Below, piece after piece: positions 1 to 32,000 of a stretch of 32,000 nt of DNA. A model generated the notes under the pieces. The model did not search any database, was not told the DNA's origin, and was given only the letters and a program-made list of their open reading frames with translations. Both the position numbers and the translations under genes were made by a program. Source of the stretch: Limnohabitans sp. 15K (lineage in GTDB: Bacteria > Pseudomonadota > Gammaproteobacteria > Burkholderiales > Burkholderiaceae_C); contig NZ_NESM01000001.1 of NCBI RefSeq assembly GCF_002778285.1, positions 1,121,934-1,153,933 of the forward strand. Direction: 5' to 3'. The first letter of the stretch is position 1, and the number at the start of each line of letters is the position of its first letter.

Positions 1-2
1 AT

Positions 3-164
3 GGCTGGGACGATCTGGGTCAACGCATCCAGATCCGTTGCTTCACCCACGACCCCAGTGTGGGCTCCAGCCTCAAGTTTTTACGTAAAACGCCTTGGGC
101 GCGTGAAAAGGTAGAAAGCCTTTACTTGTTCATGCTGCGCGAGCAAAAAAGACAAGGCTTTTGA
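3..164 (+). CDS. 3' fragment of a small VF530/DUF2132-like protein (5' end lies outside the window)
   Basis: Absent from the ORF track because it has no start in the window. Frame 3 reads [53 protein letters not shown], then TGA at 162-164. The [15 protein letters not shown] stretch matches my memory of this family; not searched. Confidence 0.45.
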
Positions 165-187
165 AGTGCAGGGCCTGAGCACCTCGC

Positions 188-643
188 TCAGTCCGACAGC
201 ATCGTGCCCCGGCATTTGGCGGCACCACAGCGGCAGACATAACGCGCCTTCAAGGCCTCGGTCATCGGCTCATCACTGAACAAGCCATAGTCAAAGGTCA
301 GCTCTTCGCCTTTGAAAACAGGCCTGCGCGTCATGATGAAAATGCGCCCTTTTCGCTCGTCGGGCACACAATTGGGTCGGCAAGAATGGTTGATCCATTT
401 GGAGTCGTTCCCGCCATAAAGCGCGTCAATCACCAGGCCATCGTCCAAGTGAAAGTAAAAGGTGTGGTCGGGGTTGCTGGCGTCGTGCGGGTGACGGCGG
501 ATCGCCTCGGCCATGGTGATGACCTCCCCCACGTATTCAATCACCCGCTCGCCTGCGGCGATGTGGCGGGTCGCGAACACACCTTTGCCGTGCACGTCAG
601 AAGAATGCACATGGATGGGGCTCAGAACGTTCGTATGGCTCAA
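188..643 (-). CDS. SET-domain protein (putative protein-lysine methyltransferase), 151 aa
   Basis: GKGVFATRHIAAGERVIEYVGEV at the N-terminus, the NHSCRPNC SET signature, ELTFDY, and a Cys-rich post-SET tail CRCGAAKCRG. Confidence 0.85.
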   Translation of the reverse strand: MSHTNVLSPIHVHSSDVHGKGVFATRHIAAGERVIEYVGEVITMAEAIRRHPHDASNPDHTFYFHLDDGLVIDALYGGNDSKWINHSCRPNCVPDERKGRIFIMTRRPVFKGEELTFDYGLFSDEPMTEALKARYVCRCGAAKCRGTMLSD

Positions 644-762
644 AGTGGGTGTTCAACAGGGTGAGGTGAAGGGCGGTGAGGCGAGGCCTGACTATAGAGA
701 CTTTGCACCGCATCACGGCAGCGACAGCCCTGCGAACTTGACTCTGTTTTAATTTATTCACA

Positions 763-2274
763 TTGCAGCAAACACAAAGGCAGACCGGTATGTCACTCGT
801 CATGGGTTGGGAAGAATGGGCCAAGCACGATGCGGTCGGGCTGGCCGAGCGGGTGCGCCTTGGCGATGTGACACCCACTGAGCTGGCCCAGCAGGCGGCA
901 GCCGGCATTGCCAAAGTCAACCCGACGCTCAGCGCCGTGGTCGAAGTGTTTGACGACCTGCTGACCGACCCCACCCGCGACGGCATGAACCCGGGCGGCC
1001 CCTTTGCGGGCGTGCCCTACCTGATGAAAGACCTGGGCCCGACGCTGAAGGGCCGCTTGCAGGAAATGGGCTCGCTCTTGATGCGTGGCAACCGCGCCAC
1101 CGCTGACAGCTACCTGGCGAGCCGCATCAAACACGCCGGGCTCAACGTGATCGGCCGCACCACCACACCCGAGTTTGGCGTGTGCAGCTCGGCAGAAAAC
1201 CCGGCCGTGTACGTGACGCGCAACCCCTGGAATTTGGAATACACCACCTGCGGCTCGTCGGCGGGCACGGCGGCGGCGCTGGCGGCAGGCGTGCTGCCCC
1301 TGTCGCACGCCACCGATGGCGGTGGCTCGATCCGAATCCCGGCAGGCTTCAACGGCAACATTGGCCTGAAGGCCTCGCGTGGCGTGTTCTCGATCGCACC
1401 TGGCGCTTCCGACATCACCGGCTTTGTGTCGACGCAGGGGTGTCAGAGCCGAACCGTGCGCGACACCGCCGCGTTTGTGGACCATTGCCGTGGCGGCGCA
1501 CCGGGCGAGTTCATGCCCTATTGGTCGCCCGCCGAGCCCTACAGCCAGCTCATTCAACGCGACCCGGGGCGCTTGCGCATCGCCTTGTCGCACGAGTGGG
1601 GCCACTACCGGGCCGTGCCGCACTTTGTGGCCGAGCTCGAAAAGGCCGGGCGCTTTTTGGAGAGTCTGGGCCACCACGTTGAATGGGCCCTGCCCCAAGT
1701 GGACCTGGAAGCCGCGTTTGCCGCGCAGACCACCTGCTACATCAGCAACTTTGCGCAGACCATCACCAACCTGATCAAGCCCATGGGGCTAGAGCGCCCG
1801 CCTGCTGATTTGGTGGAGCCGATCAACATCAAGATCTGGGAAGAAGGCCTCAAAACCAGCTACGCCGAACGCGCCCGCATGCAGGCCGTGTTCAACACCA
1901 CCTCACGCGGCTTTGGCGAATTCTTTGAGCAATGGGACATCATCCTCACGCCCATCACTGCGCTGCCCACGCCCAAGCTGGGCACGACCGAATACCTGAC
2001 GATCAGCAGCAACCCTTCTGTTTACGGCTGGTTTGAGAACCTCTGGCAAAACTTCGCCTACACCCCGCTGTCTAACCTGTGCGGCATCCCTGGCATTTCA
2101 CTGCCCATGGCCAAGCAAGAAAACGGCCTGCCTTTGGGCATTCACGCCCAAGCACGCCAAGCCAACGATGGGCTGCTGCTGCAACTGGCGGCGCAGATTG
2201 AACGGGCGCTGGGTGGAAAGTGGAACGAGGGGCTTAGGCCAGGGGTGCATGTGGCTCAGGTCACACCTCAGTGA
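763..2274 (+). CDS. Amidase-signature family amidase (about 500 aa)
   Basis: Contains CGSSAGTAAALAAG and ATDGGGSIRIPA, the Gly/Ser-rich amidase signature. High-GC codon usage. Start is uncertain: ATG at 763, 790 or 802, with AAGG about 10 nt before 790. Confidence 0.9.
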   Translation: MQQTQRQTGMSLVMGWEEWAKHDAVGLAERVRLGDVTPTELAQQAAAGIAKVNPTLSAVVEVFDDLLTDPTRDGMNPGGPFAGVPYLMKDLGPTLKGRLQEMGSLLMRGNRATADSYLASRIKHAGLNVIGRTTTPEFGVCSSAENPAVYVTRNPWNLEYTTCGSSAGTAAALAAGVLPLSHATDGGGSIRIPAGFNGNIGLKASRGVFSIAPGASDITGFVSTQGCQSRTVRDTAAFVDHCRGGAPGEFMPYWSPAEPYSQLIQRDPGRLRIALSHEWGHYRAVPHFVAELEKAGRFLESLGHHVEWALPQVDLEAAFAAQTTCYISNFAQTITNLIKPMGLERPPADLVEPINIKIWEEGLKTSYAERARMQAVFNTTSRGFGEFFEQWDIILTPITALPTPKLGTTEYLTISSNPSVYGWFENLWQNFAYTPLSNLCGIPGISLPMAKQENGLPLGIHAQARQANDGLLLQLAAQIERALGGKWNEGLRPGVHVAQVTPQ

Positions 2275-2291
2275 AGGCCTTGTCTGACAAA

Positions 2292-3650
2292 TCAGTTGAG
2301 TTTGAGAAGAGTGACCGATGCAACCACATTTTCTTCTGTTCCTCCGCTGAGACTTTGCAGGCCCACTGCAGCGGCGGAATGGTAATTGACCAAGGTGACC
2401 GTGTCGCCTTTTTCCAACCTCACAATGACTTGTCCATTGTTTTGTTGTGTACCGGCTCCAGACCCATAAATGGATCCGGGAACCACTCTCCCATTGACGA
2501 AGATGGCAAACTGATTGGACTGAGTTCCGGACACTGAAAAACTGACAAGATAATTCCCATTTTCCAAAATGCTTATATCTGAAGAGCCCGCTTTGTTTTC
2601 GATGTTCACCAAGCCACTTTGACCATCAAACAACACGGCCGCATCAATGGCCACATCTTGTCGAATCAGTGCATAGATGTAACCGTAAGCCGACAGTCCA
2701 CCACCTGCTGGTCCGGTGGCACCGGTAGCGCCCGTTGCGCCCTGTGCACCTGTCCCTCCCGCTGCACCTGCTGCACCCGTTGCACCTGTTTCACCGTTGC
2801 AGATGTAGGTTGTAGAAGTGACTTCCAAGGCGTCCAGTGAATTGTTGGAATTGCTGTCAACGCCAGACTTGGCGACGACCCCTCCGGTCAAACAATGAAT
2901 GCCAGGCAACTCGGTAGCAATGGTCACCAAGGACTTCAAACCATTTGCCCCAGTTGCGCCGTTAGAGCCAGCAGCTCCAGAAGCGCCAGTTGAACCTGCT
3001 GCGCCGTTATTGCCGGTGGCACCAGTAGCACCTGCTGAACCGTTAGCCCCAGCAGCGCCAGTCGCACCCGCTGCGCCATTATTACCAGTTGCACCGGTCG
3101 CACCGGCTAACCCGCTTGCTCCTGTAGCGCCAGTGGCACCATTTGTCCCGTTGAGTCCAGCCGTTCCATTCAAGCCCGAATTGCCGCTGGAACCGTTGTT
3201 CCCGTTGTTGCCGTTGCATATGTAATTTGAGGATGTGACCTCCGATGCATTGAGTGTTTTGTCTTGATTCGAGTCGAACCCTGCACTCACTTGAGTTCCG
3301 CCAGTAGAACAATTTATCCCAGGCAATTCACCAGCGACAACAACAAGTGCACTCAAACCGCTTGTGCCTGCTAAGCCATTGAAGCCAGTTAAACCGGGTA
3401 TGCCGTTCGTTCCATTGCATATGTATTGTGTGCCCGTGATCTCTGTATTTTGCAAAACGAGGTCGTGGTTGGCATCCACCCCCGAATTGACCGTAACACC
3501 TCCGCTGGCGCAAGCGCTCAAGGGTGCTTCATTTTGAATGGCGAGTTTGATGGATTGTGCTGACAAATCATTGGATGCAACTCCCCCACAAGCCGTGAGG
3601 ATGGAAACCAGAAAAAGCACAGTTACCCGTTGAATATTACGTATCGTCAT
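2292..3650 (-). CDS. Secreted lipoprotein with collagen-like G-X-Y tracts and a BclA/C1q-like C-terminal head domain, 452 aa
   Basis: Lipobox ILTAC (Cys21). Three repeats of a C..GG....SG.D.N.D..L...E(V/I)T...YICNG module, each followed by G-X-Y triplets: about 6, then 30 uninterrupted (G147 to G237, nt 2940-3212), then about 10. The C-terminal ~135 aa (GLSAYGYIY...VTLLKLN) resembles the beta-jellyroll head of Bacillus BclA / C1q-TNF-like proteins, from memory. Confidence 0.8.
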
Positions 3651-3857
3651 TTGCAGTGATCAAAGCGAGTTCTTGTCAAAAAATTTCGACAATTCATTTT
3701 GATCACTCAAGTCGATGGCGTCTGTGAACCAACGAACCGAATCGCTCAGAACAAGCAGCACGACTCGACACCGGTCCCAGACGCGCGACGGGTTCAGGCG
3801 GCTTGAACTGTTGACCGCCTTTAGCAGGCCCGTTACTTACTCAACAGTGACGGACTG

Positions 3858-3878
3858 GTTCAGGTAGTGAGTAATTTT
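3858..3878 (+). repeat. Left terminal inverted repeat (IR-L), candidate attL
   Basis: GTTCAGGTAGTGAGTAATTTT read directly; its partner is at 16372-16392 on the opposite strand, with a single mismatch at position 7 (G vs C). Confidence 0.75.
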
Positions 3879-3893
3879 TGTGTTCATAAATTT

Positions 3894-5561
3894 CTATCCT
3901 CGACCGTCTTTTTTTTTGCAGACCAGAGAGACGGTGTCTGTTCCTGGAGTCACTTCGTATTCCCGAGCTTGCTGCCCATCTCGTACAACTTTGATGCCGT
4001 CATTGACGATGGGCAGATGCATTGTCAGCGTTAATTCGTGCTCTCGATTATCGCTTTCATAGCGTACATCGATCCGCTTTACCAAACCGCCGATGTACTC
4101 CTTCTTCTGCTCATCAGTCAAAACGTCCAGCGTCTCTACTTCGTCGCCAAACTCTTTCACCCAGTTCACCCACTTCCGTGATTCGTCTGTGCCAGCCAAT
4201 TCAAGCCGTGAATTAGCAAGCTCGGCTTCGATGTTACCTAGTGCTTCACGAATACGAACCAGCGTGACAGCAAAGCTGAGATCACTGACAGCACCAAGCA
4301 ATTTGTTCGCCTCAAGATTGCCGAGTGTTTCATTCATCTTCGAATGATCTTTCTGGAGTTTGCGAATTTTGGCTTGAAGCGCTTTGATCTCAGCATCAGT
4401 GCGGATCTTGATACCGTTCTCTTTGAGCACCCGATTTTTGACTTCTTCCTTCAGTGTGCTCGACTTCGCATGAAGTGATGTGACCAGCTCCCAGACCAAC
4501 TTATCAGTCTGGGGAATGTTCATGGCACGTGCAAACCCACAGCCCATGCCACGCTTCCACGGGGATTCTGATCCACCCTTCTCAACCCATTCACGCTCTT
4601 TGTTGGGACAGTAGTAAGAAGACTCAGCGCGGGACTTGATGATCCGACCACTGATGGGTCGACCACAATGCCCACAGAACATCAAATCACGCAAAAGATA
4701 GAAGTGTTTTGACGTTGCGTTTTTCTGAGACTGCCTCAGCACCTCGCTAGTACGCTTGTGCTGAGCCGCATTCCAAGTGATCTGGTCAATGATGCTTGGG
4801 CATTGAACTTCAATCGTCTGTCCAGACTTGCTGTCTGTATAGATGTAATGCCCAGAGTAGTGCGTATTTTTCAATAGCGCATTGATTGATCCAATCGTCC
4901 ACAAGCCTTTCTTGCGGCGTGGGCTGACACCATTGGAATCCAAGACTTGTTTGATGTACGTTGCGGCGCCACCTTTCACAATCTCTTGAAAGATACGCTT
5001 GACCCACTTGGCTTCTTCATCGACCACAACAAGTTTTCTGTTTTCGAGCTTGTAGCCGAATGGTGGAGGTCCGCCGTGCCAGCTGCCAGAACGAACACGG
5101 TTCATCTTGCCAAGCCGTGTTCGCTCAGCTCGTGTGACGTTGTCAAACTCAGCAACAGCATCCAGCAATTGCTTCAAAAACTTGTCTTGCGGGGATGACA
5201 GATCAAACTGCCCATCCTTGGTGTACAGCGTGACACCCTGCTTGTTGCACTCATACCGAAAGACAGAAGCGACTTGGTCGTTGCGTGACAAGCGAGACTG
5301 GTCATAAACCCACAGATGCTTGACCTGCCCTGCCTTCATCGCCACATAGAGCGCATTCAGTTCAGGACGATCAGCGATGTTTTCATGATGGGAGCTGCGA
5401 CCACCTTCGTTCCAAACCTTGAAGTCAAATCCAAGCTCTTTAGCTTTCTTGACCCCTAGGTCCCGCTGTGATTCAAGTGATGTGCCCTGCTCAGCCTGTG
5501 CGGTTGTAGACACACGGGTGTAGATGTGGAGCGTGTTATCTGCTGATGTTGCGCCTGTCAC
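3894..5561 (-). CDS. Large serine recombinase (integrase/transposase type), 555 aa, GTG start
   Basis: N-terminal resolvase catalytic motif IYTRVSTTAQ. Central recombinase domain (PPPFGYKL...WTIGSINALLKNTHYSGHY). Zinc-ribbon Cys cluster (CGHCGRPISG...YYCPNK...GCGF). A coiled-coil-like stretch follows (LQAKIRKLQKDHSKMNETLGNLEANKLL). Confidence 0.9.
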   Translation of the reverse strand: MTGATSADNTLHIYTRVSTTAQAEQGTSLESQRDLGVKKAKELGFDFKVWNEGGRSSHHENIADRPELNALYVAMKAGQVKHLWVYDQSRLSRNDQVASVFRYECNKQGVTLYTKDGQFDLSSPQDKFLKQLLDAVAEFDNVTRAERTRLGKMNRVRSGSWHGGPPPFGYKLENRKLVVVDEEAKWVKRIFQEIVKGGAATYIKQVLDSNGVSPRRKKGLWTIGSINALLKNTHYSGHYIYTDSKSGQTIEVQCPSIIDQITWNAAQHKRTSEVLRQSQKNATSKHFYLLRDLMFCGHCGRPISGRIIKSRAESSYYCPNKEREWVEKGGSESPWKRGMGCGFARAMNIPQTDKLVWELVTSLHAKSSTLKEEVKNRVLKENGIKIRTDAEIKALQAKIRKLQKDHSKMNETLGNLEANKLLGAVSDLSFAVTLVRIREALGNIEAELANSRLELAGTDESRKWVNWVKEFGDEVETLDVLTDEQKKEYIGGLVKRIDVRYESDNREHELTLTMHLPIVNDGIKVVRDGQQAREYEVTPGTDTVSLVCKKKDGRG

Positions 5562-5674
5562 GGAATGTCTCTCAATATTCTTTATTTTGCCTAAAAACTA
5601 AGCATATTCCCTTTGACATCAAATTCCTACACGTCATTGGAAAACACCAGCAAAATATGCCAATTTTGAATTAA

Positions 5675-5701
5675 TCAAGCGTCTAGTAACGGGACGCTTG
5701 A
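5675..5701 (+). repeat. Hairpin repeat copy A (9-bp arms, 9-nt spacer)
   Basis: TCAAGCGTC TAGTAACGG GACGCTTGA. The central 21 nt match copy B (12486-12512) at 19/21 in the same orientation. It lies 2 nt past the stop of the 5703-6605 gene. Confidence 0.65.
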
Positions 5702-5702
5702 A

Positions 5703-6605
5703 TCACCAGATCGCTCCACGCACATACCGCTGACGCAATCTGTTCCAGTTGATTTCGCTGATGCCAGGAGGACTCCATTTCCCTTCATCGACTGCTTTGT
5801 CCATCGCCTTCTTTTGTTCATTTGTCCATCGCTTGCGTGATTTGACAGCCTCATAAGACGGGAACTGACCAATTTCGGCATTAGCAATCAATGCTTCGGC
5901 TCGATTAGTCATACGAATGACAGCAACACGCATAACCCTCTCCTTGAGAATTCTGTCTTTCAGTGGCTCGCCTGCACGCCTCTTATGCAGAGGCGAAATC
6001 CCAAGTTCCGCACCGATGTCATACAGGTCCATCTTGATTGGCTTATCACCAGTTGATGGATGTGTCATTTCATAGTCAAGCATTGATCGCATGTGCCAGA
6101 CACGAACAGCCGATTCAAGAACTTTCATTCGGATGCCCTTGACCTTCAGCAATCGGAACTGAGCATCGCCTTTCCTGATCTTGCGATCCTCAATTTCACG
6201 AATGAGCTCTAAGAACTGACGTTTTAGCGTCTTCTCCGAAATGTTCGTCGGAATGCTTAGCAACATGCGTTCTGAATTCCGAAGATGCTCATGCAACGAC
6301 ATCTCATCCACACGTTCTATCTTCGGCGGTGTCATCTGCTCTTGAAATAGTGCGAATCCAGTGTCGATCCACCATCCAGCGAAGTCCTTTGAAAGGACAT
6401 CACCAAAAGCCTGCCAGACCTGTTTTAGATCTGGATCAAGCGTCTTTCCCTTCTGCTTGCACACCCACCAGTAATCCTTGCTACAGCGCAAAGCCTCAAA
6501 CCACCATCGGTAGGGACTTACAGCCGCCCGCTCAAGTATTTCGAAATGGCTACGGGCTGTAAAGCCACTTATGCCCTTAAAAAAGAGTGTATTTTTTTCG
6601 TTCAC
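5703..6605 (-). CDS. Hypothetical protein with a probable C-terminal HTH, 300 aa
   Basis: Long ORF, divergent from the 6729 operon. Trp-rich N-terminus (RWWFEALRCSKDYWWVC). The segment MDLYDIGAELGISPLHKRR...RVAVIRMTNRAEALIANAE looks HTH/sigma-region-4-like. No family recognised. Confidence 0.7.
   Translation of the reverse strand: MNEKNTLFFKGISGFTARSHFEILERAAVSPYRWWFEALRCSKDYWWVCKQKGKTLDPDLKQVWQAFGDVLSKDFAGWWIDTGFALFQEQMTPPKIERVDEMSLHEHLRNSERMLLSIPTNISEKTLKRQFLELIREIEDRKIRKGDAQFRLLKVKGIRMKVLESAVRVWHMRSMLDYEMTHPSTGDKPIKMDLYDIGAELGISPLHKRRAGEPLKDRILKERVMRVAVIRMTNRAEALIANAEIGQFPSYEAVKSRKRWTNEQKKAMDKAVDEGKWSPPGISEINWNRLRQRYVRGAIW
6384..6401. repeat. Palindrome family copy 1 (GTCCTTTGAAAGGACATC)
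   Basis: This 18-mer is identical to 12515-12532. The core GTCCTTT-G-AAAGGAC is a 7+1+7 palindrome. It lies inside the 5703-6605 CDS, where the minus strand encodes DVLSKD. Confidence 0.7.
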
Positions 6606-6728
6606 GGTTATCAGTTTAATTCATATTGATAATTTTATTTGATAGCGAAATACAGTTCATACATCGACAAGACGAAAGCAATTCAGCCCAAGTTTGATGT
6701 TGATACCGCTCAACTAAAGGAGATACCT

Positions 6729-7544
6729 ATGAGCAAAAAGAACGTCGCAGCCGCTGCTAAAAATTCCGCAGCAATTCCAACTCAGTCCACCGGCGCAAGC
6801 ATCAGCACCACGATGATGCGACGCATCAGCGATCTGGCGATTCGCCGCGAAGCGTGGGAGACCACTGAGTACAACCGCTCCAATCAAGCTCTTTATGGCG
6901 TGATTGCAGAGTGTCTCAACCTGTACCTCGATTTGACAAGCGGTACAGACATCAAATTGAAGAAGCAAGGGCTGGAAAACTTCATCAAGACGAAAGGGTA
7001 TGTTTTCAAAGAAAGCTCGCCACTTTCCTTGAAAGTCATCCGCTGTGTGTTCGGTGATCGTGACCGTCGCCGCCTGTCGACGTATCACACCGTCCTGCTT
7101 GCTGCAATTGCCGATAAATGGGCAGTGAGCGATGTTGCAAAAAATATTGCCGATTGCGGCGGCGTGCAGGAAATCTCCATGCGAAAGCCCGGTGGCATGT
7201 CTGCAAAAGACAAAGCAAATGCTGCTCGTGCCTCACTGATGAATCAGTCAATTGCTACGCTGAGCAGTGATGCAATTTTCAAGCAGTTCAACAAGGAACA
7301 TGAAGCAGAGACCGCTGTCGCAGTTATGACTCTAAACAGCGATGGTACTTACAGCGTTCACTGTGTAGTCCGAAGCGCAACCGCAGTCAATGCAGCACTG
7401 GCGGGGTATTTCTCCGCCAACAAAGAAGTCTTGGTCGGGCTTCAAGAGCAACAAAAAGCGCAAGCCGCCGAGGCTGAAAAAGCCCAATTAATTGCGAACG
7501 CGGTATCAGCCGCCAACGATGCACAGACGGAACTTGCCGCCTGA
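6729..7544 (+). CDS. Hypothetical protein, 271 aa, with an Ala/Gln-rich coiled-coil-like C-terminus
   Basis: ORF 6639-7544 trimmed to the ATG at 6729, which is preceded by AAGGAG (6718-6723). No family recognised. Confidence 0.7.
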   Translation: MSKKNVAAAAKNSAAIPTQSTGASISTTMMRRISDLAIRREAWETTEYNRSNQALYGVIAECLNLYLDLTSGTDIKLKKQGLENFIKTKGYVFKESSPLSLKVIRCVFGDRDRRRLSTYHTVLLAAIADKWAVSDVAKNIADCGGVQEISMRKPGGMSAKDKANAARASLMNQSIATLSSDAIFKQFNKEHEAETAVAVMTLNSDGTYSVHCVVRSATAVNAALAGYFSANKEVLVGLQEQQKAQAAEAEKAQLIANAVSAANDAQTELAA

Positions 7545-7598
7545 ACGAAATCGAGTGCGGGACCTTTCCCGCACTCACTAACCAGTAAAGGAATTCAA

Positions 7599-8273
7599 AT
7601 GATGAACGACAAAGAATTTTTGCCCATATCTCTTGATGAGATTGTGATTTCTGATGTCCTTTCAAAGGACATGTTGACGAAGATCGTCAACAAAGTGATC
7701 CCATTTCCCGCTTTTGGAAAATGCGGAATCATCCTTCACGGACCGTACGGAACCGGAAAGACAACGCTGGGGAAACTGATCCCCGATTTGATGGAGAAAG
7801 CGCGCGGCGGGTGCAATGCTCACTCCGATTTTTATCAATGTGCGCAGGGCATGAATGGCGTGACATTGGTAAGTCAAATTCAGACAGCGACTCAGTACGT
7901 CAGTCTGAATGGCAGCGGTCTTCACTATTCCATCTTGGATGAGGTGGACAACATGACCGTAGCTGCCCAAGCATCACTCAAGGCAATCATGACGGGACTG
8001 CACGGTATTTTCATCATGACCACAAACGACATCACGGCTGTGGACAAGGGGGTCGTGAACCGCAGTCACGTGATTCACATGATGGCAGCGAAACCGCATG
8101 ACTGGCTGCCATTGGTCAAGCGAGTGATTACAGCTTGCGGTGCACCTTTACCGCCTGATGCGTCATTGATTCCAGTGATCGGGGCGTGCAACGGGTCTGC
8201 CCGTGACATCTGTAGTGCCGCTGTCGAAGTTGCAATCCAGTCAATTCAAACAGGAGGCTCTAATGTGCTCTGA
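7599..8273 (+). CDS. Small AAA+ ATPase, clamp-loader (RFC small subunit / gp44)-like, 224 aa
   Basis: Walker A HGPYGTGKTTLG, Walker B ILDEVDNM followed by AAQASLKAIM (like the RFC DEAD..T..AQ.ALR box), then IFIMTTN and VNRSHVI (SRC-like position). Confidence 0.85.
   Translation: MMNDKEFLPISLDEIVISDVLSKDMLTKIVNKVIPFPAFGKCGIILHGPYGTGKTTLGKLIPDLMEKARGGCNAHSDFYQCAQGMNGVTLVSQIQTATQYVSLNGSGLHYSILDEVDNMTVAAQASLKAIMTGLHGIFIMTTNDITAVDKGVVNRSHVIHMMAAKPHDWLPLVKRVITACGAPLPPDASLIPVIGACNGSARDICSAAVEVAIQSIQTGGSNVL
7653..7673. repeat. Palindrome family copy 2 (perfect 19-bp palindrome ATGTCCTTTCAAAGGACAT plus flanks)
   Basis: The reverse complement of 7653-7673 is identical over 21 nt to 12512-12532 (CATGTCCTTTGAAAGGACATC). 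It lies inside the AAA+ CDS and encodes DVLSKD. Confidence 0.8.
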
Positions 8274-8622
8274 AGACGAACGCTTCGATCTGATTAGAAG
8301 CAAATTAGATGTCTGTCTTTACTGTGATCAAGAATACATTTCGCGTGAGTATTGGAGTATGAAGTCACTCATATTAGAGTATTGCACGCTTTTCTCACCG
8401 AAATCCGAAAATGATTTTGCAGCAAGCACTTGCCTTTGCATTATTGATCTTGCCCTGTTCCTTGATGTAGATGAGATCAATCCAACCTCATCAATTGAAC
8501 TAAGTCGCCTGCTCCGCATTGATGAAGAATTGAAGTTGTATTGTCAGAATCAATTTCTGAATAATCACCGAATTCCGATTGAAAAACTAAAAATTGCGAC
8601 AGATGCTTTAGCAATGATTTAG
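8263..8622 (+). CDS. Hypothetical protein, 119 aa
   Basis: ORF 8203-8622 trimmed to the ATG at 8263, which is preceded by AGGAGG (8252-8257). It overlaps the upstream stop by 11 nt, suggesting operon coupling. Confidence 0.6.
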   Translation: MCSEDERFDLIRSKLDVCLYCDQEYISREYWSMKSLILEYCTLFSPKSENDFAASTCLCIIDLALFLDVDEINPTSSIELSRLLRIDEELKLYCQNQFLNNHRIPIEKLKIATDALAMI

Positions 8623-8702
8623 CCAATGTTAGCAACACATCAGCCTGATAAAAATCCAGCCTTGTGCAGGAATGCCAGTCAATTCAACTTTGAGGTAAAA
8701 TT

Positions 8703-8897
8703 ATGGAACAGAAAAAATTTCGTTTTCAAGTAAAAGTCAGAGCGGAACTTGTTTATATTAAAGAAGTGTATTTATCTGATCGCGAATCCGCAGCGGAGTA
8801 TGCCAACCATATTCTTGATAACGAGATTTTCGAGGACTGGGAGTTTCATTTATATGAAACTGGTGAATCATCATGCCGAATTTACGAAGAAAAATAA
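8703..8897 (+). CDS. Small acidic hypothetical protein, 64 aa
   Basis: ATG preceded by GAGGT; followed directly by a terminator hairpin. Confidence 0.5.
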   Translation: MEQKKFRFQVKVRAELVYIKEVYLSDRESAAEYANHILDNEIFEDWEFHLYETGESSCRIYEEK

Positions 8898-8904
8898 ACT
8901 AATT

Positions 8905-8927
8905 GCCAGCCTTGAGCTGGCTTTTTT
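8905..8927 (+). terminator. Rho-independent terminator between convergent genes
   Basis: GCCAGC CTTGA GCTGGC followed by TTTTTT. An A-rich run upstream means it could work in both directions. Confidence 0.7.
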
Positions 8928-8947
8928 GTTGTCCTTTAGCAGGACGA

Positions 8948-9550
8948 TCACGCCAGTAATTCCACTGCCGAACGCATAAGCTTGGGATTGCTCTCAATGT
9001 ATTTCTGGGTGACTGCCATGCTGCGGTGTCCTGCCAAATCCATCAACACGCGAACCGATACGCCCATCTCACTGAGCTTTGTGATAAAAGTTCTTCTGGA
9101 GCTGTGGGATGAGCCGCCAGTGATACCAGCGCCCTTGTACAAGTAATGAAAATGCTGTGCTAATGTTGACGCTGTGAACCCGCGATTGGGGTTTTTCTGT
9201 GTCGTGAACAATGCACGGGTAGTGTCCGTCATGGTCACAGCCTTCAAGTCTTTCAACTTGAAGCGGGTCTGCAAGTAATTCTTAATTTCTTCCTGCGCTT
9301 TCGCAGACAAGATAACGGTCCTGCCCCGTGATCCCTTCGTCTGATCTGCCGACAGTCGAATTTCTTCAACGATCTCACCAGTCGGGGTGAGCACGTCACA
9401 CAGACGCAGTGCAGCAAGTTCGCCCACGCGCATTCCTGTTGCATTGAGCACGACGAACATGGCGCGATTGCGCGTGCTGTGTTTGCGACTTGCGATGTAC
9501 AGCAGGACTTTGCGAACCTCTTTTTCTGAGAGAACTTTTGCTTGGGACAT
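8948..9550 (-). CDS. Small tyrosine recombinase (catalytic domain only, FimB/FimE-sized), 200 aa
   Basis: TGMRVGELAALRLCDV (catalytic Arg region), HSSRRTFIT (HxxR box) and LAGHRSMAVTQKYI (His and the nucleophile Tyr). Confidence 0.85.
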   Translation of the reverse strand: MSQAKVLSEKEVRKVLLYIASRKHSTRNRAMFVVLNATGMRVGELAALRLCDVLTPTGEIVEEIRLSADQTKGSRGRTVILSAKAQEEIKNYLQTRFKLKDLKAVTMTDTTRALFTTQKNPNRGFTASTLAQHFHYLYKGAGITGGSSHSSRRTFITKLSEMGVSVRVLMDLAGHRSMAVTQKYIESNPKLMRSAVELLA

Positions 9551-9963
9551 TTCAGACTTTCCTTACATATCAAATGATTAACGTGTATTTAGTCTCTTCC
9601 CTTTGATTCGGTCGGACAAGCCTTTTGGCGAAATATTGGAACGTCAATGATTTCAAGCACTTACGACAGGACCAAATGAAATATGAATTTGTTTTGGTTT
9701 TCTGACGTGTCGTGGATCTGAGCGTCTGACGCGCCCACACATGCTTTGTGTCGACGGATCAGAAATATTCGCTTGTACTTGGATCTGATGCGTTCGTGTG
9801 CGTAAGCATGACTTCCCGCGTGCCACTGCGCTAGCTAACCAGCTCATGCTTGTTGACTGCTAGCGCTGGTACCGCATTTTTAGCTACTAATCAAGTTCAA
9901 TTTCAACTCTCTCAATCGATCGATACTGCTCTAGAATTGATAACCGTTTAATTTGGAGACAAA

Positions 9964-10806
9964 GTGAAAAAATACCTACTGTTGCTCGCATCGTGTCTGA
10001 TTACAGCCACCAATGCACAAGAAGTCGTGAACTATGAGTACACAAATCACGAAGGAAAAGTTCAATCCGTTGAAGCAACTCTGCGAAAGCCAACAGGTGC
10101 ATCCAATAACAAAGCAATCGTGATTCTTCATCATGCTGGTGGATGGTCAGAAGGAACGACCAGTCAATACGCAGAGATGTTCTCTGCCAATGGATATACG
10201 ACACTTGAACCTCGCATGTTCAACATGCGCTCACAGATGAAAAACAGCGCTGAGCACCTGTCGCAAGCTATGGGCGGGTTGACTTATTTGGCAGCTCAAC
10301 CTGGCGTTAACAAAGACAAGATTTCATTGATGGGGTTGTCTTTTGGCAGCTGGATTGCTGCTTATGCAGGCACAGAATGGGCAAGTCAAAAATTCACTGA
10401 TGGCAAATTGAAGTACAACAAGATTGCCCCACTGTATGCGGTCTGCTGGCTTCTCGAACGAGGTGCCAAGAAAGAACTGGGCTCGTTGCAAAATAAGTTT
10501 TATCCCGTCGACATGTATGACAAATGGACGCAGGTTCCATTGAAATTCTTTGCTGGGTCGGAAGACAATTACGATGACAAAGATCCGAAAACTTGTCAGA
10601 ACTTCATTGACGTAATTCCAGATGCAACCCAACGTTCTCTATCTTCTGTGAACGTGTACAAAGCGACTCATGGGTGGGACCAGAAGACCGCCACCTTTTT
10701 CGAAAAAGGTGCTTGCAAAGGTAAGGGCTGCAACAACACCAATCAAGCAAATCCTGAAGTCACTGCAAAAGTGAAAGAGGATTTGCTCAAATTCATCAAC
10801 GAATGA
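9964..10806 (+). CDS. Secreted alpha/beta hydrolase, dienelactone-hydrolase-like, 280 aa, GTG start
   Basis: GGAG lies 7 nt before the GTG. Signal peptide MKKYLLLLASCLITATNAQ. VILHHAGGW, nucleophile elbow GLSFGSW (GxSxG), and a C-terminal ATHGWD His. Confidence 0.8.
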   Translation: MKKYLLLLASCLITATNAQEVVNYEYTNHEGKVQSVEATLRKPTGASNNKAIVILHHAGGWSEGTTSQYAEMFSANGYTTLEPRMFNMRSQMKNSAEHLSQAMGGLTYLAAQPGVNKDKISLMGLSFGSWIAAYAGTEWASQKFTDGKLKYNKIAPLYAVCWLLERGAKKELGSLQNKFYPVDMYDKWTQVPLKFFAGSEDNYDDKDPKTCQNFIDVIPDATQRSLSSVNVYKATHGWDQKTATFFEKGACKGKGCNNTNQANPEVTAKVKEDLLKFINE

Positions 10807-10880
10807 TTTTCCGTCTTCCTCATACAACGGAGTCACATCAAGGCTAGGAATGAAATGGGCGTGGGTTCAAAGTTCAATTC

Positions 10881-11240
10881 ATGAACACGAACCCACACCT
10901 CGAATTTGAACTGGCGCAATTCACTGGCACAGAAAAGCTGTACCGATTGACCACACGCCATTTGTTGACTGATGGCACCATGTACCTCGCTGAACATGCG
11001 AAGTGCTATTGGCTGATGATTGCTGTGGCATCACATCTAATTGGGAAGATCGATGACCACTTCGCAGTTGCCAAGCTAAGTGTTGTGGGCAATGGTGCCG
11101 TGCTCACACTCGGTGATGGAAACGTAAATGTCTTCGCCAAGCAATCCATTGAATTCACAGATTTCCCATTGCCCGAAGTGAAGCTGTATTGCTGCTTTGA
11201 TGGGGATCACTGGATGATCATGCTTCCACGTGAATACTGA
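10881..11240 (+). CDS. Small conserved hypothetical protein, 119 aa (possibly the plasmid/ICE-borne DUF6876-type family)
   Basis: The N-terminal LAQFTGTEKLYRL...DGTMYLAEHAKCYWLMIAVASH pattern resembles a family I recall from plasmids and ICEs. The family number is from memory only. Confidence 0.65.
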   Translation: MNTNPHLEFELAQFTGTEKLYRLTTRHLLTDGTMYLAEHAKCYWLMIAVASHLIGKIDDHFAVAKLSVVGNGAVLTLGDGNVNVFAKQSIEFTDFPLPEVKLYCCFDGDHWMIMLPREY

Positions 11241-12020
11241 AATCCCAGACCATGTCATTTCTATTGACATGATTCACATGTCCTGTCACTGACAGCGAAC
11301 CTTCGGTTCACTAAGTGCTTTCGCCACTCATTTCGCTTCGCTCATTCGTATCGCTCAGCACTTCAGTTCGGATTGATTTGATGGGAAATATTCAGATCAC
11401 ATGAAGTGGTCTTTTGGACTTCTGAATTCATCTCTGTACTTGAGCCATAACCACCCTTCTAAAGCGAAGGGGCGGTTACTTTCGTTTTGTCCGTCGCCAC
11501 GTGACAACCAGTTGGATTCACAAGGGATGCTCAATGAGCATTGTCTCTACACGGCAATTCGTGCGTTTCAATGTGAATATGTTTATGGGCATTTTTCGTC
11601 CGCTCTTGGCTCTGCTCCTTACCGTTACCAACAGCGATTTTTAAAGCATCTCTCAGGTGTTTTTGATGCTATGGCGGACTTTGATCAAGTTGCTCTTCTT
11701 GTTCAGCTTGTCACCAAGCCGATTACCGTTTCGATGTGAGAAATGTTCCGATGATTCATCAGTCATTTAAGGCGTCCTTGCGGGGATAGTCTCACAAAGC
11801 GTGTGCTGAACATCACACGATCTACCGTCACACCATCAATAAGAACGGATTGTCGGCACACTTTGAAGCGGTGCTTGCTTGTCATTCAGTTTTGTCATCT
11901 TTATTTATGCCAATCCAGCCATAACCAAATATTTTCTTGACGAAACCAAACGGCACGGACTAGGAAAGAAACGGACACGGCAATAGGCTCAATCTCACTC
12001 ATCAACACAAGGAGATTTCA

Positions 12021-12467
12021 ATGAGTACGATTCTTTCGAGTCTGAAATTGGTCAACGCAAAGCGGGTGAATTCGATTGACCCTGTTGTCTTTCGTCGGAA
12101 CAAACTGAATGAAAAATTGAAGGTTCAGATCGCTATGGCACAGGCAATGAACAAAGGCGAGAAATTCACTGTCAAGCGCATGCGGAATGTGCGTGACGAT
12201 GTGACTGGTTTGACTGCAGTGGTTGAGGTCAGCAAGCGACTCAAGGCTTGGTGGTTCACGAACAATGACACCAAGAAGGTTGCCGTTCAAATCTTCTATG
12301 GCAACAAGGTCATCGATCTAGCGAAGGGTAAGAATGCCGTGGAAGTTGCGAACTGCGATGAACTGATCGCTGTGCTGTCGAAGTTGCAAGAGGCTGTGCT
12401 TGATGGATCGCTAGATGCTCAAATCGAACAGGCAGCGGATTCGGTGAAGGCGCGCTTTGCGAAGTAA
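12021..12467 (+). CDS. Conserved hypothetical protein, 148 aa
   Basis: Strong RBS AAGGAG 7 nt before the ATG. The sequence (SSLKLVNAKR...FRRNKL...WWF...AVLDGSLDAQIEQAA) resembles island-borne hypothetical proteins I recall from proteobacteria. No function known. Confidence 0.75.
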   Translation: MSTILSSLKLVNAKRVNSIDPVVFRRNKLNEKLKVQIAMAQAMNKGEKFTVKRMRNVRDDVTGLTAVVEVSKRLKAWWFTNNDTKKVAVQIFYGNKVIDLAKGKNAVEVANCDELIAVLSKLQEAVLDGSLDAQIEQAADSVKARFAK

Positions 12468-12485
12468 GCATGGCACTGGCAGATC

Positions 12486-12512
12486 GTGAGCGTCCAGTGA
12501 CGGGACGCTCAC
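12486..12512 (+). repeat. Hairpin repeat copy B (10-bp arms, 7-nt spacer)
   Basis: GTGAGCGTCC AGTGACG GGACGCTCAC, a perfect stem, 19 nt after the stop of the 12021-12467 gene. The core AGCGTC-y-AGT-r-ACGGGACGCT is shared with copy A. Confidence 0.7.
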
Positions 12513-12532
12513 ATGTCCTTTGAAAGGACATC
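12512..12532. repeat. Palindrome family copy 3 (perfect 19-bp palindrome ATGTCCTTTGAAAGGACAT plus flanks), intergenic
   Basis: Directly abuts hairpin B and is followed by a third dyad, CCAGC TAGC GCTGG, at 12535-12548. Confidence 0.8.
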
Positions 12533-12579
12533 TTCCAGCTAGCGCTGGCACCAGACTTCATGCAGTCATAAATACATGC

Positions 12580-12930
12580 ATGAAGATCAACGAATTCACC
12601 ACCAATCTCAATACCTACGTTGCCACTGTGCGTGTCGTCTTGCGCAATGGCACGACCATGGCGAAAACGCACGTCATCGCTGATGGCACCAATCAAGCTC
12701 GAATGTTGCTCATGCACTTGTATGGCGAGGGCAATGTCTTTTCAGTTCAAGCTCTTATGGATGAGGAAGTGACAGAGGGCACGAAGACGCTCACGGCATC
12801 TGAGTTGCAGGTCAAGTCACTGACTGACCGTGCCAAGCAACTCAATCAACAAGCGAAAGAGACGAAGGCACGGCAGTCACTAGAGAAGGCTCGCAAACGG
12901 GCGCAAGATATATCAGCCAATGTCTTGTAA
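12580..12930 (+). CDS. Hypothetical protein, about 116 aa
   Basis: ORF 12520-12930 begins with a TTG in the centre of the palindrome, so I prefer the in-frame ATG at 12580 (MKINEFTT...). No clear RBS. Lys/Gln-rich helical C-terminus. Confidence 0.5.
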   Translation: MKINEFTTNLNTYVATVRVVLRNGTTMAKTHVIADGTNQARMLLMHLYGEGNVFSVQALMDEEVTEGTKTLTASELQVKSLTDRAKQLNQQAKETKARQSLEKARKRAQDISANVL

Positions 12931-12941
12931 AAATTTCATGC

Positions 12942-13274
12942 TTATTTAAATCGAAATTTCTCCACACCTTTGTTAGTCGTAACACTAGCCTCCAGAACAT
13001 TGCAAATCCGACCTTTTGTACCAATCATGAACGATAGTGTTTGACCATATTTTAATTTTTTAGGCAACGCTATTTGTTTGTAATATTCGCAATTACCTCT
13101 ATTAAGTTCTAAATTGTGAATTTCGATTTCATCTGTTGTTGATTGAACATCAGCATACTGCACATATTCTCGCCATGTACTTGACCATTTTTGGTTGATT
13201 GATATCGACACAGATGATGCAATCGATGGCATTGATATTGCCAACCCGATAGCAATCAGTAATTTTCTTTTCAT
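12942..13274 (-). CDS. Small secreted hypothetical protein, about 110 aa
   Basis: ORF 12942-13403 trimmed to the internal ATG at 13274, which starts a typical signal peptide MKRKLLIAIGLAISMPSIASS. AT-rich codons. Confidence 0.55.
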   Translation of the reverse strand: MKRKLLIAIGLAISMPSIASSVSISINQKWSSTWREYVQYADVQSTTDEIEIHNLELNRGNCEYYKQIALPKKLKYGQTLSFMIGTKGRICNVLEASVTTNKGVEKFRFK

Positions 13275-13412
13275 TTTTACAACGGTGAGTTTTTTGTGAA
13301 TTGTTGCAGTCCAACAAGAAATTATCAAAAATATCGTCTGCAAAAATTGCATGCAATAACTGTAGGAATTTTTCAATCGTGGGAATAGGCTCATTGCTGT
13401 CAATCACAGTCA

Positions 13413-13808
13413 ATGAGTCAAGAAGTCTGTCAGAGCCGTTTCATCTTTTCCCAGTGCGTGCGTCACATTCGCACGTGGGAAGATGCGCATCTGCCTCTGA
13501 GTCAGAGTCGCATTGCTTTTGATCTGTTCATGCTCATTGCTCAGAGCAGCCAAATTGAACAGCCTATGACGCTAAAGGAATTGTTCAACTCACTCAAGTA
13601 CAGTGAACGTGGCGTTCGTTACGTGTTGGATCAGTTCGTTGACGGAGGCTGGTGCGAAATTGTTGGAAGCGAGAAAGATAAGCGTTTTCGTCTCGTTGTT
13701 GCATCTCAACGACTGACAGATAAGCTGGCAGAATATGAGCAGGTTGTGCTCAGCAATTACCGGTCATCACATCTAACACTATCAGTTAGCGCTGGCTCCA
13801 GCGTCTGA
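13413..13808 (+). CDS. Winged-helix (MarR/ArsR-like) DNA-binding protein, 131 aa
   Basis: MTLKELFNSLKYSERGVRYVLDQFVDGGWCEIVGSEKDKRFRLVVASQRL fits helix-turn-helix plus a beta-wing (DKR..RL). Divergent from the 13274 gene. Confidence 0.65.
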   Translation: MSQEVCQSRFIFSQCVRHIRTWEDAHLPLSQSRIAFDLFMLIAQSSQIEQPMTLKELFNSLKYSERGVRYVLDQFVDGGWCEIVGSEKDKRFRLVVASQRLTDKLAEYEQVVLSNYRSSHLTLSVSAGSSV

Positions 13809-13909
13809 TCCAGCACAGAGCTATCAATCCACTCCACTTACATCTGACATCAACCCCACAAAAGAGTCGCTCAAAACTGGCTTTCGTAGTTCCGAGACAG
13901 ATTGACTGG

Positions 13910-13936
13910 TTCAGCGTCCTATCACTGCACGCTTGA
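13910..13936 (-). repeat. Degenerate, inverted copy C of the hairpin repeat
   Basis: The reverse complement TCAAGCGTGCAGTGATAGGACGCTGAA matches copy A at 20/27. Only a 5-bp stem (AGCGT/ACGCT) remains. It overlaps the GACTGGTTCAG word at 13904-13914. Confidence 0.4.
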
Positions 13937-14269
13937 TCGTCATAGAGCATAAATCAACTGTTTGTACTGACTCAAGCATGCAACGATGCTTTCAAAAAGC
14001 CTCTTCATGGCTTTCAGATTAAAAGACAAAAAGTTTTTCAAGCTAGACAAACATGTCTCTTGCAAACAATAAATACTGACCGGCTTTCGTTCGTCTTTTG
14101 GACCTTAGGCAAGAAGATGCTCAGTCCTACGACCGGTAAGTAAAGTCTCTCGTTGACAAAGCCAAACGACTCAATCAGTAATCGTGTATTAACAAAGGGC
14201 TGATGGAGTTAAAAGCGCGAAAGAGAGACGGAATTCCGCTGCTGCTAAAAATTAATTATGAAATAAAAT

Positions 14270-14890
14270 TCACCCTGTAGCGTCAGCTCCATCACTCAAA
14301 TGCATTTTCTCGCCAAGATAATATAAGCCCCACGCAGTAACGGTAAGAAGTTGAACAAAAAATAGAATATAAATAGATGTTGCCAAAGCACTAAACCAGG
14401 GAATCAAAGCAGGTATAAGTGCAGCTTTGATGGCTGGCGCTAATGTAAGCGCTAATGCCGCACCAATTGTCAACAAAAAACTAAGCATTGTCAGATAGGC
14501 AAACATTACCGCCAAAAATAATCTACGATTTAATTCCAACTTATCAGTTAAAGCCCCTTCAATAAGAAATCTCATTTTCGGAGGATTGCCTGACATTGGT
14601 CTAAGCATCTCTTTGCCACCAAATGTTGCGACAGCCGCTAGAGCCGCCGTATAAAATCCAGGAAGATTTTGAACGAAACTTTGTATTTTGCTTATAAACC
14701 CACTACCACTCCAGATATCAGTAGGATTGGGCTTAATATATCCAAGATAGTCTAACAAACTAGGCAAAAGCCATGCGCCCCCTGTCACGACAGCCACTGC
14801 AATTGGAAAACCCCAGTTCACCCAAAAATGCACTCTATCTGGATGACTTATAGTCAAATAAGAAAAGGGTCTAAGCAACACTTTAAACAC
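14270..14890 (-). CDS. Multi-pass membrane protein, 206 aa, GTG start (third gene of the AT-rich operon)
   Basis: GGAG-N6-GTG lies 12 nt after the upstream stop. Hydrophobic spans by eye: WGFPIAVAVVTGGAWLLPSLL, LPGFYTAALAAVATFGG, LFLAVMFAYLTMLSFLLTIGAALALTLAP, and IPALIPWFSALATSIYILFFVQLLTVTAWGLYYL (probably two helices). No family recognised. Confidence 0.75.
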   Translation of the reverse strand: MFKVLLRPFSYLTISHPDRVHFWVNWGFPIAVAVVTGGAWLLPSLLDYLGYIKPNPTDIWSGSGFISKIQSFVQNLPGFYTAALAAVATFGGKEMLRPMSGNPPKMRFLIEGALTDKLELNRRLFLAVMFAYLTMLSFLLTIGAALALTLAPAIKAALIPALIPWFSALATSIYILFFVQLLTVTAWGLYYLGEKMHLSDGADATG

Positions 14891-14902
14891 AGCAACTCCA
14901 AT

Positions 14903-16081
14903 TCAATCTATTAAATCTTTCATCTTCAAAATAATTTCTTCGGAAATTTTAGTTTGATGGTCAAAATGTGGATTGTCTAACTCAATAATTTCTGATCGCG
15001 TAAAAGCATCTTCAAGTCGATGTGCATTAAATAATTTTTTCTTAATTTGCACATCATCCACATCTCGTTCTTTATATTCAATCCGTATAGTATCCGCATC
15101 AAACTTCCTATTATCAAATGCAGTCTTTAGCAATTTTTTAAGGTAGGGTATATCAGGCTTAACACTTTTCAAATTAACATGCATTTCCATTCTATCTATC
15201 TCCACCGGCACAGTTGAATCAAACGATTGATGCCCTTTATCAATTAAATCGACACCAACAATTCTGCCTTTGTTAATTATTTCAGTTAGAGCCCCATTAG
15301 GCAATGCTGAGAATGAAAAAGCATGTTTAACTTTATATTTTTTCTTTTTACCATCATCATCTAAAATATTTGTTGGCAGAGGAATTTCATCAAACCCAAC
15401 AAGACCACCCGACTTTTTCACCTGTTTATAAACATTATTTAACAAAGATACAATTTTTTGAGGATAAATGCCAGCCCCTGTTGTCATCAACATTTTCCCA
15501 GAAATTGATGATTCATTGAATTTAATCAGCACGTGCGCTGAGACTTCAATATCTTCATCAACTGCTTTATTTCCAAGACGTCTTGTCTTTGAGCCTCTTC
15601 TCCTATAAGCGACATCTGAACGATCAGGATCAGGTTTATTAAGTAATAGCACAAGCTCCCGCGCAGTTTTATCTGACGTCACCTGAGTTACTTCGATCGG
15701 AGTTTTTCCGCACTGTATTTCAATTCCAGACTTTATATATGGAATTATTTTTTCAACAATTTTCCACAGACTAACTTGAGGTGGAATTGGTATTCTTTCA
15801 TCAAGAGAATTTGTACTAACTTGAAGCTCGAAGAAATTGACAGTTCTATTATTGATTTTCACGATATTCCCTTTTTGACCTATGGAGCTTAGACCATTCC
15901 AAACCCTTATTGGAATTACATCATTTACTGCATAGGTTGCCAAGTCCCATATGTGCATTTCTCGTTTTCTGGACTTTATAAGTCTTAGCCGTGAAACTAC
16001 ATCACTCTTTGAGTTGTCTTTGCGAAAGACAAACTGATCGTCTCGTAACAGGTCGCTGATGTCACTGTAATTGGGCATCAT
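14903..16081 (-). CDS. Orphan soluble protein, 392 aa (second gene of the AT-rich operon)
   Basis: Long uninterrupted ORF in about 33 percent G+C DNA, which is very unlikely by chance. Its ATG overlaps the upstream stop (ATGA). Lys/Asp/Ile-rich. I recognise no Walker, DDE, HxK or HNH motif. Confidence 0.8.
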   Translation of the reverse strand: MMPNYSDISDLLRDDQFVFRKDNSKSDVVSRLRLIKSRKREMHIWDLATYAVNDVIPIRVWNGLSSIGQKGNIVKINNRTVNFFELQVSTNSLDERIPIPPQVSLWKIVEKIIPYIKSGIEIQCGKTPIEVTQVTSDKTARELVLLLNKPDPDRSDVAYRRRGSKTRRLGNKAVDEDIEVSAHVLIKFNESSISGKMLMTTGAGIYPQKIVSLLNNVYKQVKKSGGLVGFDEIPLPTNILDDDGKKKKYKVKHAFSFSALPNGALTEIINKGRIVGVDLIDKGHQSFDSTVPVEIDRMEMHVNLKSVKPDIPYLKKLLKTAFDNRKFDADTIRIEYKERDVDDVQIKKKLFNAHRLEDAFTRSEIIELDNPHFDHQTKISEEIILKMKDLID

Positions 16082-16383
16082 TCAAACCACAAGTCCACCA
16101 ACTCTGGTGCCACCTTCAATGTGAGTCTTTCTTGCCTGAGCTTGCCTTTCTTGTAGATAGAAAACACATGCTCAGCACCCAGCAAGCAGCCGTTGACTGA
16201 GCGTGTACCTGACTTCGTCAAAAGCCTTGCAATTGCCTCAAACGTCAGTTCTTCACGCTCACGTAACAAAAAGACTCTGTCAAACAGCCGTTGCTGACAG
16301 TTTGAGTAGTGTTTCTTGTAGATTTCCTTGCTTTTCAGTTTGACGACCATGACCACTCTTGTCTGATCGTCAAAATTACTCAC
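16078..16383 (-). CDS. Small HTH protein resembling the DNA-binding recombinase-domain segment of serine recombinases, 101 aa (or 90 aa from the ATG at 16350)
   Basis: LTFEAIARLLTKSGTRSVNGCLLGAEHVFSIYKKGKL parallels ATYIKQVLDSNGVSPRRKKGLWTIGSINALLKN in the element's own recombinase. The GTG at 16383 lies inside IR-R, 8 nt after the glmS stop, with no SD. The ATG at 16350 has a weak GAGTGG upstream. Confidence 0.6.
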   Translation of the reverse strand: MSNFDDQTRVVMVVKLKSKEIYKKHYSNCQQRLFDRVFLLREREELTFEAIARLLTKSGTRSVNGCLLGAEHVFSIYKKGKLRQERLTLKVAPELVDLWFE

Positions 16384-16392
16384 TAGCTGAAC
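16372..16392 (-). repeat. Right terminal inverted repeat (IR-R), candidate attR
   Basis: The minus strand reads GTTCAGCTAGTGAGTAATTTT. Its first G (16392) is the last base of the glmS TAG stop codon. Confidence 0.75.
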
Positions 16393-18254
16393 TATTCCAC
16401 GGTGACTGACTTGGCCAAATTCCTAGGCTTATCCACATCCGTGCCCCTTGCACACGCCGTGTGATAACTCAGCAATTGCAAGGGCACGACATGCAAGATG
16501 GGCGAGAGCACGCCGTAGTGTTCAGGCATGCGAATCACGTTGACGCCTTCACTGCTTTCAATTTTTGTGTCGCCATCGGCCAGCACATAGAGCACACCGC
16601 CTCGGGCGCGGACTTCCTGCATATTGCTCTTGAGCTTTTCGAGCAGCTGGTCGTTGGGTGCCACGGTGACAACAGGCATGGCGCTGGTCACAAGCGCCAG
16701 TGGGCCGTGTTTCAGCTCACCTGCGGCGTAGGCCTCGGCATGGATGTAAGTGATCTCTTTGAGCTTGAGTGCGCCTTCGAGGGCGATGGGGTAGTGCGTG
16801 CCCCTGCCCAAGAACAAGGCATTTTCTTTGCTGGCGAATTCTTCGGCCCAGCTGATGATTTGCGGCTCCAGCGCCAGCACGGCTTGCAGCGCGGCGGGCA
16901 GGTGGCGCATGGCTTTGATGTGCGCGGCTTCCTCTTCGTCGCTGAGGCGCCCTTTGGTCTGCGCCAGCGCCAGCGTCAACAAAAACAGCCCGGCCAGTTG
17001 GGTGGTGAAGGCCTTGGTGGAGGCCACGCCGATCTCGGCCCCGGCGCGGGTCACGTAGGCGTGTTTGCATTCGCGCACCATGGCGCTGGTGGACACGTTG
17101 CAGATGGTGAGCGTGTGCGTCATGCCGAGGCTCTGCGCGTGGCGCAGTGCGGCCAGGGTGTCGGCGGTCTCGCCGCTTTGGGTGATGGTGACGATCAGTG
17201 TGTTGGGGTTGGGCACCGATTCGCGGTAGCGGTATTCGCTGGCGATCTCGACCTGGCAGGGCACTTTGGCGATCGCCTCGATCCAGTACTTGGCCACGCA
17301 GCCGCTGTAGTAGCTGGTGCCACAGGCCAGGATCAGCACGTTGTCAATCGCTTTGAAGGTGGAATATGCGCCGTCACCAAACAGCTCGGGCGTGATGCCC
17401 TCCACGCCTTCGAGCGTGTCGGCAATCGCACGCGGCTGCTCGAAAATTTCCTTTTGCATGTAGTGGCGATAAGGGCCCAGTTCGGCCGCGCCGCTGTGGG
17501 CGTGCACGGTTTTCACGGCGCGGGTCACGGCCTTGTGGTCGCGGTCCACCACCCAGTATTTGCCCAGTTGAATGTCGACCACATCGCCCTCTTCCAGATA
17601 GACGATCTGGTCGGTCACGCCCGCCAGCGCCATCGCGTCGCTGGCCAAGAAGGTTTCGCCTTGGCCCACGCCCAAGATAAGCGGCGAGCCCGCACGCGCA
17701 CCGATCACGCGCTGCGGTTCATCTTTGTGGAACACGGCAATGGCATACGCGCCATGCAGCTGGCGGATGGCGGTTTTGACGGCTTCAAAAATATCGCCGT
17801 CGTACACGCTGTCCACCAAGTGGGCGATGACTTCGGTGTCGGTTTGGCTCAAAAACACATAGCCCTTGGCTTGCAAGGTGGCGCGCAGTTCTTCGTGGTT
17901 TTCGATGATGCCGTTGTGCACCAAGGCCACCTTGCCCGGCTTGGCGTCTGACGCGCCTGTGCCGTGGCTGAAGTGCGGGTGTGCGTTGTGCACCGAAGGC
18001 GCGCCGTGCGTGGCCCAGCGGGTGTGGGCAATGCCCGTGCCGCCTTCGATGTGGTCGGCGCTCACCTGGTCCATCAGCTCGGCCACGCGCGAGGTGCTGC
18101 GGGCGCGTTGCAAGCCCCCCGTGCCGCCGCTCAGGCTGGCCGCGTGCACGGCCACACCGCAGGAGTCATAGCCCCGGTACTCAAGCCGTTGGAGGCCCTG
18201 AACGAGGATGGGAACGATGTTGCGGGAAGAAACTGCGCCGACGATGCCACACAT
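16392..18254 (-). CDS. glmS: Glutamine--fructose-6-phosphate aminotransferase (isomerising)
   Basis: MCGIVGAV N-terminal Cys nucleophile, two SIS domains, canonical C-terminus [13 protein letters not shown], 620 aa. Confidence 0.97.
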
Positions 18255-18348
18255 GGAGGGACTCCAAAAGAGAGGGGATGGGTTCGATGGTAGGCACGCT
18301 CAATAAAAATATCAGATCAATTTTCAGTTTATTTTGGTTTTTTATTTC

Positions 18349-18383
18349 ATCAATCATTGATCATGGAATTTAATTTCATTAAA
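18349..18383. promoter_or_regulatory. AT-rich dyads in the glmS / Lrp-regulator divergent region (candidate operator sites)
   Basis: ATCAAT-C-ATTGAT at 18349-18361 and TTTAAT-TTC-ATTAAA at 18369-18383, read directly. Any link to the adjacent Lrp/AsnC protein is inference. Confidence 0.25.
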
Positions 18384-18392
18384 ATGGCATTT

Positions 18393-18920
18393 ATGGAATC
18401 CAATGAACTTGATGCCATCGACCTGCAGCTGCTCGACAGCCTGCAGCGCGACGCCAGCTTGAGCAATGTGGCGTTGGCCGAGAAGGTCAATGTCTCGCCC
18501 CCTACTTGCCTGCGCCGCGTCAAGCGCTTGGTGGAGGGCGGCTGGGTCGAGCGGCAGGTGGCCGTGCTCAGCACCGACCGGCTCGCCGCCACGCTGGGCC
18601 ATGGCCTCACAGCGCTGGTCGAGGTGTCGCTGGACAAACAGGGCAGCGAACACCTGGACGCCTTTGAAGCCCGCGCCGTGGCGCTCGATGCGGTGCAGCA
18701 GTGCTGGCGCGTGTCGCCCGGGCCCGACTTCATGCTGGTGGTGCAGGCCCGCGATATGCCGCACTACCTGGCCATCAGCCAGGTGCTGTTCACGCAAGAC
18801 GCCAATGTGCGCAATGTGAAAGCCTTCTTTTCGACCAAGCGGGCCAAGTTCACAACGACGTGGCCAGTGCTGCCGCAAGCGTTCGGAATGAACAACCCAG
18901 GCATGAAAGAATCACCGTGA
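18393..18920 (+). CDS. Lrp/AsnC family transcriptional regulator
   Basis: LDAIDLQLLDSLQRDASLSNVALAEKVNVSPPTCLRRVKRLVEGGWV is the typical HTH_AsnC N-terminus, followed by an RAM-like domain. Start chosen at MESNELD; the ORF track's upstream extension covers the AT-rich promoter region. Confidence 0.85.
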   Translation: MESNELDAIDLQLLDSLQRDASLSNVALAEKVNVSPPTCLRRVKRLVEGGWVERQVAVLSTDRLAATLGHGLTALVEVSLDKQGSEHLDAFEARAVALDAVQQCWRVSPGPDFMLVVQARDMPHYLAISQVLFTQDANVRNVKAFFSTKRAKFTTTWPVLPQAFGMNNPGMKESP

Positions 18921-18968
18921 CAGCCGAGTGTGTGCATTTTCGGCAAAACCAACACCAGGAGAACTGAC

Positions 18969-19781
18969 ATGGAAGTGATCGTCATCACAGGCGCATCCGA
19001 AGGCATTGGGGCCGAAATGGCCACACAGCTCGCCCACAACCAGGGCTCTGCCGTGGCGCTGGTGCTGGCGGCCCGCCAAGCCAGCAAGCTGGAATCGGTG
19101 GCCGAAGCTTGCCGACAGCACGGCGCGCAGGTGCTGTGCGTGCCCACCGACGTGGGCGTGCAAGCCGATTGCCAGGCTTTGATCGACCGCGCTGTGCAAC
19201 AGTTCGGCCGCATCGACACCCTGATCAACAACGCGGGCGTGTCGGCCCATGCCCTGCTGCAGGACGTGAAGGCCGAACACCTGGGCTGGTACGAAGACCT
19301 GATGCGCGTGAACCTGTGGGGCACCGTTTGGTGCACACACGCGGCGCTGCCTCACCTCAAGGCCTCACGCGGACGGCTGGTGGGCGTCTCGTCGCTCGCA
19401 GGCCTGGCTGGGGTGCCGGGCCGCACGGCCTACTGCGCCACCAAATTTGCGATGAACGGTTTTCTGGAAGCGCTGCGCACCGAGCTGTTGGCCGATGGGG
19501 TGTCGGTCACCCTCGCCTACCCGGGCGTGGTGGCCACCGACATCCGCCGCCGGGGCTACAACGCCCAAGGCCAGCCTGCAGGCACCAGCGGCCTGAGCGA
19601 AGACAAAGCCATGCCCGTGGACGTGTGCGCCCGCAAAATCTTGCAGGGCGTCGAACGCCGCCAGCGGGATGTGATCATGAGCCCACTGGGACATGTGGGC
19701 CGCTGGCTCAAGCTGATCGCGCCGTCGCTGGTCGATCGCTTGGCCTCGGCTGCCCTGAAAAAATCCGACACAAGCCGCTGA
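18969..19781 (+). CDS. Short-chain dehydrogenase/reductase (SDR)
   Basis: Start MEVIVITGASEGIG (TGxxxGxG) preceded by GGAG; NNAG motif; catalytic YCATK (YxxxK). Confidence 0.9.
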   Translation: MEVIVITGASEGIGAEMATQLAHNQGSAVALVLAARQASKLESVAEACRQHGAQVLCVPTDVGVQADCQALIDRAVQQFGRIDTLINNAGVSAHALLQDVKAEHLGWYEDLMRVNLWGTVWCTHAALPHLKASRGRLVGVSSLAGLAGVPGRTAYCATKFAMNGFLEALRTELLADGVSVTLAYPGVVATDIRRRGYNAQGQPAGTSGLSEDKAMPVDVCARKILQGVERRQRDVIMSPLGHVGRWLKLIAPSLVDRLASAALKKSDTSR

Positions 19782-19815
19782 GCTGAACTCTGAGCAGAAC
19801 GCTGAGCGGGCCAGT

Positions 19816-21225
19816 TCAGGTTTTGGGTTTTTTCTGGGGGCGTGCCCAGTTGGCGATGCTGACCTGCTTGCCGCGGGCCACGCTGAGCGAGCCCGGTTCG
19901 GTGCTCTTGGTCAATGTCGAGCCGCCGCCCACCGTGCCACCCGCACCAATGGTGATCGGAGCCACCAACACGCAGTTGCTGCCAATGTGCACATCCGCCT
20001 CGATCACGGTGCGGTGCTTGTTGGCCCCGTCGTAATTGGCGGTGATGCTGCCCGCGCCGTAGTTGACCCGCTCGCCCACGGTGGCGTCCCCCAAATAAGC
20101 CAGATGATTGGCCTTGGCGCCTTTGGCCATCGTTGAGTTCTTCACTTCGACAAAGTTGCCAATGTGCACCTCGGCCCCTAGCTGCGCACCGGGGCGCAGA
20201 CGGGCAAAGGGACCGATCAAGGCGCCCTCGCCCACCGACACGCCGAGTTTTTCGCCGTCGATGTGGGTGAAGGGATGGATCACCGCCCCCGCCGCGATGG
20301 TGCAGTTAGCGATCACGCAGTTGGCGCCGATCTTCACGCCTTCGCCCAATGAGACTTGACCTTCAAAAACGCAGTTCACATCGATCTCAACGTCTTGTGC
20401 GCAGTCGAGTTGGCCACGCAGGTCAAAGCGGGCGGGGTCTTTCAGGCGCACGCCTTGTTCCATGAGTCGGTTGGCTTGGCGCAGCTGGTGGGCACGTTCC
20501 AACTCGACCAATTGCACCGGACTGTTCACACCCGCCACTTGCAGCGCATCTATGATTTTGTGCGCCACCACAGGCAAACCGTCGGCCACGGCCAGCTTGA
20601 CCACATCGGTCAGGTAGTACTCCCCCTGGGCGTTTTGGTTGTCAATGCGGCTCAGCCAGCCTTTGAGCTGTTTGGCGGGCACGGCCATGATGCCGCTGTA
20701 CACCTCTTGGATCTGGCGCTGCGCGTCGGTCGCGTCTTTGTGCTCGACGATGGCCTTGACGGCATCTCCCTCGCGCACGATGCGGCCGTAGCCCGTGGGG
20801 TCGGCCATGTCGAGGGTCAGCAGTGCCAACTTGTCACCACCGCACTGCACGATCAGGGCTTGCAAAGTGCCCGCCTGGGTCAGGGGCACATCGCCCGACA
20901 AAATCACCACGACCCCATCGTCGGCCAGCGCGGGCACGGCCTGCTGCACAGCGTGACCGGTGCCCAGCTGCGGCTCTTGGCGCACACATTGCACCGCCAG
21001 CGCTTGCCCGGGGGCCAGCAACAGGGGCTCCACCTGGTCGGCACCGTGCCCGGTGATGACCACGGCCGAGCGGGCGTTCAGTTGTGCAGCGGTGTTCAGC
21101 ACATGTTGCACCAGCGGCACCCCCGCCAGACGCTGCAACACTTTGGGCAAACGGCTTTTCATGCGGGTGCCTTTGCCAGCGGCCATCACCACAACATCGA
21201 CGGGAAACAGGGCGTTCAAACTCAT
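19816..21225 (-). CDS. glmU: Bifunctional UDP-N-acetylglucosamine pyrophosphorylase / glucosamine-1-phosphate N-acetyltransferase
   Basis: VVVMAAGKGTRMKSRLPKVL N-terminus and C-terminal left-handed beta-helix hexapeptide repeats. Start set at MSLNALFP (21225) rather than the ORF-track extension. Confidence 0.95.
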   Translation of the reverse strand: MSLNALFPVDVVVMAAGKGTRMKSRLPKVLQRLAGVPLVQHVLNTAAQLNARSAVVITGHGADQVEPLLLAPGQALAVQCVRQEPQLGTGHAVQQAVPALADDGVVVILSGDVPLTQAGTLQALIVQCGGDKLALLTLDMADPTGYGRIVREGDAVKAIVEHKDATDAQRQIQEVYSGIMAVPAKQLKGWLSRIDNQNAQGEYYLTDVVKLAVADGLPVVAHKIIDALQVAGVNSPVQLVELERAHQLRQANRLMEQGVRLKDPARFDLRGQLDCAQDVEIDVNCVFEGQVSLGEGVKIGANCVIANCTIAAGAVIHPFTHIDGEKLGVSVGEGALIGPFARLRPGAQLGAEVHIGNFVEVKNSTMAKGAKANHLAYLGDATVGERVNYGAGSITANYDGANKHRTVIEADVHIGSNCVLVAPITIGAGGTVGGGSTLTKSTEPGSLSVARGKQVSIANWARPQKKPKT

Positions 21226-21429
21226 GGGTCTCTTTCTCAGGCCGCCCCATGTTCGGGGTGAGCACACAAGGCTGAATTATCACCAGACTCTGCACTGAAG
21301 CCCGTCACCGATGGGCGGGATGATCGGACGGTTTTGGCAAACGGTACACAATGGCACACCATCGGGCTTGCCCGACCCGCACCTCAACCCATGACCGGGC
21401 ATTGGCAACCCCACTCTGAGAACCCTTGC

Positions 21430-21966
21430 ATGCGATCAACCCTCTGGACCGGCATATTGCTCAACATGACCGCATTGTTGGCCAGCTGTGGCGGCGGCGG
21501 TGGCGGTGGCAACACATCCCTAACGACAACCGCGACTCAACCCAGCCCTACCAGCTGCGACTCCACCACCTTGTGGGCCGCACACCCTGCTACATCCGGC
21601 AGGGCTATACCGGACAACGACAGCACGGGTATATCGGTGAGCTGGGACAACCAGAACTGCACTTTGCGCACCGTCACGTCAACTACGCTGGAAGTCTGCT
21701 TGAGCCACCCCAAAACTTCGGATTTGAGCTGGACCATCAGCCCACCGGCTTACAGCGCTCCTCTGACACTCACGCCTCCAGCCGACTGGAACACCAGTGG
21801 TTCATCCTGCGATTCAGGCCAAGGCAAGCTTCAGCGCATTGATCTTTTGACCTTGTTGACACCGACTGCCACCCGTGGCAATTGGACGCTCAATGTCAAG
21901 GATCGGAGATTGGGCGACACGGGCACCTTGATTCAATGGCGCATCCTCATCGTGGGCAACACATGA
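21430..21966 (+). CDS. Lipoprotein consisting essentially of a proprotein-convertase P-domain, 178 aa
   Basis: Lipobox LLASC followed by a Gly run. IPDNDSTGISVS...LEVCLSHPKTSDLSWTISPP...GNWTLNVKDRRLGDTGTLIQWRILI fits the P-domain pattern. Start at the internal ATG 21430. Confidence 0.75.
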   Translation: MRSTLWTGILLNMTALLASCGGGGGGGNTSLTTTATQPSPTSCDSTTLWAAHPATSGRAIPDNDSTGISVSWDNQNCTLRTVTSTTLEVCLSHPKTSDLSWTISPPAYSAPLTLTPPADWNTSGSSCDSGQGKLQRIDLLTLLTPTATRGNWTLNVKDRRLGDTGTLIQWRILIVGNT

Positions 21967-22820
21967 CGCGGGCATGGCTCACGGTCCTCGCGCTGCTTCT
22001 TCTGCAAGGCTGCAGCGCCATCAAGCTGGGTTACCAGCAACTGCCCACCTTGTCTTATTGGTGGTTGGACAGCACCGTGTCGTTCAGCAGCGCTCAAACA
22101 CCGAGCGCCAAACAGGCCCTAGAAAACCTGTACCAATGGCACCGAAGCGAGGAGTTGCCGGCTTATGCCGAACTGCTTCAGCGCGCTCAAGTTTTGTCTG
22201 CAGGCCCCATACAAACCGAACAAGTCTGCCGTGTCTGGGCAGATGTTCAAACCCGATTGGACACCGTGATGCGCGAGGCGGTGGTGCAGGCCGCACCCGT
22301 GGCCATGGCGCTGGGGCCAAGGCAACTGAGCCACATGGCACGGCGCTGGGAAAGTCAAAACGAAGATTGGGAAAAAGAATGGTTGTTGGGCAGCGCCAGC
22401 GAGCGCCTTGAGCGGCGACTGGACAAAACCTTGGAGCGTTACCGATCCTTTTATGGCGAGTTGACGCCTGCCCAAGTTACCTTGGTCAAGACGCAATTGG
22501 CCCAGTCGCCTTGGACCGCTGAGTGGGGCAGGCAAGACCGCCAGCGCAGACAACAAGATTTGCTGTCCACCTTGCAAGGCATCAGCCAAAAAAAACTGTC
22601 GCCAACCGAAGCAGAAGCGCAACTTTGGGGGGTCTGGCAACGCTGGATGAAACCGCCAGAAGCAGGGCAACGCGCTGTGATGCAAAGCTTGTCGCAACGG
22701 GCCTGCGAGAACTTGGCCCAGTTGCACAACACCGCCACACCTGAGCAGCGGCAGCAGGCCACGCGCCGACTGCGGGCGTATGAGAAAGACGTCAAAGACT
22801 TGGTGAAAGCCAAGCCCTGA
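21963..22820 (+). CDS. Lipoprotein of unknown function, 285 aa (possibly DUF6279-type)
   Basis: Its ATG overlaps the upstream stop (ATGA). Lipobox LLLQGC, then IKLGYQQLPTLSYWWLD. The family number is from memory only. Confidence 0.7.
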   Translation: MTRAWLTVLALLLLQGCSAIKLGYQQLPTLSYWWLDSTVSFSSAQTPSAKQALENLYQWHRSEELPAYAELLQRAQVLSAGPIQTEQVCRVWADVQTRLDTVMREAVVQAAPVAMALGPRQLSHMARRWESQNEDWEKEWLLGSASERLERRLDKTLERYRSFYGELTPAQVTLVKTQLAQSPWTAEWGRQDRQRRQQDLLSTLQGISQKKLSPTEAEAQLWGVWQRWMKPPEAGQRAVMQSLSQRACENLAQLHNTATPEQRQQATRRLRAYEKDVKDLVKAKP

Positions 22821-22929
22821 TCAGGCGCCATGCCAAGCACGCAACCATGCGCTGCACAAGCAGCCATGTCATCAGTTTTGCAAATAAATCGGTATTGTTG
22901 ATTTTTGCAATTCAGATCTGCGTTTCTTG

Positions 22930-22957
22930 TTGCATCGCAGCAAAATTCACGTAGAAT
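22930..22957 (+). promoter_or_regulatory. Candidate sigma-70 promoter (TTGCAT-N16-TAGAAT)
   Basis: -35 TTGCAT at 22930-22935 and -10 TAGAAT at 22952-22957, read directly in an otherwise non-coding gap. Confidence 0.3.
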
Positions 22958-22963
22958 TCCGAA

Positions 22964-23054
22964 CAGGCGTGCTTTTTTGCATGCACCGTTTGTCTCCTCC
23001 ACCCTCTGAAAAGGTGGATTTGCCCCCAGCCGCAAGGCTGGGGGCATTTTTTTT
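22964..23054 (+). ncRNA. Candidate small RNA of about 90 nt (or a 3'UTR-derived RNA) with a CU-rich anti-SD-like stretch
   Basis: Predicted start about 7 nt after the -10. Hairpin GCGUGC-U6-GCAUGC, then single-stranded GUCUCCUCC, then hairpin CCACC-N9-GGUGG, then a strong terminator. No ORF. Confidence 0.3.
23022..23054 (+). terminator. Rho-independent terminator
   Basis: GCCCCCAGCC GCAA GGCTGGGGGC (10-bp GC-rich stem, tetraloop), then A and eight T residues. Confidence 0.85.
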
Positions 23055-23149
23055 GGCCTGAATTTTCTTGAAGGCTTTCAAGCAATGGTGTTTTAATCCT
23101 TTGTAGTTACTTTATCTGCGCACGCCCAAAGTCAGCCAAGGAGAAATTT

Positions 23150-25744
23150 GTGTCCCCTCCGACCAACACCTGTGACGTCAGCTTTTCCCCTCACCAAGTT
23201 GAAAGACGGCCGTGGGTGTCGTTTTTTACAGCGGGGGTGGGTTTGCTTTTCGGCGGTCCACTTTGGGCTCAATACCAGATCACCATTTCAGACAAAGCAC
23301 CGGAATACCGACAATTCGATCGGGTCGAGATCACAGGCTCCAGTGTGATCAATCCACGCAGCCGAGAAGCCTTGCCGGTGCGTGTCATTGACCGCAAGGA
23401 AATCGAGCGCATGGGCGTGCAGTCGGTGCCCGAGTTGATCCAGGGGCTGTCCTCCATGCATTCGTTCACCGAAGCGGGCGGCACCAATATTTCTGGCCAA
23501 GGAGGCTACCGCTCGGCCGCCATCCACGGCTATGAAGCGGGCACACTGGTTTTGATCAATGGCCGCAGAGCGCCTTCATTTGCCAAACAACGTCCTCAAG
23601 TGGACCGCACAGCGGTGGATTTATCGATGGTGCCCCTGCGCGCCATTGAGCGGGTCGAAATCTTGACCGATGGTGCCTCTTCCATTTACGGCAGCGATGC
23701 GATAGCAGGTGTTGTCAACCTGATCACCCTGAAACAAGCCCCTGGACTGAGTCTGAGCGCTGAAAAGCTCAGCACGCCAGGTGCGGGGGATGGCCACAGT
23801 GCAGGCATCAGCTGGGGCCAAGGCAAGTTGGATTTAGACGGCTATGCCGTGTCCATGCATTTGGAAAAGTCACACACCGACCCCGTGCGCATGCGTGACC
23901 GCGCTTACACCGATCTGCGAACGCAGCTTTACGGACAAGACTCTCAGGGCAATCCGGTGTATTTCGTGCCCCAAAACATGTTTCCTCACAACGCGCCTGC
24001 ACAACTGCTGAGCAACAGCACCAACTCTGCGCTATGCCCTGAGGGATTCGACTACAGCATCACACGCAGGGCTGCGACATGGCCAACACCCTACCAGTGT
24101 CAAAAAAGCCAGTTGCGTGAGACCTACCTCTACCCTGCTTACGACAACACCAACTTGTGGATGGCCTTTGAAAAGCAAATCGACGCCTCGCTGGCCGTAT
24201 TTTCTGAAGTGGGCTACCAGCAGCAACTGAGCGCTTACCGCCGCATCGTCAACGGAAGACCAAGCAACGCCAGCATTCTCTACGATGCAGAATCATTCAA
24301 CCCCGGATTTGCCGAAGAAAGACAAAACAACCACCGCGCAGTGATTGGCTTGCGCGGTGATTGGCGCAACTGGCAGTACACCTTGAGTCATACCCGTGCA
24401 GAAAATCATTTCCAAACCATCAACACAGGGGGCTTCACCAATGGCAGCGATTGGGGAACCCTCCTGACCGCAGCCGAGCGTCAACTAGACCCGGCCACAT
24501 ATTCCGACGCCACTTGGGCAAAAATCAGAGCGCGGTTTGCCGAACCCGCAACATCTCAAGAATTCCGGACACGCTTGCAAGAAACACAATTGCAGGCCTC
24601 GCGGACCATCGGCGAAACCGATTGGGGAGAGATCAAGCTGGGCACCGTACTGTTCAGCACCCAATCTCAGTTGGTCAATGCGCGGGCTGTCAACCTGGAA
24701 GACTATCCGTTCAAGCGCAGCAACCATGGTGCGGCACTGGAACTGCAGTTGCCATTGTTGGACCGATTAGAACTGGTGTCGAGTTTGCGAACAGAACGCT
24801 ACAGTGACTTTGGCAACGTCTTGACAGGCAAACTGGGCGCCAAATGGGAAGTTGCAAGCAACACCCATTTGCGCATCAGCCAAGGCACAGGCTTTCGCGC
24901 CCCCACACTGGCGCAGACCAGCCCCAGCAACTACGCCTTGTTCAGCAGCACCTCAACGACCGATAACTATTCCGTTGGCAACGCGAACTTAGAACCCGAG
25001 AAATCCCGCCAATGGAGCTTGGGTTTGCTGTCGCAACCCACGCCGCAGTTCAGCGTGAGCCTGGATTACTGGGCACTGGATGTCCGCGACGTCTTTGGCA
25101 CTTGGACAACCACCCAGATATTCAACGACCCTGCCCTCAAAGCCCTTTATTACACGACCAATTACAACGGGGCTGGAAAGAATCGCAACATCATCACGCC
25201 CTTGAATCAGGGCACCATGGCCAAATCAGGCATCGATTACCAGTTGCGTCAGCGCTGGCCAGTCAACTGGGGGCGGGTGTGGCTTGGGCTTGAAGGCACT
25301 TACAACCTCGAATCCAGGCGCAGCACATTTCCGGGTCAGGCCCCTGTCTCCAATTTGGCCAACTACGACACCGCCACCGGGACGGTCACAGCCCGCAACC
25401 TGATCCGCATCACATCGTCTCTCGAATCCAATCATTTCGGCATCACCGCGCTTGTCAATTACCACTCTGGCAACAACGAGGTCATGCAAGCGTTGATCGA
25501 CAGCCAAGGACTTGACGCTGCGCCGCGATTTCAGCACCGAGTTCCTGGCCACTGGACACTGGATCTTTCGGGGACCTACAAGTTAAAACCGGGTATCAGC
25601 TTGCGGGCTCACATTGCCAATTTGACCAATCGGATACCGCCAGTGCGCTACAACAGCCCCTATCTTGGCTCCACCTTGGCAGACACCCGTTACGACGATT
25701 ATTACGGCCGCACTGTGCGGATCGCCATGGACGTGAAGTTCTGA
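23150..25744 (+). CDS. TonB-dependent outer-membrane receptor, 864 aa, GTG start
   Basis: AAGGAG lies 7 nt before the GTG. Plug region (ALPVRVIDRKEIERMGVQSVPELIQGLS, RVEILTDGASSIYGSDAIAGVVNLIT). Long beta-barrel ending in the aromatic terminal residue (RIAMDVKF). Confidence 0.9.
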   Translation: MSPPTNTCDVSFSPHQVERRPWVSFFTAGVGLLFGGPLWAQYQITISDKAPEYRQFDRVEITGSSVINPRSREALPVRVIDRKEIERMGVQSVPELIQGLSSMHSFTEAGGTNISGQGGYRSAAIHGYEAGTLVLINGRRAPSFAKQRPQVDRTAVDLSMVPLRAIERVEILTDGASSIYGSDAIAGVVNLITLKQAPGLSLSAEKLSTPGAGDGHSAGISWGQGKLDLDGYAVSMHLEKSHTDPVRMRDRAYTDLRTQLYGQDSQGNPVYFVPQNMFPHNAPAQLLSNSTNSALCPEGFDYSITRRAATWPTPYQCQKSQLRETYLYPAYDNTNLWMAFEKQIDASLAVFSEVGYQQQLSAYRRIVNGRPSNASILYDAESFNPGFAEERQNNHRAVIGLRGDWRNWQYTLSHTRAENHFQTINTGGFTNGSDWGTLLTAAERQLDPATYSDATWAKIRARFAEPATSQEFRTRLQETQLQASRTIGETDWGEIKLGTVLFSTQSQLVNARAVNLEDYPFKRSNHGAALELQLPLLDRLELVSSLRTERYSDFGNVLTGKLGAKWEVASNTHLRISQGTGFRAPTLAQTSPSNYALFSSTSTTDNYSVGNANLEPEKSRQWSLGLLSQPTPQFSVSLDYWALDVRDVFGTWTTTQIFNDPALKALYYTTNYNGAGKNRNIITPLNQGTMAKSGIDYQLRQRWPVNWGRVWLGLEGTYNLESRRSTFPGQAPVSNLANYDTATGTVTARNLIRITSSLESNHFGITALVNYHSGNNEVMQALIDSQGLDAAPRFQHRVPGHWTLDLSGTYKLKPGISLRAHIANLTNRIPPVRYNSPYLGSTLADTRYDDYYGRTVRIAMDVKF

Positions 25745-25817
25745 AAAAAGGCGCGTGGTCTGCGCGATATGATCAAAACATATTCCGCTGCCCTCGCAGG
25801 CCCGCCAGAACGCCGAC

Positions 25818-27365
25818 ATGACCACCTCCAAACTCCGCCCCGCCGACTACCTGATCAAGATCCTCAATGCCCGCGTTTATGACGTGGCCACCGAGTCGGC
25901 CTTGGAGCCAGCCCAAAACCTGTCTCGCCGCCTGGGCAACCAGGTGTTGTTGAAGCGCGAAGACCAGCAACCCGTGCACAGCTTCAAGCTGCGCGGCGCT
26001 TACAACAAGATGTCGCACCTGACGCCCGAGCAGCTCAAAAAAGGTGTGATCTGCGCCTCGGCGGGCAACCACGCACAAGGCGTGGCGCTGAGCGCCAGCA
26101 AGCTGGGCACCCGCGCCGTGATCGTGATGCCCACCACCACGCCACAGGTCAAGATCGACGCGGTCAAGGGCTTTGGGGGTGAGGTGGTGCTGTTTGGCGA
26201 CAGCTATTCCGACGCCTACAACCACGCACTCACCCTGCAAAAAAAGCAGGGCCTGACTTTTGTGCACCCGTTTGACGACCCCGATGTGATCGCAGGCCAA
26301 GGCACGATTGCCATGGAAATGCTGCGCCAGCACCAAGGCCCGCTGGATGCGGTGTTTGTCGCCATTGGCGGCGGCGGTCTGATTTCAGGCGTGGCCAATT
26401 ACATCAAAGCGGTGCGCCCCGATGTGAAGGTGATTGGCGTGCAGATGAACGACTCGAATGCCATGATGCAGTCGGTGGCCGCCAAAAAACGCCTGACCTT
26501 GCCCGATGTGGGTTTGTTCTCGGATGGCACTGCCGTCAAGTTGGTGGGCGAAGAAACATTTCGCGTGGCGCGCAACTTGGTCGACGACTACATGACGGTG
26601 GACACCGACGCGGTCTGTGCGGCCATCAAGGATGTGTTTGTGGACACCCGCTCGATCGTGGAGCCCGCAGGGGCCTTGGCGGTGGCCGCCATCAAACAGT
26701 ACGTGGCCACGCACAAAACCAAAGGCCAGACCTACGCTGCCATTTTGTGTGGCGCGAACATGAATTTCGACCGCCTGCGTTTTGTGGCCGAACGCGCCGA
26801 CGTGGGCGAAGAAAAAGAAGCGCTGTTTGCGGTCACCATTCCCGAAGAGCGCGGCAGCTTCAAGCGTTTTTTAGAGCTGATCGGCAGCTTGCCAGGCGGC
26901 CCGCGCAACGTCACCGAGTTCAACTACCGCATGAGCGATTCGGACAAAGCCCATGTCTTTTTGGGCTTGAGCACCCATGGCAAAGGCGAAAGCACCAAGA
27001 TCACAGCCAACTTCAACAAGCAAAAATTCAAGGCGCTGGACCTTTCGCACGACGAACTGGCCAAAGAGCACATCCGCCACATGGTGGGCGGGCACTCGGC
27101 CTTGTCACAAGACGAACGCCTCCTGCGTTTTGAGTTTCCCGAACGTCCGGGTGCTTTGCTCAAGTTTTTGAGCCTGATGCGCCCAGGCTGGAACATCAGC
27201 TTGTTCCATTACCGCAACCAGGGGGCTGACTACGGTCGTATTTTGGTGGGCATCCAGGTGCCGCCCAAAGACGACAAGGCTTTTGACAAGTTCTTGCAAA
27301 CCCTGGGTTATCCGTACGCGGAAGAGACAGACAACCCGGTTTACCGTTTATTTTTAAGGGCCTGA
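25818..27365 (+). CDS. ilvA: Biosynthetic threonine ammonia-lyase (threonine dehydratase)
   Basis: PLP-lysine motif HSFKLRGAYNKM, GGGGL loop, and two C-terminal ACT-like regulatory repeats; 515 aa. Confidence 0.95.
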   Translation: MTTSKLRPADYLIKILNARVYDVATESALEPAQNLSRRLGNQVLLKREDQQPVHSFKLRGAYNKMSHLTPEQLKKGVICASAGNHAQGVALSASKLGTRAVIVMPTTTPQVKIDAVKGFGGEVVLFGDSYSDAYNHALTLQKKQGLTFVHPFDDPDVIAGQGTIAMEMLRQHQGPLDAVFVAIGGGGLISGVANYIKAVRPDVKVIGVQMNDSNAMMQSVAAKKRLTLPDVGLFSDGTAVKLVGEETFRVARNLVDDYMTVDTDAVCAAIKDVFVDTRSIVEPAGALAVAAIKQYVATHKTKGQTYAAILCGANMNFDRLRFVAERADVGEEKEALFAVTIPEERGSFKRFLELIGSLPGGPRNVTEFNYRMSDSDKAHVFLGLSTHGKGESTKITANFNKQKFKALDLSHDELAKEHIRHMVGGHSALSQDERLLRFEFPERPGALLKFLSLMRPGWNISLFHYRNQGADYGRILVGIQVPPKDDKAFDKFLQTLGYPYAEETDNPVYRLFLRA

Positions 27366-27383
27366 GGCTTGGCCCCTGAGAGA

Positions 27384-27851
27384 CTAGCCGCCCTCTGCGG
27401 CCGCTGGCAACTCCAGGGTCCACTGCGCTGGCCCGCTTGAGCTGGCACCCAATTCGGCCCGCCTTGCCTGCAGCCGCTGCAGCACCACGCCATCGGTCAC
27501 GGTCTGGCCTACCCTGAAGGCCTTAGGGGGCAGGCCACCGACCGAGATCAGCGCGCTGCCTGAGCCAGAACCACCCGCGATCACACCCAGCAGCTGAAAC
27601 CGCAGATCGGCAGCCACCGCGGCACTGGGGCTGGCAGCCCGATGGCCCAATGACCGAGCGACGCCGACGGAAAACTGGGCGTCAGACTGGGCAGCAGGTT
27701 CCTGCACCACCGGCACGCTCGTCCCAGCGGTCAAAACTGGGAACTTCAGGGCCCAAACCACGGCACCACCCGCGGCCAAAAACCACACCAGTCCCGTGAG
27801 CCATTTGACTGCCCAATGCGAAGGGCCAGAAGAAGATGGAATGTGCAACAT
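27384..27851 (-). CDS. Short GspC-like type II secretion protein (TM anchor plus HR-like domain), about 155 aa
   Basis: Start moved to MLHIPSSS (27851) so it does not overlap gspG. TM helix WLTGLVWFLAAGGAVVWAL. The C-terminal SALISVGGLPPKAFRVGQTVTDGVVLQRLQARRAEL resembles the GspC/PilP HR domain. Divergent from gspG. Confidence 0.55.
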   Translation of the reverse strand: MLHIPSSSGPSHWAVKWLTGLVWFLAAGGAVVWALKFPVLTAGTSVPVVQEPAAQSDAQFSVGVARSLGHRAASPSAAVAADLRFQLLGVIAGGSGSGSALISVGGLPPKAFRVGQTVTDGVVLQRLQARRAELGASSSGPAQWTLELPAAAEGG

Positions 27852-27872
27852 GCGCAGATTATGATGTAAGGC

Positions 27873-28310
27873 ATGCATCAAAATGAATTCCATCCCCCTC
27901 GCCGCCAACGCGGTTTCACCCTGATCGAGCTCATGGTGGTGTTGGCCATCATTGGCGTATTGGCCGCCATGATCGTGCCCAACGTGCTGGGCCGCGCGGA
28001 CGATGCGCGCACCACTGCGGCACGCACCGATGTGGGCAACCTCATGCAAGCGCTCAAGCTCTACAAATTAGACAACCAGCGCTTTCCCAGCGGTGCGCAA
28101 GGACTGAATGCCCTCATCCTCAAGCCAACGACCGAACCCGTGCCCGGCAACTGGAAGCCTTATTTGGACAAACTGCCCAATGATCCTTGGGGCCGTCCTT
28201 ACCAATACATGAACCCCGGCATCAAAGGCGAAGTGGATGTGTTGTCCTTTGGTGCTGACGGACAAGCCGGCGGCGAGGGCAACAATGCGGACGTTGGCAG
28301 CTGGCAGTAA
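27873..28310 (+). CDS. gspG: Type II secretion major pseudopilin
   Basis: Prepilin site [22 protein letters not shown], then DPWGRPYQY and [18 protein letters not shown]. Confidence 0.95.
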
Positions 28311-28767
28311 ACGACTGCTGGACTCTGGTTTCACGTTGCTGGAGCTGCTGGTCGTGGTGGCCTTGATCGCGGTAGCCACAGCAGGCGTGAGTTTGTCATT
28401 GCGTGACAGTGCCGAAAGCGCTCTGGCACGCGATGCCCAACGTCTGGCCAGCCTGCTGGAAACCGCCAGAGCCCAAGCCAGAGCCAGTGGCGTAGCCGCC
28501 CAATGGCAGCCCACGCCTTCAGGCTTTGAATTCAGCGGCTTGCCCCGTCAGACACTGCCCTCGCAATGGTTGAGCAACGGCACGCGTGCATCGGTCAATG
28601 CACCGATTGTTTTGGGGCCAGAGCCCATGATCGGCCCTCAAACCGTGGCCTTGAGCCTGGCGCCCAACCATGCCCCAAGCCCCACCGCACGTTTATGGGT
28701 AGCGACCGATGGTCTGCGACCCTTCACCGTACAAAACCAAGCCACCGCAGTGGGTTTGCAACCTTGA
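28285..28767 (+). CDS. gspH: Type II secretion minor pseudopilin
   Basis: [18 protein letters not shown] prepilin N-terminus and gene order after gspG. Exact start is uncertain (ATG 28285 or TTG about 28294). Confidence 0.8.
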
Positions 28768-28781
28768 GACGGCACAGCGCC

Positions 28782-29138
28782 ATGGTCGGCTCGCGTGGCT
28801 TCACCTTGATCGAGGTGCTGGTGGCCTTGAGCATCACGGCAGTGGCTTTGCTCGCAGGCCTCAAAGCCACCGGGTCTCTGAGCCGCAATGCCGAAAGGCA
28901 AAGCACCAGCCTCTTGGGACAAATTTGCGCCGAGAACGAACTGATCCGCTTGCGCCTGTTGCGGCAATTGCCCGACAGCGGCAACACCTTGGTGACGTGT
29001 GTTCAGGCGGGCCAAACCCTGCAAGTCGACCTGTCGGTGCGCCCCACGCCCAACCCGAATTTCAGGCGCGTCGATGCGCGGGTATTGAGCCAAGGCGACT
29101 ATGTGTTGCAACTGTCGACCGTGATGGGGCGCAACTGA
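28782..29138 (+). CDS. gspI: Type II secretion minor pseudopilin
   Basis: MVGSRG/FTLIEVLVALSITAVAL, about 118 aa, in the expected position in the gsp operon. Confidence 0.85.
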   Translation: MVGSRGFTLIEVLVALSITAVALLAGLKATGSLSRNAERQSTSLLGQICAENELIRLRLLRQLPDSGNTLVTCVQAGQTLQVDLSVRPTPNPNFRRVDARVLSQGDYVLQLSTVMGRN

Positions 29139-29845
29139 TGCCAAGCTCGCGAAGCCGCGGCTTCACTTTGATCGAAGTGCTGGTGGCCATCGGTGTGATG
29201 GCCTTGATGACCCTCATGGCCTGGCGCGGCATCGATGGCATGCTGCGCACCCAAACCGGCTTGCAACAACGCAGCGACCAAATTCGCACCTTGCAGTCGG
29301 GTTTGGCCCAATGGCAAGTCGACCTGGACCAGTTGACCGAACTGACCGGCACCCCCAGCTGGGACTGGAATGGGCAAGTGCTGCGCCTGACCCGGCGCAG
29401 CGCCACGGGCAAGGATGTGCAAGTGGTCGCTTGGACTTGGCGCAACAACCCCGGCAGTGTTGACGGTGGTCAGTGGCAACGCTGGCAATCCTTGCCTCTG
29501 AACAAAGTCAACGACTGGCAAACCGCTTGGCAATTGGCCGCCCAATGGGGGCAAACACCCGACGACAGCACGCAGGCTGGGCAAGCCCAGATCCACCCTT
29601 TGAAGGGTTGGCAAATTTTTGTCCACCGGGGCGGCAGCTGGACCAACCCCTTGTCCAGCGACGTCGTCACGCCCAATGCGGCACAGAAACCCGGCAATTT
29701 CGCGCCTGGGGGCATTCCAGACGGGGTGCGTTTGGTCTTGGACTTGCCCGCCTCTTCGCCTTTGGTCTCTGGTACGGGTGCAAGTGCGGGTGGCCCCATC
29801 ACGCTCGACTGGGTCAGGCCCACGTTTTCGGGGCCCAAATCATGA
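29138..29845 (+). CDS. gspJ: Type II secretion minor pseudopilin
   Basis: Its ATG overlaps the gspI stop. SRSRG/FTLIEVLVAIGVMALM prepilin N-terminus; about 235 aa. Confidence 0.85.
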   Translation: MPSSRSRGFTLIEVLVAIGVMALMTLMAWRGIDGMLRTQTGLQQRSDQIRTLQSGLAQWQVDLDQLTELTGTPSWDWNGQVLRLTRRSATGKDVQVVAWTWRNNPGSVDGGQWQRWQSLPLNKVNDWQTAWQLAAQWGQTPDDSTQAGQAQIHPLKGWQIFVHRGGSWTNPLSSDVVTPNAAQKPGNFAPGGIPDGVRLVLDLPASSPLVSGTGASAGGPITLDWVRPTFSGPKS

Positions 29846-30798
29846 GGCGTTCAGAACGAGGCGCAGCACTGCTGACGGCCATGCTGACGGTGACCCTGGT
29901 GGCCACCATCGCCTCAGCCGCACTTTGGCAACAATGGCGGCAAGTCGAGATCGAAACCGCCGAACGGGGCCGCAGCCAAACCACCTGGATGATGACGGGC
30001 GCGCTGGATTGGACCCGTTTGATCCTGCGCGAAGACGCGATCTCCGCCCAAGGCGCTGGGGTCGACCATTTGGGTGAACCCTGGGCCTTGCCGGTCCAAG
30101 AGTCCAAGCTGTCCACTTTCTTGTCGCAAGACCAACAATGGCGCGAAGGCGATGCGGAAGTCTTTTTGTCGGGTCAAATCACCGACGCCCAGTCGCGACT
30201 GAACGTGATGAACCTGCTGGACAACGGCCAAATCTCTGTGCCAGCCCTTCAGCGCTTTGGGCGTTTGTTTGAGCGGCTGAACTTGCCTTTGCAAGAATTG
30301 CAAACCTTGTCTCGCCAGCTTCAGGCAGCGGCAGCCGCCGCCAAGTCAGCCGGGGGGTCGCCATCATCGGCCCCCTTGATGCCGCAGCAAACAAGTCAGC
30401 TGGCCTGGTTGGGACTGAGCCCTAGCACCTTGGCGGCGCTGGAGAACTTCATCACCGTGTTGCCCGAGGCCACACCCGTGAACTTGAACACCGCCCCGGC
30501 CGAGGTGCTGATGGCCAGTCTACCGGGGCTTGACTTGGCGCAAGCCCGTCAATCGGTGGCCTTGCGTGAGCGAGGGCATTGGGCTTCACTGGATGCCGCC
30601 CGGCAAGCGCTGGGAGCGGCAGGCCAAAATTTACAAGCCGGGCAACACGATGTGCAAAGCCGGTATTTTGAAGTGACCGGTCGCATGCGCATCGACGACG
30701 TGGTGCAAGTCGAGCAACTGCTGGTCAAACGGGAAGGCAACCAGGTCAACATGGTGTGGCGCGTGCGCAGGCCGGTACTTGTCACGCGCGAGCCCTAA
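29842..30798 (+). CDS. gspK: Type II secretion minor pseudopilin
   Basis: ATGA overlap with gspJ. N-terminus RGAALLTAMLTVTLVATIASAAL. Size (318 aa) and position are typical of GspK. Confidence 0.85.
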   Translation: MRRSERGAALLTAMLTVTLVATIASAALWQQWRQVEIETAERGRSQTTWMMTGALDWTRLILREDAISAQGAGVDHLGEPWALPVQESKLSTFLSQDQQWREGDAEVFLSGQITDAQSRLNVMNLLDNGQISVPALQRFGRLFERLNLPLQELQTLSRQLQAAAAAAKSAGGSPSSAPLMPQQTSQLAWLGLSPSTLAALENFITVLPEATPVNLNTAPAEVLMASLPGLDLAQARQSVALRERGHWASLDAARQALGAAGQNLQAGQHDVQSRYFEVTGRMRIDDVVQVEQLLVKREGNQVNMVWRVRRPVLVTREP

Positions 30799-30810
30799 AA
30801 TGAATCTTCC

Positions 30811-32000
30811 ATGCGTACTTTGATTGTTCAGCTGCCCTTGGGCACCCCCTCACCCAGCACGGTTTATCCGTATGCCGAGGTGCAAACAGACACGCCTGCG
30901 CAGGCCTTGGCCTTGAAGTGGGCTGCAGCCGCTTTGCTGCCCACAGCCGATCAGCAAACCGATGTGGTGGCCCTGGTGCCTGCCCAGGCCCTGTCTTGGC
31001 ACCGCGTGACCCTGCCCGCCGGGCTGAACAAGCCAACCGCACGACGCCAAGCCGCCTTACAAGGTTTGCTGGAAGACCGCCTGTTGGACGACCCCACCAC
31101 CTTGCACATGGCCTTGGCGCCCGATTGGCAACGCAGCGCACAGCCGTGGGTGGCCGTGTGCGACCGTGAATGGCTGAGCGCCCATTTGCAAGCCCTGGAA
31201 TCGGTGGGGCTCACCGTGCACCGCATCGTGCCCGAATTCGCCCCCACGTCCGAGAACCTTCAGCTGCATGCCTTGGGTGATGCCGAACAAGGCTGGCTGT
31301 GGTGCAGCCACGGCGAGCGGGGCGTCTGGGGCCTGCCCTTGAGCACCCTGGGCCTTGATGGACAAGGCTTGTGGGCCCAAGACGACGAACGCTTGGCAGC
31401 CGATGTGCAAGCCGAACCTGCCGTGGTTGCTTTGGTGTCGCAACGCTTAGGGCTGCAAGCCCGCCTCATGGCCCCCAGCCAACATTGGCTGAGCGCCCTG
31501 GCCAATGGCTGGGATTTGGCGCAATTTGACTTTCAAACCGATGCGCAAAATCGCCGCTTCAAGCAAGTGCAACGGGTTGCCAGCCATTTTTTGAACCACC
31601 CCACATGGCGACCTGTGCGTTGGGGACTGTGGCTGCTGCTGGCCACCCAAATCGTGGGCCTGAATGCGTGGGCCTGGAAAACGCGGGCCAATTGGCAAAA
31701 CCAACAACAAAGTTGGAGCCAACTGCTAAAAGACAATTTCCCACAAACCCTCGTGGTGGTGGATGCCCCCGTGCAAATGGCCAAAGAAGTGGCACGCTTG
31801 CGGCAAGGCTCTGGCCAATTGGCGCCACAAGACCTCGAAGCCATGTTGGCGGCATGGGGCCAAGTCTTGCCCCCCGACATGCCCGCCCCAACGGCCTGGC
31901 GTTATCAAACAGGACAACTGTTCATCCAAGACTTCAAGGCCAGCGCCAGCCAGCAAAACGCCATCACCCAGGCCCTGAACAAGCTGGGTTACCAATGGCG
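30811..32000 (+). CDS. gspL: Type II secretion inner-membrane platform protein, 3' end outside the window
   Basis: Absent from the ORF track because it has no stop in the window. I translated from the ATG at 30811 (MRTLIVQLPLGTP...) and found the frame open to 32000. It has a TM segment WGLWLLLATQIVGLNAWAW, and its position after gspK fits. Confidence 0.8.
   Translation, partial: MRTLIVQLPLGTPSPSTVYPYAEVQTDTPAQALALKWAAAALLPTADQQTDVVALVPAQALSWHRVTLPAGLNKPTARRQAALQGLLEDRLLDDPTTLHMALAPDWQRSAQPWVAVCDREWLSAHLQALESVGLTVHRIVPEFAPTSENLQLHALGDAEQGWLWCSHGERGVWGLPLSTLGLDGQGLWAQDDERLAADVQAEPAVVALVSQRLGLQARLMAPSQHWLSALANGWDLAQFDFQTDAQNRRFKQVQRVASHFLNHPTWRPVRWGLWLLLATQIVGLNAWAWKTRANWQNQQQSWSQLLKDNFPQTLVVVDAPVQMAKEVARLRQGSGQLAPQDLEAMLAAWGQVLPPDMPAPTAWRYQTGQLFIQDFKASASQQNAITQALNKLGYQW

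What the first reader, a model, noticed from the sequence alone, without database searches (positions are those of the whole stretch)
3858..16392. Serine-recombinase element with 21-bp terminal inverted repeats inserted at the base after the glmS coding sequence
The plus strand at 3858-3878 reads GTTCAGGTAGTGAGTAATTTT. The minus strand at 16392-16372 reads GTTCAGCTAGTGAGTAATTTT, a 20/21 match. Both read from outside to inside, and they enclose exactly the AT-richer DNA. The large serine recombinase gene ends 15 nt inside IR-L. This geometry is expected for a serine-integrase element: attP and attB are each dyad-symmetric, so the P and P' half-sites become inverted repeats at the two ends. Joining the ends predicts a perfect attP palindrome, AAAATTACTCACTA-S-TAGTGAGTAATTTT. 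It also predicts an empty glmS-sense attB, ...GTGGAATAGTTCAG-S-CTGAACCAGTCCGTCACTG... The single mismatch lies between the GTTCAG and TAGTGAG blocks, where crossover would be expected. The glmS 3' end is the classic Tn7 site, yet this element uses unrelated machinery, so this looks like convergent use of the same safe harbour.
Basis: partly seen in the sequence, partly recalled or inferred. Interest (0 to 1): 0.7.

Follow-up and report, generated by a model that had tools for sequence, protein, structure and literature searches.

The report
Serine-integrase island inside the glmS tail
A 12.6-kb mobile island carrying a large serine integrase sits inside the last codons of the essential gene glmS in a Limnohabitans genome and brings its own copy of those codons so the gene stays intact; it belongs to a widespread family of such islands that I found no description of, but the recombination chemistry is ordinary.

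Summary
The two 21-mers are at the stated coordinates, match 20/21 in inverted orientation, and are far beyond chance. A 555-aa large serine recombinase (LSR) gene ends 15 nt inside the left one.

The repeats are the outer parts of the P and P' arms of an LSR attP, but the crossover is not at the G/C mismatch and the insertion is not after the glmS coding sequence.
- Just outside the left repeat lies a second glmS 3' end (QSVTVE*, 3837-3857).
- The arms' dyad axis, and polymorphisms across about 25 related loci, place strand exchange on the AC of the Thr codon, 7 coding nt before the native stop (plus-strand GT at 3847-3848 and 16402-16403).
- The element (3849-16401) supplies replacement codons ...C GTG GAA TAG.
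- Uninterrupted glmS ends in close Limnohabitans relatives lack the predicted TTCAG-S-CTGAAC palindrome.
- A metagenome contig carries exactly my predicted attP (LSR, P arm, glmS-tail mimic, P' arm) and is a circular permutation of a sibling element.

LSR homologues in 33 of 36 genome loci (Beta-, Gamma- and Alphaproteobacteria) abut a glmS tail. Closest analogue: SCCmec at rlmH. Shared address: Tn7.

The parts
3837..3846 (-). B' remnant: the native glmS 3' end displaced by the insertion (minus strand T GTT GAG TAA). With 3847-3857 it reads QSVTVE*.
   Evidence: The stop codon at this position varies among hosts (TAA/TGA/TAG), as expected for host DNA. In L047/L048 the same stub overlaps the start of the host SET gene, as at the uninterrupted site L037.
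3847..3848 (-). Distal copy of the inferred crossover dinucleotide (AC on the minus strand, GT on the plus strand), in attR.
   Evidence: Dyad axis of the reconstructed attP in 10/10 loci. Polymorphism bounds at -1 and +3.
3849..3878 (+). P arm of attP (30 nt).
   Evidence: 33/34 identical to the left half of the attP in contig L045.
3894..5561 (-). Large serine recombinase (555 aa), the inferred integrase.
   Evidence: Pfam PF00239, PF07508, PF13408. Invariant R16/S18/D87/R90/R93. The AF2 model matches SPbeta, PhiC31, Bxb1 and LI integrases at E 5e-23 to 3e-13. In 33/36 homologue loci the 3' end of the gene lies within 200 nt of a glmS tail.
5703..6605 (-). Conserved core gene of unknown function (300 aa), next to the integrase gene.
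   Evidence: Weak homologues (21-28% identity) in 11 related loci. No Pfam, PHROG or NCBIfam hit.
6639..7544 (+). Core gene of unknown function (301 aa).
   Evidence: Homologues in L001, L002, L020 and L045. No family hit.
7599..8273 (+). Clamp-loader-like AAA+ ATPase (224 aa), core gene.
   Evidence: Pfam AAA. PHROG clamp loader, 5e-14. NCBIfam RFC/DnaX hits well below cut-off.
8948..9550 (-). Short tyrosine-recombinase-like protein (200 aa, catalytic domain only). Conserved in the window's clade only. Not the family-wide integrase.
   Evidence: Pfam Phage_integrase 1e-26. Present in 9 of 36 loci.
9964..11240 (+). Variable cargo: a dienelactone-hydrolase-like protein (9964-10806) and a DUF6876 protein (10881-11240).
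   Evidence: Absent from most sibling elements.
12021..13808 (+). Core block: DUF6641 (12021-12467), a 136-aa ORF (12520-12930) and a 131-aa ORF (13413-13808). A variable minus-strand ORF lies at 12942-13403.
14270..16081 (-). Cargo: two-gene candidate anti-phage system PDC-M53 (A = 14903-16081, B = 14270-14890). Lowest GC in the element (0.373).
   Evidence: PADLOC PDC-M53A 6.8e-26 and PDC-M53B 3.7e-49. GC. Absent from sibling elements.
16078..16383 (-). Conserved 101-aa ORF that starts (GTG) inside the P' arm, 8 nt after the glmS stop, and reads inward. A candidate directionality factor or regulator, on position alone.
   Evidence: Homologues in 8 loci of both layouts, always at the arm opposite the integrase gene, and next to attP in L045. 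No family or fold assignment.
16372..16401 (-).
   Evidence: 33/34 identical to the right half of the attP in L045.
16402..16403 (-). glmS-proximal copy of the crossover dinucleotide AC, in attL.
16404..18254 (-). Host-derived part of glmS. Its last ~30 nt (16404-16433) form the B arm of attB. The complete ORF is 16392-18254.
   Evidence: 97-99% amino-acid identity to Limnohabitans GlmS.

Best explanation
What it is. A 12,555-bp integrative element is integrated inside the 3' end of glmS in a Limnohabitans chromosome. Its unique DNA spans 3849-16401. It was integrated by its own large serine recombinase (3894-5561).

The attP. It is about 62 bp long: a 30-nt P arm, the central dinucleotide AC, and a 30-nt P' arm. 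The inner 9-10 nt on each side copy the glmS tail (..CAG TCC GTC AC C GTG GAA TAG).

The attB. It is the conserved coding sequence for the GlmS C-terminus (...AAG TCN GTN AC N GTN GAR stop).

The reaction (inferred). The integrase cuts both sites at the AC of the Thr codon and exchanges strands. glmS then ends in the element-borne codons (attL = B-AC-P'). The native last 7 coding nt plus stop are stranded 12.5 kb away (attR = P-AC-B').

Consequences. GlmS keeps its ...SVTVE C-terminus. Only the B arm and about 10 bp of B' are conserved host sequence, and attL reproduces both. An occupied site can therefore probably be targeted again, giving tandem arrays (inferred).

Contents. The element carries conserved core genes and variable cargo, here a PDC-M53 candidate defence pair.

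Shown: the repeats, the duplicated tail, integrase identity and fold, the family-wide link to glmS, uninterrupted glmS ends in relatives, a natural attP junction, tandem arrays.

Inferred: the exact cleavage at AC, which protein domains read which bases, present-day activity, the excision factor, and how the element moves between cells.
For: 1. Duplicated glmS tail. AKSVTVE* at 16392-16415 and NQSVTVE* at 3837-3860.
2. Dyad axis. In 10/10 loci with both junctions, the symmetry axis of the reconstructed attP falls in the middle of the AC. In the window the arms match 24/30 about that axis (by eye).
3. Polymorphism bounds.
- The base left of AC (-1) varies as host DNA does in attL (C/G/A). In attR it is fixed by element clade: C in the window's clade, almost always T elsewhere.
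- The base right of AC (+3) is C or A in attL, in the natural attP (L045) and in the internal junction of the L034 tandem.
- In attR, +3 varies freely (T, G, T, G, G, C, A), even among elements with near-identical P arms.
- Within the window alone, the exchange is bounded to GTCAC.
4. Stop codons. The attL stop is TAG in 6 of 7 clade members. The attR stop varies TAA/TGA/TAG with the host.
5. Uninterrupted sites. L037-39 (GlmS 99% identical) and L044 (Limnohabitans sp. Bal53) run from ...GTNACNGTGGAR-stop straight into host genes.
6. Natural attP.
- A scan of metagenome contigs with my predicted core found L045: integrase gene, then AAAAATTACTCACTACCTGAACCAGTCCGTCACCGTGGAGTAGTTCAGCTAGTGAGTAATTTT, then the 101-aa gene.
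- There is no glmS on that contig.
- Its two ends map 176 bp apart on the L001 element, so it is an excised circle or a head-to-tail tandem.
7. Family link. 33/36 genome loci with an integrase homologue (down to 34-44% identity; Beta-, Gamma- and Alphaproteobacteria) have a glmS-tail motif within 200 nt of the integrase gene's 3' end. About 6e-4 per locus is my estimate of the chance expectation. The other 3 are cut by a contig end or decayed.
8. Arms co-vary with integrase clade: TAGTGAGTAA, CAAGTGAGTAA, TAGGGGGTAA, AACGGGGGT.
9. Integrase fold. Full-length matches to the SPbeta, PhiC31, Bxb1 and LI integrases, with a predicted coiled-coil hairpin at residues 389-460.
10. Tandem arrays with P-AC-P' internal junctions in L034, L040 and L010.
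Against: - No empty site with the window's own left flank (GTAACGGGCCTG...) was found. The uninterrupted sites come from relatives with different downstream DNA.
- The crossover position is inferred from comparative sequence, not from cleavage data.
- L045 could be a collapsed tandem rather than a free circle. It has no terminal overlap and 3.4x coverage.
- Half-sites of 30 nt are longer than the ~25 nt typical of characterised serine-integrase attP sites (my recollection).
- A B' half-site with only ~10 conserved bp is unusual for this enzyme class.
- No directionality factor was identified.
- Nothing shows that the window's copy is still active.
Confidence: 0.85

Rival explanations
1. The element ends at the outer bases of the 21-bp repeats. 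It is inserted just after the glmS stop. Crossover is at the single G/C mismatch. attP is the palindrome AAAATTACTCACTA-S-TAGTGAGTAATTTT. The empty attB carries GTTCAG-S-CTGAAC.
For: The 21-bp repeats are real. The single mismatch sits between two perfectly matching blocks.
Against: - A second glmS tail lies outside IR-L.
- Uninterrupted glmS ends in relatives have no TTCAG/CTGAAC after the stop.
- The natural attP (L045) keeps both GTTCAG blocks, with 20 bp of glmS-tail mimic between them.
- The same G/C asymmetry is present inside that attP.
- The dyad axis is at AC in 10/10 loci.
- A single central base is not how serine recombinases cut; they make a 2-nt stagger (established knowledge).
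Confidence: 0.03
2. The short tyrosine recombinase (8948-9550), not the serine recombinase, integrates the element. It would use the duplicated glmS tail as an identity core, as tRNA-targeting islands do.
For: Imperfect direct repeats of a gene's 3' end flanking an island are the classic signature of tyrosine-integrase islands. A Phage_integrase-family gene is present and conserved in the window's clade.
Against: - The protein is only 200 aa, a catalytic domain without the N-terminal DNA-binding domain.
- It is absent from 27 of 36 loci that still show the same glmS-tail junctions.
- It lies mid-element, whereas the serine recombinase gene always abuts an arm.
- The longest uninterrupted identity between attL and attR around the exchange point is 5 bp in the window (GTCAC) and 2 bp in L001. 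Tyrosine recombinases need a 6-8-bp identical overlap (established knowledge).
- The 30-nt dyad-symmetric arms are typical of serine-integrase att sites.
Confidence: 0.04
3. The architecture is as described, but the window's copy is a fixed, no-longer-mobile island. It would have been domesticated for its defence cargo or be decaying, so the repeats are relics.
For: Decayed relatives exist: a truncated integrase gene in L034 and a P'-arm relic without an element body in L040. No directionality factor was identified. No circle junction is available for this exact element.
Against: - The integrase ORF is full length with all catalytic residues that are invariant in the family.
- Both arms are 33/34 identical to the halves of a natural attP.
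- All core genes are intact.
- A sibling element about 83% identical in DNA exists as a circle or tandem.
Confidence: 0.15
4. A Tn7-like transposon sitting at attTn7.
For: The location at the glmS 3' end is the classic Tn7 site.
Against: - No element ORF matched any TnsA/B/C/D family.
- The insertion is inside the coding sequence rather than ~25 bp downstream of it.
- There is no 5-bp target duplication.
- The ends are a single 30-nt inverted arm each, not arrays of transposase-binding repeats.
Confidence: 0.01

Closest known systems
SCC / SCCmec elements of staphylococci (large serine recombinases CcrAB or CcrC; target is the 3' end of rlmH/orfX)
   Same: From my own knowledge, for SCC:
- A large serine recombinase integrates a cargo island inside the last codons of a conserved housekeeping gene without inactivating it.
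- The island is flanked by short direct repeats containing the target sequence and has terminal inverted repeats.
- The regenerated target allows tandem or composite arrays.

All of these features are seen here.
   Different: - Different phylum, target gene and recombinase lineage.
- NCBIfam CcrB/CcrA/CcrC scores are 77, 71 and 49 bits against cut-offs of 900, 700 and 900.
- One recombinase here in the window's layout, not a CcrA+CcrB pair.
Tn7 and Tn7-like transposons, including CRISPR-associated ones, homing to attTn7 through TnsD/TniQ
   Same: Both use the extremely conserved coding sequence of the GlmS C-terminus as a genome address that is safe and present in nearly every bacterium. Both carry variable cargo, including defence genes.
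   Different: - Tn7 uses a transposase with TnsC and TnsD, inserts about 25 bp downstream of the stop, and makes a 5-bp duplication (my knowledge).
- This element uses conservative site-specific recombination, crosses over inside the coding sequence, and repairs the gene with a built-in copy of the tail.
- No Tns genes are present.
Phage large serine integrases with solved att complexes (SPbeta SprA, PhiC31, Bxb1, Listeria LI/A118)
   Same: - Same domain order and fold: catalytic domain, recombinase domain, zinc ribbon with a coiled-coil insert.
- Foldseek E 5e-23 to 3e-13 over ~575 aligned columns.
- Short dyad-symmetric attP around a non-palindromic central dinucleotide.
   Different: - 14-20% identity only; sequence search of the PDB gives E no better than 1e-6.
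- No homologue at E<=1e-30 in 50,697 phage or 72,556 plasmid records.
- The elements are 1.3-12.6 kb with no virion genes detected.
- attB is conserved on one side only.
Clusters of distantly related large serine recombinases that share one target gene (Durrant et al. 2022, PMC10083194)
   Same: The general principle that divergent recombinase clades keep targeting the same conserved gene. That paper's example is a Mg-chelatase/ATP-dependent-protease gene.
   Different: glmS does not occur in that paper's main text. Its supplementary tables were not checked.
Flexible genomic island fGI-3 ('tycheposon') bordering glmS in freshwater and marine Methylophilaceae (PMC10872708)
   Same: A variable island adjacent to glmS in planktonic Betaproteobacteria. 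One of my loci (L009) is from a Methylophilaceae isolate and has an integrase homologue whose ORF ends on a glmS-tail stub.
   Different: That island is attributed to tRNA-Met plus XerD and is described as ending at glmS. No serine recombinase or glmS-tail duplication is reported.

Membership tests
Large serine recombinase / serine integrase elements | N-terminal resolvase-type catalytic domain with the nucleophilic serine and conserved Arg/Asp residues | tested here: met
   PF00239 1.5e-21 over residues 13-160. R16, S18, D87, R90 and R93 are invariant in 26 homologues.
Large serine recombinase / serine integrase elements | C-terminal recombinase domain plus zinc-ribbon domain carrying a coiled-coil insert | tested here: met
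   PF07508 1.4e-14. PF13408 scores 24.2 bits, just under its 25.3 cut-off. Invariant Cys296/299/318/341. The AF2 model has a helical hairpin at 389-421/427-460. Full-length Foldseek matches to the SPbeta, PhiC31 and Bxb1 integrases.
Large serine recombinase / serine integrase elements | Short attP made of two inverted half-sites around a central dinucleotide, so that the integrated element has inverted P/P' ends | tested here: met
   30-nt arms, 24/30 symmetric about AC in the window. The axis is at AC in 10/10 loci. A natural attP is seen in L045.
Large serine recombinase / serine integrase elements | Strand exchange at a 2-bp, non-palindromic dinucleotide that is identical in attP and attB; no target-site duplication | tested here: inconclusive
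   Comparative polymorphisms bound the exchange to AC. AC is invariant in every site seen. Cleavage itself was not observed.
Large serine recombinase / serine integrase elements | Directionality controlled by a recombination directionality factor | not testable with these tools
   Only a positional candidate, the 101-aa ORF 16078-16383. It has no family hit, and the single-sequence model has pLDDT 41.7.
SCC elements (CcrAB/CcrC) | Recombinase is a member of the CcrA, CcrB or CcrC families | tested here: not met
   NCBIfam scores of 71-77 and 49 bits against cut-offs of 700-900.
SCC elements (CcrAB/CcrC) | Integration in the 3' end of rlmH (orfX) | tested here: not met
   The target is glmS.
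Tn7-like transposons | TnsA/TnsB/TnsC core with a TnsD/TniQ target selector | tested here: not met
   None of the element's ORFs matches these families in Pfam, PHROGs or NCBIfam.
Tn7-like transposons | Insertion downstream of the glmS stop with a 5-bp target duplication | tested here: not met
   The junction lies 7 coding nt before the native stop. The flanking repeats are an imperfect copy of the glmS tail, not a 5-bp duplication.
Tyrosine-integrase genomic islands | Full-length tyrosine integrase at an element end, and an identical overlap of at least 6-8 bp shared by attL and attR | tested here: not met
   The tyrosine recombinase is 200 aa, catalytic domain only, mid-element, and absent from 27/36 loci. 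Identity around the exchange point is 5 bp (window) or 2 bp (L001).

The most novel reading that the evidence does not exclude
These integrases may need only the glmS-coding half-site plus about 10 bp of tail. The element's built-in tail copy would then do two jobs: keep GlmS functional, and regenerate a working attB in attL. That would make glmS an endlessly re-usable stacking site. It would also make this family natural 'landing-pad-free' integrases for any bacterium with the conserved glmS tail, a recombinase counterpart of Tn7. The element body has also flipped relative to the asymmetric core between clades, showing that the arms and the core evolve as separable modules.
Probability: 0.35. 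Interest if true: 0.65.

Novelty: new member of a known kind. Interest (0 to 1): 0.5.

Why it matters
The GlmS C-terminal coding sequence is one of the most conserved addresses in bacterial genomes, and Tn7 made it the standard neutral integration site. This window shows a second, unrelated machinery using the same address.

The family is broad: integrases down to about 40% identity, three classes of Proteobacteria, and elements of 1.3-12.6 kb. The integrases cut inside the gene and mend it with a copy of the tail carried in attP.

Practical value. The attP (about 62 bp) and attB (the glmS tail) are now defined precisely enough to test. If active, these enzymes could insert DNA into many Gram-negative bacteria without a pre-placed landing pad.

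Biological value. The result explains a variable hotspot downstream of glmS in freshwater Betaproteobacteria and shows defence-gene cargo arriving there by a route other than Tn7.

Tried and rejected
- Exact-sequence look-ups of the window's GlmS and integrase found nothing, so the source genome is not in that collection.
- No isogenic empty site. Relatives share DNA with the window up to the glmS stop, then again only from the SET gene (617-622) or the amidase gene (2252). Nothing matched the left flank 2253-3836. The single metagenome scan went on the attP test instead.
The one IMG/VR locus with a homologue (L046) is simply an integrated copy abutting glmS.
- Promoter and terminator scans across 3500-18500 gave counts at shuffle level. 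They say nothing either way about read-through from glmS into the element.
- Rfam found nothing in the element.
- The 101-aa ORF has no Pfam, PHROG, NCBIfam or PADLOC hit. Its single-sequence AF2 model is unusable (pLDDT 41.7). My impression that it resembles the integrase's recombinase domain is not supported (BLASTP E 7.5).
- The integrase has no relatives at E<=1e-30 in the phage or plasmid collections, so no route of transfer between cells could be proposed from those.
- Seven full-text literature searches and two papers read turned up no description of serine-recombinase elements targeting glmS. This covers only the held open-access library and no supplementary tables.
- Rejected after testing: the tyrosine-recombinase and Tn7-like explanations (see the rival explanations).

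Full report
**1. The observation**

Plus strand 3858-3878 reads GTTCAGGTAGTGAGTAATTTT. The reverse complement of 16372-16392 reads GTTCAGCTAGTGAGTAATTTT, a 20/21 match.
- These are the only two matches in the window at up to 3 mismatches. None of 100 shuffles gave any.
- About 0.002 such pairs are expected by chance in 16.5 kb.
- The repeat finder ranks this pair first and extends it to 27 nt at 89% (3852-3878 / 16372-16398).
- ORF 3894-5561(-) is a large serine recombinase (Pfam Resolvase, Recombinase, Zn_ribbon_recom). Its stop codon is 15 nt inside IR-L.
- ORF 16392-18254(-) is glmS. It is 97-99% identical to Limnohabitans GlmS proteins.
- The enclosed DNA has GC 0.451, against 0.60-0.62 on the glmS side and 0.52 in the 1.6 kb to the left.

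One correction: base 16392 is the last base of the glmS stop codon, so IR-R overlaps the stop by one base.

**2.

Immediately outside IR-L, the minus strand of 3837-3860 reads AAC CAG TCC GTC ACT GTT GAG TAA, which translates to NQSVTVE*. That is a second copy of the GlmS C-terminus. The gene itself ends AKSVTVE* at 16392-16415. The element is therefore flanked by imperfect direct repeats of the glmS tail, lying outside the inverted repeats.

**3. Related loci**

The integrase has over a thousand homologues, 120 of them at 54% identity or more, nearly all from environmental metagenome assemblies and MAGs.

A profile of 26 homologues retrieved 36 loci from reference genomes. They come from:
- Betaproteobacteria: Limnohabitans, Polaromonas, Polynucleobacter, Methylophilaceae, Oxalobacteraceae, Rhodocyclaceae
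- Gammaproteobacteria: Marinomonas, Lysobacter
- Alphaproteobacteria: Rhodospirillaceae, Magnetovibrio

In 33 of the 36, a glmS-tail motif ([GA]TN ACN GTN GAR stop) lies within 200 nt of the integrase gene's 3' end. The other three are cut by a contig end or carry a decayed gene. I estimate the chance expectation at about 6e-4 per locus.

Two gene layouts occur:
- **Layout A**, as in the window. glmS and the integrase gene are on the same strand, with the integrase gene at the far end.
- **Layout B** (L010-12, L016, L017, L036 and others). The integrase gene, preceded by a small resolvase gene, converges on glmS and abuts it.

In both layouts the junction next to glmS reads ...GTN AC N GTN GAR stop + arm. 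The far junction reads arm + ..TCN GTN AC N GTN GAR stop + unrelated host DNA.

**4. Where the crossover is**

*Symmetry.* I rebuilt attP as (left half of the far junction) + AC + (right half of the glmS-side junction). In 10 of 10 loci this gives two arms whose symmetry axis falls in the middle of the AC of the Thr codon. In the window the arms match 24/30 about that axis.

*Polymorphism.* The bases on either side of AC behave differently at the two junctions.

| Position | At the glmS-side junction (attL) | At the far junction (attR) |
|---|---|---|
| -1 (third base of the Val codon) | Varies as host DNA does (C/G/A) | Fixed by element clade: C in the window's clade, almost always T elsewhere |
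| +3 (third base of the Thr codon) | C or A; also C in the free attP (L045) and in the internal junction of the L034 tandem | Varies freely (T, G, T, G, G, C, A), even among elements with near-identical arms |

- The stop codon supplied next to glmS is TAG in 6 of 7 clade members. The stranded stop varies TAA/TGA/TAG with the host.
- Within the window alone, the exchange is bounded to GTCAC. Across loci it is bounded to AC.

In window coordinates the two copies of the dinucleotide are plus-strand GT at 3847-3848 and 16402-16403. The element proper is 3849-16401, giving a circle of 12,555 bp. A 2-bp non-palindromic exchange point at the dyad centre is what serine recombinases use (established knowledge).

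**5. Uninterrupted sites**

Contigs encoding GlmS 99% identical to the window's (L037-39) end ...GTG ACG GTG GAA TGA and run directly into the SET-domain gene. In the window that gene lies at 188-643.

Limnohabitans sp. Bal53 (L044, 97%) ends ...GTC ACC GTG GAG TGA followed by unrelated host DNA.

In L047 and L048, sibling elements lie in a host where the stranded tail stub overlaps the start of the SET gene. The SET gene also directly abuts and overlaps the glmS end at the uninterrupted site L037, so the stub is native host DNA.

**6. A natural attP**

I scanned metagenome contigs with the core my model predicts (CTGAACCANTCNGTNACNGTNGARTAGTTCAG). There was one hit, L045, a 10,032-bp contig.
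- It reads: integrase gene (88% identical), then AAAAATTACTCACTACCTGAACCAGTCCGTCACCGTGGAGTAGTTCAGCTAGTGAGTAATTTT, then a homologue of the 101-aa gene. There is no glmS on the contig.
- Its two ends map 176 bp apart on the L001 element. It is therefore a circular permutation of the element: an excised circle or a head-to-tail tandem.
- The window's two junction halves are each 33/34 identical to the halves of this attP.

**7. The enzyme**

An AlphaFold model built on the 26-sequence alignment (pLDDT 77) shows the catalytic domain, the recombinase domain, a zinc ribbon, and a long helical hairpin at residues 389-460.

Foldseek against the PDB returns full-length matches:

| Integrase | E-value |
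|---|---|
| SPbeta | 5e-23 |
| PhiC31 | 2e-17 |
| Bxb1 | 2e-14 |
| Listeria LI | 3e-13 |

- Sequence identity to these is only 14-20%.
- NCBIfam XisF, CcrA, CcrB and CcrC scores are far below their cut-offs.
- No homologue exists at E<=1e-30 in the phage or plasmid collections.
- Arm sequences co-vary with integrase clade, as expected if the integrase reads them.

**8. Rivals**

- *Short tyrosine recombinase (8948-9550).* It has only the catalytic domain, lies mid-element, and is missing from 27 of 36 loci with identical junction architecture. Identity around the exchange point (5 bp in the window, 2 bp in L001) is too short for tyrosine-type exchange.
- *Tn7-like transposition.* Excluded by gene content and junction structure.
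- *Relic rather than active element.* Whether the window's copy is still mobile cannot be told from sequence. Its integrase, arms and core genes are intact.

**9. Contents of the element**

Core genes shared with sibling elements:
- the integrase
- two unknown ~300-aa proteins
- a clamp-loader-like AAA+ ATPase
- the short tyrosine recombinase
- DUF6641
- two small ORFs
- a 101-aa ORF that starts inside the P' arm, 8 nt after the glmS stop

The 101-aa gene always sits at the arm opposite the integrase gene, in both layouts. Together with a small resolvase and the integrase it makes up the 3.1-kb element of L017. That makes it a positional candidate for a directionality factor or regulator, but no function could be assigned.

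Variable cargo here:
- a hydrolase and a DUF6876 protein
- at the lowest GC (0.373), a two-gene PADLOC candidate defence system, PDC-M53

Elements in the family range from 1.3 to 12.6 kb. L019 is 1,757 bp and carries the integrase alone. No virion or conjugation genes were detected, so how the elements move between cells is unknown.

**10. Tandem arrays**

L034, L010 and L040 carry two elements in series, with internal arm-AC-arm junctions. In L040, a 1.5-kb element with different arms precedes a relic of the window's arm type.

Host DNA beyond the stranded stop codon shows no conservation. Only the glmS-coding half-site and about 10 bp of tail can be specified by the host, and the glmS-side junction reproduces both. 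My inference is that an occupied site remains a target, at least for integrases with different arm specificity.

**11. Comparison with what is known**

- **SCCmec.** Mechanistically this is a standard serine-integrase element. The closest functional analogue is SCCmec: a serine recombinase, the 3' end of the housekeeping gene rlmH kept intact, flanking target repeats, and composite arrays. The recombinase here is not a Ccr protein.
- **Tn7.** The address is the one Tn7 uses, reached by unrelated machinery and cut at a different place.
- **Durrant et al. 2022.** The principle that divergent serine recombinases share a target gene is described there, without glmS in the main text.
- **Methylophilaceae island.** A glmS-bordered flexible island in Methylophilaceae has been attributed to a tRNA-Met/XerD element.

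I found no description of glmS-targeting serine-recombinase elements in the searchable library. That library is incomplete.

**12. Verdict**

This is a new member, in fact a broad undescribed family, of a known kind. Interest is moderate. The mechanism is ordinary, but the target, the precisely defined att sites and the parallel with Tn7 make it directly testable and potentially useful.

Noticed in passing
window 2275-3846: The stretch between the stranded glmS tail and the amidase gene has intermediate GC (0.52). It encodes a 452-aa lipoprotein-like protein with collagen repeats, three DUF7151 domains and a BclA C-terminal domain. It has no counterpart in any related Limnohabitans locus, so it may be older strain-specific or acquired DNA at the same hotspot.
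   Followed up: partly
window 6384-6398, 7656-7670, 12515-12529: The 15-nt palindrome GTCCTTTSAAAGGAC occurs three times inside the element (0 expected) and twice in the L002 sibling element. It lies at or near gene boundaries. It could be an operator for an element-encoded regulator.
   Followed up: partly
window 5678-5698, 12489-12509, 16037-16057 (weaker copy at 13913-13936): A repeated hairpin motif AGCGTCYAGTRACGGGACGCT (7-bp stem, 7-nt loop) sits near the 3' ends of element genes. At 12486-12534 it lies directly beside the palindrome above.
   Followed up: no
window 16372-16394: The glmS stop (TAG, supplied by the element) is followed after 8 nt by the GTG start of the 101-aa ORF. That ORF, PDC-M53A and PDC-M53B all run in the same direction as glmS. 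The consensus scan found no terminator-like site between the glmS stop and the 101-aa ORF. Integration may place this operon under glmS read-through transcription.
   Followed up: partly
loci L010-L012, L016, L017, L036 versus the window, L001-L003: Between clades the whole element body is flipped relative to the asymmetric att core. The integrase gene is at the glmS-distal arm in one layout and at the glmS-proximal arm in the other. The 101-aa gene is always at the opposite arm.
   Followed up: partly
L007, L009, L014, L019, L022, L024 (3' end of the integrase gene): In six loci the integrase ORF reads through the P arm and the crossover and ends on the native glmS stop codon in the glmS frame. 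The integrase C-terminus is then ...VTVE, and its last codons are swapped on integration and excision.
   Followed up: no
L019 243-2000; L017 1559-4666: Minimal family members. One is a 1,757-bp element carrying only the integrase gene. The other is a 3,107-bp element with a 101-aa-gene homologue, a small resolvase and the integrase.
   Followed up: partly
L040/L041/L043 (e.g. L040 7852-9400): In a Limnohabitans relative (GlmS 98% identical), glmS is followed by a 1.5-kb element with unrelated arms (GTTTCATATAACAT). Next comes a second glmS-tail stub joined to a decayed P' arm of the window's type (TTCAGCGAGTGAG). This is evidence of serial occupation and decay at this site.
   Followed up: partly
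L047 7470-7480, L048 8170-8180, L037 4195-4198: In some Limnohabitans hosts the downstream SET-domain gene starts inside the last codons of glmS, 2 nt after the crossover dinucleotide. The integrase target therefore overlaps two host genes, and attR preserves the SET start.
   Followed up: partly
window 22991-23052 (+): Rfam match to the Betaproteobacteria toxic small RNA (RF02278; 57.2 bits against a gathering score of 50) in the host flank. Unrelated to the element.
   Followed up: no
window 8948-9550: A 200-aa tyrosine recombinase made of the catalytic domain only is conserved (63-92% identity) in sibling elements of the window's clade. Its role is unknown; it might resolve multimers or invert DNA.
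   Followed up: partly

Follow-up and report, generated by a model that had tools for sequence, protein, structure and literature searches.

A probable PDC-M53 cassette, a candidate two-gene phage defense module, carried as low-GC cargo on a serine recombinase element at glmS in Limnohabitans sp. 15K

In a 32,000-nt stretch of the genome of Limnohabitans sp. 15K (the window), we identified a two-gene cassette (positions 14270 to 15862) encoding a soluble protein (A) and a small membrane protein (B) that is virtually certain, judging from the profile matches of both proteins, to belong to the PADLOC candidate family PDC-M53. The pair is a new member of a known, uncharacterized candidate family and not an uncatalogued system, and it most likely acts at the inner membrane as a membrane-associated abortive-infection or exclusion module directed against phages or other mobile genetic elements (MGEs). 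On balance, we favor the overall reading of a two-gene, low-GC PDC-M53 cargo that travels on a large serine recombinase (LSR) element and serves as an anti-phage or anti-MGE membrane module. The features of the cassette and its immediate upstream region are as follows.

14270 to 14890, minus strand: PDC-M53B, a 206-aa integral membrane protein (RBS GGAG at 14899 to 14896).
14903 to 15862, minus strand: PDC-M53A, 319 aa, starting at GTG 15862 to 15860 (RBS AAGGGA at 15873 to 15868); the annotated 392-aa open reading frame (ORF) reaches 16081.
15863 to 16077, minus strand: probable noncoding leader/promoter region of A-B, about 215 nt between A and the 101-aa gene.
15943 to 15915, minus strand: candidate promoter, with TTGGCA (15943 to 15938), N17 including TGn, and TGTAAT (15920 to 15915), picked manually on the basis of conservation.
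16078 to 16383, minus strand: gene for a 101-aa helix-turn-helix (HTH)-like protein, the first gene of the element, starting 8 nt past the glmS stop codon.

Searches with the PADLOC profiles recovered the PDC-M53A model PDLC04696 for the soluble protein (E = 6.8e-26; residues 76 to 391 of the 392-aa ORF aligned with positions 3 to 318 of 320 in the profile), with further matches to PDLC04694 and PDLC04698, and the PDC-M53B model PDLC04699 for the 206-aa protein over its full length (E = 3.7e-49; profile positions 3 to 186 of 188). In PHROGs, A matched phrog 9879 and B matched phrog_8257 (E = 4.9e-31 for the latter). An earlier note on this DNA had placed neither protein in any family and had proposed an undescribed system; these matches overturn both statements. 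The "PDC-M" prefix denotes multigene phage defense candidates obtained by guilt-by-embedding, among which PDC-M53 corresponds to the cassette CAS_00171 (FAM_01320>>FAM_00730) and is one of 145 untested candidates listed (Payne et al., bioRxiv 10.1101/2024.01.29.577857); its original nomination rested on its being found embedded within BREX, DISARM, or type I restriction-modification (RM) systems. The order in the window, A followed by B on one strand with a 12-nt gap, is the PDC-M53 arrangement A>>B, and distant A-B pairs from phages and several phyla all match the same PADLOC models. In order, adjacency, protein sizes, and full-length HMM matches, the window copy shows no substantive difference from the family; it is a divergent betaproteobacterial member, borne by an LSR element at glmS, whose A protein shares 45 to 75% identity with its nearest relatives and about 20% with most of the family, and its annotation differs by an apparently spurious 74-codon N-terminal extension on A. 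Our literature searches found PDC-M53 mentioned only in one genome survey, no phenotype for any PDC-M53 member, and no paper for the accessions of the Escherichia coli, SfII, and Limnohabitans proteins.

Three ORFs, all on the minus strand, lie at 16078 to 16383 (101 aa; GTG start), 14903 to 16081 (392 aa; ATG start), and 14270 to 14890 (206 aa; GTG start), as had been described, and both the ATGA overlap of the first two and the 12 nt between the second and third are present; the spacing upstream of the 206-aa gene is GGAG-N5-GTG, however, and not the GGAG-N6-GTG given before. A count of 20 G+C among the 60 nt at 15061 to 15120 proved exact on recount, and 15001 to 15500 is the lowest-GC 500-nt block (GC, 0.332), in agreement with the view that this DNA is the most AT rich in the window. 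The GC content is 0.341 for gene A and 0.411 for B, versus 0.467 for the element backbone, 0.623 for glmS, and about 0.60 for the host flanks.

The start of A required a more substantial revision. Comparison of homologues indicates that A is most likely 319 aa long (GTG at 15862) and that the 392-codon frame, which had been taken as real coding sequence throughout, is almost certainly not the gene. A homologues not flagged as partial are 317 to 320 aa in length and align from about residue 75 of the 392-aa ORF, and the PADLOC A profile begins at residue 76. In the closest relative, contig L001, A starts at a conserved AAGGGA-N5-GTG equivalent to window position 15862, and the 74 codons upstream of this start cannot be aligned between the window and L001, differing by non-triplet indels. 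The ATGA overlap is present if the 392-codon frame is used; with A likely to start at 15862, the apparent coupling with the 101-aa gene most likely came about by chance, through the choice of the longest ORF. Within the probable leader that results, the motif block at 15915 to 15943 is conserved between the window and L001 and the surrounding sequence is not, and we put it forward as the candidate promoter of A-B. The sigma-70 scan missed it because position 2 of its -10 hexamer is G; the promoter and terminator scan yielded nothing above shuffled expectation, and the region from 13400 to 16500 gave no Rfam match at E ≤ 1 and nothing notable in a repeat search.

B is carried by at least 127 of 185,579 species-representative genomes, and in 81 of 83 loci, spread over several phyla, an A homologue lies immediately upstream of it on the same strand, mostly with gaps of -4 to +12 nt; one of the two exceptions is at a contig end and the other has only a short upstream ORF. 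The co-occurrence of the two genes, which had been proposed as a check, is thus that of a strictly linked pair. The pairwise identities of A and B covary (Spearman 0.58), with B the more conserved in 99% of locus pairs (medians, 35% versus 21%), and both genes are under purifying selection (pN/pS of 0.19 for A versus L001 and 0.22 for B). Clustering of neighbors across the PDC-M53 loci revealed no conserved third gene, and A-B is very probably a self-contained two-gene unit.

The cassette is nested low-GC cargo, set in the variable slot that an integrative element carries at its glmS-proximal edge. The features of this element are listed below.

3837 to 3858, minus strand: attR, CCAGTCCGTCAC then TGTTGAGTAA with the junction between them, at the far end of the element.
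About 3847 to 16406: integrative element of about 12.56 kb (12.6 kb), LSR driven, inserted at the end of glmS of Limnohabitans sp. 15K.
3894 to 5561, minus strand: LSR with Resolvase, Recombinase, and Zn ribbon domains (Pfam E = 1.5e-21, 1.4e-14, and 4.4e-05, respectively).
16392 to 16412, minus strand: attL, AAGTCAGTCAC then CGTGGAATAG with the junction between them, delimited against the attP-form contigs L090 and L092.
16392 to 18254, minus strand: glmS, the host target gene, a 620-aa ORF (GC, 0.623) whose L001 orthologue has SIS and GATase domains.

Comparison of the att sites with L090 and L092, whose LSRs are 88 to 92% identical to that of the element and are encoded directly upstream of a 101-aa gene, places the crossover in or beside GTCAC (16406 to 16402). 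The last glmS codons and the stop codon are supplied by the element, and attR is the displaced original 3' end of glmS, followed in host DNA by a terminator-like hairpin (3819 to 3797). In sister elements, the slot occupied here by A-B is filled by Mrr or NERD genes, and the earlier characterization of the genes as edge cargo of an integrative element is borne out. The slot also holds non-defense cargo in sister elements (GNAT, EamA, and hydrolases), and PADLOC and Pfam searches detected no other defense genes within the element.

The 101-aa gene follows the element and not the cassette. Its product has relatives in 75 cluster representatives, including full-length ones of about 100 aa, and it evolves with pN/pS of 0.19 to 0.39 versus seven relatives. 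The gene lies directly downstream of an LSR in six contigs (L088, L090, L092, L113, L123, and L125), glmS was detected in 45 of its 80 loci, and at the junctions inspected it begins about 11 nt past the glmS stop codon. A homologue is fused to the C terminus of the LSRs P0158 and P0171, where the 101-aa-like region (about residues 620 to 716) is separate from PF07508 (about 207 to 312). We favor assigning the gene to the integration machinery of the element rather than to the PDC-M53 module, its product being a putative DNA-binding LSR accessory protein. The earlier note had left it either a regulator of the module or an accessory of the element; because the protein tracks the LSR, attP, and glmS, the accessory or directionality option is favored over that of a module regulator. 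It resembles LSR accessory and directionality factors as a small protein encoded beside attP and the LSR and as a domain fused to LSR C termini but differs in that no homology to characterized RDFs was found. Its proposed resemblance to the DNA-binding part of serine recombinases, as a PF07508 Recombinase domain, found no support: the protein gave no Pfam match at threshold, PF07508 included, and nothing above threshold in NCBIfam, and hhalign against the LSR of the element returned a probability of 0.05%.

These observations bear directly on the three-gene operon that had been proposed, in which the 101-aa HTH protein would be a dedicated regulator translationally coupled to a 392-aa sensor. 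The co-directional ORFs, the ATGA overlap that arises if the 392-aa frame is used, and the presence, at about 10 other loci, of an unrelated HTH gene of the XRE type no more than three genes upstream of A-B are compatible with such an operon. We nevertheless judge it very improbable: among the 83 PDC-M53 loci, the 101-aa gene recurs only in the syntenic sister-island contig L001, and none of the 80 metagenome loci retrieved with the 101-aa protein contains A or B. The gene is instead tied to glmS/attL or to LSR/attP and fused to LSRs, and the 74-codon extension on which the coupling depends is not conserved, with the conserved RBS and GTG lying downstream.

The AF2 model of A (pLDDT, 81.8), built from 27 sequences, has two alpha/beta domains, and hydropathy indicates no transmembrane (TM) segment; a profile-based homologue search for A added only 7 sequences. 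Across a divergent scaffold, His110 is invariant, Arg6, Asp78, Ser108, and Asp215 are nearly invariant, and a basic disordered loop (residues 89 to 99; RRxxxK) is conserved; the median pI of A is 8.2. With this invariant Ser-x-His/Asp site, A could be an enzyme effector instead of a sensor. A had no Pfam match at E ≤ 0.1 and nothing above threshold in NCBIfam, and Foldseek against PDB folds gave only nonsignificant matches (best E, 8e-3; TM < 0.2), the top ones being weak matches to START/SRPBCC and lipocalin lipid-binding folds. A possible identity with RdgC, suggested by a Foldseek match in BFVD (E = 5e-3), was dismissed, since hhalign against E. coli RdgC gave a probability of 0.1%.

The AF2 model of B (pLDDT, 88.1; pTM, 0.84) has helices at residues 20 to 49, 65 to 89 (kinked), 122 to 157, and 160 to 198, from which about four TM helices are predicted, with only short strands in the loop at 97 to 121 and a 7-residue C-terminal tail; the model and the hydropathy of the two proteins agree with the earlier view of a multi-TM 206-aa protein paired with a soluble one. 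The second TM helix carries an invariant LPGFYxAxLAAxATF, and the conserved residues include Arg7, the LPGFY motif, and His197; we further infer small-residue packing motifs in that helix and conservation of the cytoplasmic segments. No Pfam or NCBIfam family reached threshold for B, and its best Foldseek match to PDB folds was nonsignificant (E = 0.66). Structure prediction with Foldseek, another check that had been proposed, thus revealed no PDB fold that would place either protein in a known role, and profile searches of PDB sequences with A, B, and the 101-aa family recovered nothing meaningful. In view of this lack of informative fold or sequence relatives, the biochemical activity of A and B is guesswork.

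The 150 immediate neighbors of the pair include mad2/3/8, type I and IIG RM genes, DrmMI, MkoA/C, DpdJ, and capH, together with integrases and Q antiterminators; the measure of enrichment was the number of neighbors matched by PADLOC or Pfam, with no formal background. Proximity to known defense systems was borne out, the pair adjoining RM, MADS, DISARM, and Mokosh genes and occurring on mobile elements. In Shigella phage SfII, whose SfII_50/49 are E. coli/Shigella-native PDC-M53 homologues, and in nine E. coli prophages, the pair sits on the opposite strand in the Q-holin moron slot, exactly the slot of superinfection-exclusion morons in the lambdoid Q-S region, although no homology of A or B to characterized exclusion proteins was found. 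One further pair lies at the end of a PM2-like Vibrio prophage, and most PDC-M53 copies are outside prophages. Strict A-B linkage in defense islands and on mobile elements is what a defense module should look like, and we consider a defense function for the PDC-M53 pair probable.

A non-immune role seems to us quite unlikely. Under it, A-B would be an addiction or stabilization (toxin-antitoxin-like) module hitchhiking in variable regions or would serve mobile elements in some other accessory role at the membrane, for instance in envelope stress or in the handling of lipids or hydrophobic ligands. The constant location of the pair on mobile or variable DNA, the non-defense genes that share the cargo slot, the lipid-binding folds among the weak matches of A, and the status of PDC candidates, which are unvalidated and some of which failed when tested, could all be read in this way. 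However, the fold matches are nonsignificant (E > 8e-3), proteins of these sizes would be unusual in a type II toxin-antitoxin pair, and the repeated adjacency to or embedding in RM, MADS, DISARM, and Mokosh systems, together with the prophage moron placement, is typical of defense genes.

If the pair is a defense module, the fast-evolving cytoplasmic A may recognize an infection cue via a conserved pocket (Arg6, Asp78, Ser108-x-His110, and Asp215) and then activate or release the slowly evolving, oligomerizing membrane protein B, which would compromise the membrane or block DNA entry, so that infection is aborted or excluded. This polarity, with A as the sensor and B as the effector, is a tentative proposal, and abortive infection through membrane damage is a model borrowed from TM-effector CBASS, Pycsar, and retron-TM systems. 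These three, together with Kiwa, had been cited as analogues of the locus, but the analogy is one of layout only, none of their defining components being present. With TM-effector CBASS, Pycsar, and retron-TM systems, the cassette shares a small multi-TM protein encoded beside a cytoplasmic partner; it differs in that no signaling-nucleotide-binding domain is recognizable in B. Pfam and PADLOC scans of the element ORFs found no CD-NTase, pyrimidine cyclase, or reverse transcriptase domain, and Rfam found no msr/msd noncoding RNA between 13400 and 16500 (E ≤ 1).

The likeness to Kiwa is closer, extending to a two-gene organization on defense islands, with a 4-TM protein of about 200 aa and a soluble two-domain protein of about 315 aa, and to a plausible membrane-associated sensing logic. 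Against this, neither A nor B is homologous to KwaA or KwaB in sequence or fold, and the gene order is reversed. Unlike KwaB, A is not a Rossmann plus DUF4868 protein (no DUF4868 at Pfam E ≤ 0.1, no PADLOC KwaB match, and no significant PDB fold), and B, which has no PADLOC KwaA match and no beta-barrel in its model, lacks the intracellular beta-barrel that KwaA forms from ICL1 and its C terminus. The parts list nonetheless suggests an alternative polarity, in which the membrane protein B would sense disturbance of the envelope as a phage attaches or injects its DNA. A B-tethered A would then be the effector and might, for instance, be an enzyme or bind nucleic acid, acting via the Ser-x-His/Asp site and the basic loop. 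The catalytic-looking invariant residues of A, its conserved basic loop and basic median pI, and its weak full-length Foldseek likeness to the RdgC-annotated phage model fit this arrangement. We regard it as unlikely, given the absence of Kiwa matches in PADLOC and of any Kiwa chain among the PDB fold matches listed, the opposite gene order, the negligible hhalign probability for RdgC, and the much faster divergence of A than of B, a pattern more usual for sensors.

Returning to the defense reading, it is quite conceivable, if short of probable, that PDC-M53 truly protects against phages or plasmids by a mechanism that has no characterized relative, coupling A, which carries the conserved Arg/Asp/Ser-x-His site, to a 4-TM oligomeric B, with neither fold matched in the PDB. 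Such a system might act at the membrane in analogy to Kiwa, where it would sense or block the entry of DNA, or might have a new pore-forming abortive-infection effector, and its spread would be owed to prophage morons and to small integrative elements like the glmS-targeting one described here. The latter exemplifies a small family of LSR elements that integrates into the last codons of glmS and carries a swappable cargo slot, which is a natural place to seek further defense genes in freshwater Betaproteobacteria. Correct gene models, conserved residues, and the native E. coli/Shigella homologues are now in hand for PDC-M53; if it truly defends its hosts, it would add to prokaryotic immunity a membrane-associated mechanism whose two proteins lack any relative in the PDB by sequence or by fold.

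A protein match of 100% identity assigns the window to Limnohabitans sp. 15K. The region carries three minus-strand ORFs, as the earlier note had described them.

14270-14890, minus strand, 206-aa ORF (small multi-TM protein B)
14903-16081, minus strand, 392-aa ORF (annotated frame of soluble protein A)
16078-16383, minus strand, 101-aa ORF

We found both the ATGA overlap between the 101-aa and 392-aa ORFs and the 12-nt gap before the 206-aa gene; the ribosome-binding site ahead of the latter reads GGAG-N5-GTG, with one nucleotide fewer than proposed. A and B had been thought placeable in no family, but both match PADLOC models, namely PDC-M53A for A (E = 6.8e-26) and PDC-M53B, over the full length, for B (E = 3.7e-49). 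Pfam and NCBIfam searches returned no match with the pair, and PHROGs searches recovered phrog_9879 and phrog_8257, both families of unknown function. The label PDC (phage defence candidate) covers 145 cassettes, single-gene (S) or multi-gene (M), that were nominated for being embedded within BREX, DISARM, or type I RM systems and entered PADLOC explicitly as untested candidates; PDC-M53 is cassette CAS_00171, FAM_01320>>FAM_00730 (Payne et al., bioRxiv 10.1101/2024.01.29.577857). Our literature search on PDC-M53 found mention only in a Salmonella genome survey, and assays of other PDC candidates had mixed outcomes. Judged from sequence, the window pair is a PDC-M53 member showing every defining feature that can be tested, and the supposedly undescribed system is one already catalogued.

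B-encoding loci numbered at least 127 in a profile search of one genome per species, and the 80 that we fetched derive mostly from beta-, gamma-, and alphaproteobacteria, with a minority from cyanobacteria, Chloroflexi, Nitrospira, Desulfovibrio-type bacteria, and Firmicutes MAGs. In 81 of 83 loci, iterated HMM searches placed an A homologue directly upstream of B in the same orientation, bearing out the expected co-occurrence of the soluble and TM genes; of the other two, one is a contig end and one has just a short ORF upstream. The spacing between A and B is in most cases -4 to +12 nt, and distant members (phages, other phyla) all match the same PADLOC models. The identities of A and B co-vary between loci (rho = 0.58), with B more conserved than A in 99% of locus pairs (medians, 35% versus 21%). 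No third gene conserved next to the pair was found across the loci, and the 101-aa gene accompanies it in only one of the 83 (metagenome contig L001), which reduces the proposed three-gene unit to two genes.

The 392-codon frame, earlier taken as a real gene, is very likely too long. All homologues of A not flagged as partial have 317 to 320 aa, with alignments starting at about residue 75 of the ORF, and the PADLOC profile match begins at residue 76. In L001, the closest relative (same island adjoining glmS, 76% DNA identity), gene A starts with a GTG preceded by AAGGGA, the counterpart of window position 15862; the 74 codons upstream cannot be aligned between the two, with non-triplet indels and a closed frame in L001. 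Within the supposed extension, the window and L001 share TTGGCA (15943-15938) followed by TGn-TGTAAT (ending at 15915), an extended -10 promoter candidate whose status we infer, since a generic promoter scan did not call it. From the homologue lengths, profile start, L001 start and ribosome-binding site, and conserved promoter-like block, we conclude that gene A very likely encodes 319 aa (14903-15862), and we treat the ATGA overlap as incidental. Purifying selection acts on both A (pN/pS 0.19) and B (pN/pS 0.22) between the window and L001.

By its conservation and distribution, the 101-aa ORF is a real gene that lies outside the A-B cassette. Its protein has 75 cluster representatives, with full-length relatives of ~100 aa and a conserved (M/V)SNFDD N terminus, and the gene shows pN/pS of 0.19 to 0.39 against seven relatives. 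In its closest relative (L001:7521-7826), codon 62 is a lone in-frame TAG, yet purifying selection persists in the codons beyond (pN/pS 0.28), which suggests read-through, a sequencing error, or pseudogenisation of recent date. Neither A nor B was found in any of the 80 metagenome loci fetched with the 101-aa protein, and glmS was detected in 45 of them; at the junctions inspected, the gene starts ~11 nt past the glmS stop. Its alternative position is 40 to 90 nt past the stop codon of an LSR (large serine recombinase) gene (L088, L090, L092, L113, L123, and L125). In two complete LSRs, P0158 (710 aa) and P0171 (726 aa), the 101-aa domain lies at the C terminus (residues ~620 to 716), apart from the Recombinase domain, a fusion that reads as a Rosetta-stone link to LSR function. 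The window protein lacks a PF07508 match, and its claimed likeness to the DNA-binding part of serine recombinases was not supported. Of the two roles raised for it, the LSR/glmS position and the LSR fusions favour a factor of the element over a regulator of the module, and it is best read as a putative DNA-binding factor that serves the element in an accessory or directionality-type role.

Metagenome contigs display two forms: in the integrated one, glmS precedes the 101-aa gene, and in the attP one, the LSR gene does. The attP of L090 reads ...CCAGTCCGTCACCGTGGAGTAGTTCAGCTAGTG... and thus includes a duplicate of the glmS 3' end. Comparison with attP-form contigs gave the attachment sites below, listed with the recombination-related genes.

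16412-16392, attL, AAGTCAGTCAC / CGTGGAATAG
3858-3837, attR, CCAGTCCGTCAC / TGTTGAGTAA
3894-5561, LSR gene, at the element end opposite the 101-aa gene
7599-8273, plus strand, small AAA+ ATPase
8948-9550, minus strand, 200-aa short tyrosine recombinase

The attL and attR positions delimit an LSR-driven integrative element of about 3847-16406 (12.56 kb), inserted in the last glmS codons, which its own copy replaces; attR is where the original glmS end now lies, displaced, and a terminator-like hairpin follows it in host DNA. Given the two forms, the upstream neighbour of the 101-aa gene switches on integration, and its promoter may switch as well. The tyrosine recombinase and the ATPase are both kept in sister elements (L090, L092, L111, L117, L123, and L125). 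In two more distant relatives (L135 and L151), the 3' end of glmS converges with the LSR gene and does not lead into the 101-aa gene; orientation at the shared target varies. Just beyond attR (2292-3650, minus strand) lies a gene whose 452-aa product combines collagen triple-helix repeats and three DUF7151 repeats with a BclA_C/C1q-like C terminus; with a GC content of 0.52 against ~0.60 in the host, it may be a separate acquisition.

GC content is nested, falling from the host and glmS (~0.60 to 0.62) through the element backbone (0.467) and the 101-aa gene (0.454) to genes B (0.411) and A (0.341). Our count agreed with the 20/60 G+C reported for 15061-15120, and the lowest-GC block, 15001-15500 (0.332), confirms this as the most AT-rich DNA of the window. 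The 460 nt that separate gene B from the next gene of the element (13809-14269) contain no ORF of ≥60 aa, Rfam match, or called terminator; their GC content (0.416) resembles that of the cassette, with which they probably arrived. In sister elements, a variable low-GC cargo slot directly follows the 101-aa gene. In L097 and L098 the slot has no cargo, and elsewhere it contains an Mrr type IV restriction enzyme (L110:542-1459), a NERD-domain protein (~212-aa ORF; L114, L116, L118, and L120), lipase/hydrolases, or GNAT plus EamA; L096, L088, and L090 also show the variable slot. PDC-M53 occupies it only in the window and L001, and no other recognisable defence gene was found within the window element.

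Among 150 immediate neighbours of PDC-M53 pairs, PADLOC matched mad2, mad3, mad8, type I and type IIG restriction enzymes, DrmMI, MkoA, MkoC, DpdJ, and capH, and Pfam matched HsdR_N, phage integrases, resolvases, S24 peptidase/HTH_3, Q antiterminators, and ArdC. The pair of Shigella phage SfII (SfII_50/49) lies on the opposite strand between Q and holin, a classic moron slot. The same cassette is present in 9 of 5,426 complete E. coli genomes, in the Q-holin slot of the prophage inspected; a PM2-like Vibrio prophage has another copy at its end, and four copies are on plasmids. This context is as expected for a defence or exclusion gene, as judged from raw counts of PADLOC and Pfam matches among the neighbours; the anticipated nearness to defence genes was seen (RM, mad, DrmMI, and Mko). 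XRE-family HTH genes, unrelated to the window 101-aa protein, occur within three genes upstream of the pair in ~10 loci (L005, L006, L031, L038, L041, L043, L045, L049, L053, and L059); these and neighbouring S24-peptidase domains could be prophage repressors or local regulators.

The AF2 model of A (pLDDT 81.8, pTM 0.68) has two alpha/beta domains and a disordered basic loop around residues 89 to 103. Protein A lacks a TM segment; its His110 is invariant, and Arg6, Leu73, Asp78, Ser108, and Asp215 are nearly so. The AF2 model of B (pLDDT 88.1, pTM 0.84) has helices at 20-49, 65-89 (kinked at the invariant LPGFY), 122-157, and 160-198. With Arg122 and Arg123 assumed to be cytoplasmic, B would have four TM helices in an N-in/C-in topology; conservation peaks in its Ala-rich second TM helix (AALAAVATF), N-terminal RPFxYLxIxH, and C-terminal YYLGERMH. 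The structure searches called for earlier found no significant PDB relatives of either protein: a PDB sequence search with A gave no match, Foldseek gave mostly START and lipocalin-type folds (best E = 8.4e-3, TM < 0.2), and PDB searches with B recovered none. In BFVD, four uncharacterised siphovirus or uncultured-phage proteins (A0A8S5MSR5, A0A8S5S8L2, A0A6J5Q1Z2, and A0A8S5QGP5) share the A fold over its full length (Foldseek E = 1e-8 to 1e-10, only 9 to 13% identity) and may be further prophage-borne members or relatives. We rejected RdgC as an identity for A: a BFVD phage 'RdgC' model matched weakly, and hhalign against E. coli RdgC was null.

We propose that A would be a rapidly diversifying cytoplasmic sensor and B a conserved oligomerising membrane effector, which, once activated, would collapse membrane integrity or stop DNA entry. 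The main rival is a Kiwa-like reverse polarity, favoured by the catalytic-looking residues of A, in which B would sense and A act. The pair itself was rejected as a Kiwa, CBASS, Pycsar, or retron system, the defining components of each having been looked for and found missing. The earlier proposal of a defence-like sensor and TM effector at the element edge is reasonable, with the amendment that the system is catalogued, comprises two genes, and has a putative function. The window pair is a fresh member of an uncharacterised candidate family, for which this analysis provides corrected gene models, conserved residues, and E. coli-native homologues usable for testing, together with an account of a glmS-targeting LSR element and its cargo slot.
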